Source of the DNA: an uncultured virus (IMG/VR IMGVR_UViG_3300034110_001238)
Taxonomy: Duplodnaviria > Heunggongvirae > Uroviricota > Caudoviricetes
IMG/VR virus record: IMGVR_UViG_3300034110_001238
Direction: 5' to 3' (one strand)
Length of the DNA stretch: 64,000 bases
Made by a program: the position numbers and the translations under genes. The notes below the pieces were generated by a model, which was not told where the DNA came from, did not search any database, and saw only the letters and a program-made list of their open reading frames with translations. Positions 1 through 64,000 of this stretch are shown piece after piece. Within the stretch, counting starts at the first letter, position 1, and every line of letters begins with the position of its first letter.

Positions 1-306
1 CTCTACTATGTGTTGATTAGCCGTTGCTTCAACATACTGAACATTTAAGAAGTGAGGTAAGCCATAAAGAAATACGAGTAAATCAGCAACAGCGTCAACC
101 ATTTCTTTACGACCATCTTTATCATTAGGATCTTTAATTAAAACAGCAAAACCATCATCACGCAATTCGTCAAGTTCATCATAAAGGTTCTTAGCTTGGT
201 TATAAAGCTTTTCATAGTTAGTAACAGTATTACCAGTAATGCTTGAACCAAATAGGTTACCGAAAGCAGTGTTGGTGTCAGATATATTTTTATACGGTTT
301 GTTCAT
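1..306 (-). CDS. MazG-like / PRA-PH nucleotide pyrophosphohydrolase (runs off the window edge)
   Basis: Manual translation MNKPYKNISDTN...YDELDELRDD...KEMVDAVADLLVFLYG shows the acidic ExxE...ExxDxxxD helix motifs; GAGGA RBS; not in the ORF track. Confidence 0.7.
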   Translation of the reverse strand, partial: MNKPYKNISDTNTAFGNLFGSSITGNTVTNYEKLYNQAKNLYDELDELRDDGFAVLIKDPNDKDGRKEMVDAVADLLVFLYGLPHFLNVQYVEATANQHIVE

Positions 307-457
307 TTATATTTCCTCTTTAATAATAGGAAATAAGTTAACATCAAAAAACGAAAAGTCAAAAAAAAGATTATTAAAAAAAAGACAATAAGCATTGATT
401 TATCAATAATTAATGATACTCTTTTGTGTGTAAAGATTATAAATAGAGGATTTTTTA

Positions 458-1102
458 ATGGCAAAATATGGCGAATTTAACCAGTTACTAGATAAAGAAG
501 AAATACAAATAGAAATACAAAAGTTAGGTAAACATCACGATTTGAAGTTTATTCAGACTTACATGGCAATGGCGTTTCAAGCCAGTCGCTTGTCTTATTG
601 TGCTCGTTTAAAAGTGGGATCATTGATTGTAACGCCTAACAATGAAATGTTAATGGGATACAATGGAACACCTTCTGGTTATGACAACGTGTGTGAGTTA
701 CCCGGTCAAGATGTTACTAATCCGATTACTTTGCATGGTGAAGCAAATGGCATGTCAAAAGCAGAGCAAAGCACACTGAGTATTAAAAACGCTTCTTTAT
801 TTGTAACGCATATTCCCTGTATAGAATGTTCTAAAAGAATTATTCAGAGCGGCATGAAACGAGTATTTTATGTCAACGATTACCGATTGACAGATGGATT
901 AGAGCTATTGACCGATTTTCGTTCCAAAATTCAAGTGATTAAGCTTACTGCTGAAACCTATGAAATAGAAAGAATACATGGCTATTATGCACCAAGTCTT
1001 ACCATCGAAAGTGAATATGTTTACAATGTATTACTTAAAGAGATCGATGATTTAAGGAAAGAACTCAGAGAATCAAAATGCGGTTGTGTGAGATGTAAAT
1101 AA
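458..1102 (+). CDS. dCMP deaminase (ComEB-like)
   Basis: SYCARLKVG, GYNGTPSG, HGEAN and PCIEC zinc motifs; GAGGA RBS. Confidence 0.92.
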   Translation: MAKYGEFNQLLDKEEIQIEIQKLGKHHDLKFIQTYMAMAFQASRLSYCARLKVGSLIVTPNNEMLMGYNGTPSGYDNVCELPGQDVTNPITLHGEANGMSKAEQSTLSIKNASLFVTHIPCIECSKRIIQSGMKRVFYVNDYRLTDGLELLTDFRSKIQVIKLTAETYEIERIHGYYAPSLTIESEYVYNVLLKEIDDLRKELRESKCGCVRCK

Positions 1103-1148
1103 ACCATAAGACAATATTTCGGTATTGTCTTTTTTTTGGGAGGTCATC

Positions 1149-1436
1149 ATGATAGATATACATATCGGTTTAATCAGTATTTCATTATTTATCTTTGGTA
1201 TCGTGTGTTACAAATATTTTAAATACAACTCTTTGATAGTGACCAGTTCTGTATACGATATTGAAATGATAGGAATTGTTTTGCTTAGCTTTTTAAATGC
1301 TTGTGTGTGTATTATCATTTTAAAAGAGCATTTAGATTCAGTATTCTTATTGGGATCTGCACTGAATTACATCGGTATCTTCACATTAGGATCAAAAGTT
1401 ACCACTGCACGATTAAATCAAATGGATACAGAATAA
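1149..1436 (+). CDS. small membrane protein (about 3 TM)
   Basis: Hydrophobic segments; GGAGG RBS before ATG 1149. Confidence 0.65.
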   Translation: MIDIHIGLISISLFIFGIVCYKYFKYNSLIVTSSVYDIEMIGIVLLSFLNACVCIIILKEHLDSVFLLGSALNYIGIFTLGSKVTTARLNQMDTE

Positions 1437-1481
1437 GAAAAGGTCACCGAAGTGACCTTATTCTATATCTATCAATTACAA

Positions 1482-2054
1482 TTAAGCAACCTTATGCTCT
1501 TTAATAAGTTTCTTAGGCATTCTTGGTTTCTTAATTTCTTTGCACACTGTCTTAAATTGAATAGACACTGGCGTTTTACTTGAATCCATTACATTCACTT
1601 CAAAAACATAACCAATCTTGGTAAAGTATTCAATCAATGAATCAACTGAAAACTTGTCAATCTTTTTATTAACCAAGTCACTAACTCGTGGTTGTTTAAT
1701 ATCAAGAATTTCTTGAACCTGACGTTGTTTGAATTTATTAGCAACAATAATTTCACCAATGGATGTCACCAAACGTGTTTTAATTGTGTTGATATAGTTA
1801 ACATCATCAGCCGGGTAACCCTCAATTACATAACCGATTTTGTTTAAATACTCCAACAAAGAATCTATTGAAAACTTCTCAACTTTACCATTTACTAAAT
1901 CACTAACACGCGGCTGTTTAATGTTTAAAAGCTGTTCAACTTCTCTTTGTTTTAGTTTCTTATGAGCAATAAGTCTTGCGATGGTTTTCGCTAATTTTTG
2001 TTTAACACCATCCAAGTCTACTACGCTATTGCAAATAGCAACTTCTTGTTTCAT
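1482..2054 (-). CDS. XRE-family regulator with two tandem HTH domains
   Basis: Two copies of KQRxVxxxLxIKQPRVSDLVNxKxxKFSxDSL. Confidence 0.85.
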   Translation of the reverse strand: MKQEVAICNSVVDLDGVKQKLAKTIARLIAHKKLKQREVEQLLNIKQPRVSDLVNGKVEKFSIDSLLEYLNKIGYVIEGYPADDVNYINTIKTRLVTSIGEIIVANKFKQRQVQEILDIKQPRVSDLVNKKIDKFSVDSLIEYFTKIGYVFEVNVMDSSKTPVSIQFKTVCKEIKKPRMPKKLIKEHKVA

Positions 2055-2244
2055 TTTTATCTCCTTAATGAATAATACTTGTTATTATATATTTACATTA
2101 TCATTTTGTCAATTTTTAAAGGTTCTTTTTTTAAAAAAAACTATATAAAATCATAACCTTAGATAAACAGAGGCTTCCAGAGGTGTTTGCTAGTACTGGA
2201 CTATATGGTCAAGAAAATTAAGTAAAAAATATGTTTAAATATGC

Positions 2245-2273
2245 TTGACCTTTGTGTATCATTTAGCTATAAT
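2245..2273 (+). promoter_or_regulatory. sigma70 promoter of candidate sRNA
   Basis: TTGACC-17bp-TATAAT. Confidence 0.75.
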
Positions 2274-2279
2274 GAGCGT

Positions 2280-2362
2280 CCCCCAAATAATAATAATAAT
2301 GTTATATACCCACTGTACTGGCTCATAAGTTATCCCCCAATCCGACTTATGAGCTTTTTTTT
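2280..2362 (+). ncRNA. candidate ~80 nt sRNA with (AAU)5 tract
   Basis: Promoter, no RBS-led ORF, (AAT)5 at 2286-2300, 10-bp hairpin GCTCATAAGT/ACTTATGAGC followed by T8. Confidence 0.6.
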
Positions 2363-2409
2363 GTCAAAAAAAATACCCCCGTAGGAGTATTTTTAATTCA
2401 AGCAATTAT

Positions 2410-4761
2410 TTAACTTGGTGAGTTTCTATTTTTTCTTGGTTTTACTACAACTGAAAGATCAGGTCTTGATGTCAAGAACTTTTCTCGCAACGTAACCAAA
2501 TCCAATTCACGGTCTTCTTTTGACATCTTTTTAACACCGTCTAAAAACTCAATCGCATGGGTTTTGTCATCGTCTTTAATATTCAAAGAGCTAACCAAAG
2601 CATGTAGATCAGTTTTAACACCTTTGACAGCATCCACATTGATTTGGTTTACACAATCACTCATAGACTTCCAAAATTGATAGTAAGGAAGCTTAACCAT
2701 AAACATGCTAGATCCTTCAACTACAAAACCTTCCATGTGTCTTTTTGTTTTGAAAGCTGATTCATTAGTCAGTGCATTAAAAAACTTTTCAAAACCTTCA
2801 AAGTTATTAAAGCTTACAAATTTTTTCTTTGCATCAAAAGCTTCAAAATGCCCAGCAAAGGCTTCCAAGTTTTCATAAGTCAATTGTGTTAGAACAACAT
2901 CACGTTTCACTACCGCCAATAATACAATAGAACTCTTTTCTGGCTTAATGATATTTGATTCATTCTTAGCATCAATGACTTCAAAAATATAGTTAACATT
3001 GTGTTTATTTGCAAACACTTTCATAAATTCAAGTTCGCTTGATTTAAGATTGCTCAAAATCAATTGTTTGAAATCTTCTGCTTCAGCGGTATCAATACCA
3101 TATTTAGATGTAAACACCAATGAAGTGTTTTCAACATCATACCCAATCATGGCTAAGCGACCATCTTCTTGTTCAAATACATTCAAAGCCCCAGTTTCTT
3201 TTGCTTTGATAGCATCTAATGTATTATCAGCCACATCTTTTTCATTTAATTCATAAAATTTATCAAAACCTCGTGTGACGATATCCCCTGTTTTATTGTT
3301 CACGACAAGTCCACGAATCTTAACAGACGATTTCTGGATGTTTGATTCAACGACATCATGACTAAAATTAAATGTAGATAAATGTGGTTTTGAGATAGAT
3401 ACAGTTTCCACCAATAATTTATTGTCTCTCAAATCCTGAAGCAATTCCATACCACTCTTATGACCATCTACTTTACGGTTTAAAAAATGAGCAAGAGCAC
3501 CTTCTGGTTCAGCATTACCAAACATACCCGCTTCTTTTTCCATTTTAAGCACTTCTTCTTTGTTAAATACTTTATTGGTAATGTAGACTCCATTGAAGCC
3601 TTCGCGGCTTACTCTTAACACCGGCAAGCTACCACCGTATTCAACATCAGCTTCCAGTGCAAAGCTTTTAGGATAACTATTGAAATCTAGTTTGTGTTGA
3701 TTTCTATGACCATGAACCTGATACCATTCATTGTCTTTATTTTGTTCATTAAACTTACCATCAACGTCATAACTGTATGGGCCATAACCACGCATATATT
3801 CATCATCAGCCAAAAGACGTGGAAATTCAGGAACAGCCGTCAAACCAGCATGTGTGGTCATGATTTTTTTTCCATTGTATTGAATAAAGCTAAATAACTG
3901 CATTTTACGATACAATTCTTTCATATCTTCTTTTGTAAATCCTGCTTTTTCAAGTTGTGGCAATGTTTTATTCATAAATTCATCGGGTGGTGTGTAGATA
4001 TCATGACTGTAGTTATACATATGCTTCTCATGATTACCAGCAAGAATTAATACGTTAGGGTATTCAAGATATTTTCGAACAAAGTGAAGGCACTTATCGT
4101 TTTCAATGCCACGATCAAGATAATCACCGACAAAAATATAAAATTCATCTTTTTTGAAACCGCCTTCCTTTTCAAAATATTTTTTCAATGGATAAAATGA
4201 ACCTTGAAGATCACCGATGTAATGGATCTTCTTGTAACCACTTAAATCAATCATTAAGTCTTCTGGTGAAGCTTTAACAAACTTAATAGCAGCTTCTGGT
4301 GTAATAATTTTCGTCATGTCATTGAATGATGCATTCTGAAACAATTCGTAGTTTCTATCAATCGCATCTTTTGGCAATCTTTTGTAAGGTTCACGTTGAT
4401 CGTTACGAGCGTAATAAAATTCAATAGGTTGCAATGGGAATTGAACCACACGATAATCATAATCAAATTTTTGCAAAAGGTCCATATAAGAATCAATCGC
4501 TTTCTGGTCTTGGTTAAGATTGTCAATAAAGAGAACACCACCCATTTGAAGTCTCAATTCAAAGGCTTCCATAAATTTACCAAAAACCAAATCTTCTCGA
4601 TTGTTGGATAATACAAGGCGACCATCCATATCTGTTGCAGCTCCTGCATAAATATGACGAATAGCATCAAGAGATAAACTATGAGCATCTAATCCATGTT
4701 CTCTAATAAAAGTTGATTTACCAGTCCCCGGCATCGCTGATAAAAAGTAAACTGTTCTCAT
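2410..4761 (-). CDS. Pnkp-like protein: P-loop kinase + calcineurin-like phosphoesterase + Rnl1-like ligase domain
   Basis: AMPGTGKS; GDLQG, GDYLDRG, GNHE, HAG, HGH; RGFDKF, IFEVI, EGFVV, KLPYY. Confidence 0.85.
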   Translation of the reverse strand: MRTVYFLSAMPGTGKSTFIREHGLDAHSLSLDAIRHIYAGAATDMDGRLVLSNNREDLVFGKFMEAFELRLQMGGVLFIDNLNQDQKAIDSYMDLLQKFDYDYRVVQFPLQPIEFYYARNDQREPYKRLPKDAIDRNYELFQNASFNDMTKIITPEAAIKFVKASPEDLMIDLSGYKKIHYIGDLQGSFYPLKKYFEKEGGFKKDEFYIFVGDYLDRGIENDKCLHFVRKYLEYPNVLILAGNHEKHMYNYSHDIYTPPDEFMNKTLPQLEKAGFTKEDMKELYRKMQLFSFIQYNGKKIMTTHAGLTAVPEFPRLLADDEYMRGYGPYSYDVDGKFNEQNKDNEWYQVHGHRNQHKLDFNSYPKSFALEADVEYGGSLPVLRVSREGFNGVYITNKVFNKEEVLKMEKEAGMFGNAEPEGALAHFLNRKVDGHKSGMELLQDLRDNKLLVETVSISKPHLSTFNFSHDVVESNIQKSSVKIRGLVVNNKTGDIVTRGFDKFYELNEKDVADNTLDAIKAKETGALNVFEQEDGRLAMIGYDVENTSLVFTSKYGIDTAEAEDFKQLILSNLKSSELEFMKVFANKHNVNYIFEVIDAKNESNIIKPEKSSIVLLAVVKRDVVLTQLTYENLEAFAGHFEAFDAKKKFVSFNNFEGFEKFFNALTNESAFKTKRHMEGFVVEGSSMFMVKLPYYQFWKSMSDCVNQINVDAVKGVKTDLHALVSSLNIKDDDKTHAIEFLDGVKKMSKEDRELDLVTLREKFLTSRPDLSVVVKPRKNRNSPS

Positions 4762-4883
4762 TATAATAAATTTCCTGTATGTGCGTTAATATGATTATTA
4801 TAGCATAGTAATCGACTTTTAAAAAGTTTTTTTTGTTGACTTTATTTCGTTTATTTTATATAATTGGTGAAAAAGGAGAGTAT

Positions 4884-5552
4884 ATGACTCAAGTCGCATT
4901 GAACAATTATGTAGCGGACCTGCATCGAATGGAAGAAGCATTTAAAGATACTTTTTCTAATGATAACATTGAGATGTTTGCTGCTAACATTTTAAACCAA
5001 AGAATGTTTATCTATAATATTGAAAGAAAATTGAGAGAAAGATCTCATAACTCAGCCAATCCAGATAATCATATGGCGACTTTATATAATTATCTAAATG
5101 ATTATATCGAAAACTCCCCTTCACCTTACAGAAATCTTGTCTTATTTGAAATCGATCAACTGGTTGATGATAAAAACTGTATAAGTTCAGAAGTTGAAAA
5201 ATATTTCATTCTTGAAAACTGTTCAATGACCGTGAATTTGTTTATGCATCTGTATTACAAAGAAACAGGCATTGAAATCAATCCATATGATTTAAAAGTA
5301 ACAGAAGTAGAAGAAATCTTAATGAATTTAGGTCTTAATCGAAAAATGGCTCTTAAATTTTGTGTTGCTGCCATTGCAGAATGCTTTGAAAAAGGTAACC
5401 AAAGCATTGTTAAGTCTATTGTAGGTGATAAGATGGATAAATTTTATAAATTCTATGATACCAGTGTAGCTAATCATAATACTTATGATGGTGAGGGATT
5501 TATGTTGTTGCTATTTCTAGCAACCTTTACATACATTTGTGAATCTTTTTAG
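4884..5552 (+). CDS. hypothetical protein
   Basis: ORF with AGGAG RBS before ATG 4884. Confidence 0.7.
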   Translation: MTQVALNNYVADLHRMEEAFKDTFSNDNIEMFAANILNQRMFIYNIERKLRERSHNSANPDNHMATLYNYLNDYIENSPSPYRNLVLFEIDQLVDDKNCISSEVEKYFILENCSMTVNLFMHLYYKETGIEINPYDLKVTEVEEILMNLGLNRKMALKFCVAAIAECFEKGNQSIVKSIVGDKMDKFYKFYDTSVANHNTYDGEGFMLLLFLATFTYICESF

Positions 5553-6159
5553 GACATTCCTGCTTAAACTCAGAAGCTATCTTGTTATGAAGTGGTTTAT
5601 ACTTCTCGTGAAGTTTAGACCAATCATTTTTCATGATGAGATAGTCTTTAATAACTTGATCGTATAATTCATTACAACTTTCTGGATTGATTTTATTCGT
5701 TTTGGCTATTTGTAGACCAAAATCTAGAATACGAAGAGAATGCCACAATGACTTGTAAGACACACTCAAATTAAAATCTTCTTCAACAATCAATTTTTTC
5801 TTAGCTTTGACGTAACTGTTTGAACTTTTTTGTGAGCAGCTTTCTCTTAGTTTTTCTTTGTCCAAAGTAAACCCTTCGATTTCACGACTGAGTGCTGGTG
5901 AGAGATATTTTTCTTTATGGGAAATATAGAGACATTCCAGAACTGAGATTTCATGTTCTTTTAAACGCTCTAAGAATTCTTCTTTGCTATAATTGCTGAT
6001 TTCATATTTAATATTATCTTGTTCAAACTGTTCTTGAAAGTAAGGTTTATTACTAACAATAATGAAATCAAAATCTTCTGGTGTTTTGTTTTTGTAGACA
6101 TTAGATCCATAAGGGAATACAGCAATGGCATTATATTTATCTTTCAATTCATTTATCAT
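5527..6159 (-). CDS. Pol-beta superfamily nucleotidyltransferase domain protein
   Basis: PYGSNVY...EDFDFIIV motif. Confidence 0.75.
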   Translation of the reverse strand: MINELKDKYNAIAVFPYGSNVYKNKTPEDFDFIIVSNKPYFQEQFEQDNIKYEISNYSKEEFLERLKEHEISVLECLYISHKEKYLSPALSREIEGFTLDKEKLRESCSQKSSNSYVKAKKKLIVEEDFNLSVSYKSLWHSLRILDFGLQIAKTNKINPESCNELYDQVIKDYLIMKNDWSKLHEKYKPLHNKIASEFKQECPKKIHKCM

Positions 6160-6201
6160 ACTGATCTCGTTTTCTTTTCAGTATAGCATAAAAATTGAAT
6201 A

Positions 6202-6512
6202 AAAAAAAAGAGAGCCTTTCGACTCTCTTATCATTCCTTTGGTTTTTACATCCATTAAAACAAATTTAACACTCCGTGTACATAAACTAGAACATATTCC
6301 ATCGAGCATTCTAATTCTTCTTCCTTTTCCTTGTAACAGTCCTTTATTGAGTGATTCCCTATCATCCTGATATAACCTTATATCCTTAAATCATCATCCT
6401 GATACGCTTACATCCTTGAGTCACTATTCCTTTTTTATTGTCGTCCATTACATCATCAGCCCACACTCAAAATCATTTTTCATGCAGTTATTTTTATTGT
6501 TTCCTTGCTGAC
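6202..6512 (-). ncRNA. CsrB/RsmZ-like CsrA(RsmA)-sequestering sRNA
   Basis: 15 GGA motifs in ~310 nt, some in hairpin loops (ATC-AGGAT-GAT x2, ACAC-GGA-GTGT); promoter TTGACA at 6546-6541; terminator GAGAGTC-GAAA-GGCTCTC + T-run. Confidence 0.85.
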
Positions 6513-6797
6513 AATTACATACTAACAGGATTTTATTTTATGTCAACTAGATTTATAGCATTTTGCATGGTTTTTTATTGACGCCAAAGGAATATCTTCA
6601 ATTTTATCTAAATTTTCTGTAAATAAAGTCAACATCATTATCTAATAAGTCCTTGAGTTAAAAGCAAAATTTAATAATATAAAAATTTTTATCATTGAAT
6701 ATTAAAAAGTTGTGGTTTTTTGCAATATTTTTTTTTTATTTTCTGGCGTTCTGCATGATCTCTATTTAAGGTTCTACTAATAATTGCCTACAAGTCT

Positions 6798-6815
6798 TGT
6801 AAGAGGTAGCTTACA
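6798..6815. promoter_or_regulatory. GacA/UvrY box (upstream activating sequence)
   Basis: TGTAAG-AGGTAG-CTTACA, exact match to the TGTAAG-N6-CTTACA consensus of Pseudomonas rsm sRNA genes. Confidence 0.8.
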
Positions 6816-7051
6816 AGGTATTCATCAATATACCCTCAAAATATGTGCCAACTCTCATAATATTGAATAATAATAGACGAAATACATCGTAAAATGAGAC
6901 ATGGTAGACAAACAACAAGTAACGTCAGTTGAATGGCGTCATATATTATAATGATTAAAAATATAACAATAAACACTGTTGCCGTCTTCCTTTTTGTATA
7001 AATTATGATATTAGTTTATAGAATAACATTAAAAATCTTGGAGATTAAAAT

Positions 7052-7333
7052 ATGACATTTTTAGAAAAAGTAAACGACTTATCCATTAAACTACTTGCAA
7101 TCAAAGAAAAATTTGATGGTTTGGACAGAGACGCTTTATTAAAATCAGATTTAGAAGAACTATTAAAATTAGAAGAGTTGTTGAATTTTTACATCAATAC
7201 AGTGGTTGAATTAGTCATTGAGGAAAATGCTGAATTTGTTAAAGACAATAAAGAACTTGTTAAAAAGATTTTCATTAACGTTGATGAGTTTGTGAAGAAG
7301 GTAAATGACAATATGAATGCAGAATACTTCTAA
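7052..7333 (+). CDS. hypothetical protein
   Basis: ORF with GGAG RBS. Confidence 0.7.
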   Translation: MTFLEKVNDLSIKLLAIKEKFDGLDRDALLKSDLEELLKLEELLNFYINTVVELVIEENAEFVKDNKELVKKIFINVDEFVKKVNDNMNAEYF

Positions 7334-7390
7334 ATGGCACTTTATTAATATAATTTTTATTGTATAATATTAGTATAACAAGGTGATAAT

Positions 7391-7849
7391 ATGTCTAAAC
7401 TAATTGAAAACCCATACAACGTATTGATTACATTAAGTGCTAAAATAATATACGACTTAAAAATTAAAGAAGATAACTGGTTAAAGGTTATTGAATTTGT
7501 TAAAGGTCACGTCAATGCGAATGTGAAAAACGAAGGTTATGCACTAAAACTTATAAAAGAACAAATCAGTGAAGTGGACGCAAACTGTTTCAAGCTATTT
7601 GTAAACGAGTTCAACGCAACAATAGATGTCAAAAAATGTTATTTCAAACTCATTGATTGGATACTACAAATTAATTTGAAAAGACAAAGACTTTCTAAAT
7701 CCGTTAACAAGAAGACAGTAGCTAAACATATCATAAAAGAAGAGTTGTTTGAAGCCAATAAGCATTTTACAGATAAAAAATTGGTTGCCACTATTAATGT
7801 AGACAAAATTATTGATGTCAGTATCAACTCTTACATTAAAACAGCATGA
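7391..7849 (+). CDS. hypothetical protein
   Basis: ORF with AAGGTG RBS and downstream terminator. Confidence 0.7.
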   Translation: MSKLIENPYNVLITLSAKIIYDLKIKEDNWLKVIEFVKGHVNANVKNEGYALKLIKEQISEVDANCFKLFVNEFNATIDVKKCYFKLIDWILQINLKRQRLSKSVNKKTVAKHIIKEELFEANKHFTDKKLVATINVDKIIDVSINSYIKTA

Positions 7850-7992
7850 AAAAGAAATATCTAAATTAAAGCCCTCAGATGAGGGTTTTTTTATTTCCAA
7901 ATAAAAATAGTTGCTAGTACATTTTTTTTCAAAACTTATTCACAACTGTTGAAAACATGTTACAATTATTATAATAATTAAAATATATCAAC

Positions 7993-8517
7993 ATGGCACT
8001 ATTCAAACAAAGTATATCAGAAGAACTGTCGAATGAACTTCATGGTCTAGTCGATGATTACACTGAAAATTTAATAAATTATGTATCAATTGCAGAAAAA
8101 ATAGAAGATCGTGAAGAGGTCGCAGAAGAATTGTTAAGTGGTGCTGCAGCTTCCATCATTGCGGCCATACCCATCGGAATGTGGATAGGTTCAGCCTATT
8201 TGGACAGTTTAACAGGTGGTGCAACAATAGGAGCCTTAGTCCCTGCTAGTCTTGGTTTAGGATCTGGATTGATTTCATATTTGAATCGCAGAGACACACA
8301 GCAATTAGCTATCAGTGATGATTTAGACAAGTCACTACAATCTAAACATAATGCTGTATATGGTAAAGAATTTCTAGACAAACTCAGTGAATTCAATATT
8401 GATGATGCTTTCAATGAAATAAAAGCAGTGGTTGATGAAAGTATTAAAAATCCACCAAAGTTTCAAGAAAATATAGGCAATGAAGTAAGATCTATTTTAA
8501 ACAAAAATAAAATTTAA
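7993..8517 (+). CDS. protein with Gly-rich hydrophobic hairpin (paralog of 8579)
   Basis: IPIGMWIG...GGATIGALVP; aligns end to end with the next ORF. Confidence 0.75.
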   Translation: MALFKQSISEELSNELHGLVDDYTENLINYVSIAEKIEDREEVAEELLSGAAASIIAAIPIGMWIGSAYLDSLTGGATIGALVPASLGLGSGLISYLNRRDTQQLAISDDLDKSLQSKHNAVYGKEFLDKLSEFNIDDAFNEIKAVVDESIKNPPKFQENIGNEVRSILNKNKI

Positions 8518-8578
8518 CATAAATATATTATTTTTCTCTAAATATGATAATATATAAATATAACAAAGAAAATACAAT

Positions 8579-9106
8579 ATGTCACTATTCAAAAACAAAA
8601 CATCAGATAATCTTGTAGATAAACTTAATGAGATTGTTGAGGACTTCTCAACACAAATGAAAAATTATAAGTCAATTGATACGAAAATTGGTAATCGTGA
8701 TGAACTTTCTAACAACCTTATAATGACTACATTTTTAACAGGTATGGCAACCATTCCTACTGGTATGATGCTAGGAAAACTTTATTTCGAAAATATAGCG
8801 GCAGGCGGTGCATTGGGAGCAATCCTACCAGTTGGACTCGCGGCTGGAGCTGGTGTACTTTCATACCTTAACTATAAGGTAAAAGAAAACCTTGAAAACG
8901 ATAATACCATTGAAAAAACAATGAAATCAAAACATAATGAAAAACATGGTAATGATTTTTTGAAAAAATTGGAAGACTTAGATATTGGTGATACCTTTAA
9001 CAAAATAAAAACGATAATTGAAGATAGTGTAAAAAACCCACCGTCTCATCAATCTAATGTATTAAAAGAAGTTAAAAAGACACTGAAAAATGATAGTCTA
9101 AAATAA
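8579..9106 (+). CDS. protein with Gly-rich hydrophobic hairpin (paralog of 7993)
   Basis: IPTGMMLG...GGALGAILP. Confidence 0.75.
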   Translation: MSLFKNKTSDNLVDKLNEIVEDFSTQMKNYKSIDTKIGNRDELSNNLIMTTFLTGMATIPTGMMLGKLYFENIAAGGALGAILPVGLAAGAGVLSYLNYKVKENLENDNTIEKTMKSKHNEKHGNDFLKKLEDLDIGDTFNKIKTIIEDSVKNPPSHQSNVLKEVKKTLKNDSLK

Positions 9107-9168
9107 ATAATTATTAATTTAATAATAAAAAAGAACACCGAATGTGTTCTCTTTTTATGCAAATTTTT

Positions 9169-9615
9169 TTATTTTGTTTCAACACAGACTTCATATCTCG
9201 GATATGGACCACCATCAAAACGAATACTACCTTTTGAATATGTAATACCATTAACCAGTTTTGGTGTATCAGGATTGATATTACCATTTGTCGATTCCAT
9301 AATTGTGCTTCCTTCATAATAGAGAATAAAAGTCTTATAGTAACTGCTTACACCATTGACCCACATTGTTTTACTACTAGGATCTTCATTATAACTACAT
9401 ACTGGACCTGCAGGCGGTTGGACAGGTGGCAGAATTGGCGGTTCTATTGGTGTAATTTCTAAATCAGGTTGTATAGATTTCTTGTTTACTAATAAGATAG
9501 ATCCTTTCTCAAGAGCTGCACCTTTCCCTTCAAGATTATACTGAACTACATAGTTATCTGCTTGTGCTGTTGATGCTATCATTACGAATGATGATATTAA
9601 TATTATTTTATTCAT
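9169..9615 (-). CDS. secreted protein (ADY-type family, Pro-rich linker)
   Basis: Signal peptide ending AQA-DNY; C-terminal GITYSKG...YEVC. Confidence 0.75.
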   Translation of the reverse strand: MNKIILISSFVMIASTAQADNYVVQYNLEGKGAALEKGSILLVNKKSIQPDLEITPIEPPILPPVQPPAGPVCSYNEDPSSKTMWVNGVSSYYKTFILYYEGSTIMESTNGNINPDTPKLVNGITYSKGSIRFDGGPYPRYEVCVETK

Positions 9616-9760
9616 TAATTATTGTTATGTTTTTAATCAGCTTAGCATTAAATAAAAATTTTCAAAATATTAAAATATAAAAAAGCCATATATTCGATAT
9701 TTATATTGATTTTAAGATCAAAAAGAGATAGAATTGAGTATTCTTTCAGGAGCTTAATAC

Positions 9761-10648
9761 ATGTTATCAAAACTCGTCAATGATTTCAAAAATTTTGAAA
9801 ATAAACAACAAGAAGAAATTAAAAAGACTAAAACCGTTATTTCGGAATATGAGGTCATCTTGGTAGATTTTACGGCTGAATACAAAGCCATTAACTTTTT
9901 CAAAAGATTGTTTGCGTTTGCCAAAAGAAAGCAATTAAAAGAATTGAAATCCTTCATTGCTGAAAAAGAAACATTATCAAAACAATATTCAAAAGAAATT
10001 GTGAGCAAAAAACAATCACTCTATGACAACTACACAAATCAACTTATCATGTCACAACAAGAAAACAATACCAAATATGAAGACATTAATAAGAGAATTC
10101 AATTAGCTACTGATTTATACAATACTATTCATAAGACAAAGAAAGCTGGTGATTATGTCTTAAAAGAGATCAGTGAAGCCCGTTCAGCTATTAGCTCAGC
10201 TAAATCAATGGAAACCTTAGACATGTTCACCAAAAATAAAGGTATCTCACTGATGTCTAGTATGAGCACCAGTACCGCTCGTTCAGAAGTGAATGATGTG
10301 ATGCCAGCTATTAATAAATTCAAGAAAGAACTTGAATACACACGTCTCAAAGTCAATGAAGTTCAACTCGATTCCTTATGGACTACGTTAGATTTTGTTT
10401 TTGATATGTCTGATAATGGTTTCATGGATACATTTTCAAGTTTCATGGTGTTAAACAGCTTAGGCAATACTGATGGTCAACTGTACAATGTTGCCGTGAA
10501 GATTGAAGAAATCATGAAAACTATTAATAATGATTATAATGAAATTAAACAACAACTGGATGCTGAACAAAACATCAAGAATACGTTTGTAGATAATTTT
10601 AGAATTCAGGCAAAGTTAGCATTAAATCAAGAAGGTATTGCAATTTAA
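9761..10648 (+). CDS. coiled-coil hypothetical protein
   Basis: Long helical ORF with AGGAG RBS. Confidence 0.75.
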   Translation: MLSKLVNDFKNFENKQQEEIKKTKTVISEYEVILVDFTAEYKAINFFKRLFAFAKRKQLKELKSFIAEKETLSKQYSKEIVSKKQSLYDNYTNQLIMSQQENNTKYEDINKRIQLATDLYNTIHKTKKAGDYVLKEISEARSAISSAKSMETLDMFTKNKGISLMSSMSTSTARSEVNDVMPAINKFKKELEYTRLKVNEVQLDSLWTTLDFVFDMSDNGFMDTFSSFMVLNSLGNTDGQLYNVAVKIEEIMKTINNDYNEIKQQLDAEQNIKNTFVDNFRIQAKLALNQEGIAI

Positions 10649-10822
10649 TACTTGATTTTTTATAAAAAGGAGGTTATTATTCATACAGCCTCCTTTACCA
10701 CTTTATGTGTCTATGGCTAGCCGCTTCCAACTTGGCGAACTAAGGATCTTTCAAACTTAACTACTACTAATTGCCTATAAGCAATGGAAGCACTTTTTGG
10801 ACATCAATTAGGAGTCTTAAAA

Positions 10823-11302
10823 ATGAAATACGAAACCACCAAACAAAATATCAAAGCATCGGCCAAAAATCTTTCCAACTACTTGCTCGAACAAGGTGTA
10901 TCTTTGCCTAACAACAAGATACTGGAAGCATTGGCAAAAGTCTTCTTCATGAAAAACTGGAATACACTGGAAGGTGCAATAACTAATCCAGAAAAAGTCA
11001 AACATATTGAAACAAACAAAACATATTTAATCGAGACTGATGTAGATTGCAGCAAAGATGTGCTGTTAAAACTATTCAGAGACGCTTTTAATGAAGGCAA
11101 ATGTGTCTTTAACATGGTTAACTACCAAGAACGTGGTAACATTCATTTAATTGAACTTGATTTAACTAAGAATAACAACAATATCATCACTGCTTTGATT
11201 ATACTCGGAGAAAAGTTTAAGAAATCAAAATACACCGTGAAACGTATGGATTTAGTGCGTCTTTTCACTGAAAAAGAATCGCTAACACCCTTCTTTAAAT
11301 AA
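10823..11302 (+). CDS. protein with glyoxalase-superfamily-annotated (Glyoxalase_8-like) N-terminal helical domain
   Basis: KASAKNLSNYL...LEALAKVFFMKNWNTL pattern; AGGAG RBS. Confidence 0.6.
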   Translation: MKYETTKQNIKASAKNLSNYLLEQGVSLPNNKILEALAKVFFMKNWNTLEGAITNPEKVKHIETNKTYLIETDVDCSKDVLLKLFRDAFNEGKCVFNMVNYQERGNIHLIELDLTKNNNNIITALIILGEKFKKSKYTVKRMDLVRLFTEKESLTPFFK

Positions 11303-11330
11303 CAAAAAAGGAGCTTAGGCTCCTTTCTGC

Positions 11331-12095
11331 TTAAATCAACAAAATATCTAACAGTGTTTTCTCTTCTGGTGTCATTCGTTCCCAAAACAAATGAAAGTTC
11401 GCTAAGGTTATCTGTGTGCTATCAAACATATTTTCTTCTAGCAGTGATATCTTTTTACTGGTTGCTCTATTTAATATCTGAACCACATTTAATTGATTAC
11501 CTTCAAATTCAATATAGTCAGGATATGTTTGTTTAGATTCATCATTATAGTCATCATAACAAATATGAACAGTTTTTTTATCATTTTTAAAAAGAGACGC
11601 AATAATAAATTGATCAGGAGCATATTTAAAACCAACATCTACACGAATTAAGCTTGGTTTATCTAAAACTAGATTACCTGTTTGTCTAATTTCGAAGTGT
11701 TCAAAAAACGGAACATCAACGGTTTCTGGATACAGATTATATTGTTGTGCTGCATCACTGTAATAACTTTGAAAGGAGCTTTCATAATTTAAATCTGCTT
11801 TCTTAATATACTCCATATTACTTTCAGTATTTTTAATCCAATATTTTTCTTTAACATTTGTATCATAAACATTAATAATTAAAATCAATTCATCAAAAAT
11901 TTGAAAGTATAATTTTGTTAAATTTTTAAATTGTTGAAAACCTGATTTTATAAGCAAATCATAAAATAATTCTGAGCGATGACTTTCAAAACAGACAGTA
12001 GTCGCTGGTGTTCTTAAATAACGAAAAAGCGTTTCTTTTTCTGTCTCGATATCAACAAACAATAAGTGTATATCGGTATTTTCCAAATCCATCAT
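11331..12095 (-). CDS. hypothetical protein, tandem paralog family A
   Basis: Shares GFKY..D and ITLxNFHLFW with neighbours. Confidence 0.8.
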   Translation of the reverse strand: MMDLENTDIHLLFVDIETEKETLFRYLRTPATTVCFESHRSELFYDLLIKSGFQQFKNLTKLYFQIFDELILIINVYDTNVKEKYWIKNTESNMEYIKKADLNYESSFQSYYSDAAQQYNLYPETVDVPFFEHFEIRQTGNLVLDKPSLIRVDVGFKYAPDQFIIASLFKNDKKTVHICYDDYNDESKQTYPDYIEFEGNQLNVVQILNRATSKKISLLEENMFDSTQITLANFHLFWERMTPEEKTLLDILLI

Positions 12096-12136
12096 ATAAG
12101 AATCCTCATTTTAAATATTTTTAAATATGTAAGCGA

Positions 12137-12916
12137 CTACACCATTAACATTTCAATCAATGTTAGTTGTTCAGCAGTGTAACGTTCCCAGAAAAGGTGA
12201 TAATTATCAAGTGTAATATGAGCATCAAATTCATCACGAACATTCATCATCGACATCTTTTTCTGATTCTTTGGATTAAATATTATTAAATCGACCAGTT
12301 CATCATTAATAAACTGAATAAATTCGGCATACATATACTGACAGTTAGGTGTATAGGTATCATATTGAATTTGTATACGTTTATCCGCTCTATCAAAAAC
12401 AGAACCAAACATAAATTTATCTTGACCATATTTAAAACCTAAATCTAATCTAAGCAGTTTCGGTGTTTCATAAGCTGACCGAACTAGATAATTAACGTAA
12501 AAAGGCATATCTAAAGATTCTGGAAAGAGTTTATGATTAAAGACTTCACTATCGCTATGAAAATCTTTAAATGAACCATTATAAGCCTTTTTATTACTAA
12601 ATGATTCTACCGCTTTCAAGTTCGCTGTAGAGTTGTAAAGATAATATTTTTCTCTCATTACAAAATTATCGACACTGGCTTCTAAGTAAACAACGAAAAT
12701 ATACGCTCCTAAAACTTGAAAGTAATGTGGAGTGTCAGCCGTCTTAATTTTTGAAAAACCAGCGTTGCTAAAAACATTGTCTAGCATTTCATAATTGTAG
12801 TTAATAAAAGCAACACACACATCTGTTTCATACACATGGTTAGAAAATTCGTTCGCATCAAAGGTATTAATATTTACAGTGATAAGCTTCATCTCATTGT
12901 TTTTTAAATCAATCAT
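12137..12916 (-). CDS. hypothetical protein, tandem paralog family A
   Basis: GFKYGQD, ITLDNYHLFW. Confidence 0.8.
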   Translation of the reverse strand: MIDLKNNEMKLITVNINTFDANEFSNHVYETDVCVAFINYNYEMLDNVFSNAGFSKIKTADTPHYFQVLGAYIFVVYLEASVDNFVMREKYYLYNSTANLKAVESFSNKKAYNGSFKDFHSDSEVFNHKLFPESLDMPFYVNYLVRSAYETPKLLRLDLGFKYGQDKFMFGSVFDRADKRIQIQYDTYTPNCQYMYAEFIQFINDELVDLIIFNPKNQKKMSMMNVRDEFDAHITLDNYHLFWERYTAEQLTLIEMLMV

Positions 12917-12926
12917 TATTCAATCC

Positions 12927-13685
12927 TTATATTGCAGACATTTCAACAAGAAGTTTTTGTTCTGGTGTAAAATCATTCCAAAATAAATGAAAGTTATCCA
13001 AAGTAATAGCAGTGACATCTATAATATCAGAATCCTGTGTGATATCTAAATTTATTTTTTTTGTTTTGTTGATTAATCTAGCAACATTCATGCGGCCAGC
13101 AACAAATTCAATAAAATCAGAACATAAATGATCAAATTTATCAACATAATTTGTATAACTTATGTGGACATAACTGCCTTTCCGATGAAAAATTCTAACT
13201 GACATCATTTTATCTTTTTCGTATTTAAATGAAAGTACAATTTTATTAATTTTAATTTGTTCATCAATGATATGAGTAACATCAAACATTTCATTAAATG
13301 GAGTTTCCAAGGTTGTATCATAAAATTGATAAATACTCTCATTGATACAATCTAAAGATTCCAAGGGATCATAGGATTCCTTAAAATTATTTTCAATATA
13401 ATTAAGATTTCCGTCAGTTAATTGAACCCAGAATTTATCCCTAATATAGAAATCTTCTACATGAACTAGAAGTATCTTTCCATTAGTAACCTTATAGTGG
13501 ATAGTTCGTAATGTTGAACTGATGTCTTTAAACCCATGAAAAAGCAAAATATCTTTAATAATAGATTCATCTTCATAAAAATATACGGTCGTACCAATGG
13601 TTGTCAACGCCGTCATGAAAATATCGTTAGGTAGACTTTTAGTAACGAATAAAACATTAGGTTCTATGTTTTTAATATCCAGCAT
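12927..13685 (-). CDS. hypothetical protein, tandem paralog family A
   Basis: SFKYEKD, ITLDNFHLFW. Confidence 0.8.
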   Translation of the reverse strand: MLDIKNIEPNVLFVTKSLPNDIFMTALTTIGTTVYFYEDESIIKDILLFHGFKDISSTLRTIHYKVTNGKILLVHVEDFYIRDKFWVQLTDGNLNYIENNFKESYDPLESLDCINESIYQFYDTTLETPFNEMFDVTHIIDEQIKINKIVLSFKYEKDKMMSVRIFHRKGSYVHISYTNYVDKFDHLCSDFIEFVAGRMNVARLINKTKKINLDITQDSDIIDVTAITLDNFHLFWNDFTPEQKLLVEMSAI

Positions 13686-13760
13686 GATAAGACCTCATTA
13701 GAATGCCAGTATTATAGCACATTCCATGTAGAGATATCAATAAAAAATAACCCTATACGT

Positions 13761-14531
13761 TTATTCAATCAGCATTTCAATAACTGTTAAAGTTTCTTTA
13801 TTAATTTTTTGGAAAAATAAATGATAGTTATCAATGTTGACATGACTGGTATCAATTAATGAATTTAGGTTGGTTGATTTAACAGATCCTTTCTTGTTTT
13901 CCACTGCATAGGATATTAATGTTCCATATTCAGAGAATGTTAAGTCTGTTACAATTAGGTTATTGTTGTCTTCATTTGAAATATATTGAACATCAAACAT
14001 GCCGTCCATCCAAACTTGTTCAATACGGTATTTTAAATCTTGATATTTAAATACACTATACGTCACACCCATATCCAGATGCTCAGGAAAATCAAAAACT
14101 TCTTTATAGGCTTTTGTGTTACTTGTTATATAAAATGCATTTCCAAGCAATGTTTCTTCGGAGTCACCAACCGTTGATAAAAGTTGAAGAGCGTTCTCAC
14201 GATTTAAGCTCTTAATGATATTAAGATTTCGTTCATTGTTTAAGATGTATGATTTTGATGATATATAAGATTTATTTGTGTTATTTAAACGTGCTATGTC
14301 AATTAATAGGATGTAATTGTCAAAAGATTTAAAAAGATATTCACTGGATTCTAAATTGACAATAGAGATAAAGCCAGCTTGTTCTAAAAGAGATGACTTT
14401 ATTACATTGTCATCAAATACTGCAGTTTTCCCAACTTTGAAAATGATATGCTCTAATTCATCAATGGTGAGAGGTGCAGCGTATCGTATTCGATTTTTCA
14501 ATTTTTGCTCCTTAAAAAAAATGAAGGTCAT
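13761..14531 (-). CDS. hypothetical protein, divergent family A member
   Basis: FKYQD, VNIDNYHLFF; GGAGG RBS before 14531. Confidence 0.75.
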   Translation of the reverse strand: MTFIFFKEQKLKNRIRYAAPLTIDELEHIIFKVGKTAVFDDNVIKSSLLEQAGFISIVNLESSEYLFKSFDNYILLIDIARLNNTNKSYISSKSYILNNERNLNIIKSLNRENALQLLSTVGDSEETLLGNAFYITSNTKAYKEVFDFPEHLDMGVTYSVFKYQDLKYRIEQVWMDGMFDVQYISNEDNNNLIVTDLTFSEYGTLISYAVENKKGSVKSTNLNSLIDTSHVNIDNYHLFFQKINKETLTVIEMLIE

Positions 14532-14554
14532 TTGACCTCCATTCTTATGTTGTT

Positions 14555-15556
14555 TTAAATAACTTCGTGATATTTGAGTTCTTTCTTTAAGTAACAATAA
14601 AGAATAGGAGCGGCAATAAGCCCAGTGACACCAAATATAGATTCCATTATCAACATTGCAACTAAGAGTTCAAATGCTTTAGCTTCTATTCTACTACCGA
14701 TAATTTTAGCATTCAAGAAGTATTCGAATTTATGTATGAAAATTAAATAAGCAAAGGCACTGACACCTACATACGGTGAAACGGATAAACCAACAAGCAA
14801 TACAATCGCATTCACAATCAAGTTACCCGCAATAGGGATTAAACCGATAACAAATGTCAAGATGATGATAGTTTTTGCGAATGGGAAATCAACACCAAAG
14901 AGCGGCATAGCAATAAGCAAGAACAATGCAGTCATTACAGCATTAAAGAGTGCAATACCTGCTTGTGCAACCATTACATGTTTGAAAGACTCAATTAAAT
15001 GTGAATAACGTGTTTTTAGTGAATCAAGAAACATCTTATCAGTTTTAACATAATCACTAGCAGCAATCATAATACCAATAATCATACCCAAGATCATAGT
15101 AATCAACGTATGAGTTGCACCACGACTAAATTCTCTTAGTACAAATAGATTTTCTTTCATGAAATCAACAATACTGACTTTTAGTTTATGAATATCTTGT
15201 GGGAAGAATCCTGATATTTTTGGCGGTAAATCTTTTATTGTCTTATCAAGCACTGTTGTGATTTCATTAACAATCATGTCTGGATTACTAACAGTCTTAT
15301 AGAGCCAAGAGAATGAATACATCGAGATAAGTGTTAAAAAACCTATAATAATAAGAGATATGACGACAGTAGAAACAAACTTAGACATATTTCCAAGCTT
15401 CATATACTTATTCATCATGTCTTCTGAAAATCTCATCATAAGAAATGTAACCATACCTGCGAGTAATGCGGGTAGTAAAGATATCTTCATAATCGTTATA
15501 AACCCTATTACCATCAGGCATATAACACCAACGTCTACTTTTTGTCTTAATTGCAT
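14555..15556 (-). CDS. AI-2E (PerM-like) family transporter
   Basis: Multi-TM; GLIPIAGNL, HKFEYFLNAKIIG, FGVTGLIAAP. Confidence 0.85.
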   Translation of the reverse strand: MQLRQKVDVGVICLMVIGFITIMKISLLPALLAGMVTFLMMRFSEDMMNKYMKLGNMSKFVSTVVISLIIIGFLTLISMYSFSWLYKTVSNPDMIVNEITTVLDKTIKDLPPKISGFFPQDIHKLKVSIVDFMKENLFVLREFSRGATHTLITMILGMIIGIMIAASDYVKTDKMFLDSLKTRYSHLIESFKHVMVAQAGIALFNAVMTALFLLIAMPLFGVDFPFAKTIIILTFVIGLIPIAGNLIVNAIVLLVGLSVSPYVGVSAFAYLIFIHKFEYFLNAKIIGSRIEAKAFELLVAMLIMESIFGVTGLIAAPILYCYLKKELKYHEVI

Positions 15557-15716
15557 ACAATACAACTCCTGTTAATGAATAGTTACATCATATAGCTTAG
15601 ACGTATAAAATCAATAAAAATATGATCGTTTATAAAAAAAAATAGTAATAAGATGTCTCAAATATTGAATGTCATTATTTTTACTGTATGATTAGACACA
15701 TATTAGGAGAAACCCA

Positions 15717-16520
15717 ATGCCAGAATTACCAGAAGTCCAATGCGTAGTGAACTCACTCGCTAGCATAGCAAACAAAAAAATCAAAAATGTTGAAGTCTAC
15801 GATAATAGACTGCGTGAACCTGTTCAACCCAATCTAGATAAATTATTAGATGGTCGAACTATTAAGAATGTCGAACGTCGAGCTAAATGCATTATTTTCA
15901 ATCTGGACAAAGGTTCTATTGTCGCTCACTTAGGTATGACAGGAAAATTTCTTATCCAACCAGAAAAGATTGATGATAAATTTAATCGAGTAGCGATACA
16001 GTTTGAAGACGGTTCATATCTCGTCTACAATGACATTCGTAAATTTGGCTTCATTACCTATGAAAATACACCAACCGATAACAAATTTGTAAAGCATCTG
16101 GGTATAGAGCCTTTAACTGACGCTTTCACAGGGGATTATCTTTATTCCTTATCAAGAAACAACAGAAAGAATATCAAGCAGTTTTTACTGGATCAAAAGT
16201 ATGTGGTAGGGCTTGGTAACATCTATGTGATTGAGTTAATGTATATCTGTGGCATAAGTCCGTATTCAAAAGCAATGGATTTAACGCTAAAACAATCAGA
16301 GATGTTGGTAAAGGAAACTAAAGACATTTTAAACAAGTCTATTATAGCAGGTGGTTCCTCTATTTCCGATTACCGTGACGCTTTTGACCAAGAAGGGAGT
16401 TTTCAAGATAATTTTCATGTGTATGGTAAGAAAGAAGATTCATTAGGTCATGCAGTGACCAGAATTAAACAAGGTGGTCGTGGCACCTATTACTGCCCTA
16501 TATGTCAAAACTGTCCATAA
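15717..16520 (+). CDS. mutM: formamidopyrimidine-DNA glycosylase
   Basis: N-terminal PELPEV, HLGMTG, GLGNIY, terminal CPICQ (first Cys pair of the zinc finger absent). Confidence 0.95.
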   Translation: MPELPEVQCVVNSLASIANKKIKNVEVYDNRLREPVQPNLDKLLDGRTIKNVERRAKCIIFNLDKGSIVAHLGMTGKFLIQPEKIDDKFNRVAIQFEDGSYLVYNDIRKFGFITYENTPTDNKFVKHLGIEPLTDAFTGDYLYSLSRNNRKNIKQFLLDQKYVVGLGNIYVIELMYICGISPYSKAMDLTLKQSEMLVKETKDILNKSIIAGGSSISDYRDAFDQEGSFQDNFHVYGKKEDSLGHAVTRIKQGGRGTYYCPICQNCP

Positions 16521-16584
16521 GTATCAAATTGTTATTAAGCAGACTAAAAAGCCTACTATTAATGTAGGTTTTTTGTTGTCTCAT

Positions 16585-17298
16585 TTATTTCTTTTTTGTT
16601 TTCTTTACTTTGGCATCAAGTAAGGATTGAAATTCATTTTTAAACAATGATGTGTAAACAGCAAGATCCAAAGGTTCATTGATATTGATACGCAATTCTT
16701 GTCTATTCTTGGTCTTAACAAAAGGAACAGATAACACAACGGTCGGTGTTAAGACTTCATCGACAATTAAGAGTTCTAGATTAGCCGTCAATTTTAAAGG
16801 ACGTGTTTCCAAACCAGTGGTCAAATCAATAAAAGAAACCTTAGCGACACGTTTGTTATAATCAGGATAAATAGAATGATAGTAGGCTCCAAAGGATTGA
16901 TAAACCTCTTGGTGTTGATAAAACCACGATAACGATATTTTTGCTGGATAACTGATATCCTTAATAAGTCCAACAGATAATCCAGTCAGAGCATAGCTAT
17001 TAATAATATCAACCACATGATTAAAATGAATTTTACCTAACCATTTATTAATATTGTTAACATTAGTAACGCCTTCAAAATTTAAATTTAACAAATACTG
17101 ACTAGTTTGTATGCCAGTGGGTATCATGATGGCATTTAACAGAGTTTCATCACTACTGGTTGATTTGATAAGGTATTGCTCCACTGATTGAGATGGATAA
17201 GTATTGGCTTCTATACGAACAACATCATTAGCTTTTGAATAAGGTGAGTGTTTTAGAATTTTTTCGTAGAGCTTAAGTATATCTGTCTCTTTGGTCAT
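16585..17298 (-). CDS. hypothetical protein
   Basis: ORF with GGAG RBS. Confidence 0.7.
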   Translation of the reverse strand: MTKETDILKLYEKILKHSPYSKANDVVRIEANTYPSQSVEQYLIKSTSSDETLLNAIMIPTGIQTSQYLLNLNFEGVTNVNNINKWLGKIHFNHVVDIINSYALTGLSVGLIKDISYPAKISLSWFYQHQEVYQSFGAYYHSIYPDYNKRVAKVSFIDLTTGLETRPLKLTANLELLIVDEVLTPTVVLSVPFVKTKNRQELRININEPLDLAVYTSLFKNEFQSLLDAKVKKTKKK

Positions 17299-17372
17299 GC
17301 ACCATCTCCATTATATTAACATTTCTATTATCTTATGATGATTGAAATCAAAGTCAACGAGCACGAAATCAT

Positions 17373-17401
17373 TTGACTTTGAAACGAACCTTTGATAAAA
17401 T
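17373..17401 (+). promoter_or_regulatory. promoter P1 of Leu leader
   Basis: TTGACT-17bp-TAAAAT with extended TG. Confidence 0.7.
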
Positions 17402-17425
17402 ATAAGAATTAACGAGGACGAAATT

Positions 17426-17488
17426 ATGTTCACAACTATTCGATTATCACTGCTACTCTTAAGCTCACTATTACTTAGCTTGGGCTAG
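17426..17488 (+). CDS. Leu-rich leader peptide MFTTIRLSLLLLSSLLLSLG
   Basis: GAGGA RBS; 9 Leu codons of 20, covering TTA, TTG, CTT, CTC, CTA and CTG. Confidence 0.8.
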   Translation: MFTTIRLSLLLLSSLLLSLG

Positions 17489-17498
17489 CATCTATTTG

Positions 17499-17594
17499 TC
17501 TGCATTTTGGACAATTAGATTGTCCAGATGCAGATGACCTCGAATATAAAAACTCGCCTCATTTCGCATCTGGACCCCAAAAGGGTCTTTTTTT
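17499..17594 (+). promoter_or_regulatory. attenuator-like alternative hairpins and intrinsic terminator
   Basis: Hairpin 17499-17534; alternative pairing TCCAGATGC(17523-31)/GCATCTGGA(17566-74) overlapping terminator GACCC-CAAAA-GGGTC-T7. Confidence 0.75.
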
Positions 17595-17684
17595 ATGGGC
17601 GAATGTCTAGGGTTAACTACAACTATAAATAACGTAAATCATTGATTTAAAAGGAAAATATTTTAAAATATTTTAAAATAATTG

Positions 17685-17713
17685 TTGACAAAGAAGAAAA
17701 GAGTTGGTAAGAT
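17685..17713 (+). promoter_or_regulatory. promoter P2 of tRNA array
   Basis: TTGACA-17bp-TAAGAT with AT-rich upstream region. Confidence 0.75.
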
Positions 17714-17765
17714 AGTAAACATGAAGAGTGAGGAAACAAACAAACACTCTTAAAGAAATAAATAT

Positions 17766-17850
17766 GCGGATGTGGCGAAACTGGTAAACGCGACTGTCTC
17801 AAACACAGTTTCTATAATGATTGTGAGTTCAAGTCTCACCTTCCGCACCA
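17766..17850 (+). tRNA. tRNA-Leu(CAA), slightly divergent
   Basis: Cloverleaf, ACTGT-CTCAAAC-ACAGT, one T-T mismatch in acceptor, ACCA end. Confidence 0.85.
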
Positions 17851-17949
17851 AATAAAGATTTAAAATTGGGTTGCTCCGGTTCCCACTGGAAACTTTGAAA
17901 CATAGTAATTATTAGCTTGTAACTCACTATTATCAAAGTCAAACCCCTG

Positions 17950-18033
17950 ATGAGTATGATGTAATGGTAGCCATAATGTCTTCGCTTAGACATGCCCCAT
18001 AAAGGCGTAAGGGTTCGAGTCCCTTTACTCATT
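17950..18033 (+). ncRNA. tRNA-like RNA with aberrant 8-nt anticodon loop, no encoded CCA
   Basis: ATGAGTA/TACTCAT acceptor, D arm, ATGTC-TTCGCTTA-GACAT, long variable arm, AAGGG-TTCGAGT-CCCTT. Confidence 0.65.
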
Positions 18034-18040
18034 AAGATAT

Positions 18041-18124
18041 GCGATTGTGGTGGAATGGTATACACGTTGGTCTAAGAAGCCAATGCCGCAAGGATTGAGA
18101 GTTCAAGTCTCTCCAATCGCACCA
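18041..18124 (+). tRNA. tRNA-Leu(AAG)
   Basis: TTGGT-CTAAGAA-GCCAA; full cloverleaf; ACCA. Confidence 0.9.
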
Positions 18125-18156
18125 GATTTATAGTAAGATATGTAGCTACAACATAA

Positions 18157-18240
18157 GCCCCGATGGCGGAATGGTAGACGCGGCGGATTCAAAATCCGTT
18201 TCCGAAAGGAGTGGGAGTTCGAGTCTCCCTCGGGGCACCA
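18157..18240 (+). tRNA. tRNA-Leu(CAA)
   Basis: GCGGA-TTCAAAA-TCCGT; ACCA. Confidence 0.95.
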
Positions 18241-18262
18241 AATTGATGTAAAGAAATATCAC

Positions 18263-18346
18263 GCGGAAGTGATGAAATGGTAGACGTGCTGGCCTTAGAA
18301 GCCAGTGTCGAGAGACGTGTGGGTTCGAGTCCCACCTTCCGCACCA
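18263..18346 (+). tRNA. tRNA-Leu(TAG)
   Basis: CTGGC-CTTAGAA-GCCAG; ACCA. Confidence 0.95.
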
Positions 18347-18350
18347 GATT

Positions 18351-18500
18351 GCTTAAATGATGGAATGGTAGACATAGGGTGATAGCCCTGTCATTACAGG
18401 TTCGAATCCTGTTATTAGTATCTTACTAATATGGCGGAACGGTAGACGCGATGGACATTGAGTCCATGACTTGTAGGTTCGACTCCTACTTTAAGCGACA
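18351..18500 (+). ncRNA. double (domain-swapped) tRNA-like RNA with two D arms and two T arms
   Basis: GCTTAAA(18351-57) pairs with TTTAAGC(18490-96); internal TATTAGTA-TCT-TACTAATA hairpin lies between T arm 1 and D arm 2. Confidence 0.75.
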
Positions 18501-18506
18501 AATTAT

Positions 18507-18590
18507 GCGTTAGTGGTGGAATGGTATACACGCTGGTCTAAGAAGCCAGTGCCGAAAGGATTGTGAGTTCGAGTCTCACCTAACGCACCA
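18507..18590 (+). tRNA. tRNA-Leu(AAG)
   Basis: CTGGT-CTAAGAA-GCCAG; ACCA. Confidence 0.9.
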
Positions 18591-18601
18591 AATTTAGATA
18601 T

Positions 18602-18687
18602 GCCCGAATGGTGAAATTGGTAGTACACAGGAGACTTAAAATCTCCCGCTGAAAGGCGTGTCGGTTCGAGTCCGACTTCGGGTACCA
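18602..18687 (+). tRNA. tRNA-Leu(TAA)
   Basis: GGAGA-CTTAAAA-TCTCC; ACCA. Confidence 0.95.
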
Positions 18688-18701
18688 AATTATGAGTTAC
18701 T

Positions 18702-18786
18702 GCGGAAGTGATGAAATGGTAGCACATGCTGGTTTCAGAAACCAGTGCCGCGAGGCGTGTGGGTTCGAGTCCCATCTTCCGTACCA
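18702..18786 (+). tRNA. tRNA-Leu(CAG)
   Basis: CTGGT-TTCAGAA-ACCAG; ACCA. Confidence 0.95.
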
Positions 18787-18797
18787 GATTTAGATAT

Positions 18798-18883
18798 GCC
18801 CGAATGGTGAAATTGGTAGTACACAGGAGATTCAAAATCTCCCGCTGAAAAGCGTGTCGGTTCGAGTCCGACTTCGGGTACCA
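18798..18883 (+). tRNA. tRNA-Leu(CAA)
   Basis: GGAGA-TTCAAAA-TCTCC; ACCA. Confidence 0.95.
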
Positions 18884-18901
18884 GATTGTACATGTGTTTA
18901 T

Positions 18902-18986
18902 CCCCGGATGGTGGAATTGGTAGACACAGGAGACTTAAAATCTCCCGCCGAAAGGCGTGCCGGTTCGAGTCCGGCTCCGGGGACCA
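18902..18986 (+). tRNA. tRNA-Leu(TAA)
   Basis: GGAGA-CTTAAAA-TCTCC; ACCA. Confidence 0.95.
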
Positions 18987-18990
18987 GATT

Positions 18991-19088
18991 TAATTCAATA
19001 TCGAAGGTTCGAATCCTTTTCTCGTGTTTGCACGGGGTGGTGGAGTGGTAGACACGTTTGCTGAAATGCATTCTAAAATATTGAATTA
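18991..19088 (+). ncRNA. circularly permuted tRNA-like RNA (T arm - closed acceptor - D arm; YrlA-like topology)
   Basis: GAAGG-TTCGAAT-CCTTT, TCTCGTG-TTTG-CACGGGG, TG, GTG-GAGTGGTAGA-CAC, closed by TAATTCAATAT/ATATTGAATTA. Confidence 0.75.
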
Positions 19089-19097
19089 CTTTTTTAT

Positions 19098-19181
19098 GCC
19101 CGAATGGCGAAATGGTAGACGCGGGGGACTTAAAATCCCCTTCCTTCGGGAGTGACGGTTCGAGTCCGTCTTCGGGCACCA
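19098..19181 (+). tRNA. tRNA-Leu(TAA)
   Basis: GGGGA-CTTAAAA-TCCCC; ACCA. Confidence 0.95.
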
Positions 19182-19216
19182 ACTTTATGTTTTATTTCTT
19201 ACAAAGGTATTTAAAC

Positions 19217-19561
19217 ATGACAAACTCAGCCAAAGGTAAAATTGTTATCGTTAATTTGTATGACAATCGTTATTGGAATATCTTCCTTGATGGCGAACTG
19301 GTTGCAGAGCCACATAAAGAAGATTTTACTGATTATGTCTTTAAACGTTCTATTCGAAAAGAATGGGCCGATATTGCTGGTGTTGATGAAACTGATTTGA
19401 GTTACAGTTTAATTGATTTATATGAACATGAAGATAGTATTCCTGATTATGATGCCAATGATTTTGAAGACTATCAAGATTTGATAACCTGTTGCAAAAA
19501 TAATAATATAGATTTTATCTTTGAAAATGTTGATTTAAACTATATTGAAAAGAAGTATTAA
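19217..19561 (+). CDS. small acidic hypothetical protein inside the tRNA array
   Basis: AAGGT RBS before ATG 19217; the longer ORF call overlaps a tRNA. Confidence 0.7.
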   Translation: MTNSAKGKIVIVNLYDNRYWNIFLDGELVAEPHKEDFTDYVFKRSIRKEWADIAGVDETDLSYSLIDLYEHEDSIPDYDANDFEDYQDLITCCKNNNIDFIFENVDLNYIEKKY

Positions 19562-19568
19562 TGTCTAT

Positions 19569-19652
19569 GCGGAAATGGTGGAATGGTAGACACGCTGGTC
19601 TTAGAAGCCAGTGCCGAAAGGCGTGTGGGTTCGAGTCCCACTTTCCGCACCA
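19569..19652 (+). tRNA. tRNA-Leu(TAG)
   Basis: CTGGT-CTTAGAA-GCCAG; ACCA. Confidence 0.95.
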
Positions 19653-19666
19653 ATTAAATCATAATT

Positions 19667-19695
19667 AAAACTGTATATTGTATACAGTTTTTTTT
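19667..19695 (+). terminator. intrinsic terminator ending the tRNA array
   Basis: AAAACTGTATA-TTG-TATACAGTTTTTTTT. Confidence 0.75.
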
Positions 19696-19785
19696 GCTTT
19701 TTAAATGATTAAAAGAAATGATTGTATAATTATCCCTTTTGTATTATAATAATATAGTTAACCAATATAATATAATGAGGATTAA

Positions 19786-20409
19786 ATGACTAGTAAGAAT
19801 GAAATTGTAATTAAAGCGTATATGGCTGGCCCTGATGTCTTTCACCCTGACGCAAAAATAAACGCTGAAGTGACCAGACTATTATGTGAAAAGCACGGTA
19901 TTGTTGCTTTAATTCCATTGGATAATGAAGTGTCTACTGATAACACTCCAAGTCAGATATCCCAAGAAATATACGATAAGAATACTAACTTGATGGATTC
20001 TGCTGACTTGTTTATTGTCAATATGTCACCATTCCGTGGCCCATCAACTGATGTGGGGACTGCATTTGAAATGGGATATGCGGCGGCACAAAAAAAGAAA
20101 GTGTTTGCATTCACATCCGATCTTCGCCCTTACAAAGAACGTGTTGAAGACTACATGAAGAAAGCAGGAAATGATGGTCAAGCTGTTGAAGATTTTGGTA
20201 ATGTGGATAACACTATGCTGGATAAAAGTGTTGTGGAAATTCAAAGTGAGCTTTCAGCAGTCTTGGAATCACCTAAATTTAAAAGTTTCATTTTTATGTT
20301 AAGAAAACAAAAAGAGGAAATCGCTGAGAAATCCGCACTTGACCCAGAACACAATCAGGTTAAAATTCCACGACCAGCAAAAATAGGATCACTCAGATCT
20401 CAACCTTAA
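19786..20409 (+). CDS. nucleoside 2-deoxyribosyltransferase family protein
   Basis: YMAGPDVF, PFRGPSTDVGTAFEMGYA, VEDFG..DNTM. Confidence 0.9.
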   Translation: MTSKNEIVIKAYMAGPDVFHPDAKINAEVTRLLCEKHGIVALIPLDNEVSTDNTPSQISQEIYDKNTNLMDSADLFIVNMSPFRGPSTDVGTAFEMGYAAAQKKKVFAFTSDLRPYKERVEDYMKKAGNDGQAVEDFGNVDNTMLDKSVVEIQSELSAVLESPKFKSFIFMLRKQKEEIAEKSALDPEHNQVKIPRPAKIGSLRSQP

Positions 20410-20422
20410 AATAAAAGCCAGT

Positions 20423-21616
20423 TTACACTGGCTTTATTGTTTTCTTCTGTTTCAATGTGTTACCCCAATCTTTTAATTCAAGTGTCTTAAAATTATCCTT
20501 ACTTGATTTATAGTCATCAATCGTCTCATAGAATCTGACCACTTGATATCCATACTCTTTCAATTTATCGAATAACAGTTTCTTCTGAAAATCAGGAGTT
20601 CTTGATTCAGCTTTCGATATACCATATTTTTCAAAATAAGCATCTTTCAATAACATGAAAGGGTTGATTTTTTCTTTGAATTCACTTTTGTCAGCATGTG
20701 TTAAAATATTTCTTGAATACAAGTTGTCAGCCAACTTCATAAAATATTGCTTTCCATATTCATTGTCATTTGTTTCGTATTCATCTAAGCTGTTCACATT
20801 GAACGCAGAGTTGTTATAAAGCAATCCAATGTTTAAAGTTTTGACACCACTTAAACTATCTTTAATGCCAAATCTTTTTGTGAGGTAGTCATTAGGTTGT
20901 TCAATATTGAGTTCATTCTTAAAATTAATGGTTAAGCATTCAATTAATGCGTAAGTTTCCACTCGCATATTATCATTTCTGGTTCTTAATGTTTCTAATG
21001 TTTGTGAATAGGTTTCTGTTTCAATTTCGAATTGAGCAGAAATATCATCATCAAATTCATTTTGTAAAATCAATAACTCGTTTTCCAATGCTAATAATTC
21101 ATTGGCTGCAGTTGTTTTCTGAGACAATCTATAATTCTTAACGTCATCATCATTCACATCAATATCAAGCATAGATTCGGCAACATCAAGTTCTCTTGAT
21201 TTCGATTCAATCTTATCATTAAGATCATTGTATTTATTATGAGCTTCTTCCCAACGATTTATAATCTGATTGATATAACGCTCTTGTGAATCTACATCAA
21301 TGTTGAAATGATACATTTCTTTGATATTATCAATCATCATATTTATTTCTAAATCTGATTTAAGAGCTTTTACTTCATCAGGAAGGTTTTCATAGCTAGC
21401 AATCACATCAGAAACCCATTTCTTTAAGTTATCAACAGCTTCGAAGAGATCATATGAATATACGGTTAAATCACTTGGATTTTGATAAAGAGCGACTTCG
21501 AATACTCGTGTACACGTTTTACCTTGAAAGATAAGTGGATTAATAAAAGGGCATGTAATAGGATGTGTTTCATGGTAACCAAGTAAAGTGTCAGTGAGTA
21601 TTTGTTTCATCGTCAT
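20423..21616 (-). CDS. coiled-coil hypothetical protein
   Basis: 397-aa ORF. Confidence 0.75.
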   Translation of the reverse strand: MTMKQILTDTLLGYHETHPITCPFINPLIFQGKTCTRVFEVALYQNPSDLTVYSYDLFEAVDNLKKWVSDVIASYENLPDEVKALKSDLEINMMIDNIKEMYHFNIDVDSQERYINQIINRWEEAHNKYNDLNDKIESKSRELDVAESMLDIDVNDDDVKNYRLSQKTTAANELLALENELLILQNEFDDDISAQFEIETETYSQTLETLRTRNDNMRVETYALIECLTINFKNELNIEQPNDYLTKRFGIKDSLSGVKTLNIGLLYNNSAFNVNSLDEYETNDNEYGKQYFMKLADNLYSRNILTHADKSEFKEKINPFMLLKDAYFEKYGISKAESRTPDFQKKLLFDKLKEYGYQVVRFYETIDDYKSSKDNFKTLELKDWGNTLKQKKTIKPV

Positions 21617-21745
21617 TTAAGGTTATTATTTATTATATTGTAGCATGTTTTCAGATAGGAACAAAAAATAATAATATCTAACAGTTGAAAAAAAACAAAA
21701 AAACGTGTATAATCATACTGTAAAAAACCTATAGGAGATTTGCTT

Positions 21746-21934
21746 ATGAGCACTATTAATTTTAATGTAAACAATCATTGCACTTACAGCGTTACCAAAG
21801 TAGTCCATGAACGTGATGTCATCAACAGACAAGTGAACACAGACGTTGAAATACAAAAGCATGTCTACGAGACTAATAAAATAGAACAAGAACAAAACAA
21901 TACAGTACATCAACGTATAGACGTTTACGTTTAA
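21746..21934 (+). CDS. small hypothetical protein ending RIDVYV
   Basis: TTGAAA-17-TATAAT promoter, AGGAG RBS, terminator at 21937-21961. Confidence 0.65.
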   Translation: MSTINFNVNNHCTYSVTKVVHERDVINRQVNTDVEIQKHVYETNKIEQEQNNTVHQRIDVYV

Positions 21935-21990
21935 ATAAAAGACCTTTGAAAAGGTCTTTTTGCTAAAAAATATAAAAAGGACTAAAACCC

Positions 21991-22965
21991 ATGCAGAACT
22001 TTGAAACAAAAGAATTAGACAACGCCCTTAAATTTTTAAGTCTTCTTGGCTGTGAATTAAGCTCACTTGAATATATAGAAAAAGATGGCGTTTTTTATAA
22101 TTCTAAAAGCTTTGAACCTATCGACAACCTCTTGACTTATATCTTAATCAACTATCAACATCCATCTGATCTTCATTTTAATTTTGATAGTAGAAATAAA
22201 ACCATTGGGTTAAGAATTAGGCGACATGGGCAACTGATAAAAACATCATTAATATCAACTTCAAAAGACAATTATACCAATGCTCAATTTGGAAACAGTT
22301 CAATAAATTATTCAACAGAATATTTTAAAGATATATTTTCAAAAATTATTGTTAAAAGTTCAATGGAAAGTGGAGAAAGTTACGATTTCCTAAGCGATGT
22401 AACCATTCCTGTTTTTGGCAATTATAGATTAATGAAAGTTGCTTGTGGTCATGATGGACTTGTAAGAATTCTCAGTCAAGATCAAAATTATGGTATTAGT
22501 CATGATAATAATATTATGCAAATTAAAGAAAATCCTATATACATAGGTGAAGCTGAATTTAACAAAAACCTACTGATTTGTAGTTCATTTATTACATTAA
22601 CTCCTGAAATTCAACAACAAGTTGAACTCTACAATGATAACATATTAAAAATGTTTAATGCCATTCCTCATCTAATTGAATCATTTAATAATGGCTATCT
22701 AGATAAAAAAATGAAACTTGTTTTAGAATATATCGGTGACAATGTAATCAATGTCAGTATTTCAAAAAATTATTCAACTGGGCATGAAATGGACAAAGTT
22801 ATTTCAAAATATCTTTATGAAAATTATCAAGATTTTTATGATCCAGTCTTCACAAACTTTGTTGAAAATGTGACCAAAGTAAAAATAGATCCAACAATTG
22901 GAGAGTTTAAAACACCAGAAGCTTTTCAAAATTATCTGTTATCACTCGCTATGTTTAAAATTTAA
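21991..22965 (+). CDS. hypothetical protein (C-terminal MxxI motif)
   Basis: ORF with AAGGA RBS; ends SLAMFKI. Confidence 0.75.
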   Translation: MQNFETKELDNALKFLSLLGCELSSLEYIEKDGVFYNSKSFEPIDNLLTYILINYQHPSDLHFNFDSRNKTIGLRIRRHGQLIKTSLISTSKDNYTNAQFGNSSINYSTEYFKDIFSKIIVKSSMESGESYDFLSDVTIPVFGNYRLMKVACGHDGLVRILSQDQNYGISHDNNIMQIKENPIYIGEAEFNKNLLICSSFITLTPEIQQQVELYNDNILKMFNAIPHLIESFNNGYLDKKMKLVLEYIGDNVINVSISKNYSTGHEMDKVISKYLYENYQDFYDPVFTNFVENVTKVKIDPTIGEFKTPEAFQNYLLSLAMFKI

Positions 22966-23019
22966 TACGGTTAAAACAAAAAACCGCCTAGGCGGTTTAG
23001 TTGTCTCTACATATGGTTA

Positions 23020-24150
23020 TTATAGTTGTTGTAATTCTTCGATACTGACTGTTTTCGACGTGTTTGTTTCTCTGTTCAACACTTCATATTGATTGTTAAC
23101 AATACTCTTGTTACTGACAATAATACGATTGCTGACACCAATCAATTCACTATCATTGAACTTATTACCTGCTGAGATATTTCTATCATCTAACAAGACT
23201 GAATAACCTTGTTTCTTTAATGATTGATAAAGACCATCAGCGACTTCTTTATTCTTCTCATAATCAATAGCCGTTATAATGTAATCAAAGGTATTGAAAG
23301 CTGCAGTGCCAAAGAAACCTTTTTCATCACGTTGTTTTTCTAATAAAGCCATCAATGTTCTGGATACACCAATACCAAAGCATGCCATATTCACATGTTG
23401 TTTGATATTATCCAATAAGCCCATTTTTTCAGAGTAGTGAATACCCAAGTTAAAGATGTGTCCTATTTCAAGGTTTTTGCTACCATCTTCACCGATATCC
23501 TCACCAAACTCACTGATACAACGGAACTCTTCTGACGCTATACCACCCATCTCACCCACATCAGATCCTTGAATATGAAATTCTAATCCTAAACGTGTAA
23601 ATATTTTGATATAGGCTTCTTTCACTTCATTGTAAGTCGTCACAATATTCTCTTTGCTATTAGAGAAATGATAAGCATCTGACATTAAAAACTCACGACC
23701 ACGCACTAAACCAGATTTAGCTCTTAACTCATCTCTATATTTATTACCAATTTGAAACATCTTCAAATTTGTTTTCGTAAAATTGTAGTAAGACTTTACA
23801 ATGTTAGTGATGGATTCTTCACATGTAGCACTCAAAACAAGCTCTTTGCCAGCCCTGTTTTTTAATTTGAATAATTCTTCACCGTATTGGTCATATCGGC
23901 CCGTTTCTTTCCATAAATCAGCGTCTTGAATTAAACTTAAACGCATTTGTGAAAAGCCAATCTCTGATAATTCATCTTCGATGATTCGTTCTATCTTCTT
24001 CTCTAAGATATAACCCAGTGACAAAGTGGAATAAATGCCAGATGAGTCTTGATTAAAGAAGCACGCTTTTTTAGTTAAGTCTACCAAGTTCAATGATTGG
24101 TTATCTTTAGCGAATGAACTGTTGTTAAAAAATATGTTTGAAAATTTCAT
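23020..24150 (-). CDS. proS: prolyl-tRNA synthetase, short form lacking the INS editing domain
   Basis: LWKETGRY, ATCEE, KYRDELRAKSGLVRGREFLMSDAY, EIGHIFNLG, MACFGIGVSR, LLDDR anticodon-binding domain. Confidence 0.93.
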   Translation of the reverse strand: MKFSNIFFNNSSFAKDNQSLNLVDLTKKACFFNQDSSGIYSTLSLGYILEKKIERIIEDELSEIGFSQMRLSLIQDADLWKETGRYDQYGEELFKLKNRAGKELVLSATCEESITNIVKSYYNFTKTNLKMFQIGNKYRDELRAKSGLVRGREFLMSDAYHFSNSKENIVTTYNEVKEAYIKIFTRLGLEFHIQGSDVGEMGGIASEEFRCISEFGEDIGEDGSKNLEIGHIFNLGIHYSEKMGLLDNIKQHVNMACFGIGVSRTLMALLEKQRDEKGFFGTAAFNTFDYIITAIDYEKNKEVADGLYQSLKKQGYSVLLDDRNISAGNKFNDSELIGVSNRIIVSNKSIVNNQYEVLNRETNTSKTVSIEELQQL

Positions 24151-24210
24151 GATGTGTATCCTCTTAAATTGATTTATTTTATTGTGTTGTAATAGTTTGT
24201 TTTGAGCAAT

Positions 24211-24233
24211 AAAAAACGCCCATATTGGGCGTT
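24211..24233 (-). terminator. attenuator terminator upstream of proS
   Basis: AACGCCC-AATAT-GGGCGTT-TTTT on the minus strand, ~60 nt before the proS start. Confidence 0.8.
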
Positions 24234-24260
24234 AAGGTCAATTTAAAAGTAAATAGAGTC

Positions 24261-24323
24261 TTAGACGCCCAACATGAGCGGTAGAGGTCGAATAGTTTTG
24301 AATAATGCAATATTACTTTTCAT
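24261..24323 (-). CDS. proS leader peptide MKSNIALFKTIRPLPLMLGV
   Basis: AGGA RBS; CCT and CCG codons just 5' of an 11-nt segment complementary to the terminator 5' arm. Confidence 0.75.
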   Translation of the reverse strand: MKSNIALFKTIRPLPLMLGV

Positions 24324-24348
24324 TTTGTATTTTCCTATGTATTTTTAA

Positions 24349-24377
24349 ATTATACGTTATTTATTGGAATTTAGCAA
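24349..24377 (-). promoter_or_regulatory. promoter of proS leader
   Basis: TTGCTA-17bp-TATAAT. Confidence 0.7.
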
Positions 24378-24474
24378 GCTTTTATTATTAAAATAATAGA
24401 TTAAAAGTGTCTTTAAATCAATTGACATTTCATCATGACTAATTTAAAATATCAGCTCATAATGAGGTGTTTTC

Positions 24475-24936
24475 ATGCTCAATCTTAAAGAACTACTAAT
24501 CAAAAAAGTTAAAAATTACAAAATTGGTGACATTGATTCCAAAGATGCAGACAGACTTCGAAAAGGCATGATAGCATTCATAAAAAACAACAGTGTTGAA
24601 AAAATTGATGAAGCATTAGATATCTATCTCAACAAATTATACGAACTATGCGAAATTAATGATTTTGAAGGTGTAACAACCATTACACAGATAACCAGCA
24701 TTTTTAAAGCTTTAAAACCATATATTGATAAAAATGTTAACGATATTTTTAATGCTCAAACATCATTAGAGATAAATCAATATGAACAACAAGAACCGTT
24801 CTTTGTTTCATTTATTGTATCTATCTATAATATTGTCAATATAGAAGATGATAACTATAAAACAGAATTGATTAATGATTTAACATTCTTTATCGAAGAA
24901 GTTCTTGAAACTATTGAAGAAGAAACAGATGAATAG
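24475..24936 (+). CDS. hypothetical protein
   Basis: TTGACA promoter, GAGGT RBS, terminator. Confidence 0.75.
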   Translation: MLNLKELLIKKVKNYKIGDIDSKDADRLRKGMIAFIKNNSVEKIDEALDIYLNKLYELCEINDFEGVTTITQITSIFKALKPYIDKNVNDIFNAQTSLEINQYEQQEPFFVSFIVSIYNIVNIEDDNYKTELINDLTFFIEEVLETIEEETDE

Positions 24937-25012
24937 AATATAACAACAAAATCCGCCAGAAAAAGCGGATTTTTTTATATCTAGTTTTATTGTTCTGATC
25001 ACCAAAATCAAA

Positions 25013-25204
25013 TTATATTTTAGTATTTTTAAACCTAAATAAAGACTGATCATTTTCATCTATGATTGAGTCCATTTTAGTTTCCATAAGACAAAGGAGT
25101 TGTTCAACGCCTTATTTACTAACACCGAAGTCATCTAAAATTGCAGTCAAAACATATTTCAAAGATGGCTCTTTTTTTTGTTTTGTTGCTGAATTATATG
25201 ACAT
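25013..25204 (-). pseudogene. small ORF interrupted by an in-frame TAA
   Basis: GGAG RBS, MSYNSATK...FGVSK*GVEQLL...NTKI*; stop at 25112-25114. Confidence 0.35.
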
Positions 25205-25321
25205 ATGGTTTCTCCAATATATTCATTTATAAAAAAATTTAAACACTATAATAAAATTTTCAACTCAAAATGGCAATCAATATTTTTCATGATAATCTAT
25301 TTGAAAGACTATGAGTTCAAT

Positions 25322-25750
25322 ATGGAAAAGTTAACATTTGCGAAACGTGTAAAGATAGCTGAAAAAAGATTAGGGATTAAGTTGCCTATATCTTATATAA
25401 AATTTATCAAAGGATTTGAAGGCGTTGAACATTCAGATGACAAATGTTCTGGTAAATGGTTGACATTAGAAGAATTAGGAGACGGCAATGACTTCAACAT
25501 TGATATTGATGACAGCACACCAGAAATACGCTCAAAATTAGTTGTTGTGTATACAAACAGCGTAAATGATCGACTTGTTATAGATACACGTCCTATTAAC
25601 GATGGCAGTTATGGTACCATTATTTATCCCGGTGATCCAGAAACAGACTCAGTAGACATTCAATATTATAATTTTGAAGAATTTTTGGACAGTGAAGCCC
25701 GATTAGATGAAAACAACCAATTACAGTTTGATTATTTTAGTTGGGGTTAA
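25322..25750 (+). CDS. SMI1/KNR4 (SUKH) family protein
   Basis: AEKRLGIKLPISYIKF...NFEEFL. Confidence 0.75.
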   Translation: MEKLTFAKRVKIAEKRLGIKLPISYIKFIKGFEGVEHSDDKCSGKWLTLEELGDGNDFNIDIDDSTPEIRSKLVVVYTNSVNDRLVIDTRPINDGSYGTIIYPGDPETDSVDIQYYNFEEFLDSEARLDENNQLQFDYFSWG

Positions 25751-25854
25751 AAAACATTAAATTTGGCTTTTTTAAGAATTAATTTGAATGTGTGCCGTTG
25801 ACTTTATTCTTTTTCGATCTATTCTAATTTTAATTTATTAAAATGGAGTCTGTT

Positions 25855-26544
25855 ATGAATGAAAAAATATTGGAAGTTACAATAACAAGTAAAAATACTC
25901 ATATGAAAAATGAACTACAAGTGCATGATGCAGTACTCACTTATGAACGTAACACTGGAAATCCTTTTAACAGAAAAACAACAACAGTCTATTCCCAAAC
26001 TACATATTATGATAACTATACAAAAATAAAAATTGAAGCCATAGATAAAGAAAATAAAACATATTCATTAAAAGTATCTAGAGATGATTTTTTACCAGAA
26101 ATAGGTGATACAATCAAAGTGTGTATCAATAATTATAATGAAATAATAGCCTATCAACCTTACACTAATGCTGATCCAGTTTCTATAATAAAAAATCATA
26201 AATTTAGTCCATTTGATTACTATAAATGGTCATTTATAATTTATACGTTTCCCTTGTCATCTCCATTCATTGCACTACAAGCACTGAAGACTGAGAAAAA
26301 ATTCGTAGATGGTGATTTAAAAAATACATACATTTTTAGTATTACTGCACTGGTAATCATAGCGATTCAAATCTATTCTTCATACAATCTTTATAAATAT
26401 GGCTGGTCAGGATTTGTTCATTCAGCAATAGGGTACGTAATATCTGGTGCCCTTTTTGTAGGTTCAATTTTATTACATGATCTACGAGAAACAGCAAGTA
26501 AATCATTATATATCTCGAAATTAAAAAAAATGTTGAAAAATTAA
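25855..26544 (+). CDS. membrane protein (C-terminal TMs)
   Basis: GGAG RBS; three hydrophobic segments. Confidence 0.7.
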   Translation: MNEKILEVTITSKNTHMKNELQVHDAVLTYERNTGNPFNRKTTTVYSQTTYYDNYTKIKIEAIDKENKTYSLKVSRDDFLPEIGDTIKVCINNYNEIIAYQPYTNADPVSIIKNHKFSPFDYYKWSFIIYTFPLSSPFIALQALKTEKKFVDGDLKNTYIFSITALVIIAIQIYSSYNLYKYGWSGFVHSAIGYVISGALFVGSILLHDLRETASKSLYISKLKKMLKN

Positions 26545-26557
26545 GGAGCTTAAAATT

Positions 26558-27265
26558 ATGTTTAAAATTCATAAATGTGAAGTTAGAAATAAAAAAGAAT
26601 ACAACATAAAAAATGGTGAAACTAGAATTGTTAATGCTTATGGAGGTGGTCATAGACATTACGTACAAGAGAAAAAAATAAATGGAATAGTTGCTGGTGA
26701 TTATACTTTATATCAATATGATCTCAAAGATATAGAAACTGGTCAACTTTTTGCTATGAAGACAGAATATAACATCGAACTTGATGATAAACCTTTATAC
26801 ATAGGAGTAGAAGGTAAGGATATTGTTGCGTTCTCAAAAAATGAATTAAGTGATAAAAAGAAAGAAGGTCAAAAAAATTATACTTTAATCGAAAACAAAA
26901 CATCATATTTTACAATAAAACAATTTTTTATAGGTCTTTTAATATTATTTGCATATATGATTCCTTTTGCACAAGTAGTGATGCATTGGTCATTTATTAA
27001 AGATTGGTCAAATGAAATAAAAAAGGATTATTCAAATTATCCAAAACTTGTATTTCAAATAATTATGGGACTTATGTTATTAAATTATTTAAAAATTCTT
27101 TATTTGGGCTTGGGTAAGCACAGCAATACACTTGCTGGATGGTATTCTTACATACAGCCATTGACAATAACAACAGGATTATTATCGTTTGCTATTTTTA
27201 TTGGTGGATTATGTTATTTCAAAATAAAAAGAATTAAAAATTTAGAGAATTTTAATAATATATAA
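26558..27265 (+). CDS. membrane protein with similar architecture to the upstream ORF
   Basis: AGGAG RBS; three C-terminal hydrophobic segments. Confidence 0.7.
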   Translation: MFKIHKCEVRNKKEYNIKNGETRIVNAYGGGHRHYVQEKKINGIVAGDYTLYQYDLKDIETGQLFAMKTEYNIELDDKPLYIGVEGKDIVAFSKNELSDKKKEGQKNYTLIENKTSYFTIKQFFIGLLILFAYMIPFAQVVMHWSFIKDWSNEIKKDYSNYPKLVFQIIMGLMLLNYLKILYLGLGKHSNTLAGWYSYIQPLTITTGLLSFAIFIGGLCYFKIKRIKNLENFNNI

Positions 27266-27308
27266 AAAAGGAGCCTAGGCTCCTTCTTTATTTAGACATA
27301 ATAAATAT

Positions 27309-29225
27309 TTATGAACGACATAATGCACTACCACTTGTTGATCCTTGCAAAACATAATTGTAACCGCCATTACTAAAGTTTTTTGGTTGACCAGTATAAA
27401 ATGCTTTTCCAGCCCAATAAGCAACCATTGTCGTTGGTCCATATAATCTTATTTCATTTGCATTACTCATATGAAGAATCCACTGACCATTACATTCTTG
27501 AACAATCTTTGTTCCTGTCGCTGATCTTGTAGAAGATACTGTAATTGACTGTGTTTCAGTGAATGCTGAACCATTATTACGAATAGCCCCAGTCGTTGTC
27601 TCTCTATCTCTATTTTGAGTTGAACGTGTTTGGCTTTGTGAACAATTAGTCGCTGTTTGTGTAAAACCAGTCCCTGCTGCAACGGTTGATGGATCTGGTG
27701 TCCAATTTGAACAACCAGTGACTGCACCACTATTAACCCAATCAGTTGATGTTGGTGTTGTAGCCACCCAAGTTTCTTTTGTGCCAGTAGATGAACGTGT
27801 AGACGATGTTGTAATTGTCTGATTTTCAGTTACTGCTACTCCTTTATTACGAACAGCCCCAGTCGTTGTTTCTTGTTCACGATCTTGTCTTGAACGAGTT
27901 TGAGCTTGCTGGCAATCAGTTGCTGTTTGAGTAAATGCTTGTCCAATAGTTACAGTAGCTGGTGCTGGTGTCCAGTTTGAACAACTTGTCACCGAACCAT
28001 TATTAACCCAAGCTGTATACGTTGAAGTTGTCGCAGACCAAGTTTCTTTTGTTCCTACTGCTGCTTGTGTCGATGATACTGTAATTGTTTGGTTCTCTGT
28101 CACTGCTGAGCCTATATTTCTAACTGCTCCTGTAGTTCCTTCAATTTCTCTATCTTGTCTTGAACGAGTTTGATCCTGCTTGCAATCAGTAGCCGTTTGT
28201 GTAAAAGCTTGTCCAATAGTAATAGTTGCAGGAGAAGGTGCCCAGTTACTACAAGCGGTAATTGATCCAGTATTAGTCCAATTAGTATAAGTCGAAGTAG
28301 TTGCCGTCCACGATTCTTTAGTTCCAACCGCTGCTCGTGTTGAAGTAGCTGTAATAATTTTATTTTCTACAACAGATAAACCTTTATTACGAATTTCAAG
28401 TGTTGTTGTTTCTTGCTCACGATCTTGTTTGTTACGAGTTTGAGGTTGTTTACAATCAGTAGCCGTTTGAGTAAACGATTGATTAATTGTCACTGTTGTT
28501 GTAGCTGGTGACCAATTTGTACAGCTATTTAATGCACCATTATTCGCCCATTCCGTATATGTTGGAGCTATCAACGCCCACGTTTCTTTTGTACCCGTAG
28601 CTTGTCTGTTTGATGAGGCTACAATATTTTGATTTTCAAGAATTGCATTTCCTTTATCACGAATCGAAAGTGTCGTTGTTTCTTGTTCACGTTCTTGCTT
28701 ATAACGAGTTTGAGGTTGAGCACAATCAGTAGCCGTTTGAGTGAATGCTTCATTAATGGTTACACTTGATGGTGCTGGTGACCAGTTAGTACAACTATTT
28801 AAAATACCACTATTAACCCAATTTGTATAAGTAGGACTTATAGATAACCATGTTTCCAGTGAACCAATTGCTTGGCGTAAATCACTAGCAGTGATTGTAT
28901 TGTATTCTGTGTAAGGTGCTCCTGAATTACGTGTAGTTCCCGTCACTGAATCAGTTTCTCTTTTTTGAACACTTCGTTCTTGATCTTGCTTACAATCATT
29001 AGCTTGTTGATTAAATTTTTCACCAACAGTAACAGTTGAAGGATTTGGTGACCAATTAGAACAATCATAGATATTTCCTATGTTCATCCAATCTCCTAAT
29101 AATGGAGTAGCAGTTGACCAACTATAAAATTGTATTTTAGAATTAAGTGGGATAGTGACAGTGTAATCTGCATGAACCGAGCTTAAAGCTAAAGTAGCGA
29201 TTGCTACAAAGGCTATTTTTTTCAT
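27309..29225 (-). CDS. secreted protein with six 90-aa Trp/Cys/Thr-rich repeats (ADY-type family)
   Basis: Signal peptide MKKIAF...VHA-DY; repeated WxNxGxxxxCxNWxP...FTQTATDCxQxQTR. Confidence 0.85.
   Translation of the reverse strand: MKKIAFVAIATLALSSVHADYTVTIPLNSKIQFYSWSTATPLLGDWMNIGNIYDCSNWSPNPSTVTVGEKFNQQANDCKQDQERSVQKRETDSVTGTTRNSGAPYTEYNTITASDLRQAIGSLETWLSISPTYTNWVNSGILNSCTNWSPAPSSVTINEAFTQTATDCAQPQTRYKQEREQETTTLSIRDKGNAILENQNIVASSNRQATGTKETWALIAPTYTEWANNGALNSCTNWSPATTTVTINQSFTQTATDCKQPQTRNKQDREQETTTLEIRNKGLSVVENKIITATSTRAAVGTKESWTATTSTYTNWTNTGSITACSNWAPSPATITIGQAFTQTATDCKQDQTRSRQDREIEGTTGAVRNIGSAVTENQTITVSSTQAAVGTKETWSATTSTYTAWVNNGSVTSCSNWTPAPATVTIGQAFTQTATDCQQAQTRSRQDREQETTTGAVRNKGVAVTENQTITTSSTRSSTGTKETWVATTPTSTDWVNSGAVTGCSNWTPDPSTVAAGTGFTQTATNCSQSQTRSTQNRDRETTTGAIRNNGSAFTETQSITVSSTRSATGTKIVQECNGQWILHMSNANEIRLYGPTTMVAYWAGKAFYTGQPKNFSNGGYNYVLQGSTSGSALCRS
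27511..29130. repeat. six imperfect 270-bp tandem coding repeats
   Basis: Equivalent positions at 27511, 27781, 28051, 28321, 28591 and 28861. Confidence 0.9.
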
Positions 29226-29323
29226 GTTTAACTTTTTATTGTTATTTGTATAATAATGTAACATATATATTAAAATACACAACAAAAAAAAGAGCCTAAG
29301 CTCCTTTTTGTATCGGATTGTAT

Positions 29324-30160
29324 TTAATTCAAACCTTGTTTTACTCGTTTACGAACGGCGACTGGATATTTTTCAAGTTGTTCATCAACATCTTTCGAAA
29401 TTGCAGCTTGTTTATCAGCTAATGCTTTACGAGTATCAACAACAGCCTGCTTTTTTCCTACAATATCCGCTTTCGAAGTAAGACTTTGACGATCAATTTT
29501 AAGCTGCTTATCAATTTCTTTAATACGTTCTAGTAACTGCTCTCTTTCAGCAGTGAGTGGAGAATCAGCTATTTTTTTGTTAATTACACGCTGAGCCTTA
29601 TCCAAACTTTTCTCAGCCGCTGTAATTTTTTCATCAAGACCTTCATTTTCAAGCTCTTTCAGTTTTTTGCTTAAAAATTTGCTGACATCACTGGTTGCAC
29701 TTTTAAGATCACTCGCAAGGTCAATGACTTCTTTTAACATATGCTTGGAAAAGAGAGTAAGAACTTGTGGAAAATCAAAATCCACTTTCATACGATTAAT
29801 TCTCGCCGCTTCCATGTCCTTGTTCAAAGCATTGAGATTGGTCTTGAATTCGTCCAATGTCATATTAAAACTGTTTTTGATATCGCCATCATTAGAAAGT
29901 TTAACAGAGCCAACTACTCGTTGCTTGTCTGCTGAAAGTCCTATGTATTCAAAAACCAATGCAAAAGAAGCATCTGAATACTTGTCTTTAAAAATAAGCA
30001 CATAATCTGATGCAACACCTTTTGAATATCCACCATCATAATTACTCTTAGGAGCGGTCTTATTTAATTCAGTTTTTTCACAAATACTAGTCAGGTTATT
30101 TTTGAGAGTAGTTAGACCTGTGCTGTATCGTTTCATTGGAGTCATTTCAGTGCTCATCAT
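29324..30160 (-). CDS. coiled-coil hypothetical protein
   Basis: GAGGA RBS; helical C-terminal half. Confidence 0.75.
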   Translation of the reverse strand: MMSTEMTPMKRYSTGLTTLKNNLTSICEKTELNKTAPKSNYDGGYSKGVASDYVLIFKDKYSDASFALVFEYIGLSADKQRVVGSVKLSNDGDIKNSFNMTLDEFKTNLNALNKDMEAARINRMKVDFDFPQVLTLFSKHMLKEVIDLASDLKSATSDVSKFLSKKLKELENEGLDEKITAAEKSLDKAQRVINKKIADSPLTAEREQLLERIKEIDKQLKIDRQSLTSKADIVGKKQAVVDTRKALADKQAAISKDVDEQLEKYPVAVRKRVKQGLN

Positions 30161-30260
30161 TACTTCCTCATGTTTATTTTATTAGTATAGCATAGACCAC
30201 GAAAAAATGACACTTTTTTTTAAATGTGCTTTTGTCTGTGTAATTTTTTAAATAACAGGC

Positions 30261-30339
30261 AAAAAAAAACTACATTTCTGTAATTTTTTCTTCTAACCCA
30301 AGGAGAACAACATGCATTGTAACGTAACCAACGTTACAC
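30261..30339 (-). ncRNA. candidate ~80 nt sRNA with anti-RBS seed
   Basis: TTGACA(30374-69)-17-TATTAT promoter; hairpin TGTAACGT/ACGTTACA; CATGTTGTTCTCCTT; terminal hairpin + T9. Confidence 0.6.
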
Positions 30340-30532
30340 ATTATCATAATAAGGCACAATGATATCATTGTCAATAAACACATTTCACTTTTTAATATTT
30401 TATTTTAAATAAATGATTTTTTAGTTATTTGTTAGACATTATAGTTTTTGACTATTAAAAGTATAATCATAATAAATCTCATGACTTATTGATTATTTTT
30501 ATTTTTCAAAGTATAATTATGTAATCAAATAA

Positions 30533-31483
<951 letters not shown>

Positions 31484-31549
31484 TTAAGAACCAATACCAA
31501 TAAAAAAGCCTGATATGATGTCAGGCTTTTTATTGTCTATTCTATTTGT

Positions 31550-32197
31550 TTAAATAGGTGTTCTGCATATTTGATAATAGTGGTACCACAGGCTATCATT
31601 ATACAATGATTTATATTGGAATGTTGATCTTTTATACTTGTAATTACCTACAACAAACTCAGTAGGTTGGTTACCACCACCTACACCCATCGTGTTTTTT
31701 ACTTGAATGCCATCCCACGTCAAAACAGAACCTTTACCATCAGTCGCTCCGACTGATCTTGATACATCATACCAATGAAAGTTCTTTCCAGACATCGAAT
31801 ATCTACATTCTTCTGCTGGTAATGTGCCTATGCTTTGAACTTTATACGAATAGTCACTCTTGACTCTAGTTTCTTTGATTTCGCCATTAGGTTTTGTAGC
31901 TCCCGTATCTTTTCTGATCAAATACTTAGTTTCGATTCTTTCTTGATTGATATCACACTGAGAAAATGTTTTTTCATAGGTTTGTCCTAATGTGACCGTA
32001 TTTTCTAAGGGTGTAGCTGACTTACAATTGCTTGGAGATCCCACATTAGTCCATTCAGAATATTGTGAATCAGTTTCTTCCCATTTAGGAATATCTTTAA
32101 ATTTCACAAATTTTACTGGATATATAATGGTATAGTCAGCTAACGAATTTACTCCTATGATGCTGATGATAATAGATAAAGATAATTTTAAGAACAT
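31550..32197 (-). CDS. secreted protein with one Trp/Cys repeat (ADY-type family)
   Basis: SLA-DY signal cleavage; YSEWTNVGSPSNC...VTLGQ; C-terminal YYQICR. Confidence 0.75.
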   Translation of the reverse strand: MFLKLSLSIIISIIGVNSLADYTIIYPVKFVKFKDIPKWEETDSQYSEWTNVGSPSNCKSATPLENTVTLGQTYEKTFSQCDINQERIETKYLIRKDTGATKPNGEIKETRVKSDYSYKVQSIGTLPAEECRYSMSGKNFHWYDVSRSVGATDGKGSVLTWDGIQVKNTMGVGGGNQPTEFVVGNYKYKRSTFQYKSLYNDSLWYHYYQICRTPI

Positions 32198-32263
32198 AGT
32201 TTTTATTTTTCTTGTTTTTATTATTATAATACTATACAAACGATATGTCAATAAATTGACTTT

Positions 32264-33106
32264 TTAAATTTGTTCCATTTCTAAGACTAAAACATAGTCG
32301 TCAAAATTATCAGCTCTAATCAAATCACTTAATATTGGGAAATCTACAAAACATTTTTGTAATTCAACCAATCTAGTTGAAGTTAATGATTGAAAATGTT
32401 CATTCTCAAAAAGTATCATAAATTTACTGTAACTATTAGTACGATTACCAACAAATGCTGACAAAAGATTTGATAGTGAAATGGCTGAACCTTGTGATGT
32501 AAGACCTTGCACTACTGTAAAACCTTGCGAATTAGTAATTTGACTCGTTTTTTCATCACTCAAAACATATTCCAGCTTACATTGATCCTGTTTAATCTTA
32601 TAGGAACATTCTATACGACCAGAAATTGATTTGTTTTTAGAATGCACATCATGCATTGCCGCCAATGACAGTCTATAATAGCGATCAATCATAAAATAAC
32701 TTTCTGGATGATATTTTATAAAATTAAGCAACTCATCTTTCTCGCCATAAAAAGAAACAATAATTCTTAAAATATTACCATCTTGATAATAAACTTGTCC
32801 CTGAATAGATTTATTATAGTCATTATACTTCTTATAAAACAATGACATTTTTTTAGCCGTTGTTTTTTTTATATTAAATGAATAATTGTAAACAGTAATA
32901 GCAGATGACTTAAAAGTATTTGTATTTTTCCAATTATTTTTATTAATTTTCGCTTTATCTGGAATAGGATCATCTTTTCTGACACTTAACGAAAAGCAAT
33001 CAACTAATAATGTTTGTGCCGCAAAAGATTTAATAAAATTAAAGATACGGCCTACTGCAACTTCATTTTTATCAAATGAACTAATCATTCTTGGTTGATA
33101 CTTCAT
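32264..33106 (-). CDS. hypothetical protein (C-terminal MxxI motif)
   Basis: Ends VLEMEQI. Confidence 0.75.
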   Translation of the reverse strand: MKYQPRMISSFDKNEVAVGRIFNFIKSFAAQTLLVDCFSLSVRKDDPIPDKAKINKNNWKNTNTFKSSAITVYNYSFNIKKTTAKKMSLFYKKYNDYNKSIQGQVYYQDGNILRIIVSFYGEKDELLNFIKYHPESYFMIDRYYRLSLAAMHDVHSKNKSISGRIECSYKIKQDQCKLEYVLSDEKTSQITNSQGFTVVQGLTSQGSAISLSNLLSAFVGNRTNSYSKFMILFENEHFQSLTSTRLVELQKCFVDFPILSDLIRADNFDDYVLVLEMEQI

Positions 33107-33107
33107 G

Positions 33108-33346
33108 TTAAATCTCCATCATGTTGTATAAGTCAATTTTTTCTTTATAACTCGATCCAGCAATCTCAATATGATTCTTTTTAAAATATTTATCAAGATA
33201 GTCCTGAACAACTAATAAAAAATTTTCACAATTGCTTTCTCTTTCATCTACTTCACTGTAGTAAGTCATTTTAAACTCATAAGTCACTTCTGATATCGCA
33301 TATATAACGATTTCTGTGCCTTAATTTCGAAATTAATTTTTTTCAT
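33108..33346 (-). pseudogene. internally deleted / frameshifted paralog of the 33347 gene
   Basis: MKKINFEIK start is out of frame with ISEVTYEFK...YKEKIDLYNMMEI*, which aligns with the neighbour's C-terminus. Confidence 0.65.
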
Positions 33347-33949
33347 TCAAATCACAATCATGCTGTAAAGATCGAGTTTACGCTTGTAGTCAGCACCACT
33401 CACATCGACATCTGTTTTAGCAAAGTAATCATCAAGATGGCGATCCACATAAGAAATATAATCGGTACAGCTCTCAGACTGACCATTTTCTTTGACATTA
33501 AATGAGATTTCAAACTCGTAGCTCACATTGCTAATTTTATGACGAAGAATACCACGCTCATCATGCACTTGATCAACATCACATTTAATAAGCAAGTAAG
33601 GTTTACCATTGTAAGATGCTTTTGTGATTTGCTTGAAAATTGGCAAATAGTCTTTTGCTTTTTTAATATGATTTTTAATAACACCACTATTAATCGTCAT
33701 CCCATTAGCTTTATTAAACCCATTATCTAAAGGAATACGAACAAACAACGAAAGATTTTCAATTTGCTTAGTGTATTTAAAATCCATGACCATAATACGA
33801 AGATCGTTGGATGAAAGATAGTTCTCAGTATTGTAATAAATGGTGAGATCTTTTTTACCATAATAATAAGTAGTGCGGCCTTTTTCAACCGTTAAATCAA
33901 AATAAGCTTGAAAAGTATTAAGGAACTTATCGCTATCAAATGTTTTCAT
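33347..33949 (-). CDS. hypothetical protein (C-terminal MxxI motif)
   Basis: Start MKTFD after AAGGT RBS; ends LYSMIVI. Confidence 0.75.
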   Translation of the reverse strand: MKTFDSDKFLNTFQAYFDLTVEKGRTTYYYGKKDLTIYYNTENYLSSNDLRIMVMDFKYTKQIENLSLFVRIPLDNGFNKANGMTINSGVIKNHIKKAKDYLPIFKQITKASYNGKPYLLIKCDVDQVHDERGILRHKISNVSYEFEISFNVKENGQSESCTDYISYVDRHLDDYFAKTDVDVSGADYKRKLDLYSMIVI

Positions 33950-34019
33950 AGTAGTTTTACCTTCTCTATAATTTTCTAATGACATATTATAGCAAATTCT
34001 TAACAATAAAGCTACTAAT

Positions 34020-34652
34020 TTAAAAGTTAGCTGACAATTTATTTGCAATATTATAGAGCCATACACGCTCATTCATACTGAGTTGTTCGTAGTGATGCTT
34101 GTTGATATAGAAGTTTGATTTAAGCTTATCATCAACGTGTTTAAATATATTTTGTATACTGACTATCTTGTAACCACTATACAATCTATATTGTACTTGA
34201 AAATCAAAATGTATGTCTTCTAAAAGATAAGTCAAATTTCGATGAATGTCAGTGGTAATTACCAGATCTGCTGAAATTAGTAAGTTAGACGTATAATAAT
34301 CCTCAAACAAATCAGTTTTACTTTTACCAGCAATTTCTAATGAATGGTATACAGGTAGATATTGCTTGGTGAGTTCAATGCCAGCCAGAATTTGTAGATT
34401 GTCAATCGGATAGTTTAAAACAATATTTTTATTGATAATTTCAAAAGGTATTTTTAAGCTTACTTCATTTTTACTGTAATTCTCATTGTGTCTTAAAGAA
34501 GCTTCAAACAACACCAAATCATCCGATTTACGGTTACATGAAATAAAGTTTTTATCATCATAGTAGCCTGAAAATCGGTTATGTTCTGGTAGTTTTATAT
34601 CTATTTCTGATTGAATATCAATCATGAATTTATCATAATCAACGTATAACAT
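34020..34652 (-). CDS. hypothetical protein, probable paralog of 33347
   Basis: Shared DxDKF, IP and YLP pattern. Confidence 0.7.
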   Translation of the reverse strand: MLYVDYDKFMIDIQSEIDIKLPEHNRFSGYYDDKNFISCNRKSDDLVLFEASLRHNENYSKNEVSLKIPFEIINKNIVLNYPIDNLQILAGIELTKQYLPVYHSLEIAGKSKTDLFEDYYTSNLLISADLVITTDIHRNLTYLLEDIHFDFQVQYRLYSGYKIVSIQNIFKHVDDKLKSNFYINKHHYEQLSMNERVWLYNIANKLSANF

Positions 34653-34661
34653 GAAAATTCC

Positions 34662-35372
34662 TTAAACATTCAACATAGGCAGTAATTTATAATCCATTAA
34701 TGTAATTTCACTGACAGGTTTATTTAACATCTTAGCGACATATTTAAAGAATTCTGTTTTAATCTCATCAATTGAATCCCATCTCTCACAAGAAAAGCCA
34801 ATATCAGGATGTTGAAACTCATATCTTACGTTTTGAACCATCTCACATGTTTTGGTGCAAATGCCATAAAATATTTTAATAGTAAAATGTTTTTGGTTGT
34901 AAATATCTTCTTCGAATAATCTCACTGTAAAACGATACTGATTACCTGACCAGTAAAAATGGTCTTTAAGATCTTCCAATGAATTAACAGAATAAACAAT
35001 GTCTTTACCCAAAATGAAAGCATACATTAATCTAAATTCATTAATAACCTGATTAATATGTTCAAAATCTATTTTTGGAGCCTTTGAAAAAATCTCAAAG
35101 AAACGATCAAAACCAGTTTCTGAATTGATATCTATATCTATGTAATCTTCTTTATGATTATACTCACCCATAAAATATGAACCATAAAAAGGTTTATCTG
35201 GATCATCATAACTTAATGCAAAACCAGATTCTTTTGCATAAAACTCAGAAGCCCAAGGTAAATTAACCATTTTTTCAAAAACTGGTGTAATAATCTCTCT
35301 GGTTTTATTAGTATTTTCTATTTGTTCCTCAACCAATTTCATAATGGCTGCTTCGTCATATTCCATAATCAT
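34662..35372 (-). CDS. hypothetical protein, paralog of 37466
   Basis: DYIxIxxxSE..F..FE.F, F..YAF..G..I; ends LLPMLNV. Confidence 0.8.
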   Translation of the reverse strand: MIMEYDEAAIMKLVEEQIENTNKTREIITPVFEKMVNLPWASEFYAKESGFALSYDDPDKPFYGSYFMGEYNHKEDYIDIDINSETGFDRFFEIFSKAPKIDFEHINQVINEFRLMYAFILGKDIVYSVNSLEDLKDHFYWSGNQYRFTVRLFEEDIYNQKHFTIKIFYGICTKTCEMVQNVRYEFQHPDIGFSCERWDSIDEIKTEFFKYVAKMLNKPVSEITLMDYKLLPMLNV

Positions 35373-35513
35373 TAACTCTCAATAGTTTGGTAATAATAAT
35401 TTAGTGAAAAATCATTATTAAATTTTAATGATTATATCAAATAAATTTTAAAATAACAACAAAAAACAGCCTACTGGCTGTTATATTTGTCAAATCGTAG
35501 TATTCATCTCATT

Positions 35514-37370
35514 TTAAGGATTTCTACAAAAATTTTTATCTAAATAATAAAGACTAAATATCATCATAATCACTTGATCATAACTACTGGCTTCTAGTTT
35601 ACCACTTCTAATTAAATCAATCATGTTTAATATCTTAGCTTGATCAAAACAATGACTATTAAGAATTGTAGATGAATGCACAACATCCATTAAGTGCTCA
35701 TATACGAACTTACTGTTCTGCCAGTTAAATAAAGGAGGTGAAATGAACGGTTGTTTATCTTGGTTATAAATGGTATCGGTAATAAAAGGTTTCATTGCTT
35801 CTTTGAGAATATATTTTTCTTGTCCCATATGAATTTTCTGGTCAAGTGGAATTGTTCGAGCAAAGTTATAAAACTCAGTATCCAAGAATGGCACTCGACC
35901 TTCAATAGTATGAGCCATTTCTACTTTATCACATAGAGCATTGAGAACATAGTTGCTCATGCCTATTTTACTCCATAGAATGCTTGAATTAAAGACAGGT
36001 TTGTTCTGTTTAGATAATTCATACAAACGAATAATATAACTGGCTGGATCATGGTTTATATAATGAGCTAAGTAATCATCACGCAATGTATGTGTGTGCA
36101 TTTTAAAACCTAATGCATATTTAGTTTTCAAGAATGTAGGTACAAAACCTAATTCCTTTTCAATTTTAGCTGTATTTAAAATTTCTGCTAAGTTATCTAG
36201 TCCTGAAATATACTTGTTATTTTCAATATTAAGACCATAACCCATATCCATCTTGAAATGTGGGTATCCTAATAAAATCTCATCAGCACCCTCACCACTA
36301 AGGGAGACTTTACAACCATCATCAGACATTTTCTTAAACAACAAATATTTAGAAGCCACATGCATATTCATTGAAACGTTTTCTGAATGATATAATGATT
36401 GCTCTAAATTCTTCAACAATATATTTTCATCAACAATGATAGGTGTAAAGTTTGCTGAATAACGTTTCGCCATTTCTTCTGCAGCTTTCAACTCATCATA
36501 ATCATCACCATTTTTAAAACTAATAGTATAGGCATTGAGATTTGGTCTACATTCTGCTGCTAACGCAAGAACAGATGCAGAGTCAATACCACCACTGAGA
36601 GCAATTCCTGTCTTTTTAGTGTTCTCAATACGTCTTCTAACGCTATTTCTAAGGGTAGACAGCAAAATGATTTTGTTTTCTTCAAAGGTATTTGTGTTTT
36701 CTTCAAAACTCATGTTGAAATAGGTAATTTCAGAGAATGTTCGCTTATTGACATCAATCAATAATACAGTGCCGGGTTGAACTTGTTTTACTTCATCAAA
36801 TAAGGTGTTGTATGTGTCATGGTATTGCATGGTTAACACACTGTATAATGAGTTTGGATCAAAAGCCAAGCTGTGTAATGCCAAAAATCCTTTTATTTCT
36901 GATGCAACATAGACGTTTTCATTGTGTCTGTAAATATAGAGTGGTTTAATTCCGAATGAATCTCGCCCAAGGTAGACTTTGTTTTTAATACTGTCATAAA
37001 GGAAAAACGAGAATTCACCATTCAATTTGCCATTCTCTAAATACTTGAACAACAAACCTCTCTGGTAGAGTTGAATAATCATTTCAGAATCTGAGTTTGT
37101 CTCCACACTCATATTGAATTCTTTAATGATCTCTTGATAATCATAAAACTCACCATTCACCGCCGCAAAGATAGTGCGTTCTTTATTACTTACAGGCTGG
37201 CGTGTTTTATCACCAGTAATACTTAATAGATTGTGACCAATGGCAACATAGTCAGTCATCATATAACCGCTGTCATCTTCACCACGATGACTAATAAGTC
37301 GTAACCCTTTTTTTATAAAATGTTTATCTGTTTTCTTATCAAATGAGATTTGACCAATAATTCCACTCAT
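35514..37370 (-). CDS. asparagine synthetase B-like protein (Cys1 replaced by Ser)
   Basis: HRG, NGEFYD, SDSE, GRDSFGIKPLY, SGGIDS, SGEGADE, EGRVPFLD. Confidence 0.9.
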   Translation of the reverse strand: MSGIIGQISFDKKTDKHFIKKGLRLISHRGEDDSGYMMTDYVAIGHNLLSITGDKTRQPVSNKERTIFAAVNGEFYDYQEIIKEFNMSVETNSDSEMIIQLYQRGLLFKYLENGKLNGEFSFFLYDSIKNKVYLGRDSFGIKPLYIYRHNENVYVASEIKGFLALHSLAFDPNSLYSVLTMQYHDTYNTLFDEVKQVQPGTVLLIDVNKRTFSEITYFNMSFEENTNTFEENKIILLSTLRNSVRRRIENTKKTGIALSGGIDSASVLALAAECRPNLNAYTISFKNGDDYDELKAAEEMAKRYSANFTPIIVDENILLKNLEQSLYHSENVSMNMHVASKYLLFKKMSDDGCKVSLSGEGADEILLGYPHFKMDMGYGLNIENNKYISGLDNLAEILNTAKIEKELGFVPTFLKTKYALGFKMHTHTLRDDYLAHYINHDPASYIIRLYELSKQNKPVFNSSILWSKIGMSNYVLNALCDKVEMAHTIEGRVPFLDTEFYNFARTIPLDQKIHMGQEKYILKEAMKPFITDTIYNQDKQPFISPPLFNWQNSKFVYEHLMDVVHSSTILNSHCFDQAKILNMIDLIRSGKLEASSYDQVIMMIFSLYYLDKNFCRNP

Positions 37371-37465
37371 ATTTAGTTATCCTTATATAGTTTAGAAATT
37401 TTTTACTCGATTTGATTAAACTATAACATCATTAAAAAAAAATAAAATAACCAAATAGGAGTTCT

Positions 37466-38149
37466 TTAAATATTTACCATTCTCAAGACCTTGTAATGTG
37501 CCAAAGTCACATCAGCTTTATCAATACCCAGTCGATGTGTAATGAATCTTTCAATAAAAGCATTTTCAAATTCTGGGTAATTACCTTTTCTAATAGCATG
37601 ATTATCTTTTGAAAATTCTCTAGCAGTAGAGTAATTATAAGAAATATGATTATTCAACATAATCGGTTGAGTATCAATACCAATACCTATACCGACTGAA
37701 AAACGAGAATCTTCCATGCCCGTTTCTTCAACAAGATGATGATAGTTGGCTCCATCATGAATATAACAATACATCAAATCAGCAGCAGTATTTATATCTT
37801 TTAGATTAATATTACGACCAAAAGCAAACGCATACAAAAATTTAAAACGATTAATATTTCTGTTTAATGTTTCATAGTCAATAGGTGTCGATTGTGGAAA
37901 AAGCTCAAACAACTTATAAAAAGCTTTCTCGCTTTTTAATTCAATACTAATATAATCATTGTAATAATATCCTAAGAAGCTAACGCCTTTAAAACGTCCT
38001 TCTGAGATATTGACATCATAACGATTACCAATATACTCGATGTTTACAACAGCATCTTCCGACATGTAAGGTAAAAGAGCCTCACGGAAAATATCCATGT
38101 GCTCAATCATTTCAGGTTCATCAGGTTCATAAATTTCATTAACAATCAT
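37466..38149 (-). CDS. hypothetical protein, paralog of 34662
   Basis: Ends VLRMVNI. Confidence 0.8.
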   Translation of the reverse strand: MIVNEIYEPDEPEMIEHMDIFREALLPYMSEDAVVNIEYIGNRYDVNISEGRFKGVSFLGYYYNDYISIELKSEKAFYKLFELFPQSTPIDYETLNRNINRFKFLYAFAFGRNINLKDINTAADLMYCYIHDGANYHHLVEETGMEDSRFSVGIGIGIDTQPIMLNNHISYNYSTAREFSKDNHAIRKGNYPEFENAFIERFITHRLGIDKADVTLAHYKVLRMVNI

Positions 38150-38150
38150 A

Positions 38151-39089
38151 TTAATCTTCTTTTTTAAAATAGTTGTTTTCTTTGTAAAAAATGGTATTAA
38201 AAAATTCTTCTTGACTGATCATCATATCAAGGTGTTTTTGAGACGTAAGATAAATACCTTGTTTAATATCTTCTGCGACAGCTTCTGCCACATCATAGTA
38301 GATATTTGAATATTCAGACATGGATGGCTCGGCCCCATGTTTAACTTTATAATCAGCTAATCGAGCTTGGCATAATTCATTAAGACGGCTTCGCTTATAA
38401 ATACTACGAAGACGCTCAGCTTCATCTGGGAGTTCAGCCATAATACTTTCTTCACGAATGGCATAAAAATCAACCTTGATAGGGATATTAAACATAGCTT
38501 CGGAAGCATTCATAGAATGACCTAAAACACGATTCCATGTATGACTACGGTGTTTCCAAGCTTTTGTGGTAACTTCATCAGGTTTATCAGTGTTGTCATA
38601 ATATTCATAGTTCTTTAAAATATTATGACGTTGATTGATTTTTTCAAATTGTTTTGCTACGGCATTGGATACTGCAAAAAAATATAAAGTCACATGACCT
38701 ACAGTTTTAAAATAAATTTTTTCCGAATTAAGACTATATTGACTATAAATGTTTTGGTTCGACATCAACTCAATGACATCTTTTGTGAAATCAAACAGCG
38801 TGCCCTCATCATTTCTAAATTTATGACGAACACTCATTTCAAACGCTTTATTTTGTAATTCATGGTTCTTTGACTGAATACATGCCAGATAAGAATCGTG
38901 ACGTTCAGCACAATCAGATTTTAAATTATAGGTGTAGTTAGCAATAGGCGACATAATGGAAACCATATTAGAAACTAATGTATCCTTTAAAATTTGATTA
39001 AAAATGACACGAAGTCGTTCGTTCACTTTATTCACTTTTTTAGAATTTGATGTTTCAAGTATGTAACCATTTGAAATACATGTTGACAT
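38151..39089 (-). CDS. hypothetical protein, paralog of 39148
   Basis: MSTxIxNxY and YxYxxNTDxPxxxTxxAWxxRxxxW. Confidence 0.8.
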   Translation of the reverse strand: MSTCISNGYILETSNSKKVNKVNERLRVIFNQILKDTLVSNMVSIMSPIANYTYNLKSDCAERHDSYLACIQSKNHELQNKAFEMSVRHKFRNDEGTLFDFTKDVIELMSNQNIYSQYSLNSEKIYFKTVGHVTLYFFAVSNAVAKQFEKINQRHNILKNYEYYDNTDKPDEVTTKAWKHRSHTWNRVLGHSMNASEAMFNIPIKVDFYAIREESIMAELPDEAERLRSIYKRSRLNELCQARLADYKVKHGAEPSMSEYSNIYYDVAEAVAEDIKQGIYLTSQKHLDMMISQEEFFNTIFYKENNYFKKED

Positions 39090-39147
39090 TTAGTTCTCCT
39101 ATTTTAGCTGCAATTATACAACATACTGTAGTTTAAATCAATTTAAA

Positions 39148-40089
39148 TTAAGCCATCTGTATTTCAGTTGTTTTTGGAATCGCATCATAAAACAAGGAAG
39201 TCAGAATTCTGTCTCTCGTGTAAGGGCTGTCTTCAAACTCTGGATAGAGTTCTAATGCAGAACCATCTGCAAAATCTTGTCGAATACGAGCGACTGTTTC
39301 ACGGAAAGTTTTACCATCACTTCGCTTACCTGTTTCCTTAAAATACTGCTCAGTGATTTCAGAAAAATAGATTTCAGATTTAATTTCATCATAATAGATC
39401 TTAAACAGGTTATAATCATCAGAGATTGAATCAATACAATTTTGATAATCCATTAAAGAGTAATTTTCAAGTTCAATCTCGATTTTATTCATTTCATTAG
39501 AAGGTTTATGTTTGAAGACCTTATCCCATTTACGGCCACGGCCACTCCATGCCGCATAAGTCATATCCTCTGGACCATCAGTATTATTCCAGTAATCATA
39601 AGTTGTAAATGTTTCTGGCATGTAAGTTTCGAAATCATTTCTAAAATCAAAAGTGACATCACTTATATTACTCATAAAAAGATAATAAGTGTACTCACCT
39701 AATGTTCTAAAATAAACTGTCACTTTGTGGTTAAAGTTATTATTTAGATTGAATCTGGTCGATTCTGTAGTCATTTCAACAAATAGCTTATAAAATTTAG
39801 TATCCGAATACACTCGTTGATTAATCAAGTCTTTCAAAAAACTTGATTGTTGTTTAGGTGTATCAAAACTAGATAAGTCCAAAAAACTATGAACACTATT
39901 AAGATCATTCTGTTTTTCTGGGTTCCTCATCAAATAAAATTTATATTCAATAAAGAGATCCGTCATTTTTTTATAAAGAGTAGACTTGAGTTTTTTAGTC
40001 AACACTTCACGAATGAGCGTATTGTTTTTTTCAACAGTTGAAGCTCTGTTTGATTTAAAACGATAAGCATTATAGATAACGGTTGACAT
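39148..40089 (-). CDS. hypothetical protein, paralog of 38151
   Basis: Same motifs as 38151. Confidence 0.8.
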   Translation of the reverse strand: MSTVIYNAYRFKSNRASTVEKNNTLIREVLTKKLKSTLYKKMTDLFIEYKFYLMRNPEKQNDLNSVHSFLDLSSFDTPKQQSSFLKDLINQRVYSDTKFYKLFVEMTTESTRFNLNNNFNHKVTVYFRTLGEYTYYLFMSNISDVTFDFRNDFETYMPETFTTYDYWNNTDGPEDMTYAAWSGRGRKWDKVFKHKPSNEMNKIEIELENYSLMDYQNCIDSISDDYNLFKIYYDEIKSEIYFSEITEQYFKETGKRSDGKTFRETVARIRQDFADGSALELYPEFEDSPYTRDRILTSLFYDAIPKTTEIQMA

Positions 40090-40167
40090 AGTATTCTCCT
40101 AAATTTGAACTATGATATCAAAAATGATGTGTAGATGTCAACAAAAAAGGCTCTTCCGAGCCTTTAA

Positions 40168-41178
40168 TTATTTCAGTTTAGAAATGGTTAATGCCAGATC
40201 AAGCATTCTATTTGAGAAGCCCCATTCGTTATCATACCATGCGAACACTTTAACCATACCATCATGCACAATCGTCTGAGTGGAGTCATATACACTTGAA
40301 TGTTTATTATGATTAAAATCAATAGAAACCAACGGTTCATCATTATAACCTAATACGCCATTAAAAACACCTTTGGCAACTTCTGTCTTAAAGAGATTGT
40401 TTACAGCGTCTGCAGTCACTTCTTTATTCACATTACAGGTAAAGTCAACCAATGAAACGTTAGGGGTTGGAACACGAACAGAAAGTCCATTAATCTTTCC
40501 TTTCAATTCTGGAATAATAAGGCCGATGGCTTTTGCTGCACCTGTCTTAGACGGAATCATGGAAAGTGCTGCTGCTCGTGCTCTGTAAAGATCGCTATGA
40601 TCAGTATCAACCAAACGTTGATCACCTGTATAAGAATGAATAGTGGTCATTAAACCATTTTTAATATCAAAATCTCTATGGATAAGGGCCACAATAGGAG
40701 CAAGACAGTTGGTTGTACATGAAGCATTTGAAATGATTTTATCACTGGCAACCAATGTATGTTCATTCACACCCCATACAATGGTCTTGTCGGCTCCATC
40801 ACAAGGTGCTGAAACTACAACACGCTTAGCACCCGCCACTAAATGGTCAGAAGCGGTTTCATGCTTGGTGTATTTACCTGTGCAATCAAATACGATATCT
40901 ACATCCAATGCTGCCCAAGGAAGCAATTTAGCATCTTTGATAGAGGTGTATTTAATTTTATGATTGTTAATGTGAATTTCGTTATCGTGTGCTTTAACGA
41001 TTTTGTCAAACTGTTTATGAATGCTGTCATATTTTAGTAAATGAACTGAATGTTCAATGGGTGAAAGATCATTAATGGCAACAATTTCAATCGAACTTCT
41101 ATAATGTGGATGCTCATGAAAAGCTCTTAAAACGTTTCTACCAATTCTGCCAAATCCATTAATTGCTACTTTTATCAT
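40168..41178 (-). CDS. gap: type I glyceraldehyde-3-phosphate dehydrogenase
   Basis: INGFGRIGR, ASCTTNC, HSYTGDQ, WYDNEWGF. Confidence 0.95.
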   Translation of the reverse strand: MIKVAINGFGRIGRNVLRAFHEHPHYRSSIEIVAINDLSPIEHSVHLLKYDSIHKQFDKIVKAHDNEIHINNHKIKYTSIKDAKLLPWAALDVDIVFDCTGKYTKHETASDHLVAGAKRVVVSAPCDGADKTIVWGVNEHTLVASDKIISNASCTTNCLAPIVALIHRDFDIKNGLMTTIHSYTGDQRLVDTDHSDLYRARAAALSMIPSKTGAAKAIGLIIPELKGKINGLSVRVPTPNVSLVDFTCNVNKEVTADAVNNLFKTEVAKGVFNGVLGYNDEPLVSIDFNHNKHSSVYDSTQTIVHDGMVKVFAWYDNEWGFSNRMLDLALTISKLK

Positions 41179-41362
41179 ATTTTAACTCCTTATGTGTAAA
41201 CTATCTCTAAGTATAGAGGCTTTCAAAGAAAAAAACAAATACTTTTTTCCAATCTTTAAAGAATGACCAATTTTAATTCTTTTTTAGGCTAAAATTGTTG
41301 AATAAGCCTTGTTAAGCATTATAATAAGTGGTATAATTTCGTCTAATTTATAGGAGGTTATT

Positions 41363-42319
41363 ATGGATTATTGGGAACATTACAATCAATTAAGAATGCA
41401 CACACGTTCTCAATACTCAAATAAACATCGAGATGATATCCCTTATCATTATCAAAAAAACAATTTAGCTTACAATAAAGAAAATTGTATGTTTACAATA
41501 ATTGTAAGTGGAAAGCTTAAATTAAAAATTCAGTTTCAACCAGAACAGCAACAATTCCATGTTGCATTTTATTTAGGCTATTTTTTCAAAAAGCTGGTCT
41601 ATGAGTTCAATCTCAAAATGACACCAAAGCCAGCCGATGAGATGAAAATCTATATGGAAGAAGTAGACACGTCAAGTAAAAAAAATAAGCTGGATCATGC
41701 TAGCCGCCACATTGTTGAACTTGTTAACAGTTGTCCTTTCATCTATGCAACCCGAAAAGATTTCAAAACATTGTCAAAAAATGGCGTGAAGAACTACTAT
41801 CACTTTATCAAAACAACAATGGATTTCAGTGTCAATAATGATCGAGACAGTCCTGTCTACAAATGTTACGCTGCTAACAAAGCAGGAGAACCAGAAGTCT
41901 ATCATGTATATGATGGACAATTGAGAGAAATTCATAAAAATAAAGGCGTTGAATTTATTGACGAACATATGGAAATAAAACAAAAATTAGTAAAAACGCC
42001 ATATTTTGTTTCAAAACGTATTAGCCACGATGAGTGGTTTCTTATTGCAGACTTTTCAAACAATTGCACTGGCTTCTTAGCTAATTGTATGGGTCATTAT
42101 ATTTATGTTTTAAAATATGGTCAAAATTCAATCAGAGTAACCGGGACAGACAAAGAATTTTCATTGAATGAATTGCTATCCAAGTATTCTTTGGATTACT
42201 TTAAAGAAAACAAGTCATTTAATGCTGAAAGTATTGATAGTTTATTTAATGAGTTCGGACTAGATGCTAACAATTTAACAGAGAAAGATTTTGAAGTATA
42301 TCGCATGTATGAGTACTAA
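41363..42319 (+). CDS. hypothetical protein (C-terminal Mxx-hydrophobic motif)
   Basis: AGGAGG RBS; ends VYRMYEY. Confidence 0.75.
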   Translation: MDYWEHYNQLRMHTRSQYSNKHRDDIPYHYQKNNLAYNKENCMFTIIVSGKLKLKIQFQPEQQQFHVAFYLGYFFKKLVYEFNLKMTPKPADEMKIYMEEVDTSSKKNKLDHASRHIVELVNSCPFIYATRKDFKTLSKNGVKNYYHFIKTTMDFSVNNDRDSPVYKCYAANKAGEPEVYHVYDGQLREIHKNKGVEFIDEHMEIKQKLVKTPYFVSKRISHDEWFLIADFSNNCTGFLANCMGHYIYVLKYGQNSIRVTGTDKEFSLNELLSKYSLDYFKENKSFNAESIDSLFNEFGLDANNLTEKDFEVYRMYEY

Positions 42320-42424
42320 AAATTATTTTGAAATAATTTTGTAAAAAAATAAAAAAATAATCATTTTATTTTGATAATATATGTGCTAAACTGATGATTA
42401 TAAACGCTAATAAGGAAGACTTTT

Positions 42425-43399
42425 ATGTACATAGAAATTGGATTGCTTATACTTGCTTCTATTTGTATTGTAGCCATTTCTGGTATGTTTGCTCTTATTG
42501 AATCATCGCTTGTGATTATGGATGATATAAAACTAAATCTATTAATGAACAGAGACGACATCCCAGAAAAGAAAAAAAGACGTATTGAAAAAATAATGAA
42601 TAAAAAGGACTGGCATATTACTGCGATGACAGTTTCTAGCACATTAAGTAGTATTTTAGGCAGCTCCCTTTTGGGTGCTATGTCTTCAAAATACTTACCA
42701 CACCAATATGTATTAATTTTCACGGGTCTATTAACATACTTTATGCTTGTATTTGCCAGAACATTACCAAAAATTGTTGCAAACTATAATTATGAAAAGA
42801 TATTGGTTAAACTCAGTGTGATTCCTCGATACGCTTACTTTGTTAACTATCCATTCATTTTACTAACCTATGTTTGGGTTAAGATTTTTAAATTAGAATC
42901 CAAAAGATTGATGAGTCTTAACGAGTTGAAAATGACCATCAAACATTATAGAAAGAATGGTATTATTGATAAATCAGAACAAAAAATGCTGGAAAGGATT
43001 TTCAATATTAAACAAATAAAGATAGGTGATGTAATCGATAAACATTTTCATCCTGTCATTATGGATTATAATGAACCAGTAATGACATATCGTTCAGCAT
43101 TTGAAGACGTAAACAACAAACGTTTTTTCGTGAAGAACAATGATCAAATGATTGGTATCGTGTTTTACCGTGATGTGGCTCCTGAATTTGTTAAAGGTGT
43201 CACAATGGCAACAGTAGCTGATTTTACAAGACCTGCTATCATTTTAGAAACTGATGATAACTTGATGGATGTGATTGTTGAATTAAGAGAAAATAACACT
43301 GCCCTTGGTATTGTTGTTGATCAAGAGACAAAAACGCCTATCAGCACTATTACCATGAAACAAATATACAGTCATATTCTGAGTAATGACGAAAGTTAA
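42425..43399 (+). CDS. CNNM (DUF21) + CBS domain protein (CorB/CorC-like)
   Basis: SGMFALIESSL, LVFARTLPK, C-terminal CBS-like pair. Confidence 0.85.
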   Translation: MYIEIGLLILASICIVAISGMFALIESSLVIMDDIKLNLLMNRDDIPEKKKRRIEKIMNKKDWHITAMTVSSTLSSILGSSLLGAMSSKYLPHQYVLIFTGLLTYFMLVFARTLPKIVANYNYEKILVKLSVIPRYAYFVNYPFILLTYVWVKIFKLESKRLMSLNELKMTIKHYRKNGIIDKSEQKMLERIFNIKQIKIGDVIDKHFHPVIMDYNEPVMTYRSAFEDVNNKRFFVKNNDQMIGIVFYRDVAPEFVKGVTMATVADFTRPAIILETDDNLMDVIVELRENNTALGIVVDQETKTPISTITMKQIYSHILSNDES

Positions 43400-43442
43400 A
43401 AATACAAAAAGCCCAAGAGGGCTTTTTTGTTATCTGGTGTTT

Positions 43443-44183
43443 TTAAATCAAAATCATTTTACTGAGATAAACGAAATTCTGTATTCCCTCTCTACCCACT
43501 GATGAGTAAACATCTTGAACATCATTCAAAGACTTAAAACACCCCAGAAAATTTTCTGCCAGTTCGGTTGAGTATTTATATTTAGTATGATTTTTAAATT
43601 GTTTATTCGAAAATAACATATTATAACGTTTTGTCCCATGTGAATGGGTTTCTAAAACTTCTTTTGTTTTCATGTCAATCGTAAAATAATAGTTAACGAG
43701 ATCCAAAGTGAAACCACTGCTATTCTTGACTAAATCATTTTTTTGAACGTAAACTGTAATGTGTTTTGGCTTTTCAGCCCCACCAACATAACCGATATCA
43801 ACTTTTATCATGGGATCAACATAGGCAGTGTTGTATAAAGTAGTTCTTTTACGTTCTTTACGACCATTCCCCATACCTAATGATTTACCTTCCTTAAATT
43901 TATAAACTATAGTAGGAATAAAACTACTAAAAAACTGATAGTCTGTATAAGTTTCTGTTGCTCGTTCAAATGAAGTTAATGTTAAAACTTGTCCGACTTC
44001 GGACTTGCCAAAATAATAAACAATGTCATGCAACTGGATACTAATCATTTCATATTTATCTAAGTCCGAATATTCAATCGACATAATACTCATATTATTC
44101 GTCAGAGGTGTAATAAATGAACCCACCTTTATTTTTTCTAAATCCGTAAATTTAGTTTTTTCTAGAATCAATTGAATATTCAT
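43443..44183 (-). CDS. hypothetical protein (C-terminal MxxI motif)
   Basis: Ends LSKMILI. Confidence 0.75.
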   Translation of the reverse strand: MNIQLILEKTKFTDLEKIKVGSFITPLTNNMSIMSIEYSDLDKYEMISIQLHDIVYYFGKSEVGQVLTLTSFERATETYTDYQFFSSFIPTIVYKFKEGKSLGMGNGRKERKRTTLYNTAYVDPMIKVDIGYVGGAEKPKHITVYVQKNDLVKNSSGFTLDLVNYYFTIDMKTKEVLETHSHGTKRYNMLFSNKQFKNHTKYKYSTELAENFLGCFKSLNDVQDVYSSVGREGIQNFVYLSKMILI

Positions 44184-44278
44184 AACTTCTCCATTTTCTG
44201 TCAATAGATTATCATTATTTTATTGTAATTTCAAGATAAAGATGGTAAGATAGATGATACTTATTTTAGGAGATTTAT

Positions 44279-44848
44279 ATGGGGACAAGACACTTAGTAT
44301 GCGTTTACGCAAATAAAAGGTTTCAGGCCGCACAATATGGTCAATTTGATGGTGATCCCGGTGGTACTGGTATCGATGTTTTAGATTTTATTCGCACTCT
44401 TGATTCAAAAAAAATGGATATATTTAAGAAAAAATTAAGAAATATTCGTTTACATAGTGAAAAAGAATTTCAAGATAAAAACTTATATGACACGCCAAAA
44501 CATCATCAGCCTAAAGCTCATGACTTATTACAATATATTTTCGATTCAGATGATGAAATTCATTTAGTCAACAGCGTTGCTTTTTCAGGTGATTCTCTTT
44601 ACTGCGAATGGGTCTATCTCTTGGATCTGGATAAAAAGACATTTAATATTTATAAAGGTTTTGTTGAGGTTGAAAGCGAATCTGCTGAATTGTTCATGAA
44701 ATATAAACTTCCACCTAAAAAGAAAAACCCAAACTATACAGTAACAGATTATTATCCTGTCAAATTGGTGGCTTCCTATGGTTTAGAAAGTTTGCCAGAA
44801 ACAGAAGATTTTGTTGAACGATTTAAAGAAGAAGAAGAAGATGTATAA
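44279..44848 (+). CDS. phage-type hypothetical protein (MGTR...DG.P family)
   Basis: MGTRHLV, QYGQFDGDP, CEWVYLLDLD. Confidence 0.75.
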   Translation: MGTRHLVCVYANKRFQAAQYGQFDGDPGGTGIDVLDFIRTLDSKKMDIFKKKLRNIRLHSEKEFQDKNLYDTPKHHQPKAHDLLQYIFDSDDEIHLVNSVAFSGDSLYCEWVYLLDLDKKTFNIYKGFVEVESESAELFMKYKLPPKKKNPNYTVTDYYPVKLVASYGLESLPETEDFVERFKEEEEDV

Positions 44849-44865
44849 CTTAATAGGAGTTTAGC

Positions 44866-45681
44866 ATGTATTACACACACGTAAAAGAACGATTTAAACT
44901 CAATTATGCTCCAGTATTCCATCGTTTTGATGGCGTATTGATGGTTCTCAACTTAGAAAATAGCCGACATGCTAATCTTATTGAAGCTAACCAACCTATT
45001 AGTTATCTTGAAGCGGATACTAATTTTTCTTGGGATGGTTCCATTTTTTGGTTTAAAGCTGAGCTAGGTCAAGACTTTATCGAATATGTTGATAAATGGT
45101 TTGAAAGTAACTATACGACTTTGACTGATGACATGTCGGGATCTGGTTTATCAAATATCCTTTTATACTCCTATACTCAAACAGGGATTGCTTTTGTGGA
45201 TACACAACGAGATATGGATTCGGTTATTGATACTATTATCAATGAGTTTTTGGAGCTAAAATCAGTCAATCACGAAGATATGGATACTTTTTTCTGTTAT
45301 GACGATTGTCATTTGATTGATAATCTGCACTTTGGTAGAGATTCCAGCACACATGGTAACCAAGTCATGTATTTCCTCTATAACGAAGGTTTCTTAGATG
45401 AATCCATCTTGTTCAGTAGTTTTTACAATGACTATGAACCCAATATAGGCTATTCAGTGGCTCTGGTAGGTGATTTTTGCATTGAAAATCATATGATTGA
45501 AGACGCTATTGAGTGTTGTGAGGCGTTAACGCTTCTTGATGTGCCAAACAAAAACACATGGGTGTGGGTTGGTGATAATGTATCAAAACAAGATAGAGTC
45601 AGTATAGAAGCTAATTTTAAAATGGTTTCTAATATTGAAGATGTATTGGAAAAAATATATCAAGAAAGTTTCAATTATTAA
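44866..45681 (+). CDS. acidic hypothetical protein
   Basis: AGGAG RBS. Confidence 0.75.
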   Translation: MYYTHVKERFKLNYAPVFHRFDGVLMVLNLENSRHANLIEANQPISYLEADTNFSWDGSIFWFKAELGQDFIEYVDKWFESNYTTLTDDMSGSGLSNILLYSYTQTGIAFVDTQRDMDSVIDTIINEFLELKSVNHEDMDTFFCYDDCHLIDNLHFGRDSSTHGNQVMYFLYNEGFLDESILFSSFYNDYEPNIGYSVALVGDFCIENHMIEDAIECCEALTLLDVPNKNTWVWVGDNVSKQDRVSIEANFKMVSNIEDVLEKIYQESFNY

Positions 45682-45725
45682 AATGATTAAAAGAAAAAGA
45701 GCTTTCAATGGCTATTTTTTTATTA

Positions 45726-47348
45726 TTACATTTTTAATTTTATTGGTTTATTACCGACTTTTAACATAGTTGCCATATCATCAACATTCATGTTAGCTTC
45801 AATCATTTCCCCAATTTTGTGATCGAGTTTAACAATGTCAGCATAAGGAAGATCCAAATTTGAAATCAAAGTATGACGTTTTTTTTCTGATGATGATGGT
45901 AACAGAACAGCACAGATTTCAGTTTTAAATTTATCAACTGTATTGCACACAATGTCATCTTCATCATAATTTAAACCTTGTTGCATAGACTTGTGGTCTA
46001 AACATAATATAAGTTCATTCTTTTTACAGTAATCAATCACATTTTTAATCGCGTCTTCTAATTGTTGTGGAGACACACTTTTTGTAAGAAGATAGGTATC
46101 TAGATTTAATGTCTTATACTTAGATTCTGATTTTTTATCAACACTGGCACATAAAAGATATCGAATATCAGGTCCAGCAGTGCCCATAAAACGAACAACA
46201 TCTACATCTAGTTCTGGGTCAATGACTGCATATGAACGTCTATGTGGTGGAGTTTTAAAATGTTCTATCATGACGGATGCTCTATCTGTTTCTTCTACAA
46301 TATGATCGATATAAGCAAAATAATCAACACCTTGTTCGTATGTAAATATATCATTATCTTTTATAATATTGTGTTTAAATAGGTTTTCTGGTTGTTCATT
46401 AAGTAACGGGTCTTTTTTCAAGGCTTCATTAAAAACTATATCTACAATAGGGTTATCTTTATATAATTGTTCGACTGTTAAATCATTATTGATTAACTTC
46501 ATGCTAAAACATAAAGGTTTTTTAAGGTTTTCAAAAACAAGTTGTTCAAATACGTTATGAATGAAGTTTTTATGATCATTTAATAACAAATATCCTATGC
46601 TGTTTTTAGGGAAGCTTTCATTGATGATATTTTTAAGAAATTCAACTTGGCGATCTTCATCAATATCTTCAAAATCATAATTATCAATGTCAAAATCTTG
46701 AATGTGGAGTAATCTTTTTAATTGACCTAATCCATCACTGCCTTCTGCAACGCCTTCTTTTATCATGTCATAAACCCTGTCTTCCGTATAATTATCAATG
46801 AATTTAGCATCTTGATTGGATTTATTCATCACTTTTAAAGCAAGCTTTAAAAAGTCACGGGTGAGTGGAGCTTCATTTTTAATCATTTTAACAACCTTGA
46901 AAAACTCAGCATAGGATCGATCAGAAACAGCAATAATATTGTTAAGATCGTTATCAGTAATATTTTTTATGAAATCTTTAAAAGTGCTCGCTGGTTTCAA
47001 CAATTCTTTCATGTTGTTGGCTGATGATTGAACAGCTTCACTGATCATGGGTTTTAGTCCATTTAAGATATTGGAGTAGTTGCCAAATTTTGATCTAAAT
47101 TCAAAACCGTCTTCTGTCATCAAACCAAAAAATTTATGAAAACCATCTGCATTGTATTCCAAAATATAAGCATCATTCTTAATATCATGAATGAGTGCAA
47201 TATTTGGATAAGCTGATTTCATAACAGGTGTATTCAAATATTTATGAATGGCTAACATTTCAATATCTTTACTAAACTGTTGACCTGTTTCGTTTTCAAC
47301 TCGTTCTAAGGTGTCGTTTAATATTTTACTGTATTCTTTTAAATTCAT
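45726..47348 (-). CDS. hypothetical protein
   Basis: ~540-aa ORF. Confidence 0.75.
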   Translation of the reverse strand: MNLKEYSKILNDTLERVENETGQQFSKDIEMLAIHKYLNTPVMKSAYPNIALIHDIKNDAYILEYNADGFHKFFGLMTEDGFEFRSKFGNYSNILNGLKPMISEAVQSSANNMKELLKPASTFKDFIKNITDNDLNNIIAVSDRSYAEFFKVVKMIKNEAPLTRDFLKLALKVMNKSNQDAKFIDNYTEDRVYDMIKEGVAEGSDGLGQLKRLLHIQDFDIDNYDFEDIDEDRQVEFLKNIINESFPKNSIGYLLLNDHKNFIHNVFEQLVFENLKKPLCFSMKLINNDLTVEQLYKDNPIVDIVFNEALKKDPLLNEQPENLFKHNIIKDNDIFTYEQGVDYFAYIDHIVEETDRASVMIEHFKTPPHRRSYAVIDPELDVDVVRFMGTAGPDIRYLLCASVDKKSESKYKTLNLDTYLLTKSVSPQQLEDAIKNVIDYCKKNELILCLDHKSMQQGLNYDEDDIVCNTVDKFKTEICAVLLPSSSEKKRHTLISNLDLPYADIVKLDHKIGEMIEANMNVDDMATMLKVGNKPIKLKM

Positions 47349-47349
47349 A

Positions 47350-49113
47350 TTATACACCCTGTTTATTTTTATTTATTTGTTTTTTTAATGTTGTCTCAAA
47401 CATTTTATCCAAGCTTGCTAATTTCTTCTCGCTGAGATTGAATTCATCTTTGTGATTAAACATAATAGTATCAGCAATATGTTGTAATTTTTCATCAACG
47501 CTTAGATAATCATCATCTCTAAGGTGTTGAGTATGAAAATTACCATCTTTTGTGAGTGTGAAGCCAATTAAAGAATCATTATCCTTTTCATTTTTAGAAA
47601 AGTCATACATAAAATATTGTTTTTGATTGTAGTCAGTATAGGTTTTAAAATAACTTTCTTCACGCACAATACACCAACTTGGGCTTCCTAGTTCTTTTGA
47701 ATGTTTATACTCAGTGACTGGGAATACTAATACATCACCATTGTCATAGACAGGTTTAATGGATGCACGTTCTAGTTTAGATGATACAGCTTCATGACTA
47801 AAACCTGTATACTGTCCTAACACTTTTACCAAGTAAGATTCCAAATCCTCAGAGGTTTTAATAGCCGCCATCTTTTTACCAACAGCCTTTTGTAATTCTT
47901 GTTCCGTGACATTCATTTCTCTTAATAATTTAAAAGAAGCTATTGATACTGGTGTTAATAGGTGTTTGTTTTTATTGCTTAATATACTATTCGCATATTG
48001 ATTAGTTTTATGTTCATTCACTAAACTGTTCATATGGTCATCTATAACTTCAAATGACTTGTTTGTAAATATGTTTAAATCCATTTTCATATTTTTAAGA
48101 ATTTGTTCATTGTTTATAAACGTATCAATAGCAATCATACATTTGTCAAAATGTATGCTTTCTCTTGCAAGCTCTATGAATAATTTCGCTATTTGAGGTC
48201 GTTTTTTTAATTTGTACGCAACAATGCTTTCTTTTAGCCCCATAAAGGTATTATCTAAATCCGACATAGTATTGATGGCTGAAAATTGACCTTTAGTTTT
48301 TACTGCAATACTGTTATCTTTAAATACGATATAGGCTTGAACTTTTTGATTGTCTTCAAGTTTTATAGAAGCTTGAATGGTTTCATCAAATGTCTTATCC
48401 AATAAGAATTGTGATATATCCCCAGTTGAGTTATTTAATTCATTTGAATATCGAGAACTCATTGTAGACAATATTTCTGGATTTTTTTCTTGAATTCTTT
48501 CTAATAACTTATCCAATATATTATTGAAAGATAGCATATGATGACCCATCTCATGTTTTAGTAGTTCTATTTTGTCATAGAACCCATTATGCAATATATC
48601 GTCATATTCCTCATTTAAGTCTTTCAACATGTTCAAATAATTATCATAAGTTGGTAATGATTTGCTTTTAATTAAATAAGGACAGATTAATAAGAGTTCT
48701 TGTGAATAGTCTATTGTTCTTTTGAGAGGTTTTAACAATTGCTCATTGATTAGTTCCAATTGATTAACATCAGCCAACAGATCTGCATAATCCACACCAG
48801 CCTCTTTTGCTAATACACTCAATTGTGTAAAATTGGGTTTGATTTTTTTTATAATATTCATCTCATTCAATAAACGATAACGAGCTGTTATTTCTTCATT
48901 GTCTTGAATAGCAATCATATGAAACTGATCAGTTTCTAAATATTGTTTAATTGAACCAAAAGGCAAAAGTATATTTTTAGAATTTGTTTTTAAACTATTG
49001 AAAAGACTATCACTTGAGTCTTTAAAGGGTAAGTTCTTAATATAGCCAATACAGTGACTAAATCTTGAAGAACTTGAGTAATTTGAAGCTATCTCTAAAT
49101 ATTCTTGATTCAT
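47350..49113 (-). CDS. hypothetical protein with C-terminal LGSxSWCI (PcfJ-like) domain
   Basis: SKELGSPSWCIVREESYFKTY. Confidence 0.65.
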   Translation of the reverse strand: MNQEYLEIASNYSSSSRFSHCIGYIKNLPFKDSSDSLFNSLKTNSKNILLPFGSIKQYLETDQFHMIAIQDNEEITARYRLLNEMNIIKKIKPNFTQLSVLAKEAGVDYADLLADVNQLELINEQLLKPLKRTIDYSQELLLICPYLIKSKSLPTYDNYLNMLKDLNEEYDDILHNGFYDKIELLKHEMGHHMLSFNNILDKLLERIQEKNPEILSTMSSRYSNELNNSTGDISQFLLDKTFDETIQASIKLEDNQKVQAYIVFKDNSIAVKTKGQFSAINTMSDLDNTFMGLKESIVAYKLKKRPQIAKLFIELARESIHFDKCMIAIDTFINNEQILKNMKMDLNIFTNKSFEVIDDHMNSLVNEHKTNQYANSILSNKNKHLLTPVSIASFKLLREMNVTEQELQKAVGKKMAAIKTSEDLESYLVKVLGQYTGFSHEAVSSKLERASIKPVYDNGDVLVFPVTEYKHSKELGSPSWCIVREESYFKTYTDYNQKQYFMYDFSKNEKDNDSLIGFTLTKDGNFHTQHLRDDDYLSVDEKLQHIADTIMFNHKDEFNLSEKKLASLDKMFETTLKKQINKNKQGV

Positions 49114-49202
49114 GACAATTTTATTGTTTTTTTTATTATAACATTTCTATCAAAATAATAAAGTTGTCATGTGTATTAATCAAGTTAAATATTATTTATA
49201 CA

Positions 49203-50726
49203 TTACATTTTTTTTCTGTTTAACTGAGAGCTACGAACACTTTCTATGGTCGTATACGTCATTTTAACTTTTTTTACTGGGCGATGGAGTGTGCTGAATA
49301 TAAACGCTTCTCCACAATCCAGTTCTTTTAAAGCCTTTTTATTAAATAGACCTTTCTTATCAACCATATGGTCAAAAATTTTTATTTTTAACGCATCTGG
49401 GTATTCATCATATTCTTTCATTAATACAAACGTTTTTGATTCAATCACACATTTAGGAATCATTAATGATCTATGCCAGTGACCATAAAATTTATAAATA
49501 TAATTAATGGCTTCATGATTGGTTTCTTTGAAAATATAATCAACTAACTGATGTGATGTAGAATAATCTATTTCTTTATAAATAATGTTTTGAATATTTT
49601 GAACACCTTTAAATTTGCGAGCAACATGCTCAATATTCCCCACAATCAAGGCAACCAAATTAGAGCAGTAATCGGGATCTTTCTCTAAACATGGGAACAT
49701 AACATTCAAGAGTTTACGTTGATAAAAAACTTTGTCCATTTTCACTTGTGGGTTAATGGAAAAAACAAAAGGATGATTGAGAATTATATCAACAGTTTTT
49801 CGAGCTTGCATACAATTCATAACATGTTTTTTAATCGCTTTACGCTCATCCAAGTCCACTAACTCAGTGAGGTAACTTTCAATTTGTAACCATGCAGATT
49901 TGAATAAATCATGGGTTAAGAAAAGTTTTAAATTCTCTAAATTTAAAAAGGATTCTAAGTTGTCAAAAGATACTAGTCCATCATTCGATTTAATACATTC
50001 ACATAGGGCATTAATGACTGCACCTATTTTTTGACCAAATAATATCATAAAGAGTTCTTCATCACCGATGATATCGTTAATCGGATCAATGGTATTAGAC
50101 ATATTCTCATCTACACCCATAAAATTTAAGACATAAAAATCCTCATTTCGTTTAGCATGCGTAACGGCAGAATATAACTTCCAGAAGGTTGAATGACCGC
50201 CATCACCATTCAAGATGATGGCTCCTTCTTGGTTATTGACGTAATTATTTAATAATGAAAATATACTTTCATCACTTCCCGATCCTGTAGAACCACTGAT
50301 GTAAAGTGGATATTGATTAATATTCCAAGGCTTTTCAGGAGATGAAAAAAAAGTTTTATCTTGTATTTCTTTAGCTATGACATACGATTGTCTTTCTTTT
50401 TTCTCAAAATATTTAAATTCATCGACTATACGATCAGATGGCACAAATTTAAAAGGCATTTGTTTTGTTAGATCATCAATGTTTTCAAGAACACGTTTGA
50501 TTTCAGCCAATTTTTGATTCTTGTGGAAATTAGTATATTGAGCGTCTTGTGTTTTTAATTCGCGTTCGTATTCAAACCAAGTATTATAGCCCTTTATTTT
50601 GGCAATATATTCTTTGGCTTGACTTAAATTTTTGATGGGAATGGTGGGCATATCACCGGATAGATTTTCTTTGGCTATTTTTAATAGACGTGCAGCGTCT
50701 TTCTTGGCAATGTCAAAATTACTCAT
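49203..50726 (-). CDS. Glyoxalase_8-like N-domain fused to degenerate IcmO/DotL-like coupling-protein domain
   Basis: AKKDAARL...IAKIKGYNTW; GSTGSGSDE, VLNFM, SNTIDP, PCLEKDPD. Confidence 0.65.
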   Translation of the reverse strand: MSNFDIAKKDAARLLKIAKENLSGDMPTIPIKNLSQAKEYIAKIKGYNTWFEYERELKTQDAQYTNFHKNQKLAEIKRVLENIDDLTKQMPFKFVPSDRIVDEFKYFEKKERQSYVIAKEIQDKTFFSSPEKPWNINQYPLYISGSTGSGSDESIFSLLNNYVNNQEGAIILNGDGGHSTFWKLYSAVTHAKRNEDFYVLNFMGVDENMSNTIDPINDIIGDEELFMILFGQKIGAVINALCECIKSNDGLVSFDNLESFLNLENLKLFLTHDLFKSAWLQIESYLTELVDLDERKAIKKHVMNCMQARKTVDIILNHPFVFSINPQVKMDKVFYQRKLLNVMFPCLEKDPDYCSNLVALIVGNIEHVARKFKGVQNIQNIIYKEIDYSTSHQLVDYIFKETNHEAINYIYKFYGHWHRSLMIPKCVIESKTFVLMKEYDEYPDALKIKIFDHMVDKKGLFNKKALKELDCGEAFIFSTLHRPVKKVKMTYTTIESVRSSQLNRKKM

Positions 50727-51041
50727 TTTAGTCTCCTTTAACTATAAGCACTTAGTTAATTAATTTACTGTTGATTGTTTTGTAACACTTATCTAAAAGA
50801 TTTCGCCAGTGTGCTTGGCAAGGCAGTTAATGTCCTATAACAACAGTAAAACATATTTTTTCTATTAAACAAATGAGAAATCCACTCTTCATTTTATTGA
50901 CTTATAAAAAGCAAGACAAAATTAAAAAAAATAGAAAATAATTTTTAAGATTACAAAAATGTCACTCGTCGTTTATTTAATAGACAAATTGCTTTAATAT
51001 TATAATTTTAGTATAATAGTATTATCACATAGGAGTTACAT

Positions 51042-51713
51042 TTGATGCAAAAATTAGTAAAATCTGCTGCCATTGCTTTTTCGTTATCATTGCTGACTGG
51101 TTGCAATGGTTTTGTAAAGGTTTCATCCTCAAATGAAGCTCTTGGCTACAAACCTATATATTCTGGATTTCCACTACCTTATATGTTTGCTGCTTCATCA
51201 GTCCAGTGGAATGAAGACTATGCAGTCTCTGCAGCACATACACCTTTTTTAAGTAATGTAGTATATAGATGTAGTACAGGTTGTGATCTTGTATTCATCA
51301 AAGCCAAAGCTACTGGTAAAATCCCTGAGTGGAGACATTCTATAATTGATGAACAAGTTACATCATATGGAAATACATCTCTCTATGTAACAGCAAAATC
51401 AGAAGGCCATGTCATGAAAACAAGATTCATTCAAGAAATAGAGAATGAAAATAATAAAATAAGAAAAGAATTTTACAAAATTACGAGCAATTCAACAGTA
51501 AAAGGCATGTCCGGTGGCCCAGTTTATGCTAACGATGGTAAAGTGGTTGGAATAACATTAGGATTTGTCATGAAAACATTAATGACAGAAGAAAAACTCA
51601 ATAAAACGCCAGAACTTAAGAAGCACGATCAACTTTCTTATATCATGCAAACTGAAATTATTGAAAGGGAATGGAAAATATTCCAAGAACAGGAAAAAAA
51701 CAAAAAAATATAA
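51042..51713 (+). CDS. trypsin-like serine protease lipoprotein
   Basis: Lipobox LLTGC; SAAH, CDL, GMSGGP. Confidence 0.85.
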   Translation: MMQKLVKSAAIAFSLSLLTGCNGFVKVSSSNEALGYKPIYSGFPLPYMFAASSVQWNEDYAVSAAHTPFLSNVVYRCSTGCDLVFIKAKATGKIPEWRHSIIDEQVTSYGNTSLYVTAKSEGHVMKTRFIQEIENENNKIRKEFYKITSNSTVKGMSGGPVYANDGKVVGITLGFVMKTLMTEEKLNKTPELKKHDQLSYIMQTEIIEREWKIFQEQEKNKKI

Positions 51714-51761
51714 AAAAGAGCCATAAGGCTCTTTTTTATTACAATCTTAATCTATGGATAC

Positions 51762-52961
51762 TTATTCATTGCTTTCCAATAGATTGTTCATCTCAATAGA
51801 ATATTGATTTTCCATTAAACTAATAAGTGTTTCTTCATAATGAATACCTAAATATGTTTCCTCACAAATCAACTGTAAAAACTCTATTTGTTCACTTATA
51901 TTATCAACTTTATGATAATTATTAAAACGATGCATTCTAAAATCGAATCTCAAAGTGACATCGTTTAATAAAGAAAGCATTTCTTCTTCGCTTTTATTAG
52001 GAATATTGCAATAAATAGAATTAAGTCTATTATCAAACATAGCAACTTTGAAAGAGACAGTGTATTCAGACAAACTCTCACCTTTAGTTAATGGGAACAC
52101 TTTGCCGGGATTTGCCAATGCAATATGATTACCCAATGAGGAAGTATAAAGATCAAAGGGAATCATAGAATCAGCATTATCTAAAGAATCAGAAATAGAC
52201 TTCTTTCTTTCCGTCAATGTCCGAATTTTATCATGACTATCACGACCATAACGTATATATTCAGAAGTGGGCTGATAGAACTCTGCTATTTTTTGAAACA
52301 GTCTAGTGAGTGAATCATCCTTATAGTCCTTATTCTTTCTTTCTGTTCTTGTTGTCTTGGTTAATGTGTATACATCTCTTAAAAACAATGGCAGATGTAA
52401 AATGCTAGCAAAGAGGTCTTCTTCGGTAATGTCTTTATATTTAAAGTCAACATAATCATCTTCTGTTAATTTACCTTCTTTGTTAAGATTATAAATTCTC
52501 ATGACCTTAAAGCCATCTGGAATAGATTTAACCGTTACATTGACTTCTGGCTGGTCGTTGTCTTCTTCTTTTGTATAGTTAACCTTACCATTAACCAACT
52601 GAGCTGTAACATCAGGTTCTCCCTCACCCCAATAACTTAGCAAATCATTAGGTGCTTTGTGAGGTAAAACATGATGATGAGTAAAAGAAAGGAAACATAA
52701 TAACAAGCTTGTTGTTTCAATGGTTGGTGCGTCTTCATGTTTTTCGAGCAGTTGTTCAAAGTTACTTGCCCATTCAGTGAGGCCAACGGTCCCGTGACTG
52801 TCAGCAGTAATTTTTTCTTTAAACAAATCGAGAGCGTTTCCCCAGTTTAAGGACAGATTTTTCATGTATTGTATGATTTCATCTGGAAAACCATCCCATC
52901 GAGTATGGTGTTCAATATAATCATGTTCATTAGCAATTCTTGTTGTAGCTGGCGTCCCCAT
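51762..52961 (-). CDS. hypothetical protein
   Basis: MGTPA...RWDGFP N-terminus resembles the 44279 protein. Confidence 0.75.
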   Translation of the reverse strand: MGTPATTRIANEHDYIEHHTRWDGFPDEIIQYMKNLSLNWGNALDLFKEKITADSHGTVGLTEWASNFEQLLEKHEDAPTIETTSLLLCFLSFTHHHVLPHKAPNDLLSYWGEGEPDVTAQLVNGKVNYTKEEDNDQPEVNVTVKSIPDGFKVMRIYNLNKEGKLTEDDYVDFKYKDITEEDLFASILHLPLFLRDVYTLTKTTRTERKNKDYKDDSLTRLFQKIAEFYQPTSEYIRYGRDSHDKIRTLTERKKSISDSLDNADSMIPFDLYTSSLGNHIALANPGKVFPLTKGESLSEYTVSFKVAMFDNRLNSIYCNIPNKSEEEMLSLLNDVTLRFDFRMHRFNNYHKVDNISEQIEFLQLICEETYLGIHYEETLISLMENQYSIEMNNLLESNE

Positions 52962-53124
52962 AGGCTCATCTCCTAAAATAGATTAGATTATAACAAAAAT
53001 AAAAATTCAGTGCAATATAAATATATAATATTTTTAATATTGCTTTTTTTAAAGCAATATTTCGTATTTACAAGACCAGTTTACATGATAAGTTATATTA
53101 TAATACAACAATTATAAAAAGAAT

Positions 53125-53496
53125 ATGAAAAAAATAATGATAATAATTGCATCGCTGTTAGTCTCAACGAGCTTTGCAGAGTACAACGTAGTGATAGGTA
53201 AAGGTATGCCTACTGAGTCTATTAAGTTTGTAGACAAAACACCACCAATTCCTGAATTACCTCCTGAACCACCTAAACCAACCTGTCAATATGAATACCC
53301 TAGTAATTACTGGTTAAATGGTCGAAACACTGCCTACAGTATTGTTCATGTTGTTGATAACAATGTACTAGTATATAACGGTCAAGATATTTACAATACG
53401 ACTCATGTCATTGGTAATATAAAATACACTCGTGGAGACTTTATTGGTAACTTTGGTGATTATGCTCGTTACCATATTTGTAAAGTGAGTATTTAA
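53125..53496 (+). CDS. secreted protein (ADY-type family, Pro-rich linker)
   Basis: SFA-EY; C-terminal GNIKYTRG...YHIC. Confidence 0.75.
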   Translation: MKKIMIIIASLLVSTSFAEYNVVIGKGMPTESIKFVDKTPPIPELPPEPPKPTCQYEYPSNYWLNGRNTAYSIVHVVDNNVLVYNGQDIYNTTHVIGNIKYTRGDFIGNFGDYARYHICKVSI

Positions 53497-53556
53497 GATA
53501 TTGTATAATAAAAAACTCGATTAATTCGAGCTTTTTGTTAACTTGATACAAAAAAA

Positions 53557-54282
53557 TCAGTATCGACTTATTTCATTGAAAGAACGAGAACTTGGCAATG
53601 TCCAGAAACGAACTGTCAACTCACTCAAGTAAGGCACAATACGATGATTAGGTTTTTCACCATCATAAACATTGTCCAAGACAAATTCAAGACTACCAAC
53701 CTCAGTGCCAACAGATTTCTCAATACAATCTTGAATCAAACTTAAATTGCTGTTTGTATAAGCCACGACAAAACCATCATCTTTGCGATTTAAAACTTCA
53801 AAGTTATTCATAAAACGATTATGTTCATCCAGTTTCTTTTTAGCATATGCTTGAAATTCGGCCTCAGATCGATAATTAGAACGACTACCTTCTTTGGCAG
53901 TAGAACTCATAATACGAACTTTTATTTCCAAATTGGGTGACATACCAACATCAACAAGAGCATAAAGACCTAAACCTGAAAGAGAGTTTTTAACTTTTTC
54001 TGAAATTTGTTTAATGAAAATAGACACTTTATCATAACTAATATCTGAACTGTCTTGTTGTTCTTGAAGCTCACGGATACGCTCATTCAGTGTGCGAATC
54101 CTTTCAATTTCAGTAAATTGAACACCCAAATCCATTAGCAATGATCTTGACATGTTATGATTGTCTTGTAACAGATGAATAAGATCCTCATCCGATTTAG
54201 TCGCTTTGCTTTGAAGGATATGTAAAAAAGTATTGTAGTTGTGAATATATCGTTGGATAGATTCTTCTTGAAATTGATCCAT
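53557..54282 (-). CDS. hypothetical protein
   Basis: AGGAG RBS; translationally coupled to the upstream ORF. Confidence 0.75.
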   Translation of the reverse strand: MDQFQEESIQRYIHNYNTFLHILQSKATKSDEDLIHLLQDNHNMSRSLLMDLGVQFTEIERIRTLNERIRELQEQQDSSDISYDKVSIFIKQISEKVKNSLSGLGLYALVDVGMSPNLEIKVRIMSSTAKEGSRSNYRSEAEFQAYAKKKLDEHNRFMNNFEVLNRKDDGFVVAYTNSNLSLIQDCIEKSVGTEVGSLEFVLDNVYDGEKPNHRIVPYLSELTVRFWTLPSSRSFNEISRY

Positions 54283-54914
54283 TATGTTAACTCCTGATGA
54301 AATGATGTTTTGACAGTAAAGAAAGTCTCGCCATGATGATTGTTCTTTAAACGATAACGAAAACGATGTTTACCTAATTTCTCAATAAAGAAATCCTGAT
54401 CTTCGGTAACATGAAAAGAGAATTCAAAACTAACAGCCAGTCGATTATCAGCCACTGTAACTTTTGAAATTTGAACTGATTCGGCTCTACGAAGGTGTCT
54501 ACTTTTCTTATCGGGTATTTGAAGCTCATTAAAAATAAAGTGTTGTCGGTCTTTAATAAAATCAATAATACGTTGATCGGTTATTTGATAACAAAAGGAA
54601 ATAGGAATGTCCCTAATCAAGCCATCAATAGACTTATAAGAGTCCAGAAATACATCACAATCGGTTACATATCCATCAACCCCTTCAGCAATAGCGATTT
54701 CTTTAACAAATTGACTATTATCACTGTTGTTTTCATCTTGAAAAATTTGAGCAATCAATTCGACAGCTTCTGGGGAAGTCACAATAGCTTCATCTCTAAT
54801 CTCAAACTTAGAATAAAAGTGTGTTTTGAAATAATCCCCAACCATTTCATATTCAACCATGCATAGGCTAGGGACAGATGTAGTAACATTAATTCTCAAT
54901 GGGCACCTCGACAT
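54282..54914 (-). CDS. hypothetical protein
   Basis: 210-aa ORF. Confidence 0.7.
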   Translation of the reverse strand: MSRCPLRINVTTSVPSLCMVEYEMVGDYFKTHFYSKFEIRDEAIVTSPEAVELIAQIFQDENNSDNSQFVKEIAIAEGVDGYVTDCDVFLDSYKSIDGLIRDIPISFCYQITDQRIIDFIKDRQHFIFNELQIPDKKSRHLRRAESVQISKVTVADNRLAVSFEFSFHVTEDQDFFIEKLGKHRFRYRLKNNHHGETFFTVKTSFHQELT

Positions 54915-54954
54915 TTAATGCTAAGATTATAGCAATTATAGCCTAAACAGTCAA

Positions 54955-55965
54955 CTATTTTAAATACGTCTCATAATACTGAATGATAGCTAAATTCTTA
55001 GCTTTCACTTCAAACATAATATCGAAATAAGGCATGAATTCTTTCACATAAAGATTGCTCCAATCATTCCACATATAGTCACTGTGAGCATATAAGTCTT
55101 TTTTGTTATAATGTTTTATGAGTTCAGGTATTTCAAGTTTTTGTTTGTCATTGAAATGATCAAGTACAAACTCTCTGGATTGAGAATAATGCATAGTAGG
55201 TCTAACACCTCTCCAACTCTCTAAAACACGTTGTATGCGGTCATCTGTTAACGCTATATAATCACCTTCATGTATCCAACAATGATGCACATCCAGCACT
55301 ACCGGAGCATAGGCAGCTAATTGAAGACAATCATCTAAACCATATTTCTTTTCTTCGTTTTCGAAAGTGATGCAATTGCGTGCTTCTTGGCTAAGATGCG
55401 GCAATACAGCAATAGTCCCAGCAACACCATTCGTACCAGCAATATGAATATTGCATTTAAAATCTTGGAAAGATTGACCATAACCCATCATACGAATCAT
55501 ATCCACATGATATTCGAACTCAGCAATGCTTTTTTCAACAACATCGGGTCTATCAGAAGCTAACACACAAAATTGACCCGGATGCATAGACAACCTGATG
55601 TTATGTTGTCTGGCGAACTCTCCTATTTGAGCAAAACCTTTTTCCAAGATGTCTTTAACGTCATTTCGCTTGTAGAAGTGCCCCCATGCATGATGAGAAT
55701 AGAGTGGGAGTAGATCGCTGCTTAAACGAACCATACGAAGCTGCTCAGGAAGTGTAGTGACATACTCAAGTAGTTTTAGTTGAGAGGCAAGGTTGTGTTC
55801 GACAACCATGAACAGTTTAGCATAGGAGTCACTGATATCCACACTCGATAGCCATTTAGCTGTTGTTGTTTTCGTATTATACTGACGTTCTACTGTTTCA
55901 AGGTCTTTAGCTGATAGCGTCCTGTCAGCATGCATATATTTACAAGCGAAGCCTATTTTATTCAT
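54955..55965 (-). CDS. uvsE: UV damage endonuclease
   Basis: IGFACK, RLSSDLLP, RLSMHPGQF, FENEE, LDVHH, HSD, EVKAK. Confidence 0.93.
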   Translation of the reverse strand: MNKIGFACKYMHADRTLSAKDLETVERQYNTKTTTAKWLSSVDISDSYAKLFMVVEHNLASQLKLLEYVTTLPEQLRMVRLSSDLLPLYSHHAWGHFYKRNDVKDILEKGFAQIGEFARQHNIRLSMHPGQFCVLASDRPDVVEKSIAEFEYHVDMIRMMGYGQSFQDFKCNIHIAGTNGVAGTIAVLPHLSQEARNCITFENEEKKYGLDDCLQLAAYAPVVLDVHHCWIHEGDYIALTDDRIQRVLESWRGVRPTMHYSQSREFVLDHFNDKQKLEIPELIKHYNKKDLYAHSDYMWNDWSNLYVKEFMPYFDIMFEVKAKNLAIIQYYETYLK

Positions 55966-56040
55966 AATTGATATCCTTTAATTAAAAATCATATTACCAC
56001 AAAAAGGATAGTTAGCAAAAAACCTCTTTCGAGGCTTTTG

Positions 56041-56415
56041 TTAGAACTTCATCATTTCAACAAGAAGGAAATCATCATCTGTAATCTCCTGTTCTAAAAA
56101 CCGACCTTGCTCAGTCATAATGTCATTGACATCATTAATCATTTTAAGAAAGCCTCTTTCAATGTGTGGCGTTGGGTATTTGTTTCGCGTTACTTTAAAG
56201 GAATACGGAGATTCTTTTAATGCTTTTTTCAATGCTATATTAGTGAGCTTACTCAAAGGCATTCTATTTTGAATATTGGTTCTCTTAATTTCAAAACGAT
56301 AAGTTGGATTCTTGGATAGAACATAATCGGCTGTTCTTTTTACAAGATAAGCATAATAAACAGTTTCCATTTCTGCTAACATTTTCTTGGTTATTTTTAC
56401 AGGTTTAGTAGTCAT
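56041..56415 (-). CDS. hypothetical protein (C-terminal Mxx-hydrophobic motif)
   Basis: Ends LVEMMKF. Confidence 0.7.
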   Translation of the reverse strand: MTTKPVKITKKMLAEMETVYYAYLVKRTADYVLSKNPTYRFEIKRTNIQNRMPLSKLTNIALKKALKESPYSFKVTRNKYPTPHIERGFLKMINDVNDIMTEQGRFLEQEITDDDFLLVEMMKF

Positions 56416-56693
56416 AATTTCCTCTCTTTCTTTATAAATATTTTACCAAAAATAAGGGTAAAAGTCAAATTTTTAGGATGTTTTACAATAGTTTAAATCA
56501 TTGATTTAAAAGGATTTTCTAAAATATTTTTGATTATTTTTTCAAATTATTTTAATACGATTTAAAGATGACTTTTTTGTCGAAAATATGTTTTTTAATC
56601 AACCTATCCATATTAAATTTATTGATGAGTGACATTGATTATTGTTTTAATTGCTATAGATTAATAGATAATATTGATTTTTGAGGATAAAAT

Positions 56694-57467
56694 ATGGATA
56701 ATAGAGAATTATTAGAAGATGCATTAGATAAACATTTCCCTGATTCTGATATCTCTATTTTTGAAGCGGCATACATGAAAAATGGATTTCAAGTAGGCAT
56801 AGAACAAAAAGGTCTTAAATTTTCTTTTTTCGTTAAGAACAATTTTATAGAAGCTTTGCAGTCTAAATATAATGATTTTGAAGACACCAAGAAAGCAACT
56901 AACATTATATTGCCTGACAATAACAAAATGTCATTGATCAATAATTTCATGAAGTCTTTTTATGAAGGTGGCTATTTTAGAAAAATAATGAAACCTTTTT
57001 TATATTTTGATCAAGAAAAGATGTATGAAATATCAGGATATAAAGAAAGTTTGAAACTTATACACAATTTATCAAATTCATCGACATCAATTTGTAAAAT
57101 TGACAATCAAAAATATTTATTTTATCTTAATTACCAATTCAAAATGACAAAAAAAAGAGAAATTATAGCCGTTCCTGTGTTATCTTTCTTTACTGGTAAA
57201 GATATAGACTTTCAATTTGATATAGCATTTAACATTGAAAAACAGTCTACTTATTTTGTTAAATCATATCCTATATATTATGAAGATTTCTTTGAAGAAA
57301 ATGATATTTTTGATTTTGATAAAGATTTAGATATTATATTTAGAAATTTTATTGACAAAAATGTTATGAAAAATATCGACCCAACAAATGAATTAGGTCG
57401 GCAGTTGGCATCTTTGGGCGACGATATAGATGAAAAATTAAAATTACTCTTAATGTATTCAATCTAA
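56694..57467 (+). CDS. hypothetical protein (C-terminal MxxI motif)
   Basis: Ends LLLMYSI. Confidence 0.75.
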   Translation: MDNRELLEDALDKHFPDSDISIFEAAYMKNGFQVGIEQKGLKFSFFVKNNFIEALQSKYNDFEDTKKATNIILPDNNKMSLINNFMKSFYEGGYFRKIMKPFLYFDQEKMYEISGYKESLKLIHNLSNSSTSICKIDNQKYLFYLNYQFKMTKKREIIAVPVLSFFTGKDIDFQFDIAFNIEKQSTYFVKSYPIYYEDFFEENDIFDFDKDLDIIFRNFIDKNVMKNIDPTNELGRQLASLGDDIDEKLKLLLMYSI

Positions 57468-57480
57468 TGAGAGTTAATAA

Positions 57481-58725
57481 TCAACAATTCATATAATTTG
57501 TGATTTCATAGAGATGATAATGTTCGGTCTTTAAATCATTGACAGATGTATCTAATTTATCAGCAATTTCTTGTTTAAAAGAATCTTTCATCAATTTGAA
57601 AAAATCTTCTGGTTCTTCATTGCTGTATTTCTTTGGCAGATCTAATGAGTGTTCTTTTCCTTGAAAAAAGTTTAACAATATTGCTGAGTTTTCAAAATCA
57701 CCTATATCTATGGATACATCACCAATTTCACCACTCGCTGGGTCGAGATTGTCTGCAAATATAGATAAGTTATAGATATCTGAATACTTTAATTTGTATT
57801 TAGATGGATATCTAAAAGTCAACCGATAGACTAACTTTTTACCTTTAGAAAGCTGTTGTCTAAAATGACTAAAACTAACCACTTGTCGAATAAAAAAAGC
57901 ATCCTTTTCATTTAAAATGGTATCAGTTAACATTAAAATATTATTATGGTCATAGGTCTTATAACATTGATTGCCACTCTGCTCATTTGTAATTAATTTT
58001 TCTTTGAAATTAAACTCATTACAAAGACTTCCAATGTTTTTAATATTCAATTGTGTAGTAGTGCTTTGAACTCCATCAAATACTGACATTTTGCTACGTT
58101 TTAATATGTAGTCTGTTGTCACATTAGAGCGTCCAATGACTCTTGCAATCTCTTGAATTTTATTGCGATGGCAATTGTTTATAAATTTATCAAAAAGCGT
58201 ATCAAAATGCTCGAAATCAATCAGAGCTATTTTAAAATAATAACCATATATTTCAAAAGAAATAATGTTACTGTCTATTTTAAAAACAATAGAAATAGGA
58301 CTGTCACTCTCAATGTCATACGCTGTAAGTTTTACATACCCATTTTCGTTTCTAATTTCTACAGATACTGCATTTTTATTTTTATCAGACGAACCATAAT
58401 TAAGATCATAATAAAAATTAACTGCAGCGATATATTGACGACAATTATTGATTTTTTTACCAAGAATGAACTCAATTAAATCAATAACACTGTGAACTGA
58501 TTGGTTAGTGAAGTCATAAAAGAAACAGTTTCTGTCTTTATGCATATCATCAAAGCAAAGACCTGTTGTATAGTTGTTCTCTTTATACTCATCTCTTGGA
58601 TAAATAGGCAAGTTAACACTGTCACAAAACTGTCGAACTTTATGATCAATATAAGGAACCATCTCGACACCCGTAAATGTGCCAGATAGTTCAGTAATAT
58701 TAGTGTTGAAAAGTGCAGGGGTCAT
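57481..58725 (-). CDS. hypothetical protein
   Basis: 414-aa ORF; C-terminus resembles 34662/37466. Confidence 0.75.
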   Translation of the reverse strand: MTPALFNTNITELSGTFTGVEMVPYIDHKVRQFCDSVNLPIYPRDEYKENNYTTGLCFDDMHKDRNCFFYDFTNQSVHSVIDLIEFILGKKINNCRQYIAAVNFYYDLNYGSSDKNKNAVSVEIRNENGYVKLTAYDIESDSPISIVFKIDSNIISFEIYGYYFKIALIDFEHFDTLFDKFINNCHRNKIQEIARVIGRSNVTTDYILKRSKMSVFDGVQSTTTQLNIKNIGSLCNEFNFKEKLITNEQSGNQCYKTYDHNNILMLTDTILNEKDAFFIRQVVSFSHFRQQLSKGKKLVYRLTFRYPSKYKLKYSDIYNLSIFADNLDPASGEIGDVSIDIGDFENSAILLNFFQGKEHSLDLPKKYSNEEPEDFFKLMKDSFKQEIADKLDTSVNDLKTEHYHLYEITNYMNC

Positions 58726-58826
58726 GATTTATCCTATCTACATTAAGAATGATAAGTATATCAAAAACAATAAATTTAAGCAACAAAAAAACTCATTAAA
58801 GAGTTTTATTTATAGCATGTTTGCCA

Positions 58827-59432
58827 TTAAAGTCTAAAAAAAGATCCTACTAAAATAACAGCAATCACCATCAATACAGAAACTAGAAACAAATTATGGG
58901 ATACTTTTATAACCTCTTTTTCATTTTCAATTACGGCTAACTCAGCTTCTAGATTTTGACGAACGGTCTTTACATCGTTATGAAATTTTTCATTAAATTT
59001 ATCGACAAAGTTTTCTGCAGAAAATCTTTCATTATAATATAAGCCTATTTCGCCTTTGACATCATAATGACCATCGGCTTCATTCTCTATATATTGAAGG
59101 TTTTTAACAAAGTTACATGAAGATTTTTGAAAGAACTCATCAAAGCCAAGCTCAGCTTCCTTTTGACTTAGACAGCCTACAATATGAAAAGGTGTTGAAA
59201 AGAAAATTAAGCCATCAATCTCATTCGTTTCAGTAATAATGCTCGTGCTGGGTAATGAATTATACTTGTATGTTTGATAGATCGTTTTTTTATCAAGAGA
59301 ATAAGCGATGTATTCAGTAACCTTAAAGCCAGATTCTGGAAGCTTACCCACAACTTCGATTTCTTTAGTTTTAATATTTTCTACAAAATAATTATCAATA
59401 TCTTCCCTCACTATCATTCCTATGTTCTGCAT
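58827..59432 (-). CDS. hypothetical protein with C-terminal TM anchor
   Basis: LFLVSVLMVIAVILVG. Confidence 0.7.
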   Translation of the reverse strand: MQNIGMIVREDIDNYFVENIKTKEIEVVGKLPESGFKVTEYIAYSLDKKTIYQTYKYNSLPSTSIITETNEIDGLIFFSTPFHIVGCLSQKEAELGFDEFFQKSSCNFVKNLQYIENEADGHYDVKGEIGLYYNERFSAENFVDKFNEKFHNDVKTVRQNLEAELAVIENEKEVIKVSHNLFLVSVLMVIAVILVGSFFRL

Positions 59433-59516
59433 AAATTTCTCCTGTCCTTATTTTTAATATTATTATCTGTAAATTTAAAATAACAAGCACCATTCAGGAA
59501 ATAGTTTATATCAATA

Positions 59517-60407
59517 TTATTTATGGATCTTGGCTTGAAGTCCACCTGTGTGGCATAATACAATCGTCTTGTTTTTAAAGTAACCTTTTCGAACCATATC
59601 GAAAAAAGCATAGAACATTTTCGAACTATACACTTCTTCTAATTCAATACCAAATTCCTGTTCAAAAGTATTCATAAAACTAATCAATTCTGGTGTATGC
59701 TTAGCATATCCTCCAAAATGATAATCATTATTAATAACATACTGCTTAACAGATGAAAAATCGTCTAATATTTTTAATAATTCAGGCTCAGTTCCTTTTA
59801 AAACATTAATTCCGTAAACAGTTTCATTATGCAAAAGATTCGCATTAATACCAGAAATAGTGCCGCCAGAGCCACAAGGAACAAAAATAGAATCAAATTG
59901 AATTTCACCTCTAATTTCAGTGAGCATTTCTTTAAAACCATTGACAGCAAATAAAGTAGTTCCGCCTTCTGGAACTACATAGCCAGCATACTTAACAGCC
60001 AGTTCATTATTATAGTACTCATCATAGCGTTTTTTATATTCATCACGGCTGACAAATACAAGTTCCATGCCATTTTCTTGTGCAAACATAAGCGTTTTAT
60101 TCAAGGCTTTGCCAGCCAATTCTTCGCCACGAATAATACCAATAGATTTAAGACCAAGCTGATTACATGCATAAGAGAATGCATGAATATGATTAGAGTA
60201 AGCTCCACCAAACGTAACAGCCGTTTTATAGCCATTATTGATAATGTGTTGAAGCAAGTAAAAACACTTACGCCATTTATTACCTGAAATGTAAGGATGG
60301 ATAAGATCATCTCTTTTGACATAAACATTAAGATTATGTTCTTTAAAAAGTGGTGATGTTAATAGTTGCAATGGGCTATGTGAATTCAAAAAAAACTCCC
60401 TAATCAT
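59517..60407 (-). CDS. ACC deaminase / D-cysteine desulfhydrase family PLP enzyme
   Basis: KRDD...SGNKWRK, GGAYSNH, PEGG, GSGGT, HTGGLQ. Confidence 0.9.
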   Translation of the reverse strand: MIREFFLNSHSPLQLLTSPLFKEHNLNVYVKRDDLIHPYISGNKWRKCFYLLQHIINNGYKTAVTFGGAYSNHIHAFSYACNQLGLKSIGIIRGEELAGKALNKTLMFAQENGMELVFVSRDEYKKRYDEYYNNELAVKYAGYVVPEGGTTLFAVNGFKEMLTEIRGEIQFDSIFVPCGSGGTISGINANLLHNETVYGINVLKGTEPELLKILDDFSSVKQYVINNDYHFGGYAKHTPELISFMNTFEQEFGIELEEVYSSKMFYAFFDMVRKGYFKNKTIVLCHTGGLQAKIHK

Positions 60408-60423
60408 TTAGAGAGTTATTATA

Positions 60424-60960
60424 TCATGTTTCATCATCTTCATCAATTAAATAAAACGTTTCGCTCTTCATGTTTCGAACCAAATCATTCCACTCTTTCA
60501 TCTCTTTTGGAAGTTTAACCACATCGTTTGTAAACAAGAAATCCATGTTTTCAATGTAGTTGTTAGCTTTGAATTTAATAGTCAACTCAGAGATAATCAT
60601 CATCACGTCATTGATTTTATTTTGATTGTATTGAAGCTCTGACTCGTATATATCTTTCATGATTTGTTCTATATCAAATATAACCATATACTTGGTAGAG
60701 CCGTCTGATTGTTGTTCTTGTTCGAATATACAACTGTTAGGTAATGATTTAGACATTCTTTGTCTAAATTTATATAAACGATTAAAATAAAATTGATATT
60801 CTTTAATTTCCGGTATTTTCTTTTCTATTATTTTTTTAGGATCATCAGCCCATTCTATAATTGTTTTTTGAAGTAAAGTCTCTGCTCTCGATTTAAAATA
60901 ATCGAAAGATATATGTTTATTTGTCGTTGCTGACAATGAAATGACAAATTTATCGCTCAT
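60424..60960 (-). CDS. hypothetical protein
   Basis: 178-aa ORF with RBS. Confidence 0.7.
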   Translation of the reverse strand: MSDKFVISLSATTNKHISFDYFKSRAETLLQKTIIEWADDPKKIIEKKIPEIKEYQFYFNRLYKFRQRMSKSLPNSCIFEQEQQSDGSTKYMVIFDIEQIMKDIYESELQYNQNKINDVMMIISELTIKFKANNYIENMDFLFTNDVVKLPKEMKEWNDLVRNMKSETFYLIDEDDET

Positions 60961-61105
60961 CTTAAACCCCTTTTTATTATGGAACTATATCAAATTTTAT
61001 GTATTTGTCAATGTATCAAGGATTATCTATTACAGTTTGATTGACTTATTGCTTTTTTTGTATTACCATATTTGACTATAATTTAACAACTATTTGGAGA
61101 AAAAT

Positions 61106-61840
61106 ATGCTTAAAAAAATATTATTGTTATCCCTAATATCCGTTTGCTCAATGGGTATTTTTGCACAAGAAAAACAAGTCACTGATAAAAAACTTGAATT
61201 TGATTATCAAGATCTACAACTAGGCGATGTAAGGCATATAAAAATCATCAAAGACCAGAACATTATCATGCCAACCAGTGATACATCTGAAAACACTAAT
61301 CCAAAACTAATTTCAAGTACATTAACCAAATTAGCTTCTTATAAATTAATTTTAAAAGAAACTGCTCCTTCGGATAGTGCAGCGATTGAAAACATTGAAA
61401 AATTAGAGAAAGTTTTGCAACAAATAGATTTAACCAACAATCTATACAGCGAGAACAAAAATGCTCAGTTGATTGATACTAATCAGGAAGAGTTTAAAAC
61501 GGAATGTTTTTACAAAAAATATAGCTCATTGAAAATTTGTTTTGAATATGGTTTTGGTAAAGTAATTTCAATTAGAAAAATTGAGAAAAAAGATAGCAAT
61601 AAAATAGCTGAAAAAGAAAAAGATTTTATTGTTGACTTGTTGAAAGATACTGGTTACAAAAAAGATGATGATTTCTATATCCTTAACGATAAGAAATTTA
61701 AAATAGAAGTCAAAGAAAATACAGTAGAAACAACAACCACTACTGGTGTGTTGGAAGCTTTCAAGAAGAAAACAGCACAAGAATTAAAAGAACAAAACTT
61801 TACAAACTCAGTAACAGAGCATATGGAATTTTTGAAATAA
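61106..61840 (+). CDS. secreted hypothetical protein
   Basis: Signal peptide MLKKILLLSLISVCSMGIFA. Confidence 0.7.
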   Translation: MLKKILLLSLISVCSMGIFAQEKQVTDKKLEFDYQDLQLGDVRHIKIIKDQNIIMPTSDTSENTNPKLISSTLTKLASYKLILKETAPSDSAAIENIEKLEKVLQQIDLTNNLYSENKNAQLIDTNQEEFKTECFYKKYSSLKICFEYGFGKVISIRKIEKKDSNKIAEKEKDFIVDLLKDTGYKKDDDFYILNDKKFKIEVKENTVETTTTTGVLEAFKKKTAQELKEQNFTNSVTEHMEFLK

Positions 61841-61879
61841 ATTACCCAGCAATAAAAGGGCCACTTCGAGTGGCTTTTT

Positions 61880-63943
61880 TTACATCTTCATTTTTCTGTT
61901 TATTAGAGGTTTTTTCTCTTGTTCAATCTCTAAAAATTCATTTAAATCTAATTCAACTTTACTAATCAGTGTATTGGCGTTAAAAGCTACTTGAACTTGA
62001 CTGGATATCATATTAGCAGCGGCAACTTCACAACGATAAAGTTTGGCTCCTTTTTTTGAAAATTCTTCTAATTCTGGCCTACTAAACCATGATGTCATCT
62101 GTTCCTTTGATTCAAAAGCAAATTGATAGGCGTCGGAATATTTATTTGAAATAATATAGCGACAATCATAAGCTAAAAATAATGTAGAAAGTCCTTTGTC
62201 TCTTTGTGGAATTTTACGTTGATCATATTCTAAAATAGTTGCATCATTTGATTTCATGAAATCATCATCACTGTTGTCACTTTTATAGACACCTTTACCA
62301 TCAGGCATTTCTAGCCTAAATACATAACATGGTTCTTTGTTTGTTTTGATAGCTCCTGATGCAGAAAGCGTGTCATAAAGTGAATGATAACTGTAAGTTA
62401 AAAACTCTTTATTATTGTTTTCATGAGTGGCTATTTGTTGTGATTGATTAATACTGTCGTAAACCGCCTTATAAACATCTTGTGTATAAGCAATATTCTG
62501 ATTTACCAAAAAATCTTTTACTAAATTTAATAGATCCGTTGTTCCATTGCCATCAAGAGGTAATCTAAACGCAAAATCCATACCATCATAATAATTTTGC
62601 AAGTAATATTTATAATCATTTTCACCATGTTGAGAAACAAAACATCTTCTGATAAATGTTTCTCTGTCTATGTCGTCTGCTTCATTATTTGTTTTTGGAT
62701 ATTTTTGTAAAACATCAATTTTAAATTTATCCATTAATAGGTCAATTGTAGATTCATTTTGATTATAAGAATACTCAAATAAATCACCATCATTAATTAA
62801 CTTATTATGTTTAATAATAATGTTTTTGTAAAAATCTTTTTTTATCTTTTCGTTCTGGTTAGCAAGTCCATTTAATTCAATAAAAGATTCTAATATGAAA
62901 TAAGCACTTTTTTCACGTTCAGTGAAATAAAGAGGTCTATTTTTATATTGATTTCTTAATTCATCTTGTAACCCATATGTTTGTATTTCTGGTGCCGTAA
63001 TAAACACTGATTGACTGACACTATCACTTGATAATATTTCGTCTAGAATTTTTTTATAATTGTCTCTGTTGGCAATAGATTTTTTCATAGAGATATGTCG
63101 AATTTCATTCACACTCGCATTAGAAACTATAACGCCGCCTGCATAACGATTATTTTGGTGTAAAAGAATCCACTTATGGTCAACATTTCGGCTATATTCC
63201 ATATGATCATTAACACATGGCATATAAGCAAGATCTAATTCATCGTGCATAAAATGACATTGTTTATTAAAAGCATGAGCCGAACCTATATACTCTGGGT
63301 AAAACTCATACGGAAATGTTTTCTTTAATAACTGATAATGATCTGCAAAGTTTTTGCAGAAAACAGCTTGAACAGGTGTGTCCATATTCAATTTATCTTG
63401 AATTAAAGTTTTGAGGGTTTGATTTTTAAAATTAACATTATAATGACTGCCAATATCTGATTTAAAAAAGCTTTCCTGAAAAGCAAGTTCTCTTTCATTC
63501 ATTGAGTAGTCAACAACTTTCATTTTTTCAATATACTTTTTTCTTTTTGTTATAAAGTTGTCTTCACTATTATAAATGCTAGCTTCTATGTCATCAATAA
63601 ACTTTGATATTTGTTCAACATAAGCAATTCCATTGATAGGGTATTTATCTTGAATTGCTTGATAGGTATCACCAGAAATATAGAGATTATTCATAGGTGA
63701 ATCATTACTGGTATCATGCATAGTATAATGGTTATGATCATCATGCTTAGATAGTTTATATTTGCCACCAATAAATTCATTAAATACGCCACTGTTGAAG
63801 TAATTAACCATTACTTTACTAAACATGTTATAGTCATCCATATTAAGCTTATCATCATAGGTGAGTTTGAATTCAAGTAACTCATTAAAAAAATTACTCA
63901 ATTTACTACCATAAACTTTATATTTTAAATCATAATCATCCAT
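61880..63943 (-). CDS. large hypothetical protein
   Basis: 687-aa ORF; C-terminal VFRLE..G.GVY...FAFES..Q..WF domain. Confidence 0.75.
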   Translation of the reverse strand: MDDYDLKYKVYGSKLSNFFNELLEFKLTYDDKLNMDDYNMFSKVMVNYFNSGVFNEFIGGKYKLSKHDDHNHYTMHDTSNDSPMNNLYISGDTYQAIQDKYPINGIAYVEQISKFIDDIEASIYNSEDNFITKRKKYIEKMKVVDYSMNERELAFQESFFKSDIGSHYNVNFKNQTLKTLIQDKLNMDTPVQAVFCKNFADHYQLLKKTFPYEFYPEYIGSAHAFNKQCHFMHDELDLAYMPCVNDHMEYSRNVDHKWILLHQNNRYAGGVIVSNASVNEIRHISMKKSIANRDNYKKILDEILSSDSVSQSVFITAPEIQTYGLQDELRNQYKNRPLYFTEREKSAYFILESFIELNGLANQNEKIKKDFYKNIIIKHNKLINDGDLFEYSYNQNESTIDLLMDKFKIDVLQKYPKTNNEADDIDRETFIRRCFVSQHGENDYKYYLQNYYDGMDFAFRLPLDGNGTTDLLNLVKDFLVNQNIAYTQDVYKAVYDSINQSQQIATHENNNKEFLTYSYHSLYDTLSASGAIKTNKEPCYVFRLEMPDGKGVYKSDNSDDDFMKSNDATILEYDQRKIPQRDKGLSTLFLAYDCRYIISNKYSDAYQFAFESKEQMTSWFSRPELEEFSKKGAKLYRCEVAAANMISSQVQVAFNANTLISKVELDLNEFLEIEQEKKPLINRKMKM

Positions 63944-64000
63944 GAAATTCCTATGCGTTTTTAATTATTATCTTTCTAATATTATAGCATAGAGGTGGAA

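Follow-up and report, generated by a model that had tools for sequence, protein, structure and literature searches.

The closest described counterparts of the locus presented here are the sponge RNA genes of the Csr/Rsm network. RsmX, RsmY and RsmZ of Pseudomonas and CsrB1 and CsrB2 of Shewanella oneidensis are GGA-rich sponge genes associated with the inverted repeat TGTAAG-N6-CTTACA, the consensus of the UvrY/GacA box (PMC3171408). CsrB of E. coli and Salmonella (RF00018) is a stand-alone RNA in the size range of about 300-370 nt that ends in a Rho-independent terminator; the E. coli RNA carries 22 GGA motifs in 369 nt (6.0 per 100 nt). Far upstream of its gene lies an 18-bp inverted repeat, centred at -183/-182 in E. 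coli, and the UvrY site described for both E. coli and Salmonella csrB consists of this repeat followed 5 bp on by TGTAGG (PMC4682653); a direct view of the K-12 sequence likewise gives the repeat, 5 bp and then TGTAGGAGA (also in PMC4682653). At the protein level, plasmids, phages and ICEs encode members of the CsrA family, e.g., RsmQ of plasmid pQBR103 (PMC9928087, PMC7366521, PMC8450108), and one of these reports counts csrA alleles on 161 of 20668 plasmids and 30 of 2517 phages (PMC7366521). No paper on an element-encoded Csr sponge RNA was found in a partial coverage of the literature, judged from titles and the beginnings of abstracts.

In this study, we analyzed a 64,000-nt stretch of DNA (the window) from an uncultured virus of the Caudoviricetes (IMG/VR record IMGVR_UViG_3300034110_001238). 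A first-pass annotation, made from the letters alone, had proposed that its minus strand encodes a CsrB/RsmZ-type sponge RNA wired to a host GacA box. We hold, with somewhat more belief than doubt, that the locus is a stand-alone Csr/Rsm-type protein-sponge RNA gene of about 310 nt, activated by a GacA-type regulator and located on a very large, orphan-rich molecule.

A conserved non-coding transcription unit

The predicted RNA (6201..6512, minus strand), supported by reading the sequence, by its GGA statistics and by conservation, lies in an 892-nt gap (6160-7051) that is the largest gene-free gap among those listed in the window. It is preceded on the same strand by a sigma-70-type promoter (6519..6546; TTGACA, 16 nt, TG-n-TAGTAT) with a score of 10/12 and the TG element present, and it closes with an intrinsic terminator (6208..6229, minus strand) composed of nine pairs, four of them G-C, a loop of 4 and a T-rich tail, the T run extending over about 6207-6198. 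Taken by itself, the promoter match is at chance level (11 promoter-like sites in 2.1 kb versus 12.6 in shuffles), while terminators of this class exceed expectation (2 found versus 0.5 expected). ORFs within the RNA are at most 47 amino acids long and none is conserved in relatives. The earlier description of a minus-strand unit of about 310 nt with promoter and terminator and without an ORF thus holds, and the unit has what an independent non-coding gene needs: its own promoter, an intrinsic terminator and no conserved reading frame. The gene downstream (5527-6159), a nucleotidyltransferase-like gene with a weak match to Pfam NTP_transf_2, begins 41 bp past the T run of the RNA terminator. 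Since the sequence reads as an extended -10 promoter of its own (TG-n-TATACT, 6180..6188, minus strand), this gene is considered a unit separate from the RNA; the same type of element is located between terminator and gene in the homologous contigs L126 and L127.

Three further contigs (L125, L126 and L127) carry the RNA at the corresponding locus; their neighbouring proteins share 98, 91 and 64% identity. Compared to relative L001, the RNA is 97.4% identical, against 73-81% at third codon positions in the genes next to it. The promoter is invariant in the window, L125 and L126 except for two spacer positions, and a block directly upstream of the -35 hexamer (6547..6600, minus strand) is nearly invariant in the same three; the roughly 230 bp of upstream spacer beyond this block show 84% identity even to L001. 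In L127 the homologue is preceded by a promoter of the same type. L125 and L126 retain the terminator, L127 has a shorter version of it, and the L126 RNA carries a duplicated internal module, bringing it to 419 nt and 21 GGA motifs. The RNA was not found in L002, which holds a 26% relative of the neighbour gene, or in L128, nor was a second copy found in a related 181-kb IMG/VR record. A DNA similarity search against isolated phages and plasmids gave no match. An exact 54-nt pattern of the RNA had 0 matches in IMG/VR, where a motif pattern retrieved nothing beyond the known relative and a single chance match in coding sequence; in species genomes the motif pattern had at least 120 matches, all listed ones looking like chance, and blastn of the RNA against these listed matches gave nothing better than E = 0.02.

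Assembled contigs of two RNA libraries give a hint of discrete transcription, bearing in mind that assembled contigs cannot prove transcription, ends or strand. A 273-nt contig of run X16 (depth 55) spans 6233-6506, with no other true match within the 1.2 kb compared, and a 213-nt contig of run X15 spans 6282-6480, so that the contigs of both libraries fall wholly within the borders of the RNA, unlike the DNA run X6, which is continuous over 5900-6626. The locus is a real, conserved and, as far as assembled contigs tell, apparently expressed small-RNA gene.

GGA motifs and folding of the RNA

The 15 GGA motifs announced by the first-pass annotation were all recovered, corresponding to 4.8 per 100 nt over 313 nt of RNA. 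The minus strand of the window contains on average 2.44 GGA per 313 nt (sd 1.72), and the runner-up among non-overlapping 313-nt stretches of that strand has 9. At least 15 motifs were reached in 7 of 10000 mononucleotide shuffles and in 10 of 5000 dinucleotide-preserving shuffles; for the three other homologues, 11, 0 and 9 of 5000 dinucleotide shuffles matched the observed count. Density ranges from 4.0 to 5.0 per 100 nt over the homologues. Multiple GGA motifs, by which Csr/Rsm sponge RNAs are recognised, are thus found in all four, none of which contains a UCC, and the excess is kept in L127 although the remaining RNA sequence diverges. Read by eye, the motif context is A-N-GGA in 13 of 15 cases, in line with the earlier statement that most are ANGGA, and AGGA in 10; AAGGA accounts for 8 of the 15.

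The same annotation had placed several motifs in small hairpin loops. As a count this is correct, since 10 of the 15 fit into a loop of 4-9 nt with at least three closing pairs and 7 with at least four, but the placement is not enriched: the observed fraction is reached in 549 and 251 of 1000 shuffles, respectively, whereas the control, E. coli CsrB, stands out in the same test (23 of 1000). Neither are the motifs more unpaired than in shuffles, of which 34, 32, 10 and 5 of 60 reach the observed value for the four homologues (unpaired probability of GGA in the window RNA 0.55 versus 0.57 in shuffles), and the stability of the predicted fold does not exceed that of shuffles (z = -0.32). A consensus fold of the four homologues contains one compensatory pair only, four sequences being too few for this purpose. 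A hairpin of the type U-A-U-C-AGGAU-G-A-U-A is common to all four, with differing stems.

The likeness to CsrB lies in length, terminator and the many GGA motifs, but also in CAGGAUG motifs and in a near-identical hairpin with the same loop (cauc-AGGAU-gaug in CsrB, uauc-AGGAU-gaug here). The two also differ. There is no detectable homology in sequence or structure and no match to RF00018; the GC content is 34% compared to 51% in CsrB; two CAGGAUG stand against nine CAGGA(U/C/A)G, most sites here being AAGGA; the hairpins are weak and not enriched; and in place of a known chromosome the RNA gene has a giant, orphan-rich replicon as its carrier. An Rfam search had been named in the first-pass annotation as a check of its reading, and it came out negative: none of the Csr/Rsm models (CsrB, CsrC, RsmY, PrrB_RsmZ, RsmX) matches at its gathering score in either mode, the best score being 11.3 bits for CsrC (E = 1.1) against a gathering score of 61. 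In this respect the RNA also differs from RsmX, RsmY and RsmZ of Pseudomonas. It would therefore represent a new sequence family instead of a member of a named one, probably of the Csr sponge type.

A csrB-like site upstream of the promoter

The exact repeat TGTAAG-N6-CTTACA reported about 290 bp upstream is located at 6798..6815; its centre is 294.5 bp from the predicted RNA start, and each of its arms can be lengthened to 8 bp (6796-6817). UvrY/GacA-activated promoters are marked by such a repeat, and here it is an exact match to the consensus upstream of the RNA promoter. Moreover, a TGTAGG half-site-like hexamer is read 5 bp downstream of it (6787..6792, minus strand). The exact box is unique in the window (no copy arose in 100 shuffles), and the related 181-kb record contains a single copy at up to one mismatch. 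Both arms are unchanged in L125 and L126, where the spacer has one change and the flanks have diverged, TGTAG after the repeat is kept in both, and the distance from repeat centre to RNA start varies only from 294.5 to 295.5 bp in the three lineages. In L127, the most diverged homologue, no box was found within 5.6 kb, leaving three of four distinct homologous loci with the box. Of 401 sampled genomes from one bacterial class, a single one has the pattern of repeat, 5 bp and TGTAGG, and the repeat with TGTAG occurred in 0 of 4 named genomes checked.

The first-pass annotation considered the box to be unusually far upstream. Such a distance is not unusual for this class, given the csrB repeat at -183/-182 (PMC4682653), yet at about -295 the box is some 110 bp further from the start. 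The accessory features of csrB recur in part: TGTAGG is present at the 5-bp offset, whereas none of the 11 window matches to the IHF consensus falls between box and promoter (6512-6800), a spacer that contains A-tracts. Among the 67 window ORFs and in the 181-kb record neither CsrA (PF02599) nor a GerE-type regulator was found, so another source would have to supply both partners. The palindrome stands out as a conserved footprint, and consensus match, half-site and spacing support a putative UvrY/GacA-type input for the lineage of the window. The earlier interpretation as a whole thus stands in its non-coding gene, its motif content and its footprint, and is weakened by the missing Rfam match and the boxless L127.

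The carrier molecule and its host

The RNA is carried on a DNA of very large size, AT-rich and orphan-rich, that is partly labelled viral by IMG/VR. We consider it reasonably probable that this carrier is a giant element, mobile or virus-like, of a gammaproteobacterium, and more likely so than a cell chromosome; the qualification of the RNA as element-encoded is plausible, and the combination of box and sponge suggests the gammaproteobacterial host. The RNA has a near-identical copy on a 1.86-Mb contig, part of which is labelled provirus by IMG/VR. If that contig were the chromosome of an unrecognised AT-rich bacterium with its own csrA, gacA and gacS, the RNA would be an ordinary chromosomal Csr/Rsm sponge. 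This is the strongest alternative, though an unlikely one in our estimate. It draws on the contig of 1,859,102 bp, whose copy is identical to the IMG/VR record in 5630 of 5630 bases, and on the 181-kb record, which as a 'provirus' was excised from a larger contig and whose two ends resemble the middle (GC about 31%, same gene style), so that no host flank is visible. The viral evidence consists only of the CheckV figure of 58% and the IMG/VR label. The hallmarks of tailed phages, i.e., the large terminase subunit (Terminase_6N) and the major capsid protein of HK97 type (Phage_capsid), were not found in the 181 kb searched with these two Pfam models, about 10% of the 1.86-Mb molecule, and neither were DNA_pol_A (PolA) and DNA_pol_B (PolB); among 70 window proteins there is no structural PHROG. 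Housekeeping-like genes are encoded as well, namely for GAPDH, thioredoxin reductase, Asn synthase and two class II aminoacyl-tRNA synthetase-like proteins.

Against a chromosome speaks the gene content, which is far from that of known gammaproteobacterial chromosomes: at E <= 0.001, 50 of the 67 window ORFs match no Pfam family, and PHROGs are lacking for most. Next to RNA-repair enzymes stands an array of 11 tRNA-Leu genes, an arrangement typical of very large phages and not of cells. The translational GTPase (GTP_EFTU) is missing from the 181 kb searched, relatives go as low as 22% GC, and no whole genome of the lineage appears among the matches listed in the scan of species genomes. Other searches yielded little. 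In the Atlas, Pseudomonadota are commonest for GAPDH and a 687-aa protein has a weak lead to phage T4 Y00F (0.80); a PDB sequence search of four large orphans returned one local match only, of ORF 49203-50726 to DotL/IcmO over 64 residues; and a relaxed Pfam search found nothing. A eukaryotic giant virus, considered for the AT-richness, the aminoacyl-tRNA synthetases, Fpg, UvdE and the tRNA-Leu genes, was ruled out by Shine-Dalgarno motifs at 39 of 67 ORFs and by intrinsic-terminator-like hairpins with T runs downstream of many genes.

Metagenomes from lake, plant, food and dairy sources contain the replicon; the habitat labels of runs with small shares do not count as evidence.

Discussion

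The sponge reading has to be weighed against the possibility that the small RNA is real but serves another partner, e.g., another RNA-binding protein of the carrier or the 30S subunit, or acts by base pairing. The missing Rfam match, the chance-level display of GGA in hairpin loops and the absence of CsrA from the 67 window ORFs and the 181-kb record fit this possibility, as does the prevalence of AAGGA, which is the core of the strong ribosome sites of the genome's own genes. We nevertheless judge it improbable, given motif types and density like those of CsrB (including CAGGAUG and the near-identical hairpin), the persistence of the GGA excess in L127 despite sequence divergence and the upstream site of csrB type, which would tie the gene specifically to a Gac/Csr circuit.

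About as little probability is given to the palindrome being an operator for a regulator of the carrier itself or for the divergent gene 7052-7333, instead of an input for host GacA/UvrY. The box does separate two divergent units, at about 237 bp from where ORF 7052-7333 starts, genes for HTH proteins occur in the vicinity (e.g., 1482-2054, which encodes two HTH_37 domains), the box is missing in L127 although the RNA is there, and 295 bp exceeds the documented csrB distance. But the UvrY/GacA consensus (PMC3171408) is matched at all 12 specified bases, TGTAGG follows after 5 bp just as it does in csrB, no GerE-type protein was found in the 181 kb, and an operator of the element's own would often recur, whereas this one is a single copy there. 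That the region is instead a small-protein gene, in view of its ATG-started ORFs of 20-36 aa, or a leader of the nucleotidyltransferase-like gene, in view of the 41-bp distance, is very improbable: the 36-aa ORF has no start codon in L125, L127 encodes an unrelated peptide at this position, a 1-nt indel falls inside the ORFs in L125 and in run X16, and in all lineages RNA and gene are separated by a strong terminator and by an extended -10 promoter of the gene's own.

In the preferred sponge reading, a response regulator of the BarA-UvrY or GacS-GacA type would activate transcription of the RNA in the lineage of the window by binding the inverted repeat and the TGTAGG half-site 295 bp upstream, and may reach the promoter by DNA looping across the A-tract-rich spacer. 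Several host CsrA/RsmA dimers would then bind each RNA through its GGA motifs, lowering free CsrA and altering the translation of CsrA-controlled mRNAs. The sponge may also free mRNAs of the carrier itself, which bear strong A-rich AGGAG ribosome sites. Two observations sit less easily with this reading. For one neighbour gene, the top protein matches among phages all come from phages of Firmicutes and Fusobacteria, which counts against a GacA input because these groups lack GacA. In addition, RsmA represses CRISPR-Cas in Serratia (PMC8450108), so a sponge would raise host immunity, which would be awkward for a lytic phage.

As with the CsrA proteins of mobile elements, exemplified by RsmQ of pQBR103, a mobile element would here reach into the host Csr/Rsm network, with the opposite sign: such a protein adds CsrA activity, whereas the RNA would antagonize it. 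The RNA offers a way into a very large and orphan-rich replicon that is otherwise opaque; it may be the most abundant transcript of this replicon and would then be a convenient marker. If the carrier is an ordinary chromosome, the finding shrinks to a new Csr RNA family missed by Rfam. A bolder, tentative model, which invites more doubt than assent, is a giant virus-like or mobile replicon of up to about 1.9 Mb, almost entirely of unknown genes, with a CsrB-type decoy RNA of its own under the control of the host BarA-UvrY or GacS-GacA system. If this model is true, the element senses the density and metabolic signal of the host and responds by draining host CsrA. An element-borne sponge connected to the host Gac/UvrY signal would be the strategy opposite to that of element-carried CsrA-like proteins. 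It would represent an RNA-level capture of a global post-transcriptional switch, mirroring the CsrA proteins on plasmids and phages, and such circuits could then be copied as an RNA together with its promoter architecture.

Results

The largest gap listed for the window, 892 gene-free nucleotides at 6160-7051 read on the minus strand, contains a small-RNA gene that is very probably real. The promoter (6546..6519, minus strand) reads as TTGACA, 16 nt and TAGTAT with a TG upstream, and about 310 nt downstream a 9-bp G+C-containing hairpin followed by a T run forms the terminator (6229..6208, minus strand). Pairs of promoter-like hexamers occur at chance frequency in DNA this rich in AT (11 observed versus 12.6 in shuffles), so the promoter call rests on conservation; terminator-like sites are less common than such pairs (2 observed versus 0.5 expected). 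The 313 nt between both elements carry 15 GGA, compared to a minus-strand mean of 2.44 per 313 nt (sd 1.72) and 9 in the next best window of that size, and this count is matched or exceeded in 7/10000 mononucleotide and 10/5000 dinucleotide shuffles. Read by eye, 13 of the 15 motifs are A-N-GGA and 10 are AGGA. Sequence reading and counts thus bear out the promoter-terminator unit, the 15 GGA and the exact upstream palindrome of the first-pass annotation.

Relatives were located via the neighbouring nucleotidyltransferase-like protein (5527-6159, minus strand), encoded directly downstream of the RNA, and the same locus was found in four places: L001 (a 181-kb IMG/VR record) and L125 (a metagenome contig of 1,859,102 bp), with a neighbour protein that is 98% identical in each, L126 (a 114-kb contig, 91%) and L127 (a 90-kb contig with a GC content of 22%, 64%). 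L001 and L125 are one sequence (5630/5630 compared bases identical), leaving three independent relatives. The order of genes near the RNA is retained, L127 included. The RNA is 97.4% identical to its L001 counterpart; the corresponding values are 84% for the spacer 6561-6797 and 73-81% for the third codon positions of five flanking ORFs (2410-4761 to 7391-7849). Every relative encodes a homologous RNA that begins with GTCAGCAA right after the same promoter type and has a terminator at its end, with a length of 311 nt and 15 GGA in L125, 419 nt and 21 GGA in L126 (at 2041-2459 of that contig) and 252 nt and 10 GGA in L127. These counts are reached by 11, 0 and 9 of 5000 dinucleotide shuffles, respectively. 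UCC is absent from all homologous RNAs, C being too scarce for significance. In L126, an internal module of ~140 nt comprising the AGUGA...UCACU stem, the CAGGAUG hairpin and the AAAGGACUG...AGGAAGAAG stretch is doubled in tandem, and thus the RNA family grows by module copying.

The ATG-started ORFs inside the RNA (16-36 aa) show no conservation among the relatives: one has no start codon in L125, the L127 peptide at the equivalent position is unrelated, and a 1-nt indel falls within these ORFs in L125 and in the public sequencing run X16. An identity as leader of the downstream gene was rejected, since a separate extended -10 promoter lies between the terminator and that gene in all lineages.

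Of 24 public runs listed, drawn from 15 studies, 20 contain the stretch in whole or in part, and one of them may be its source. Four runs were compared with the 1.2-kb region, in all cases as assembled contigs, which cannot reveal ends, strand or transcription. A 273-nt contig of RNA run X16 (depth 55) spans 6233-6506, differing at 5 positions and by 1 gap, and this run has no other real match within the 1.2 kb compared. A 213-nt contig of RNA run X15 spans 6282-6480 with zero differences, and its 14-nt loose end agrees with a variant base found in relatives. An 832-nt contig of run X6, whose type is unrecorded, lies across 5900-6626 at 97.5% identity. Together they give a hint, not proof, of a discrete RNA far more abundant than its neighbours, because the evidence consists of contigs and RNA libraries may contain contaminating DNA.

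The RNA had been likened to CsrB/RsmZ-type decoys, a kinship that Rfam does not return: at gathering thresholds only tRNAs are matched and no Csr/Rsm family, and in E-value mode the sole Csr match is CsrC with 11.3 bits versus a gathering score of 61 (E = 1.1). E. coli K-12 csrB was fetched as control sequence. CsrB (369 nt) has 22 GGA (6.0 per 100 nt) and 9 CAGGA(U/C/A)G motifs, whereas the RNA described here has 4.8 GGA per 100 nt, 2 CAGGAUG and one CAAGGAUG. Its hairpin uauc-AGGAU-gaug is near-identical to cauc-AGGAU-gaug of CsrB, and an AGGAU-type hairpin is retained in all four homologues with differing stems (8-9 bp in L127, 7 bp in L126). Structure lends a sponge little support: the minimum free energy is unremarkable (z = -0.32), the GGA motifs are no more unpaired than in shuffles, and their share in hairpin loops is at chance level, whereas the CsrB control stands out. 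With the four sequences, RNAalifold recovers the terminator and one conserved stem that encloses a GGA-bearing loop in the window and in L127, with only 1 compensatory pair. The RNA is therefore predicted to work like a sponge on motif grounds, and it belongs to no named family. Titration of CsrA/RsmA is its probable function.

The inverted repeat TGTAAG-N6-CTTACA at 6798-6815 equals the UvrY/GacA box consensus as given in PMC3171408. It is the sole exact copy in 64 kb and appears in 0/100 shuffles, with ~0.007 exact copies expected per 64 kb (own arithmetic from the base composition of the window); with <=2 mismatches allowed, its frequency does not differ from chance (4 observed versus 4.0 expected). 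PMC4682653 describes UvrY binding far upstream of E. coli and Salmonella csrB, at an 18-nt inverted repeat (centre -183/-182) that has a partly conserved TGTAGGAGA 5 bp downstream, with an IHF site lying between the repeat and the promoter. Both the repeat and TGTAGGAGA were seen directly in K-12 csrB, and in the window TGTAGG (6792-6787, minus strand) likewise stands 5 bp past the repeat. When the window, L125 and L126 are aligned, ~29 conserved bases covering the repeat, the 5 bp and TGTAG stand out as an island amid far more diverged flanks, with one change in the repeat spacer and one within the 5 bp. The 181-kb relative contains the repeat once at <=1 mismatch and a reversed control pattern twice per strand. 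Among 401 genomes, evenly sampled across the class to which an Acinetobacter genome belongs, 1 has the combination of repeat, 5 bp and TGTAG; four named gammaproteobacterial genomes all lack it.

Measured from its centre, the repeat lies 294.5 bp from the predicted start in the window and 295.5 bp from it in both L125 and L126, a near-equality that says little because these lineages show few indels generally. The spacer between box and promoter has long A-tracts and no match to the IHF consensus. In L127, where the intergenic DNA is only ~145 bp, box matches at <=3 mismatches do not exceed chance, so the box belongs to the clade of the window and not to the whole RNA family. Neither a GerE-type regulator nor CsrA is found among the 67 window ORFs or in the 181-kb record. 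Within the clade of the window, we moderately favour activation of the RNA by a UvrY/GacA-type regulator via this putative site.

Between the box and ORF 7052-7333 lies a second conserved non-coding block (6816-7051), 93% identical to L001, whose TATAAT and small-hairpin stretch are invariant in the window, L125 and L126. A terminator-like hairpin is called at 6922-6939 on the plus strand, and L127 is devoid of the entire block. The block may correspond to a further small transcript or to regulatory DNA of the divergent gene.

Bacterial signals are in use in the window (G+C 31.5%): 39 of the 67 ORFs have a Shine-Dalgarno motif, and intrinsic-terminator-like hairpins with T runs follow many genes, as read by eye in the downstream sequence. 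By eye, many genes also seem to own a TATAAT-type promoter, and converging genes often have a hairpin and T run in common; strand switches are frequent and the layout is unusually monocistronic. No Pfam family is assigned to 50/67 ORFs, and PHROG matches in the window are few, with none to structural proteins. Those genes that can be recognised have an accessory character: a fused kinase-phosphatase-RNA ligase (2410-4761, minus strand; 783 aa with P-loop kinase, metallophosphatase and T4-type RNA ligase), the nucleotidyltransferase-like gene, Fpg, UvdE, dCMP deaminase, a class II aaRS-like gene, GAPDH, thioredoxin reductase and Asn synthase. The fusion and the nucleotidyltransferase-like gene make up an RNA-repair toolkit around the small RNA, with RtcB in the end region of the related 181-kb record (L003 8791-10227, plus strand).

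An array at 17766-19652 (plus strand) comprises 13 tRNA genes, of which Rfam confirms 12 tRNAs. Eleven are tRNA-Leu with five anticodons (CAA x3, TAA x3, AAG x2, TAG x2, CAG x1), the other two being a tRNA-Gln and a tRNA-like gene whose anticodon is called as four bases (17949-18034). The proximity of this essentially Leu-only array to RNA-repair enzymes suggests protection from cleavage or depletion of tRNA-Leu by the host. A tRNA-Leu array and RNA-repair genes are in keeping with very large phages.

At both ends, the 181-kb relative has the same look (31% GC, orphan-rich gene style) and adds an Asp/Asn/Lys-type aaRS, RtcB and a Ser/Thr kinase. IMG/VR classes this record as provirus, with a CheckV figure of 58%; Terminase_6N, HK97-type capsid, PolA, PolB and translational GTPase were not found in it. 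Isolated phages and plasmids gave no DNA match, and for three proteins the best-matching phage sequences are remote (<=40% identity) and of mixed taxonomy. A 507-aa orphan (49203-50726, minus strand) has a 64-residue PDB match (E 5.8e-10) to Legionella DotL/IcmO, a type IV coupling protein, and no Pfam family even at E <= 1; the match may reflect a shared P-loop region only.

Discussion

All this makes the carrier a very large replicon rich in orphan genes, with a viral label that is putative. The 1.86-Mb molecule may be a giant phage, a giant plasmid-like element or an odd chromosome; for the carrier, we moderately favour a mobile or virus-like nature over the chromosome of an unrecognised cell. 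A gammaproteobacterial host is suggested by the exact UvrY/GacA-type site, as such regulators are not known outside that class.

Combining the component odds for RNA, titration, activation and carrier, the full proposal of an element hijacking the host Gac/Csr switch is therefore rather doubtful, and the looser best explanation, a Csr-type sponge RNA of a large replicon, is marginally probable. Genes for the CsrA protein are documented on plasmids and phages (PMC7366521, PMC9928087, PMC8450108). Among titles and abstract beginnings in part of the literature, we found no description of a phage- or plasmid-encoded Csr sponge RNA; non-coding RNAs are reported for phiKZ, without a link to RsmA in the passages shown of PMC8545117. 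According to PMC8450108, RsmA is a repressor of CRISPR-Cas in Serratia, and an anti-CRISPR role has been proposed for its homologues borne by phages. A sponge RNA would act in the opposite direction to such homologues, an effect more fitting for a resident element that excludes rivals than for a lytic phage.

Follow-up and report, generated by a model that had tools for sequence, protein, structure and literature searches.

The window examined here (the whole stretch of DNA that was analysed, 64,000 nucleotides) raises the question of why so many of its otherwise dissimilar proteins end in the same short sequence. The shared tail follows the pattern [LVI]-h-x-M-x-x-[IVFY]-COOH, with methionine four residues from the C-terminus (position -4), and in the window 12 intact genes carry it, as do one deletion relic and, in variant form, two further genes (Table 1). 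Tail-bearing proteins, hereafter called carriers, make up about one fifth of the proteins of this AT-rich, phage-like stretch of an uncultured bacterium and are otherwise unrelated to one another. All 15 endings quoted in an earlier note on this DNA are present in the sequence; the coordinate given there for each ending is always the low coordinate of the ORF, so that the tail lies at the high-coordinate end of the plus-strand genes 21991-22965, 41363-42319 and 56694-57467. The gene remnant which the note had called a relic is genuine, as it (33111-33320) corresponds at 73% identity to the last 70 residues of an intact 194-aa carrier in a relative contig, these C-terminal 70 residues being all that is left in the window. 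The ending of the variant at 57481 is the tail followed by three extra residues.

Table 1. Tail-bearing genes, variants and relic in the window.
Position	Strand	Feature	Length	C-terminal tail	Remarks
11331..12095	-	family A paralogue, variant	254 aa	TPEEKTLLDILLI	Ile replaces Met at -4; tail at low-coordinate end
12137..12916	-	family A paralogue	259 aa	ITLDNYHLFWERYTAEQLTLIEMLMV	AlphaFold2 terminal helices at residues 239-245 and 248-258
12927..13685	-	family A paralogue	252 aa	FTPEQKLLVEMSAI	
13761..14531	-	family A paralogue	256 aa from first ATG	NKETLTVIEMLIE	Met at -4, last residue Glu
21991..22965	+	singleton carrier	324 aa	TPEAFQNYLLSLAMFKI	tail at 22965 end
32264..33106	-	singleton carrier	280 aa	DNFDDYVLVLEMEQI	
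33108..33320	-	deletion relic	last 70 codons + stop	KEKIDLYNMMEI	
33347..33949	-	carrier, paralogue of 33108 relic	~200 aa	ADYKRKLDLYSMIVI	ORF extends to 34072; homologue begins at MKTFD
34662..35372	-	family B paralogue	236 aa	SEITLMDYKLLPMLNV	
37466..38149	-	family B paralogue	227 aa	ADVTLAHYKVLRMVNI	AlphaFold2 terminal helix at residues 218-225
41363..42319	+	singleton carrier	318 aa	LTEKDFEVYRMYEY	tail at 42319 end
43443..44183	-	singleton carrier	246 aa	GIQNFVYLSKMILI	
56041..56415	-	smallest carrier	124 aa	ITDDDFLLVEMMKF	
56694..57467	+	singleton carrier	257 aa	DDIDEKLKLLLMYSI	tail at 57467 end
57481..58725	-	variant	414 aa	EHYHLYEITNY-MNC	relative's orthologue ends EHYILYEMMNF-MGI

The enrichment of methionine at -4, which the earlier note had pointed out, is stronger than it had appeared. 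In the window this residue is found in 14 of the 67 called ORFs, two of which (1149-1436 and 25843-26544) lack the remaining motif, against 2.8% methionine overall (binomial P = 4e-9), and the tight pattern occurs at 9 of the 67 C-termini versus 13 of 17,931 internal positions. For comparison we used a collinear relative contig of 181,270 bp with 199 ORFs (G001), in which 46 ORFs have methionine at -4 and 41 C-termini follow the relaxed rule, compared to 306 of 51,867 internal positions and 1.2 expected C-termini (P = 1e-49); counting only 30 sequence clusters still gives P = 2e-32. When the motif was scanned across offsets in this contig, 41 occurrences coincided with the exact C-terminus, against 0-3 at any other offset.

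Could such a pattern arise by chance, from composition, or from a DNA signal that happens to be translated, i.e., a terminator, a promoter or the ribosome-binding site of the next gene? In the tandem arrays, the tail codons do lie directly upstream of the next start and in a few cases supply a GGAG. However, the conserved positions use different codons (those for -7, -6, -5 and -1 vary), the DNA downstream is heterogeneous with unrelated sequences, and the tail is also found on genes preceding terminators or convergent genes. The comparison with internal positions is joined by a six-frame control of the window, where the relaxed rule holds before 54 of 9,107 stops, 11 of these 54 being ends of the 67 genes, and by an outside control, in which 2 of 332 ORFs from 80 loci of other Proteobacteria follow it. 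Together with the codon variation, these controls refute an origin by chance, composition or DNA signal, to which we give practically no weight. The tail is selected at the protein level and not at the DNA level. Across 11 orthologue pairs between the window and G001, identity amounts to 93.4% in the tail and 85.2% in the body, and the tail is retained in orthologues down to 41–48% identity. An alignment of family B (20 rows, the most distant sharing 41% identity with the window protein) has methionine at -4 in 19 of 19 full-length rows, and the database homologues of the gene at 21991 have methionine in 12 of 13 cases and isoleucine in one.

The full element comprises 13–18 residues at the C-terminus of the carriers. 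Acidic residues at about -16 to -11 are followed by Tyr, Phe or Leu at -10/-9, [LVI][LIA] at -7/-6, usually Glu at -5, the near-invariant Met at -4 and Ile, Val or Phe as last residue, while position -3 is mixed (seven commonest among the 41 G001 carriers: L10, S5, I5, Y4, V3, N3, A3); about half of the carriers have a [ST]-x-x-[DE] helix cap. In the G001 carriers the last 25 residues are acidic (mean net charge -2.9 versus -0.2 in the other proteins), the last 11 have a mean hydrophobicity of +0.25 versus -0.14, and Gly and Pro are depleted in the last 12 (0.20 versus 0.63), no Gly/Pro linker being present. The tail is predicted to be a helix: AlphaFold2 models, which cover families A and B only, place it in a short ordered terminal helix at pLDDT 81–93. 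This helix would be hydrophobic nearly all round, its hydrophobic moment being 0.19 in carriers versus 0.33 in other proteins.

The bodies in front of the tail are highly diverse, consistent with the earlier impression of several unrelated-looking families. With the last 22 residues cut, the G001 carriers fall into 30 phmmer clusters, and hhalign assigned 432 of the 435 cluster pairs a probability below 20%, two 20–50% and one above 50%, although such profile comparisons are weak tests because the alignments of most families are very shallow. Families A and B reach a probability of 0.35% over 13 columns; the tandem neighbours G59470 and G60562, which lack phmmer similarity, are joined by profiles at 83%. 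At this level of comparison, the carriers appear to represent at least 30 families without detectable sequence or profile similarity. They are soluble orphan proteins organized in tandem arrays: a crude hydropathy rule detects an N-terminal hydrophobic, transmembrane-like segment in four of 41 and none in the other 37, and 30 of 41 adjoin another carrier, compared to 14.8 on average and at most 26 after shuffling. Their lengths range from 124 to 492 aa, 30 of 41 lying within 180–290 aa. Enzymes indeed lack the tail, as noted before: in a Pfam scan of 119 G001 proteins, 33 of the 92 without tail gave a hit but 0 of the 27 carriers did (Fisher P = 5e-5). A Pfam scan of 16 window proteins likewise gave no hit at the family cut-off and three sub-threshold matches (E up to 0.1) to unrelated families. 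The ESM Atlas offered Imm35 and DUF4304, both linked to polymorphic-toxin immunity, at a feature score of 0.78, a value that shuffled proteins often exceed, and the Pfam scan of these 16 proteins did not find them. One carrier is a fusion, in which a tail-bearing C-terminal module (~180 aa) stands behind a widespread enzyme-like domain (~270 aa). Free-standing relatives of this domain lack the tail, as do 148 of the best 150 matches; among the matches there is one protein of 232 aa that represents the tail module on its own.

On this basis, the tail resembles a common handle or address label of a kind not yet described. The explanation we favour, and to which we grant not quite an even chance, takes it for a constant handle helix with a single partner as its reader: fast-evolving, variable bodies would all bear one invariant C-terminal helix, which could plug into a single reader whose existence and nature we infer, and the free chain end would form part of the recognised surface. 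The strict stop three residues after the methionine and the preference for this residue, with occasional isoleucine, agree with a pocket in which the chain end is read. Support also comes from the varied architectures of the carriers, i.e., their wide range of lengths, the four N-terminal hydrophobic segments and the fusion. As for the reader's role, we would put first a tether to a hub, an adaptor or an assembly, under which we also count carriers that associate with one another; export or packaging would come second and a degradation signal third.

Similar-sized orphans in arrays could, however, also be the product of descent. According to the main rival explanation, the carriers represent one lineage-specific superfamily of paralogues from an alpha/beta ancestor of ~200–280 aa, tandemly multiplied and diversified beyond recognition, and the terminal helix is its best-conserved structural piece, e.g., a core or dimer-interface helix, with no separate reader. 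The predicted packing of the tail helix, its occurrence on orphans only, and the size and adjacency of the carriers would fit such a diverging superfamily, too, and G59470 and G60562 illustrate that tandem neighbours can be linked by profile where phmmer finds nothing. Both AlphaFold2 models, moreover, combine beta-meander sheets and helices with a hairpin-helix-helix ending and a well-ordered tail, and in the fusion protein the tail sits on a discrete module, not directly on the enzyme-like domain. The bodies of both modelled families match no known fold. Against common descent, their weak structural neighbours differ (extended single-layer sheets for family A, two-layer alpha/beta for family B), nothing emerged from nearly all profile pairs, and neither the spread in length nor the N-terminal membrane segment on some carriers is easily accommodated. 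In addition, a purely structural helix is unlikely to fix a methionine or to end the chain three residues further on in 41 cases. We regard a single superfamily as rather unlikely, and keep this alternative, a single fold already foreseen in the earlier note as a refutation of its reading, because the tail is hydrophobic all round, lacks a linker, is modelled at high pLDDT and occurs only on orphans of similar size.

Weighing against the handle reading, scans of the window and the 181-kb relative with Pfam, PHROGs and NCBIfam revealed no candidate reader, be it a gene for a secretion system, a protein with PDZ or TPR domain, a microcompartment shell or an encapsulin. The docking or targeting helix proposed in the earlier note stands in part: the element is real, a protein-level feature, anchored at the C-terminus, predicted helical and conserved, while no partner, compartment, protease with a peptide-binding domain or scaffold for it was found in 181 kb.

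Several known C-terminal signals resemble the tail in part. ESX/type VII substrates, e.g., EsxB, bear a C-terminal signal that is read by the ATPase EccC and helical on this reader; they are helical hairpins of ~100 aa from Actinobacteria and Firmicutes. The tail shares with the EsxB signal an acidic stretch and then a Leu...Met...hydrophobic end within the last seven residues, whereas the carriers are alpha/beta proteins of 124–492 aa in a genome with proteobacterial-type housekeeping genes. Peptides for microcompartment encapsulation and encapsulin cargo sit on flexible linkers, on a handful of known enzymes and near shell genes. A short terminal helix common to unrelated proteins is found here too, as is the acidic-plus-paired-hydrophobic look of the microcompartment peptides; the carriers have no linker and include no enzyme, and Pfam detected no shell or encapsulin family in the window and the 119 G001 proteins. 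Poxvirus ankyrin proteins end in the F-box-like PRANC and SspB in a ClpX-binding peptide, in both cases a short conserved element that links variable bodies, often in paralogue arrays, to one hub. The tail has no sequence likeness to either, the carrier bodies are not repeat proteins, and the 16 window proteins gave no Pfam F-box or PRANC hit. Class II PDZ ligands end in hydrophobic-x-hydrophobic-COOH, with hydrophobic residues at -1 and -3; in the carriers -1 is hydrophobic by rule and -3 mixed, and the window and 119-protein G001 scans gave no PDZ hit. Tripartite sorting signals combine a signal peptide with a C-terminal motif, a membrane helix and a basic end. Sorting of the LPXTG or PEP-CTERM kind finds no counterpart here, as an N-terminal hydrophobic core is absent from 37 of 41 carriers and the acidic tail is too short for a membrane helix. 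The net positive last ~25 residues of VirB/VirD4 type IVA tails are likewise absent, the carriers being acidic there.

Known type IV secretion signals are disordered, and the Dot/Icm (type IVB) signal of Legionella and Coxiella effectors is loose as well; like the tail, it occurs on many unrelated orphans (there hundreds) without a signal peptide. Published criteria for it are a hydrophobic residue at -3/-4, an E-block and a hydrophilic C-terminus (PMC3814349). The carriers match with methionine at -4 (41 of 41, by rule) and acidic residues ~10–17 from the end; in contrast, the strict EExxE occurs in 0 of 41 and the relaxed [DE][DE]xx[DE] in 9 of 41 carriers versus 14 of 158 others (last 30 residues), and the tail is sharp, hydrophobic, predicted helical and ordered where the Dot/Icm signal is described as hydrophilic (PMC3814349). 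Dot/Icm genes were not seen in 181 kb. An export or packaging signal, by which the tail would mark substrates of a one-step secretion machine (type IVB-, type I- or type VII-like) whose ATPase reads C-terminal signals, or cargo of a phage head or compartment, would agree with the scarcity of N-terminal segments, with rapidly evolving orphans in arrays, a common trait of effectors, and with the acidic ends and hydrophobic -4 that recall the Dot/Icm criteria. The region is also phage-like (IMG/VR label provirus, strong PHROG hits, a tRNA array and RNA-repair genes) and encodes a eukaryote-like kinase, a NIF phosphatase, Sir2 and LepB_N-like proteins. These eukaryote-like-domain proteins, however, lack the tail, and the scans of 181 kb turned up neither secretion nor capsid, terminase, shell or encapsulin genes. 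Given also the missing strict EExxE and the hydrophobic end that is predicted to be ordered, we consider this explanation improbable.

A C-terminal degron for timed turnover by an AAA+ protease is more doubtful by far. The exact anchoring at a hydrophobic C-terminus would suit it, and the region encodes a possible recipient, a ClpA-like unfoldase (758 aa, ~41% identical to proteobacterial ClpA), as well as three trypsin-like peptidases. Nothing connects the tail with ClpA, though, an ordered, packed helix makes a poor degron, and a fifth of all genes made for destruction is hard to explain. Tags of the ssrA type end in LAA-like residues, to which the tail bears no likeness.

In a more far-reaching version of the handle reading, which we hold to be unlikely, the tail could be the address label of a novel system for sorting or tethering proteins, belonging to an uncultured lineage of AT-rich bacteria whose genomes measure ~1.9 Mb. 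One reader would recognise the hydrophobic C-terminal helix, the methionine at -4 and the free end, and might be a coupling ATPase for export or packaging or a hub such as the region's divergent ClpA-like unfoldase. If true, dozens to hundreds of fast-evolving proteins directed at hosts or rivals would be handled by one machine, with ~400 client proteins if the density of the 181-kb contig held genome-wide.

A C-terminal element with Met at position -4, counting the last residue as -1 (the tail), marks a large share of the genes both in the window and in G001, a collinear 181,270-bp IMG/VR relative contig with 199 ORFs. All endings quoted in the earlier note were located in the window sequence; the coordinates quoted with them each give the low end of an ORF, but for three + strand genes the tail lies at the opposite end. 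Met at -4 was indeed frequent, occurring in 14 of the 67 window ORFs (simple longest-ORF call) compared to 2.8% Met overall (P 4e-9), and the rest of the motif is absent in two of these 14. In G001, 46 of 199 ORFs have Met at this position. A tail rule that demands Met at -4 together with hydrophobic residues at the very end and at -6 or -7 was satisfied by 41 of the 199 G001 C-termini vs. 306 of 51,867 internal positions; the chance expectation is 1.2 tails (P 1e-49), and with independent clusters only the enrichment stands at P 2e-32. The end of the motif coincides with the exact C-terminus in the 41 cases, while each other offset within 11 residues yielded 0 to 3 in G001. In a six-frame control of the window the rule was found before 54 of 9,107 stops, 11 of the 54 being ends of the 67 genes, and 2 of 332 ORFs in 80 loci of other Proteobacteria fitted it. 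Chance and composition are excluded as the origin of the tail by these internal-position, six-frame and outside controls. In variant tails, Met is replaced by Ile or Ala, the chain is longer by one or three residues, or its end is not hydrophobic; with these included, the true share of tail genes is nearer a quarter.

Consensus along the tail, compiled from the 41 G001 tails after right alignment
Position	Residue	Occurrence
-17 and -13	Thr	
-15	Glu	acidic in 23/41
-11	Asp/Glu/Asn	
-10	Tyr	
-9	Leu/Phe	
-7	Leu/Val/Ile	38/41
-6	Leu/Ile/Ala	
-5	Glu	17/41
-4	Met	
-1	Ile	28/41

A [ST]-x-x-[DE] cap within -20..-9 is present in 21 of 41 carriers (proteins ending in the tail) vs. 32 of 158 other proteins, and Gly and Pro are depleted in tails. 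The last 11 residues of carriers are hydrophobic on average with a low hydrophobic moment, and their last 25 residues have a net charge of -2.9 vs. -0.2 in others. Codons at the conserved positions vary and the sequences 3' of the stop are unrelated; selection therefore acts on the protein, and a DNA-level signal is ruled out as the origin of the tail. The idea that carriers have a common upstream regulatory motif was likewise rejected, the sole enriched word, TGAAATG, representing the tail codons of the preceding gene.

Between the window and G001, the last 18 residues of carriers (11 pairs) are 93.4% identical and their bodies 85.2%, as compared to 88.2 and 86.6%, respectively, for other proteins. 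Met at -4 is found in 19 of 19 full-length rows of an alignment of family B, one of the paralogous carrier families (20 rows, the remotest 41% identical to the window protein), and in 12 of 13 homologues of the gene at 21991, with Ile in the remaining one. A profile of 32 tails gave no match up to E 10 against all PDB sequences. The penultimate helix of the second paralogous family, A (ITLDNYHL), aligns with the start of the family B tail, so that one and a half copies of the element may be present in family A. In one family A copy, e.g., ITLDNYHLFW resembles the family B tail start (VTLAHYKVL) and is followed by the complete tail TAEQLTLIEMLMV.

As in the earlier note, the carrier families look unrelated by sequence. 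With the last 22 residues cut, the carriers of the window and G001 form 30 clusters (phmmer), and 432 of the 435 cluster pairs remained below 20% probability in hhalign; one pair of tandem neighbours reached 83% and two pairs 20–50%. With the tails left on, the top of 78 pairs (13 clusters) reached 3%, and 12 top alignments ran tail to tail. When families A and B were aligned more deeply (12 and 20 rows, respectively), their match had a probability of 0.35% over 13 columns. Among 119 G001 proteins, Pfam hits were obtained for 0 of 27 carriers vs. 33 of 92 others; no window carrier reached the Pfam cut-off and none of 34 carriers scanned matched in PADLOC. Apart from one 492-aa carrier with an N-terminal PHROG domain, the bodies thus have no known family in Pfam, PHROGs or PADLOC, and the ESM Atlas gave weak leads only.

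Confident AlphaFold2 models of family A (pLDDT 82.2, pTM 0.81) and family B (pLDDT 87.5, pTM 0.81) predict the tail as a helix, in line with the earlier note. Family A is modelled as an N-terminal alpha/beta part with long beta meanders and end helices 239–245 and 248–258, family B as two four- to five-stranded meanders with a helix after each and a terminal helix 218–225. The final blocks of both models show pLDDT values of 81–93, as would be expected for a packed helix and not for a loose peptide. Foldseek gave no match at E <= 1e-3 for either model against the PDB, nor for model B against BFVD. The best hits of exhaustive VIA-align searches lay within the stated noise for both A (Z 5.9; single-layer beta sheets, barrels) and B (Z 5.1; CadC, Mediator, MotA-type alpha/beta), and the two neighbour lists differ.

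These properties could be explained by a single hyper-divergent superfamily, in which only the core helix at the chain end can still be recognised; we regard this as the less likely of two readings. Consistent with it are the predicted order of a helix that is hydrophobic all round, the lack of a linker before it, the restriction of the tail to orphans of similar size (180–290 aa in 30 of 41; median 257, full range 124–492 aa) and the tandem arrays, as 30 of 41 carriers adjoin another carrier (shuffled mean 14.8). A hydrophobic N-terminus or membrane segment is absent in 37 of 41. We tentatively favour a constant handle, i.e., a C-terminal helix read by one common, putative partner, because the motif is anchored precisely at the end of the chain, its Met is fixed, the bodies are unrelated and varied in architecture, and a natural fusion exists. 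Both readings can hold, as they are not exclusive.

The fusion is the 492-aa carrier, whose N-terminal half contains the PHROG domain phrog_21276 (4e-56) and which has 1,030 relatives in 1.84 billion representatives. Among the matches listed, most are 260–300 aa long and cover only residues 1–270, and 148 of the best 150 do not satisfy the tail rule. A 483-aa orthologue ends with ...LIDMVSC, and a 232-aa protein matching only residues 311–490 ends with ...LLLFDMTVI. The tail-less domain relatives and the stand-alone match therefore place the tail in a C-terminal module of about 180 aa, which also exists free-standing and is joined here to an unrelated, widespread domain.

Short C-terminal labels on unrelated proteins are a route by which cells and viruses pass many clients through one machine. 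Nearest in logic are PRANC/F-box-like ends and the SspB ClpX-binding peptide, both constant C-terminal tethering motifs on variable bodies; further analogues are the cargo peptides of microcompartments and encapsulins, the EsxB signal that EccC reads, and the Dot/Icm signal (criteria from PMC3814349). In a feature-by-feature membership comparison, the tail was placed in none of these systems. Within the handle reading, tethering of carriers to a hub or to each other would rank above export or packaging, because the tail is unlike type IV substrate signals, which are loose and, in PMC3814349, described as hydrophilic, and no machine was seen in the 181 kb; a tail acting as an export or packaging signal is rather improbable. 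Least likely, and very much so, is a degron. No description of such a motif was found among the titles listed in full-text literature searches, in which a motif is not searchable by meaning, and it may be unpublished.

Location of the features in the window and in G001
Feature	Location	Strand	Basis
Kinase-phosphatase-Rnl1-type RNA ligase fusion, 783 aa	window 2410-4761	-	domain scan
Family A	window 11331-14531	-	
Family A copy, end region	window 12140-12220	-	
tRNA array	window 17766-19652	+	
tRNA with four-base anticodon	window 17949-18034		ARAGORN
Short ProRS without insertion domain	window 23020-24150		domain scan
SUKH-1 (SMI1/KNR4) protein	window 25205-25750		
Variable spot	window 25843-29285; G001 57376-76100		
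Relic	window 33108-33346	-	
210-aa orphan	window 34020-34652	-	
Family B	window 34662-35372, 37466-38149	-	
Orphan pair, 312 and 313 aa	window 38151-39089, 39148-40089	-	
dCMP deaminase, AI-2E-type transporter, Fpg, TrxB, AsnB, GAPDH, CNNM protein, UvdE	window		domain scan
RtcB, class II Asp/Lys/Asn-type synthetase, class I Ile/Leu/Val-type synthetase, PTH2, HAD_SAK_2 protein, second RNA ligase	G001, outside window		
ClpA-type protein, 758 aa	G001 121545-123821 (L008:1545-3821)	-	
492-aa carrier	G001 165353-166831		

Several genes near the carriers deserve mention. The ORF described as a relic corresponds to a 194-aa gene, intact in G001, from which an internal deletion with a frame change has left 7 codons at the start and 70 at the end. 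Between two carriers lies a 210-aa orphan ending with ...HHYEQLSMNERVWLYNIANKLSANF, in which YEQLSM looks like a tail with a 19-residue extension, the same in G001; its ORF has a 53-base overlap with the upstream-extended ORF of the next gene. Two tandem orphan paralogues (25% identity, E 1e-13) without a tail are located directly upstream of the second family B carrier, and 2 bases separate the start of this carrier from the stop of the orphan at 38151-39089.

The window has a G+C content of 30% and recognisable domains in about a third of its genes; the remaining two thirds had no match in Pfam, PHROGs or NCBIfam. RNA-repair and translation genes are dense in the window (ligase fusion, ProRS) and in G001 outside it. 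The tRNA array packs 13 genes into <2 kb, comprising 11 tRNA-Leu with five anticodons (CAA, AAG, TAG, TAA, CAG) and one tRNA-Gln; 12 were confirmed by Rfam, the ARAGORN call with the four-base anticodon being below the Rfam threshold, and the array is 97% identical in G001. At the variable spot, G001 lacks counterparts of three window genes (233, 235, and 651 aa) and has other genes in the matching region, including one for a 2,309-aa protein that bears an Mbeg1-like domain and follows two paralogues of about 196 aa. The edge of the spot is occupied by a SUKH-1 immunity-type protein.

G001, labelled "provirus" in IMG/VR, is collinear with the entire window at 85–97% nucleotide identity. Over 20,777 bases it matches a 1,859,102-bp metagenome contig letter for letter, and two carrier families have homologues on contigs of 1,917,244 and 1,843,594 bp, which puts the size of the host replicon at about 1.9 Mb. 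Strong PHROG matches in G001 include a radical-SAM protein (1.7e-103), a DprA-like protein, a homing endonuclease, MazG-like enzymes and an RNA ligase, and eukaryote-like kinase, NIF, Sir2 and LepB_N-like proteins are also encoded; no capsid, terminase or polymerase was seen. A giant-virus origin was rejected, as the mimivirus early-promoter word AAAATTGA occurs 22 times vs. 20.6 expected. With AGGAG ribosome sites in 120 of 199 G001 genes and TATAAT boxes also present, the expression signals are consequently bacterial or phage-like. An NCLDV capsid search gave no match in G001 and was positive in no control genome either, and two large orphans, queried by tblastn against 50,697 phage records, returned nothing or one weak hit. 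The region may be a very large island of prophage type or simply a normal stretch of an unusual genome.

Relatives were found only in one IMG/VR contig and two metagenome loci, and none of family A among 185,579 species genomes. The lineage has no close relative among these genomes, the best TrxB match being 69%, with 63–69% identity to many Gamma- and Betaproteobacteria. A ClpA-type double AAA+ protein without a Clp_N hit shares mostly 39–43% identity with proteobacterial ClpA, and partial matches reach 47%, an unevenness relative to TrxB that would fit a second, fast-evolving or acquired copy.

To our knowledge, every new C-terminal label has so far revealed either a new machine or a new set of clients. 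The motif described here is unusually sharp and exact in position, and across 181 kb it marks about one gene in five, in each case an otherwise uninterpretable orphan. If all carriers share one fold, they would represent an extreme paralogue diversification with the terminal helix as sole survivor. As a handle, the tail peptide offers a concrete bait for the putative reader, and the tail provides a one-line rule by which a whole functional class can be identified in a lineage without close relative among the genomes scanned.

Follow-up and report, generated by a model that had tools for sequence, protein, structure and literature searches.

A conserved leader with leucine codons and alternative RNA helices suggests peptide-mediated attenuation of a tRNA-Leu operon in an uncultured AT-rich element

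The window, a 64,000-nucleotide stretch of DNA from an uncultured virus (IMG/VR IMGVR_UViG_3300034110_001238), carries on its plus strand a compact leader region followed by a cluster of tRNA-Leu genes. The leader opens with a promoter, P1 (17373..17401; TTGACT and TAAAAT spaced by 17 nt, with a TG; 10/12 matches), and continues with a Shine-Dalgarno sequence, GAGGA (17414..17418), placed 7 nt upstream of the ATG of a 20-codon open reading frame (ORF) that runs from 17426 to a UAG stop (17426..17488) and encodes the peptide MFTTIRLSLLLLSSLLLSLG. Motifs resembling a Shine-Dalgarno sequence precede 43 of 64 window ORFs, versus 2 of 64 control windows. The small ORF contains nine Leu codons (three TTA, two CTA, and one each of CTG, CTC, CTT, and TTG), so that all six synonyms are represented. 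The promoter, ribosome-binding site, ORF length, and Leu codons agree with the original prediction made for this locus, with the ORF lying one base to the left of the frame that it implied. Leu accounts for 9 of 19 codons, where its background frequency is 0.088 (P = 1.3e-5), while the presence of all six synonyms has a P value of about 0.044 given the codon usage of the window. The Leu leader encodes a hydrophobic sequence that could represent a small membrane peptide; the leader peptides of the other, non-Leu types described below are not hydrophobic.

Downstream of the ORF lies an intrinsic terminator (17572..17594), with a GGACCC/GGGUCU stem at 17572-17588 followed by seven T residues. Beyond it, an A/T-rich upstream tract and a second promoter, P2, occupy 17640..17713. 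P2 is near consensus (TTGACA-17 nt-TAAGAT with a TG, hexamers at 17685-17713), was anticipated in the original prediction, and is retained in all arrays; the P2 block of the window is nearly identical to that of the Ala/Arg array of a near relative. ARAGORN detected 11 tRNA-Leu genes 3' of the leader, with anticodons CAA (three), AAG (two), TAG (two), TAA (three), and CAG (one). Ten of them lie at 17766..19181 in the order CAA, AAG, CAA, TAG, AAG, TAA, CAG, CAA, TAA, TAA, and the eleventh (TAG) is at 19569..19652, all on the plus strand. The array had been described as leucine-only, which is not strictly so. Degenerate tRNA-like sequences lie between its tRNA-Leu genes: one with an 8-nt anticodon loop (17949-18034), one scoring 28.4 bits, under the Rfam cut-off (18351-18420), one called Gln-TTG (18424-18499), and tRNA-like fragments (18987-19097). 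The operon also includes a 114-codon ORF of unassigned function (19217..19561, plus strand) and ends in a hairpin followed by a T run (19667..19699, plus strand; -10.3 kcal/mol, z -4.09). This arrangement, with tandem tRNA genes sharing a strand and bacterial expression signals in an element that is AT-rich and full of ORFans, is that of phage and mobile-element tRNA arrays. The 114-codon ORF had no match in Pfam, PHROGs, or NCBIfam and none in plasmids, and its predicted structure (pLDDT 86.7) had no fold match in the PDB at E <= 0.001.

The leader RNA is predicted to form a series of overlapping hairpins, all on the plus strand. Hairpin A:B' (17451..17490) lies within the coding region and is predicted only without ribosomes, in the minimum free energy (MFE) fold of the whole leader. 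Hairpin B:C (17490..17520; AUCUA-U-UUGUCU paired with GGACAA-U-UAGAU) appears in the MFE fold of 17490-17600, and its 5' arm begins 2 nt 3' of the stop codon. The C:D hairpin (17496..17537, -22.1 kcal/mol), which was the main hairpin of the original prediction, would act as an anti-antiterminator; its z score of -5.9 was equalled by none of 200 shuffles. The putative antiterminator D:E (17522..17575) pairs GUCCAGAUGC with GCAUCUGGAC, with a core of 17522-17531 and 17566-17575; in its extended form it reaches -23.2 kcal/mol, with a z score of -6.15 that was likewise equalled by 0/200 shuffles. D:E overlaps the terminator stem E:F, making the antiterminator and the terminator mutually exclusive, in line with the alternative pairings and U-tailed terminator originally proposed. 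The energy of E:F itself is unremarkable (z -0.71; 42/200 shuffles were equally good). Across four compared sequences, 41 of 42 cells are paired in B:C, 85.1% in C:D (14 of 19 pairs invariant), 40 of 40 in D:E (two pairs surviving through G-U changes), and 24 of 24 in E:F, where L037 has a compensatory C-G to U-A change; the covariation basis of these counts is thin, with 4 distinct sequences, a single compensatory pair, and uninformative shuffles.

The 114-codon ORF served as an anchor for locating relatives and yielded 12 homologues. One related contig, G001, is roughly 82-98% identical to the window piece by piece and has zero substitutions in 17373-17629. P1, GAGGA, and the ATG are kept in all four distinct Leu-type leaders, and the TTGACT -35 box of P1 is also shared by those of L035, L037, L043, L040, L041, and L030. 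In L043, identity to the window is only 231/359 in the DNA of the neighboring ORF, while it is 68/76 across the Shine-Dalgarno sequence and leader ORF, 41/49 in B to D, and 31/35 from E through the U tract, but 10/24 in the D-E spacer. The leader peptide is maintained in L035, L037, and L043, all preceding Leu-only arrays, through synonymous Leu-codon swaps (CTG/CTC, CTA/TTA, and CTC/CTA). The six-synonym set is not conserved, with CTT missing from L035 and CTG from L037 and L043. Neither leuA nor leuS was found downstream of the array in any of 10 relatives examined; such a gene would have pointed to an orphaned leader, the alternative originally raised.

The relatives also contain arrays of other amino acid composition, and their leaders are cognate to them, as the original prediction had proposed to check. 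A second tRNA array of the near relative has the identical layout of P1, small ORF, terminator, and P2, with codons cognate to that array. Arrays of tRNA-Arg-TCT, tRNA-Ile2-CAT, and tRNA-Leu-TAA in more distant relatives are headed by leaders rich in AGA, ATA, TTA, and TTG, and the leader of an Ala/Arg/Ile2 array reads ATA AGA GCC AGA GCG ATA, in which GCC and GCG are rare codons in the genome (0.56% and 0.47%). In all seven leaders tested, the codon set of the leader's own array was the most enriched of three sets (8-9 of 18-19 codons in the Leu leaders, P 1e-5 to 7e-5; 13/31 in L040, P 7e-7; 11/28 in L041, P 1e-5; 6/12 in L030, P 1.6e-4), although leaders within one type are homologous, which leaves about six leader classes as independent observations rather than thirteen loci. 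The CAT tRNAs of the mixed and Ala/Arg arrays are tRNA-Ile2, the reader of AUA, with 97.4% and 83.3% identity to E. coli genes annotated tRNA-Ile. The 97% match was rejected as a general host signal because tRNA-Leu(CAG) has no match in E. coli. Leaders are present at seven of nine distinct array heads; the two array heads of L039 possess a P2-like promoter and no leader. Strong promoter-like sites number 46 in the window and G001 together. Only four of them are followed by a small ORF and a terminator, namely those of both Leu leaders, the Ala/Arg leader, and a leader before an aspartyl-tRNA synthetase (AspRS) gene.

Leaders of the same design precede synthetase genes of the element. Within the window, on the minus strand, a candidate attenuator (24211..24377) with promoter TTGCTA/TATAAT lies upstream of the ProRS gene (24150-23020). 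Its ORF (24323-24261), which has Pro codons, encodes MKSNIALFKTIRPLPLMLGV, with the stretch PLPL, and is followed by a terminator (24233-24215) and a T run. A gene for a non-discriminating AspRS is preceded by a leader with DNNDN and the IleRS gene by a leader with IIII. In ribosome-mask folding of these synthetase leaders, the predicted switch boundary falls at the control codons. A "TIR" motif (ACT ATT CGA/CGT or ACT ATA AGA) lies 5' of the control codons in four of six leader classes, and this motif and a TTGGGC ending are common to the tRNA-array leaders and the ProRS leader.

On the leader anatomy, its conservation, and the match of codons to array content across relatives, we consider the locus a probable ribosome-mediated (leader-peptide) transcription attenuator that regulates the tRNA-Leu operon, with a probability of about 0.77; the comparison thereby supports the original idea of a Leu-decoding sensor that gates tRNA-Leu. 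From these features we infer that the leader ORF is translated, that its translation is coupled to RNA polymerase, and in which direction and how strongly relative to P2 the control acts. Transcripts from P1 would contain the translated 20-codon ORF with its nine Leu codons, followed by the overlapping pairings B:C, C:D, D:E, and E:F. Rapid decoding of the Leu codons would bring the ribosome to the UAG, where it would cover B, so that C:D could pair and leave E free; free E would allow E:F to form, and transcription would stop at about 17594. A ribosome stalled at the Leu codons would instead permit B:C to form and D:E to pair, and RNA polymerase would then read through into the 11 tRNA-Leu genes. 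The element would probably make more tRNA-Leu when Leu codons are decoded slowly, and decoding capacity and tRNA supply would be joined in a negative feedback loop. The direction of control had been left open; the model predicts that stalling leads to read-through, because hairpin B:C (17490-17520) connects the stop codon to C:D. P2, 3' of the terminator, may provide a basal, unattenuated tRNA supply. Since it is strong, the switch would govern only part of the output; together with the leaderless array heads of L039, its position implies that attenuation is dispensable and controls P1-derived transcripts only.

The predicted switch was explored by folding transcripts cut at the terminator loop under ribosome masks, with the probability of the antiterminator helix as readout, in an equilibrium model that is sensitive to its assumptions. 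In L040, this probability was 0.00 without a ribosome, 0.97-0.99 with a ribosome stalled at codons 11-24, and 0.00 with a ribosome at the stop codon; the corresponding values in L041 were 0.00, 0.95-0.97, and 0.00. In L030, it was 0.01 without a ribosome, 0.93-0.98 only at ACT ATA AGA GCC AGA GCG (ATA), and 0.02 at the stop. With a single ribosome, the window leader gave 0.26-0.99 at most Leu codons and 0.00 at TTG/GGC/TAG, and L037 and L043 gave about 0.98, dropping to 0.00-0.26 at TAG. L035 switched weakly, retaining 0.46-0.93 with a ribosome at the stop codon. Without ribosomes, read-through was predicted for L035, L037, and L043 (0.98). When the full terminator was included, equilibrium folding gave 0.73 throughout for the window, with no effect of Leu-codon stalls. 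When the mask covered all upstream RNA, a ribosome placed on the stop codon failed to free the terminator in the window, L035, and L043. By a generic measure of arm sequestration, three of seven leaders beat at least 99 of 100 shuffles; the number of shuffles at least as good was 0 for the window, 0 for L041, 1 for L043, 6 for L037, 11 for L040, 25 for L035, and 41 for L030.

Several other explanations were weighed against these observations. The stretch from P1 through the small ORF to the terminator might be a self-contained unit that ends at 17594, either a gene for a small hydrophobic peptide or a structured small RNA, with P2 alone driving the array and no regulation of it by the unit. 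The near-consensus P2 with its A/T-rich upstream tract, conserved between arrays, the P2-like promoters of the leaderless L039 arrays, and the likeness of the Leu peptide to a membrane segment are all consistent with such a unit. However, it leaves unexplained the shift of leader codons with array content in three array types, the placement of the cognate-codon architecture immediately ahead of the ProRS, AspRS, and IleRS genes, and the partnership of the terminator with a conserved antiterminator; the lack of hydrophobicity in the other leader peptides also argues against it, and we regard it as unlikely. That the ORF arose by chance in an AT-rich spacer beside an ordinary terminator is least probable and was already disfavored: the P value of the six-synonym set and the usual energy of the terminator would fit, but leader conservation far above that of the neighboring gene, the synonymous swaps, alternative helices with z scores of about -6, and six cognate leader classes would not.

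Two further explanations retain an attenuator and differ in its sign or its signal. If fast Leu decoding led to read-through and stalling to termination, tRNA output would track translational demand. The main hairpin begins 3' of the stop codon and is thus not directly masked by a stalled ribosome, and the window antiterminator stood at 0.96-0.98 with a ribosome at the stop codon and all upstream RNA masked, both of which suit this opposite sign. Against it, the conserved B:C hairpin ties the stop codon to C:D, single-ribosome masks abolish or reduce the antiterminator near the stop codon in the window, L037, and L043, and the mixed, Ala/Arg, and synthetase leaders are all classical in sign, making the opposite sign quite improbable. 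Slightly less probable still is that the same mechanism responds to amino acid starvation through uncharged tRNA and was inherited from an amino acid or synthetase attenuator, in which case the link to tRNA genes would be a by-product without adaptive feedback. A stalled ribosome is blind to the difference between low and uncharged tRNA, and the TIR motif and TTGGGC ending shared with the ProRS leader suggest descent from a synthetase attenuator. Yet the leaders of the other arrays use the control codons ATA, AGA, TTA, and TTG, which fit the supplied tRNA-Ile2, Arg-TCT, Leu-TAA, and Leu-CAA and do not take in every codon of an amino acid, the Ala/Arg leader employs the rare GCC and GCG, and amino acid starvation is not relieved by extra tRNA.

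The attenuator reading places the locus beside several known systems. The leuL leader, which attenuates the leuABCD operon of enterobacteria through a leader peptide (Rfam Leu_leader), likewise has a promoter, a short translated ORF with clustered Leu codons, antiterminator and terminator alternatives, a U-tailed terminator, and read-through on Leu stalling, as predicted here. It differs in having a short run of Leu codons, whereas the nine here are spread over five or six synonyms, in targeting biosynthetic enzymes instead of tRNA-Leu genes, and with respect to the second promoter that follows the terminator here. Rfam leader families, including Leu_leader and T-box, gave no match at E <= 1 in window positions 16500-20500 or in L030, L040, L041, and L043. 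As in the his operon attenuator hisL, more than three overlapping hairpins (A:B', B:C, C:D, D:E, and E:F) would relay ribosome position, but hisL serves another amino acid and target, and here read-through is predicted in the absence of a ribosome for three of four Leu-type relatives; this prediction, for L035, L037, and L043, also departs from trp-type superattenuation. The ilvL leader of ilvGMEDA (Ile/Leu/Val) responds to several amino acids, as may also hold in the relatives for leaders of the Ile(AUA)/Arg(AGA)/Leu(UUA, UUG) and Ala/Arg/Ile types, although their codon mix is set by the codons and anticodons of the downstream array and not by a shared biosynthetic pathway. In E. coli pheM-pheST, the known case with a product from the translation machinery, leader-peptide attenuation controls a synthetase operon; the ProRS, AspRS, and IleRS leaders fit this type, while the tRNA-array leaders would carry its logic from the charging enzyme on to the tRNA genes. 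T-box riboswitches bind uncharged tRNA directly, independently of translation, and control protein genes; they too report a specific tRNA through transcription attenuation, but the conserved element here is a translated ORF. The tandem P1 and P2 promoters of rrn, a stable-RNA operon, resemble the serial promoters and the A/T-rich upstream tract at P2, except that an ORF and a terminator separate the promoters here. To our knowledge, the targets of classical leader-peptide attenuators are all protein genes, for amino acid biosynthesis enzymes or a synthetase, whereas 11 tRNA-Leu genes and a 114-codon ORF lie downstream here. The novelty lies in this target class, tRNA genes instead of biosynthesis or synthetase genes. 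A full-text literature search found no published case of tRNA genes under leader-peptide attenuation. E. coli pheU and pheV might have attenuator-like leaders, which the search, not covering papers of the 1980s, did not confirm.

The element may be viral, plasmid-like, or cellular. Neither the 23 window ORFs nor the 93 G001 ORFs matched capsid, terminase, or tail families in PHROGs, the single strong match being to GAPDH, and no ribosomal genes were seen. The literature on megabase phages, as far as it was searched, yielded nothing pertinent. A search of phage DNA returned tRNA-level matches only and no cultured relative, two flanking ORFs had no tblastn match in phages, and a protein-profile search of species genomes gave no match. 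A 19-nt leader pattern had three chance matches in species genomes, all without tRNAs. In viral contigs, an 18-mer from P2 matched only G001 and, by chance, one coding region; a looser 17-base pattern produced more than 117 unrelated AT-rich matches, with a comparable tRNA array at none of 80 loci inspected, and the mixed-leader pattern had no match.

Collectively, the leaders suggest a broader reading, which we hold to be somewhat better than even. The element would be an AT-rich giant bacterial mobile element or virus with paralogous "codon-addressed" attenuators, whose control codons were rewritten to match the downstream synthetase or tRNA mix; it would thereby read host decoding codon by codon (including the rare AUA, AGA, and UUA and possibly tRNAs lost to host nucleases) and top up scarce tRNAs, in what would be the first leader-peptide attenuation of tRNA genes. 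If so, codon decoding would feed back directly on tRNA supply, and the molecule produced would itself determine how fast the sensor runs; tRNA homeostasis would then rest on a minimal closed loop. Large phages and mobile elements of skewed codon usage could in this way adjust the amounts of their own tRNAs where the host pool is different or under attack. Such a leader would be a simple, portable sensor for the decoding rate of chosen codons, and its modular build, in which the start is shared, the control codons can be exchanged, and the ORF ends in a copy of the terminator, shows how evolution could re-address such sensors. For a putative motive connected with tRNA-cleaving defenses, the window offers only context, in a gene that fuses kinase, phosphatase, and RNA-ligase parts, as does a relative with RtcB.

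The Leu locus of the window begins with a promoter, P1 (17373-17401), which is followed by a Shine-Dalgarno sequence (GAGGA, 17414-17418), a 20-codon leader ORF (MFTTIRLSLLLLSSLLLSLG, 17426-17488), a terminator stem with seven T directly 3' of it (17572-17588), a second promoter, P2 (17685-17713), and an array of 11 tRNA-Leu genes (CAA x3, AAG x2, TAG x2, TAA x3 and CAG x1). A 114-codon ORF (19217-19561) is located inside the tRNA operon, which is closed by a final terminator. The promoter, ribosome-binding site, 20-codon ORF, terminator, P2 and 11 tRNA-Leu genes from which the original prediction had assembled a Leu-codon attenuator were all found where it had placed them. The mutually exclusive pairings that it proposed, with invasion of the terminator stem, are borne out by folding energies: the main hairpin (17496-17537; -22.1 kcal/mol, z -5.9) excludes a competing helix (17522-17575; -23.2 kcal/mol, z -6.15), which also reaches into the terminator stem. 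At E <= 1, the Leu locus matched neither a T-box nor any Rfam leader family. Comparison across relatives and fold modelling support the attenuation reading, and the Leu leader is probably a leader-peptide attenuator acting on tRNA genes (probability about 0.77).

To collect relatives, 12 homologues of the 114-codon ORF were built into a profile, which retrieved 10 metagenome loci at 52-97% identity, the longest contig measuring 1.86 Mb. In all 10, this ORF is embedded in a tRNA operon. Its predicted model is confident (pLDDT 86.7); the protein had no match in Pfam, PHROG or NCBIfam, and its model had no PDB fold match. A near relative from a viral collection, the 181-kb contig G001, matches the window in separate pieces at roughly 82-98% identity, with zero substitutions in 17373-17629. 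The leader peptide is kept in four distinct Leu-only arrays (window and L034; L035 and L036; L037; L043), which differ by synonymous Leu-codon swaps and a few other changes. Between the window and L043, identity is 231/359 in the DNA of a neighbouring ORF, compared with 68/76 over the Shine-Dalgarno sequence and leader ORF, 41/49 over pairing segments B to D, 31/35 from segment E through the U-tract and 10/24 in the D-E spacer, a distribution which indicates selection for the ORF and for the segments that pair, and not for the spacer. When all four sequences are compared, 41/42 cells are paired in B:C, 85.1% in the main hairpin (C:D), 40/40 in the antiterminator (D:E; two changes absorbed as G-U) and 24/24 in the terminator (E:F; one compensatory C-G to U-A change), a sample size at which shuffle controls for pairing conservation were uninformative.

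Leader codons follow the content of the array. A second array in G001, with Ala-TGC, Ala-GGC, Arg-TCT, Arg-CCT and CAT tRNAs, has the same layout as the Leu locus: a TTGACT/TATAAT promoter, a 13-codon ORF (MNIQLTIRARAIS) with the core ATA AGA GCC AGA GCG ATA, a 12-bp terminator and a P2 block nearly identical to that of the Leu locus. Mixed arrays (Arg-TCT, CAT, Leu-TAA, Leu-CAA and Arg-CCT) in L038, L040, L041 and L042 are preceded by leaders of 29-32 codons containing runs such as ATA ATA ATA AGA TTA TTA and TTA AGA TTA AGC AGA. The CAT tRNAs are tRNA-Ile2, the AUA reader (97.4% and 83.3% identity to E. coli genes annotated as tRNA-Ile). In each of the seven leaders tested, the codon set of its own array was the most enriched of three sets (P values, 7e-7 to 1.6e-4). 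Cognate leaders at other tRNA clusters, which the original prediction had suggested looking for, are carried by the second G001 array and by the mixed-array relatives. Overall, a leader is present at 7 of 9 distinct array heads; the other two, both in L039 (4100-4333 and 7650-7821), have only a P2-like promoter, without leader or attenuator. This lineage provides a natural leaderless control. The tRNA-Ile2 genes of the mixed arrays (L039:4333-4408 and other CAT tRNAs) are 96-97% identical to those of E. coli, and the gene may have been recently captured from a proteobacterial host; the element's tRNA-Leu(CAG) had no E. coli match.

We scanned the window and G001 for a small ORF with a Shine-Dalgarno sequence and ATG, followed by a terminator not trailing a long ORF. 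The scan returned the tRNA leaders plus three leaders of synthetase genes. On the minus strand of the window, a leader-peptide attenuator with promoter, ORF and terminator (24211-24377) precedes a ProRS gene (23020-24150, 376 aa); its ORF (MKSNIALFKTIRPLPLMLGV, 24323-24261) contains CCT and CCG, and the region of the terminator forms base pairs with the 3' end of the ORF (MFE -40.2 kcal/mol, z -5.72). The NCBIfam match of this ProRS falls in two stretches, the best of which spans only model positions 2-219 of 559, and the protein may lack part of the bacterial enzyme. Two further leaders with promoter and terminator lie on the minus strand in G001: MTIRFIADNNDNFAQLSVGLSVA, with the run DNNDN, before a non-discriminating AspRS (L044:6633-6799), and MKTLNTFVNSIIIIPKLPMS, with the run IIII, before IleRS (L049:16332-16505). 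A small ORF and a terminator follow only 4 of 46 strong promoter-like sites in the window and G001, each of the 4 being such a leader. In 4 of 6 leader classes, the tripeptide TIR (ACT ATT CGA/CGT or ACT ATA AGA) stands ahead of the control codons, and the Leu and Pro leaders have ACTATTCGA and a TTGGGC ending in common. By these features the leaders look like members of a single paralogous family in which control codons can be exchanged. What would be new is the application of a known mechanism, leader-peptide attenuation, to tRNA genes, probably within a leader family that can be re-addressed. No account of tRNA genes under such attenuation was found in full-text literature searches, older subscription papers lying outside their reach; a passage of PMC3082878 was irrelevant to the subject.

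The original prediction had left the direction of control open because the main hairpin starts 3' of the stop codon. That start position holds; the minimum-energy fold of 17490-17600, with the antiterminator, also contains a B:C hairpin (17490-17520), the 5' arm of which starts 2 nt 3' of UAG. Transcripts ending at the terminator loop were folded with pairing disallowed inside the ribosome footprint. With one ribosome on the window leader, most Leu codons gave an antiterminator probability of 0.26-0.99, and TTG, GGC or TAG one of 0.00. In L037 and L043 this probability was about 0.98, dropping to 0.00-0.26 with the ribosome at TAG; the switch of L035 was weak (0.46-0.93 at TAG). The mixed leaders switched sharply, from 0.00 when ribosome-free to 0.95-0.99 when stalled with trailing ribosomes, and 0.00 at the stop codon. 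For the Ala/Arg leader, values of 0.93-0.98 were confined to ribosome positions from ACT to GCG or ATA, which is precisely the cognate run. With the synthetase leaders, sequestration of the terminator arm lasted until the ribosome cleared the Pro, Asp/Asn or Ile codons. From this modelling we infer the classical sign, in which slow decoding would lead to read-through. With the complete terminator at equilibrium, Leu stalls had no effect on the window fold, and when all upstream RNA was masked, three Leu-type leaders failed to release the terminator in the stop-codon state. Sequestration of the terminator arm was also scored by a generic measure against 100 dinucleotide shuffles per leader; shuffles at least as good numbered 0 for the window leader, 0 for L041, 1 for L043, 6 for L037, 11 for L040, 25 for L035 and 41 for the Ala/Arg leader.

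Since P2 appears strong and lies 3' of the terminator, attenuation can do no more than supplement a basal supply with transcripts from P1. Either low tRNA or uncharged tRNA could be what is sensed. Control codons in the non-Leu leaders are chosen at the codon level, the mixed leaders using ATA, AGA, TTA and TTG, and the Ala/Arg leader using GCC and GCG, which are rare here (0.56% and 0.47%); this choice favours tRNA supply as the sensed signal.

The element may be viral, plasmid-like or cellular. Family matches are lacking for most ORFs of the window, which has a G+C content of about 31%. No phage structural families were seen among 116 ORFs of the window and G001, and relatives L034, L035, L040, L042 and L043 lie on ORFan-rich, AT-rich contigs of 0.29-1.86 Mb. 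Cellular-type genes include GAPDH (40168-41178), AsnB (35514-37370), thioredoxin reductase (30548-31483) and Fpg (15717-16520), and several synthetases are also among them. The element was not found in a species-genome collection using the 114-codon-ORF protein profile and a 19-nt leader pattern. SD-like motifs precede 43/64 window ORFs versus 2/64 control windows, and CCA ends are encoded in the tRNA genes, which together argue for bacterial-style expression.

Degenerate tRNA-like sequences and fragments are interspersed among the tRNA-Leu genes of the window (17949-18034, 18351-18420, 18424-18499 and 18987-19097). One degenerate gene has an 8-nt anticodon loop, one was called Gln-TTG and has a counterpart in the distant relative L043, and half-tRNA fragments likewise occur. 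In L035 and L036, a Leu-type tRNA has the anticodon TTA (L035:4551-4729); it was called 'tRNA-Stop' and may act as an ochre suppressor. Tandem paralogous-looking ORFs of 250-285 aa, without family match, occupy minus-strand stretches of the window (11331-14597) and of G001 (L049:3613-9381). Also on the minus strand of the window, a gene (2410-4761) encodes a 783-aa protein that fuses a kinase-like P-loop domain with a metallophosphatase and with an Rnl1-type RNA ligase and that looks like a tRNA-repair enzyme; this gene is followed by a nucleotidyltransferase gene (5527-6159). The 5' region of the latter (about 6160-6370) has a terminator-like hairpin and T run (6209); a leader-peptide type was ruled out here, as the preceding small ORF is not conserved in G001. 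RtcB is encoded in G001 (L044:8791-10227), and this gene and the fused kinase/phosphatase/ligase gene form the sole context for the idea that tRNA-Leu output may be tuned against host defences that cleave tRNA.

Follow-up and report, generated by a model that had tools for sequence, protein, structure and literature searches.

What a pair of short open reading frames (ORFs) does when one lies ahead of a tRNA-Leu gene array and the other, on the opposite strand, ahead of a prolyl-tRNA synthetase (ProRS) gene, and why they resemble each other, is the question raised by this 64,000-nt stretch of viral DNA (the window). The two ORFs are probably the leader peptides of ribosome-mediated transcription attenuators, within a family of at least five units. 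The preliminary description had credited each ORF with 20 codons, with a 15-nt stretch identical at 14 of 15 bases and encoding F-x-T-I-R directly before the sensing codons, and with a TTGGGC (L-G) at or near the end; all of these features are present, both copies of the 15-nt stretch being in frame (Table 1). Each unit comprises a promoter-like site, a Shine-Dalgarno sequence, the short ORF and a terminator, in the right order and on the same strand as the target.

Table 1. Elements of the Leu and Pro leader units and their target genes, in window coordinates
Feature	Position	Strand	Remarks
Leu promoter-like site	17373..17401	+	TTGACT, 17 nt, TAAAAT; TG before -10; 10/12 consensus matches
Leu Shine-Dalgarno	17414..17418	+	GAGGA, 7 nt before ATG; read from sequence
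Leu leader ORF	17426-17488	+	MFTTIRLSLLLLSSLLLSLG; ATG at 17426, stop TAG 17486-17488; 20 sense codons
Leu copy of 15-nt motif	17429..17443	+	TTCACAACTATTCGA (F-T-T-I-R); ends one codon before first Leu codon
TTGGGC in Leu leader	17480..17485	+	L19-G20, codons 19-20; read from sequence
Leu stable hairpin	17496..17537	+	12+7 pairs; fold model
Leu antiterminator (predicted)	17522..17575	+	17522-17537 pairs with 17559-17575, 10+6 pairs; takes terminator 5' arm GGAC; fold
Leu intrinsic terminator	17572..17595	+	GGACCC-CAAAA-GGGTCT then T7; hairpin 17572-17588; between leader ORF and array
Array-head module	17640..17765	+	Conserved; second promoter-like site TTGACA, 17 nt, TAAGAT at 17685-17713
tRNA array	17766..19652	+	11 tRNA-Leu and 2 odd tRNA-like genes; ARAGORN 13 genes, 12 Rfam tRNA matches
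ProRS gene	23020..24150	-	376 aa, without INS editing domain; downstream of Pro terminator
Pro intrinsic terminator	24209..24233	-	AACGCCCA-ATA-TGGGCGTT then T run; hairpin 24233-24215; between leader ORF and ProRS
Pro antiterminator strand (predicted)	24265..24274	-	TGTTGGGCGT; contains TTGGGC 24272-24267 (codons 18-19); pairs with 24232-24223
Pro leader ORF	24323-24261	-	MKSNIALFKTIRPLPLMLGV; ATG 24323-24321, stop TAA 24263-24261; 20 sense codons
Pro copy of 15-nt motif	24302-24288	-	TTCAAAACTATTCGA (F-K-T-I-R); ends at codon preceding Pro13
Pro Shine-Dalgarno	24333..24336	-	AGGA, 9 nt before ATG; read from sequence
Pro promoter-like site	24349..24377	-	TTGCTA, 17 nt, TATAAT; 10/12 consensus matches

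The codon content of each leader fits its target. The Leu leader devotes nine of its 20 residues to Leu and uses all six Leu codons (p = 2.8e-5 against a background of 9.1%), and the array that follows displays five Leu anticodons as assigned by ARAGORN, namely CAA and TAA (three genes each), AAG and TAG (two each), and CAG (one). The Pro leader contains Pro at codons 13 (CCT) and 15 (CCG), a content that is weak when taken alone (2/20, p = 0.09), with a p of about 0.01 for P-x-P in the case of the P-L-P found before ProRS.

Further leaders in a related contig

Three of the five leaders come from G001, a 181-kb IMG/VR contig and ~90% identical relative, which carries the Leu and Pro leaders as well. 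The additional units comprise (i) an Asx leader, with the run D-N-N-D-N, before a non-discriminating-type aspartyl-tRNA synthetase (AspRS; NF003483, 427.8 bits versus a cutoff of 353); (ii) an Ile leader, with I-I-I-I, before an isoleucyl-tRNA synthetase (IleRS; TIGR00392, 643.8 bits versus a cutoff of 621.4); and (iii) an Ala/Arg leader, with R-A-R-A (AGA GCC AGA GCG), before an Ala/Arg/Met tRNA array that includes tRNA-Ala TGC/GGC and tRNA-Arg TCT/CCT. The expectation that more such leaders would precede synthetase or tRNA loci is therefore borne out at AspRS, IleRS and a second tRNA array, and the proposed search, with comparison of leader codons and downstream genes, yields three new units with matching codons, two of which encode T-I-R. 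The codon runs have probabilities of 3e-4 to 1e-3, leader codons match the guarded gene in five of five units, and across G001 and the window a codon-matched leader is found at all three synthetase genes and both tRNA arrays.

The idea that a common leader was re-specified by swapping its sensor codons finds support in one pair and not in the other. Between the Leu and Asx leaders, homology extends from the -35 box to the end of T-I-R and gives way to divergence in the sensor and terminator parts, with an alignment score of 40 that exceeds the 99th percentile of the controls (32) and is reached in 0 of 300 shuffles; theirs is the sole pair above control upstream regions in sequence homology, and its pattern is the one to be expected if a common 5' module had been re-specified. 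In contrast, apart from the 15 nt and the TTGGG/CCCAA pairing, alignment discloses no homology between the Leu and Pro leaders. In addition, the heads of the Leu array and of the G001 Ala/Arg array are nearly identical over about 170 nt, a module not found beyond these two arrays among the loci examined and in IMG/VR. We infer common descent for parts of the family, which appears to have been assembled from shared pieces re-specified for each target, namely the 5' module from promoter to T-I-R, terminator types and the array-head module. The lineage possesses at least five units, and each synthetase gene or tRNA array seen is preceded by one of them.

Conservation was assessed against G001, the only relative obtained, which is 97-100% identical across the leaders; searches for more distant relatives or diverged orthologues of the leaders found none. 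The Leu unit (17365-17600) shows no difference from G001, the Pro leader peptide differs by S3T only, and the Pro unit is unchanged from codon 4 through the terminator (24315-24200).

Predicted folds and ribosome position

The folding of each leader transcript was modeled, in an equilibrium approximation, with the transcript cut before the 3' arm of the terminator and 27 nt masked for the ribosome, the value reported being the probability that an upstream strand holds the terminator 5' arm. In the Pro unit this probability is 0.99 as long as the A site has not moved past codon 14, 0.74 at P15 and at most 0.22 thereafter; in the Asx unit it is 0.70 up to N12 and at most 0.28 at codons 14-22; and in the Leu unit it is 0.65-0.99 at codons 10-15 and falls to 0.05-0.11 over L19, G20 and the stop, the final three positions. 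The difference between sensor and end positions amounts to 0.72 for Leu, 0.68 for Pro and 0.44 for Asx, reached by 0 of 60 dinucleotide shuffles in each case, and a mutually exclusive, ribosome-position-dependent antiterminator is thus predicted in these three units. The switch is not significant in the Ile unit (difference of 0.19, reached by 8 of 60 shuffles) or the Ala/Arg unit (0.04, reached by 16 of 60). Once the entire terminator is included, the terminator is preferred at equilibrium wherever the ribosome stands in the Leu, Asx and Ile units.

The units differ in their predicted default state. Without any ribosome the model gives read-through in Pro (0.99) and Asx (0.69), unlike the trp type, and in the Pro unit the antiterminator structure has an energy of -18.2 kcal/mol versus -11.2 kcal/mol for the terminator hairpin alone. 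In the Leu unit the stable hairpin that follows the ORF ties up the antiterminator strand and so would favour termination; with the ribosome at codon 12, TTGGG of the Leu leader is predicted to pair with CCCAA (17576-17580), which belongs to the 5' arm and loop of the terminator. The L-G near the end of the ORF, which occurs in only two of the five leaders, is explained by this TTGGG/CCCAA pairing of the RNA and not by the peptide, and TTGGG would form the antiterminator strand in both window leaders.

From the anatomy and these folds we infer switching and its direction, as follows. RNA polymerase would start at the leader promoter, with a ribosome translating the 20-codon ORF close behind. 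When charged tRNA for the sensor codons (all six kinds of Leu codon, or CCT/CCG for Pro) is scarce, the ribosome would wait at those codons, the strand situated at the ORF's 3' end or beyond it would stay available for pairing with the terminator 5' arm, and transcription would read through; under fast decoding, a ribosome at the end of the ORF would cover or displace the antiterminator strand, the terminator hairpin would form and transcription would stop. Read-through would be the only visible source of transcription for the ProRS gene, and no minus-strand promoter-like site was found between the Pro terminator and ProRS. On the other hand, since the stretch from the Leu terminator to the array contains a strong promoter-like site, the Leu attenuator cannot be the sole control of the tRNA genes, and read-through would there add to the conserved second promoter.

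The shared motif and its alternative readings

In the window the 15-nt motif has two matches only, one in each leader. As a tripeptide, T-I-R occurs in four of the five leaders (the IleRS leader lacks it), versus one of 358 other intergenic short ATG-initiated ORFs in G001 (Fisher p = 3.5e-8) and 6 of 43,468 tripeptide positions in long ORFs; as the four leaders may share ancestry, they do not count as four independent events. A rare CGA codon, suggested to tune ribosome position, is not what the leaders have in common, since the Arg codon across the four leaders is CGA, CGA, CGT and AGA, and the last two, at 29% and 45%, are used more than any other Arg codon. The simplest view of T-I-R is that it was inherited as part of the 5' module.

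A functional role has nevertheless to be weighed, in which T-I-R, or the codons for it when they occupy the E and P sites of the ribosome, would act as a sensitiser, a nascent-chain or codon-context element ahead of the sensor codons that slows decoding of the next codon; the switch would then respond to modest drops in charged tRNA, and T-I-R would be the portable part of a programmable sensor. In measurements with a his-leader system, the speed of A-site decoding reportedly varies with the codons and tRNAs in the P and E sites (PMC11805395). T-I-R immediately precedes the first sensor codon of the Leu and Pro leaders and overlaps that of Ala/Arg, the codon differences among the four copies are all synonymous (ATT/ATA; CGA/CGT/AGA), and the Ala/Arg leader begins with a degenerate copy (M-N-I-Q, where Asx has M-T-I-R in the alignment) in addition to the intact T-I-R immediately before its sensors. 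Against this, the tripeptide of Asx precedes the first sensor codon by four codons, and Ile has no copy; the copy in Ala/Arg may be a coincidence, because ATA and AGA may themselves be sensor codons there; the synonymous differences number only three or four among leaders that may share descent; and the bases conserved among Leu, Pro and Asx reach 5' into TTCA and ATTA, untranslated in Asx, which fits inheritance at the DNA level. We consider a sensitiser unlikely. A bolder reading, rather improbable, holds that the element carries a re-programmable codon-supply sensor, in which a fixed T-I-R 5' module that primes stalling, exchangeable sensor codons and a matched antiterminator have been copied and re-specified for each target; if true, the element would meter its private translation kit of tRNA arrays and minimal synthetases codon by codon, and T-I-R would be a portable stalling enhancer effective with any following codon.

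That the likeness of the Leu and Pro leaders is a chance resemblance between two independently evolved attenuators is distinctly unlikely, even though the numbers by bases alone allow it. The local alignment score of 26 lies within the range of 52 control upstream regions of G001, below their 95th percentile of 27-28, and is matched by 6 of 300 shuffles; the 9-mer ACTATTCGA occurs in two copies versus 0.49 expected, and 10 of 100 shuffles contain at least two. The likeness is thus weak by bases alone, but frame, position and recurrence raise the motif above chance: the two copies agree in frame and in their place immediately before the sensor codons, the tripeptide recurs in two further leaders, TTCAnnACTATTCG is also present in the Asx leader, and TTGGG, pairing with CCCAA of each terminator, provides a second common element.

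It is very unlikely that the conserved bases ATTA..TTCA..ACTATTCG act as RNA, as a pairing partner or protein-binding site for which the peptide is irrelevant. The motif is kept at the base level in three leaders despite three different start-codon positions, and ATTCG appears, in a different frame, in the Ile leader, but a 5-mer is fairly often expected by chance in a 60-nt AT-rich leader, and the reading frame of ACT ATT CG is identical in the three leaders that keep the motif. Moreover, no conserved partner was found (TCGAAT follows in the Leu leader only), the motif is unpaired or in stems of 3-4 bp in minimum free energy (MFE) folds, and T-I-R of Ala/Arg uses other bases (ACT ATA AGA). 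Least plausible is the notion that the ORFs encode small hydrophobic peptides (membrane or signaling peptides, or type I toxins, which usually come with an antisense RNA) in an incidental location, which would suit the hydrophobic, 20-residue Leu and Pro peptides, the promoter and terminator at each ORF and the promoter-like site of the tRNA-Leu array, but is at odds with an enriched amino acid that fits the downstream gene in five of five cases, with the polar or charged Asx and Ala/Arg peptides (23 and 13 residues), with the start of ProRS, AspRS and IleRS 43-60 nt after their respective terminators (nothing promoter-like being found in that interval for ProRS), and with a terminator partner located exactly where a terminating ribosome masks it.

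Relation to known attenuators

Attenuation by leader peptides belongs to the textbook picture of amino-acid operons, and a few synthetase genes are known to be controlled by it. The enterobacterial leu operon leader (Rfam Leu_leader) and the Phe, His, Thr and Trp leaders likewise sense charged tRNA through a run of codons for one amino acid; compared with these, the units described here would control tRNA genes and synthetases instead of biosynthetic enzymes, and the Leu leader samples all six Leu codons. No Rfam amino-acid leader family matches at its gathering score, the best being Phe_leader in the Pro region (14.8 bits versus 55, E = 7.1), and no leader-family match was found in the Leu leader region. 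The Salmonella mgtCBR leader reportedly couples Pro codons in a short ORF to alternative stem-loops that control downstream transcription, its target being a virulence and Mg2+ transport operon and not, as here, a translation gene. T-box riboswitches, which bind uncharged tRNA directly and do not require translation, perform the same task before synthetase genes in Firmicutes, where antitermination raises the synthetase when its cognate tRNA is uncharged; neither leader region has a T-box match at the Rfam gathering score or at E up to 10.

Close parallels are the pheM-pheST attenuator of gamma-proteobacteria and the attenuators predicted before Streptomyces leuS and trpS (PMC1262725), in which a synthetase gene is likewise preceded by a short ORF enriched in the cognate codons and by hairpins of the antiterminator and terminator type. 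Compared with those systems, the targets here are ProRS, a non-discriminating AspRS and IleRS, several units on one element share sequence modules, and the Pro and Asx units look like two-structure devices that would read through without translation.

The family and shared-module view of these leaders is the new content. One large AT-rich element lineage would apply leader-peptide attenuation as a house style to its whole translation kit, comprising three stripped-down synthetases and two tRNA arrays, in the latter of which the controlled genes would make the very molecule that is sensed; the literature searched, with subscription journals sparsely covered, yielded no account of tRNA genes under the control of a leader peptide. 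The shared parts may represent a natural example of attenuators duplicated and re-aimed at another amino acid, and the five units, compact parts of about 170-230 nt each with different codon specificities, are potential codon-specific sensors.

Leader units at synthetase and tRNA loci

The two leaders of the window, one preceding the tRNA-Leu array and the other the prolyl-tRNA synthetase (ProRS) gene, comprise a promoter-like site, a 20-codon ORF and a hairpin followed by a T run, and reading both strands upheld every detail of the preliminary description, a shared motif before the sensor codons and TTGGGC at or near the ORF end. The 15-mer TTCA(C/A)AACTATTCGA matches the window only at 17429-17443 (plus strand) and 24302-24288 (minus strand), in frame in both ORFs, with its last codon directly preceding the first Leu or Pro codon, and TTGGGC forms codons 19-20 of the Leu leader and 18-19 of the Pro leader. 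The Leu leader samples all six Leu codons (TTA three times, CTA twice, and CTG, CTC, CTT and TTG once each), and a 376-aa gene begins on the minus strand 58 nt past the Pro hairpin and T run. A Leu-rich short ORF (2326-2267, minus strand), lacking a terminator, was dropped as a candidate leader.

Features of the five leader units and their surroundings (plain positions refer to the window; L-prefixed positions refer to loci of the related contig G001)
Feature	Position	Strand	Description
Leu promoter-like site	17373-17401	+	TTGACT, 17 nt, TAAAAT; then GAGGA
Leu leader ORF	17426-17488	+	20 codons, MFTTIRLSLLLLSSLLLSLG
Leu terminator	17572-17595	+	GC hairpin, then seven T
Pro promoter-like site	24377-24349	-	then AGGA
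Pro leader ORF	24323-24261	-	20 codons, MKSNIALFKTIRPLPLMLGV
Pro terminator	24233-24209	-	hairpin and T run
Asx leader	L090:6746-6675	-	MTIRFIADNNDNFAQLSVGLSVA; terminator L090:6652-6628
Ile leader	L095:16445-16383	-	20 codons, MKTLNTFVNSIIIIPKLPMS; terminator L095:16357-16327
Ala/Arg leader	L097:15791-15832	+	MNIQLTIRARAIS; terminator L097:15891-15926
tRNA array after Leu leader	17766-19652	+	13 tRNA-type genes
Odd tRNA-like genes of this array	17949-18034; 18424-18499		
Array-head module	17640-17765; L097:15970-16100		AT-rich, between attenuator terminator and first tRNA
ProRS gene	23020-24150	-	
IleRS gene	L095:13761-16283	-	841 aa
RNA-repair genes	2410-4761	-	
RNA-repair genes	L090:8791-10224; L098:1060-1509		
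Segment of G001 absent from the window	L093:5667-14159 (G001 65667-74159)		about 8.5 kb
Tandem ORFs	11331-14597; L095:3616-8623	-	252-285 aa

The expectation that more such leaders precede other synthetase or tRNA loci is borne out in G001, a 181,270-bp IMG/VR contig that carries a provirus label and aligns collinearly with the window (82-98% identity), where three further units, all outside the window, stand before AspRS (Asx unit), IleRS (Ile unit) and a second tRNA array (Ala/Arg unit). G001 also carries the Leu and Pro leaders, the latter differing by S3T. The gene after the Asx leader encodes a class II synthetase scoring as an aspartate-tRNA(Asn) ligase (NF003483, 427.8 bits, cutoff 353), by this score of the non-discriminating type, which acts for Asp and Asn alike, and the Ile leader precedes IleRS (TIGR00392, 643.8 bits). 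The array behind the Ala/Arg leader includes seven tRNA-Ala (six TGC, one GGC) and tRNA-Arg genes with anticodons TCT (two) and CCT (one). A codon-matched leader with a terminator is present at 3 of 3 synthetase genes and 2 of 2 tRNA arrays detected in G001 and the window, with Pfam coverage of 62 of the 71 window ORFs of at least 100 aa and 89 of the 93 ORFs of at least 150 aa in G001 outside the window-like part (the four dropped ORFs straddled locus borders). The chance probability of the codon runs is 2.8e-5 for Leu, 0.011 for P-x-P, 9.5e-4 for D/N, 8e-4 for I and 3e-4 for A/R.

A search of viral contigs for motif-bearing short ORFs followed by terminators yielded the three cases of G001 and none elsewhere: a 16-base motif pattern gave 105 matches, 26 inside short ORFs, with a terminator only in those three, the remaining matches being chance matches inside genes. 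No leader was found upstream of ProRS in two huge IMG/VR contigs (L082 and L083; ProRS 36% identical) or in a third locus, L084 (38%), and the window leaders match no Rfam leader or T-box family. For synthetase genes, attenuation through a leader peptide is known at pheST and has been predicted at leuS and trpS of Streptomyces (PMC1262725). The literature searched, with most subscription journals outside its reach, contained no report of leader-peptide control of tRNA genes.

Predicted RNA switch

When whole leaders are folded at equilibrium, the Leu, Asx and Ile units form the terminator in nearly all states, and only Pro shows a clear switch. Because the partner of the terminator acts before its 3' arm exists, transcripts were also truncated at the terminator loop, masking 27 nt per ribosome position at each codon, and scored by the probability that an upstream strand holds the terminator 5' arm. 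In this model the Pro value is 0.99 up to codon 14, 0.74 at P15 and 0.22 or less near the ORF end (ribosome-free, 0.99); the Leu value is 0.65-0.99 at codons 10-15 and 0.05-0.11 at L19, G20 and the stop codon (ribosome-free, 0.36); and the Asx value is 0.70 up to N12 and 0.04-0.28 at codons 14-22 (ribosome-free, 0.69), climbing again at the stop codon, where the model allows a helix spanning the ribosome that is regarded as unphysical. The Ile value passes from 0.66 at I11 to 0.31 at I14 and 0.29 near the ORF end (ribosome-free, 0.62), and the Ala/Arg value from 0.54 at T6-A9 to 0.36 at the stop codon (ribosome-free, 0.04). The difference between sensor and end positions amounts to 0.72 for Leu, 0.68 for Pro and 0.44 for Asx, matched in each case by 0 of 60 dinucleotide shuffles; it is not significant for Ile (0.19, reached by 8 of 60 shuffles) or Ala/Arg (0.04, 16 of 60).

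The predicted Pro antiterminator pairs 24274-24265 (TGTTGGGCGT) with 24232-24223, this structure being calculated at -18.2 kcal/mol versus -11.2 for the terminator alone. In the Leu unit, 17522-17537 is predicted to pair with 17559-17575, and TTGGG (17480-17484) with CCCAA (17576-17580), in competition with a hairpin at 17496-17537. As modelled, the shared TTGGGC is the antiterminator strand in both window leaders, common to them because this strand must adjoin the stop codon and both terminators contain CCCAA; a ribosome terminating at the leader stop codon would hide it. The Leu and Pro units are probably working attenuators. A possible pairing of GAAT at the transcript 5' end with ATTC in the motif was discounted, its 5' strand probably lying at or before the transcription start.

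The T-I-R motif and the descent of the units

The tripeptide T-I-R, encoded by the shared 15-nt motif in the Leu and Pro leaders, is also present in those of the Asx and Ala/Arg units. Among 363 intergenic short ATG-ORFs of G001 it occurs in five, four of which are leaders, set against 6 of 43,468 positions in long ORFs (probability of at least four, 8e-10; 7e-6 allowing for 8,000 possible tripeptides). The Leu, Pro and Asx units have in common the bases ATTA, 0-2 nt, TTCA, 2 nt, ACTATTCG, the 5' part of which belongs to the ORF in Pro, takes in the start codon of Leu and lies partly in untranslated sequence in Asx.

Local alignment of the Leu and Asx units scores 40, the only pair to stand above the controls, 52 upstream regions from G001 (99th percentile 32, maximum 41), and spans the -35 box, spacer, -10, Shine-Dalgarno site and T-I-R, the start codon being shifted between the two leaders (TTCACA-ACT in Leu versus TTCATG-ACT in Asx). 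The Asx and Ile leaders share a terminator (score 29). The proposal of a re-used, re-specified cassette is partly supported, by the five-unit family and the Leu-Asx homology; the Leu and Pro leaders for which it was made score 26, within the control range. The simplest reading is that the family arose by module copying with re-specified sensor and antiterminator parts, T-I-R having been inherited in the 5' module.

A function of T-I-R in its own right appears unlikely. It is plausible in principle that the tripeptide also tunes decoding of the following codon, given that a study of the his leader reports an influence of the codons in the P and E sites on decoding in the A site (PMC11805395); it is possible, too, that the shared bases work at the RNA level. 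Coincidence may explain the Ala/Arg copy, since ATA and AGA may be sensor codons themselves in that leader. The suggestion that a rare CGA codon tunes ribosome position is rejected as a common feature because the Arg codon differs among the T-I-R leaders (ACT ATT CGA in Leu and Pro, ACT ATT CGT in Asx, ACT ATA AGA in Ala/Arg), CGA, CGT and AGA accounting for 14%, 29% and 45% of Arg codons. This analysis adds the five-member family, the modules shared among its units, a predicted pairing role for TTGGG and the dismissal of CGA.

Downstream genes and nature of the element

The array downstream of the Leu leader comprises 11 tRNA-Leu genes among its 13 members (anticodons CAA, TAA, AAG, TAG and CAG), and Rfam detects 12 of the 13. 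Both odd tRNA-like genes are kept in G001: one, with an 8-nt anticodon loop (ARAGORN anticodon 'cgct') and a long variable arm, falls below the Rfam gathering score, and the other is Gln-like at only 38 bits; CCA is encoded by the 11 tRNA-Leu genes and by neither of these. In addition, the Ala/Arg array holds one unassigned gene and two tRNAs with a CAT anticodon (L097:17864-18031); two ATA codons occur in the leader of this array, and one of the CAT tRNAs might be an ATA-reading tRNA-Ile.

The leaders of the two tRNA arrays do not align with each other; about 170 nt after the terminator are nearly identical between the arrays and contain TTGACA, 17 nt, TAAGAT. This array-head module, of which no other copy was found in the examined loci or in IMG/VR, resembles a stable-RNA promoter preceded by an A/T tract; each array would then have a basal promoter besides the one gated by the attenuator.

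The gene after the Pro leader encodes a bacterial-type ProRS (TIGR00409, 336.5 bits) devoid of the INS editing domain of about 170 residues: in alignment with a Bacillus ProRS, its residues 1-223 correspond to 1-230 and its residues 224-376 to 402-559. The synthetases of the element look stripped down, including the short IleRS, which matches the ileS model in two stretches.

The window comprises 31% G+C, Shine-Dalgarno sites, sigma-70-type promoters and intrinsic terminators, and most of its ORFs lack a Pfam family. Searches of viral contigs with ProRS, Fpg and the array-head module returned G001 as the sole relative each time, and GenBank phages and PLSDB plasmids contained no close DNA or ProRS relative. 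A ProRS alignment search of genome and metagenome contigs gave only distant ProRS (at most 43% identity) among the matches listed. Since 147 of the 155 G001 ORFs of at least 170 aa revealed no phage structural family, ProRS proteins at least 90% identical sit on contigs of up to 1.9 Mb, and G001 is labelled a provirus, the window and G001 are taken to represent a large AT-rich element or bacterial genome region, which may be a phage, plasmid or island. Further ProRS relatives have 55-72% identity. ClpA relatives of at least 63% identity give way to mixed phyla at about 42-47%, and therefore no taxonomic assignment is made.

RNA-repair genes lie beside the tRNA and synthetase genes and encode a 783-aa kinase-phosphatase-RNA ligase protein (Pnkp-like), RtcB and the HAD domain of 'Swiss Army Knife' RNA repair proteins. 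The G001 segment that the window lacks, between homologues of window positions 21667 and 21685, includes a 2309-aa ORF for which no PHROG match was obtained. The tandem ORFs, of similar size and without a Pfam family, may be paralogue arrays. About half of the words sampled from 17300-24400 are present in public runs from many studies, including lake water (0.94), phyllosphere, plant, dairy, wastewater and single-organism-labelled runs; the element itself, or else a close relative, is therefore widespread, word sharing being no evidence of habitat.
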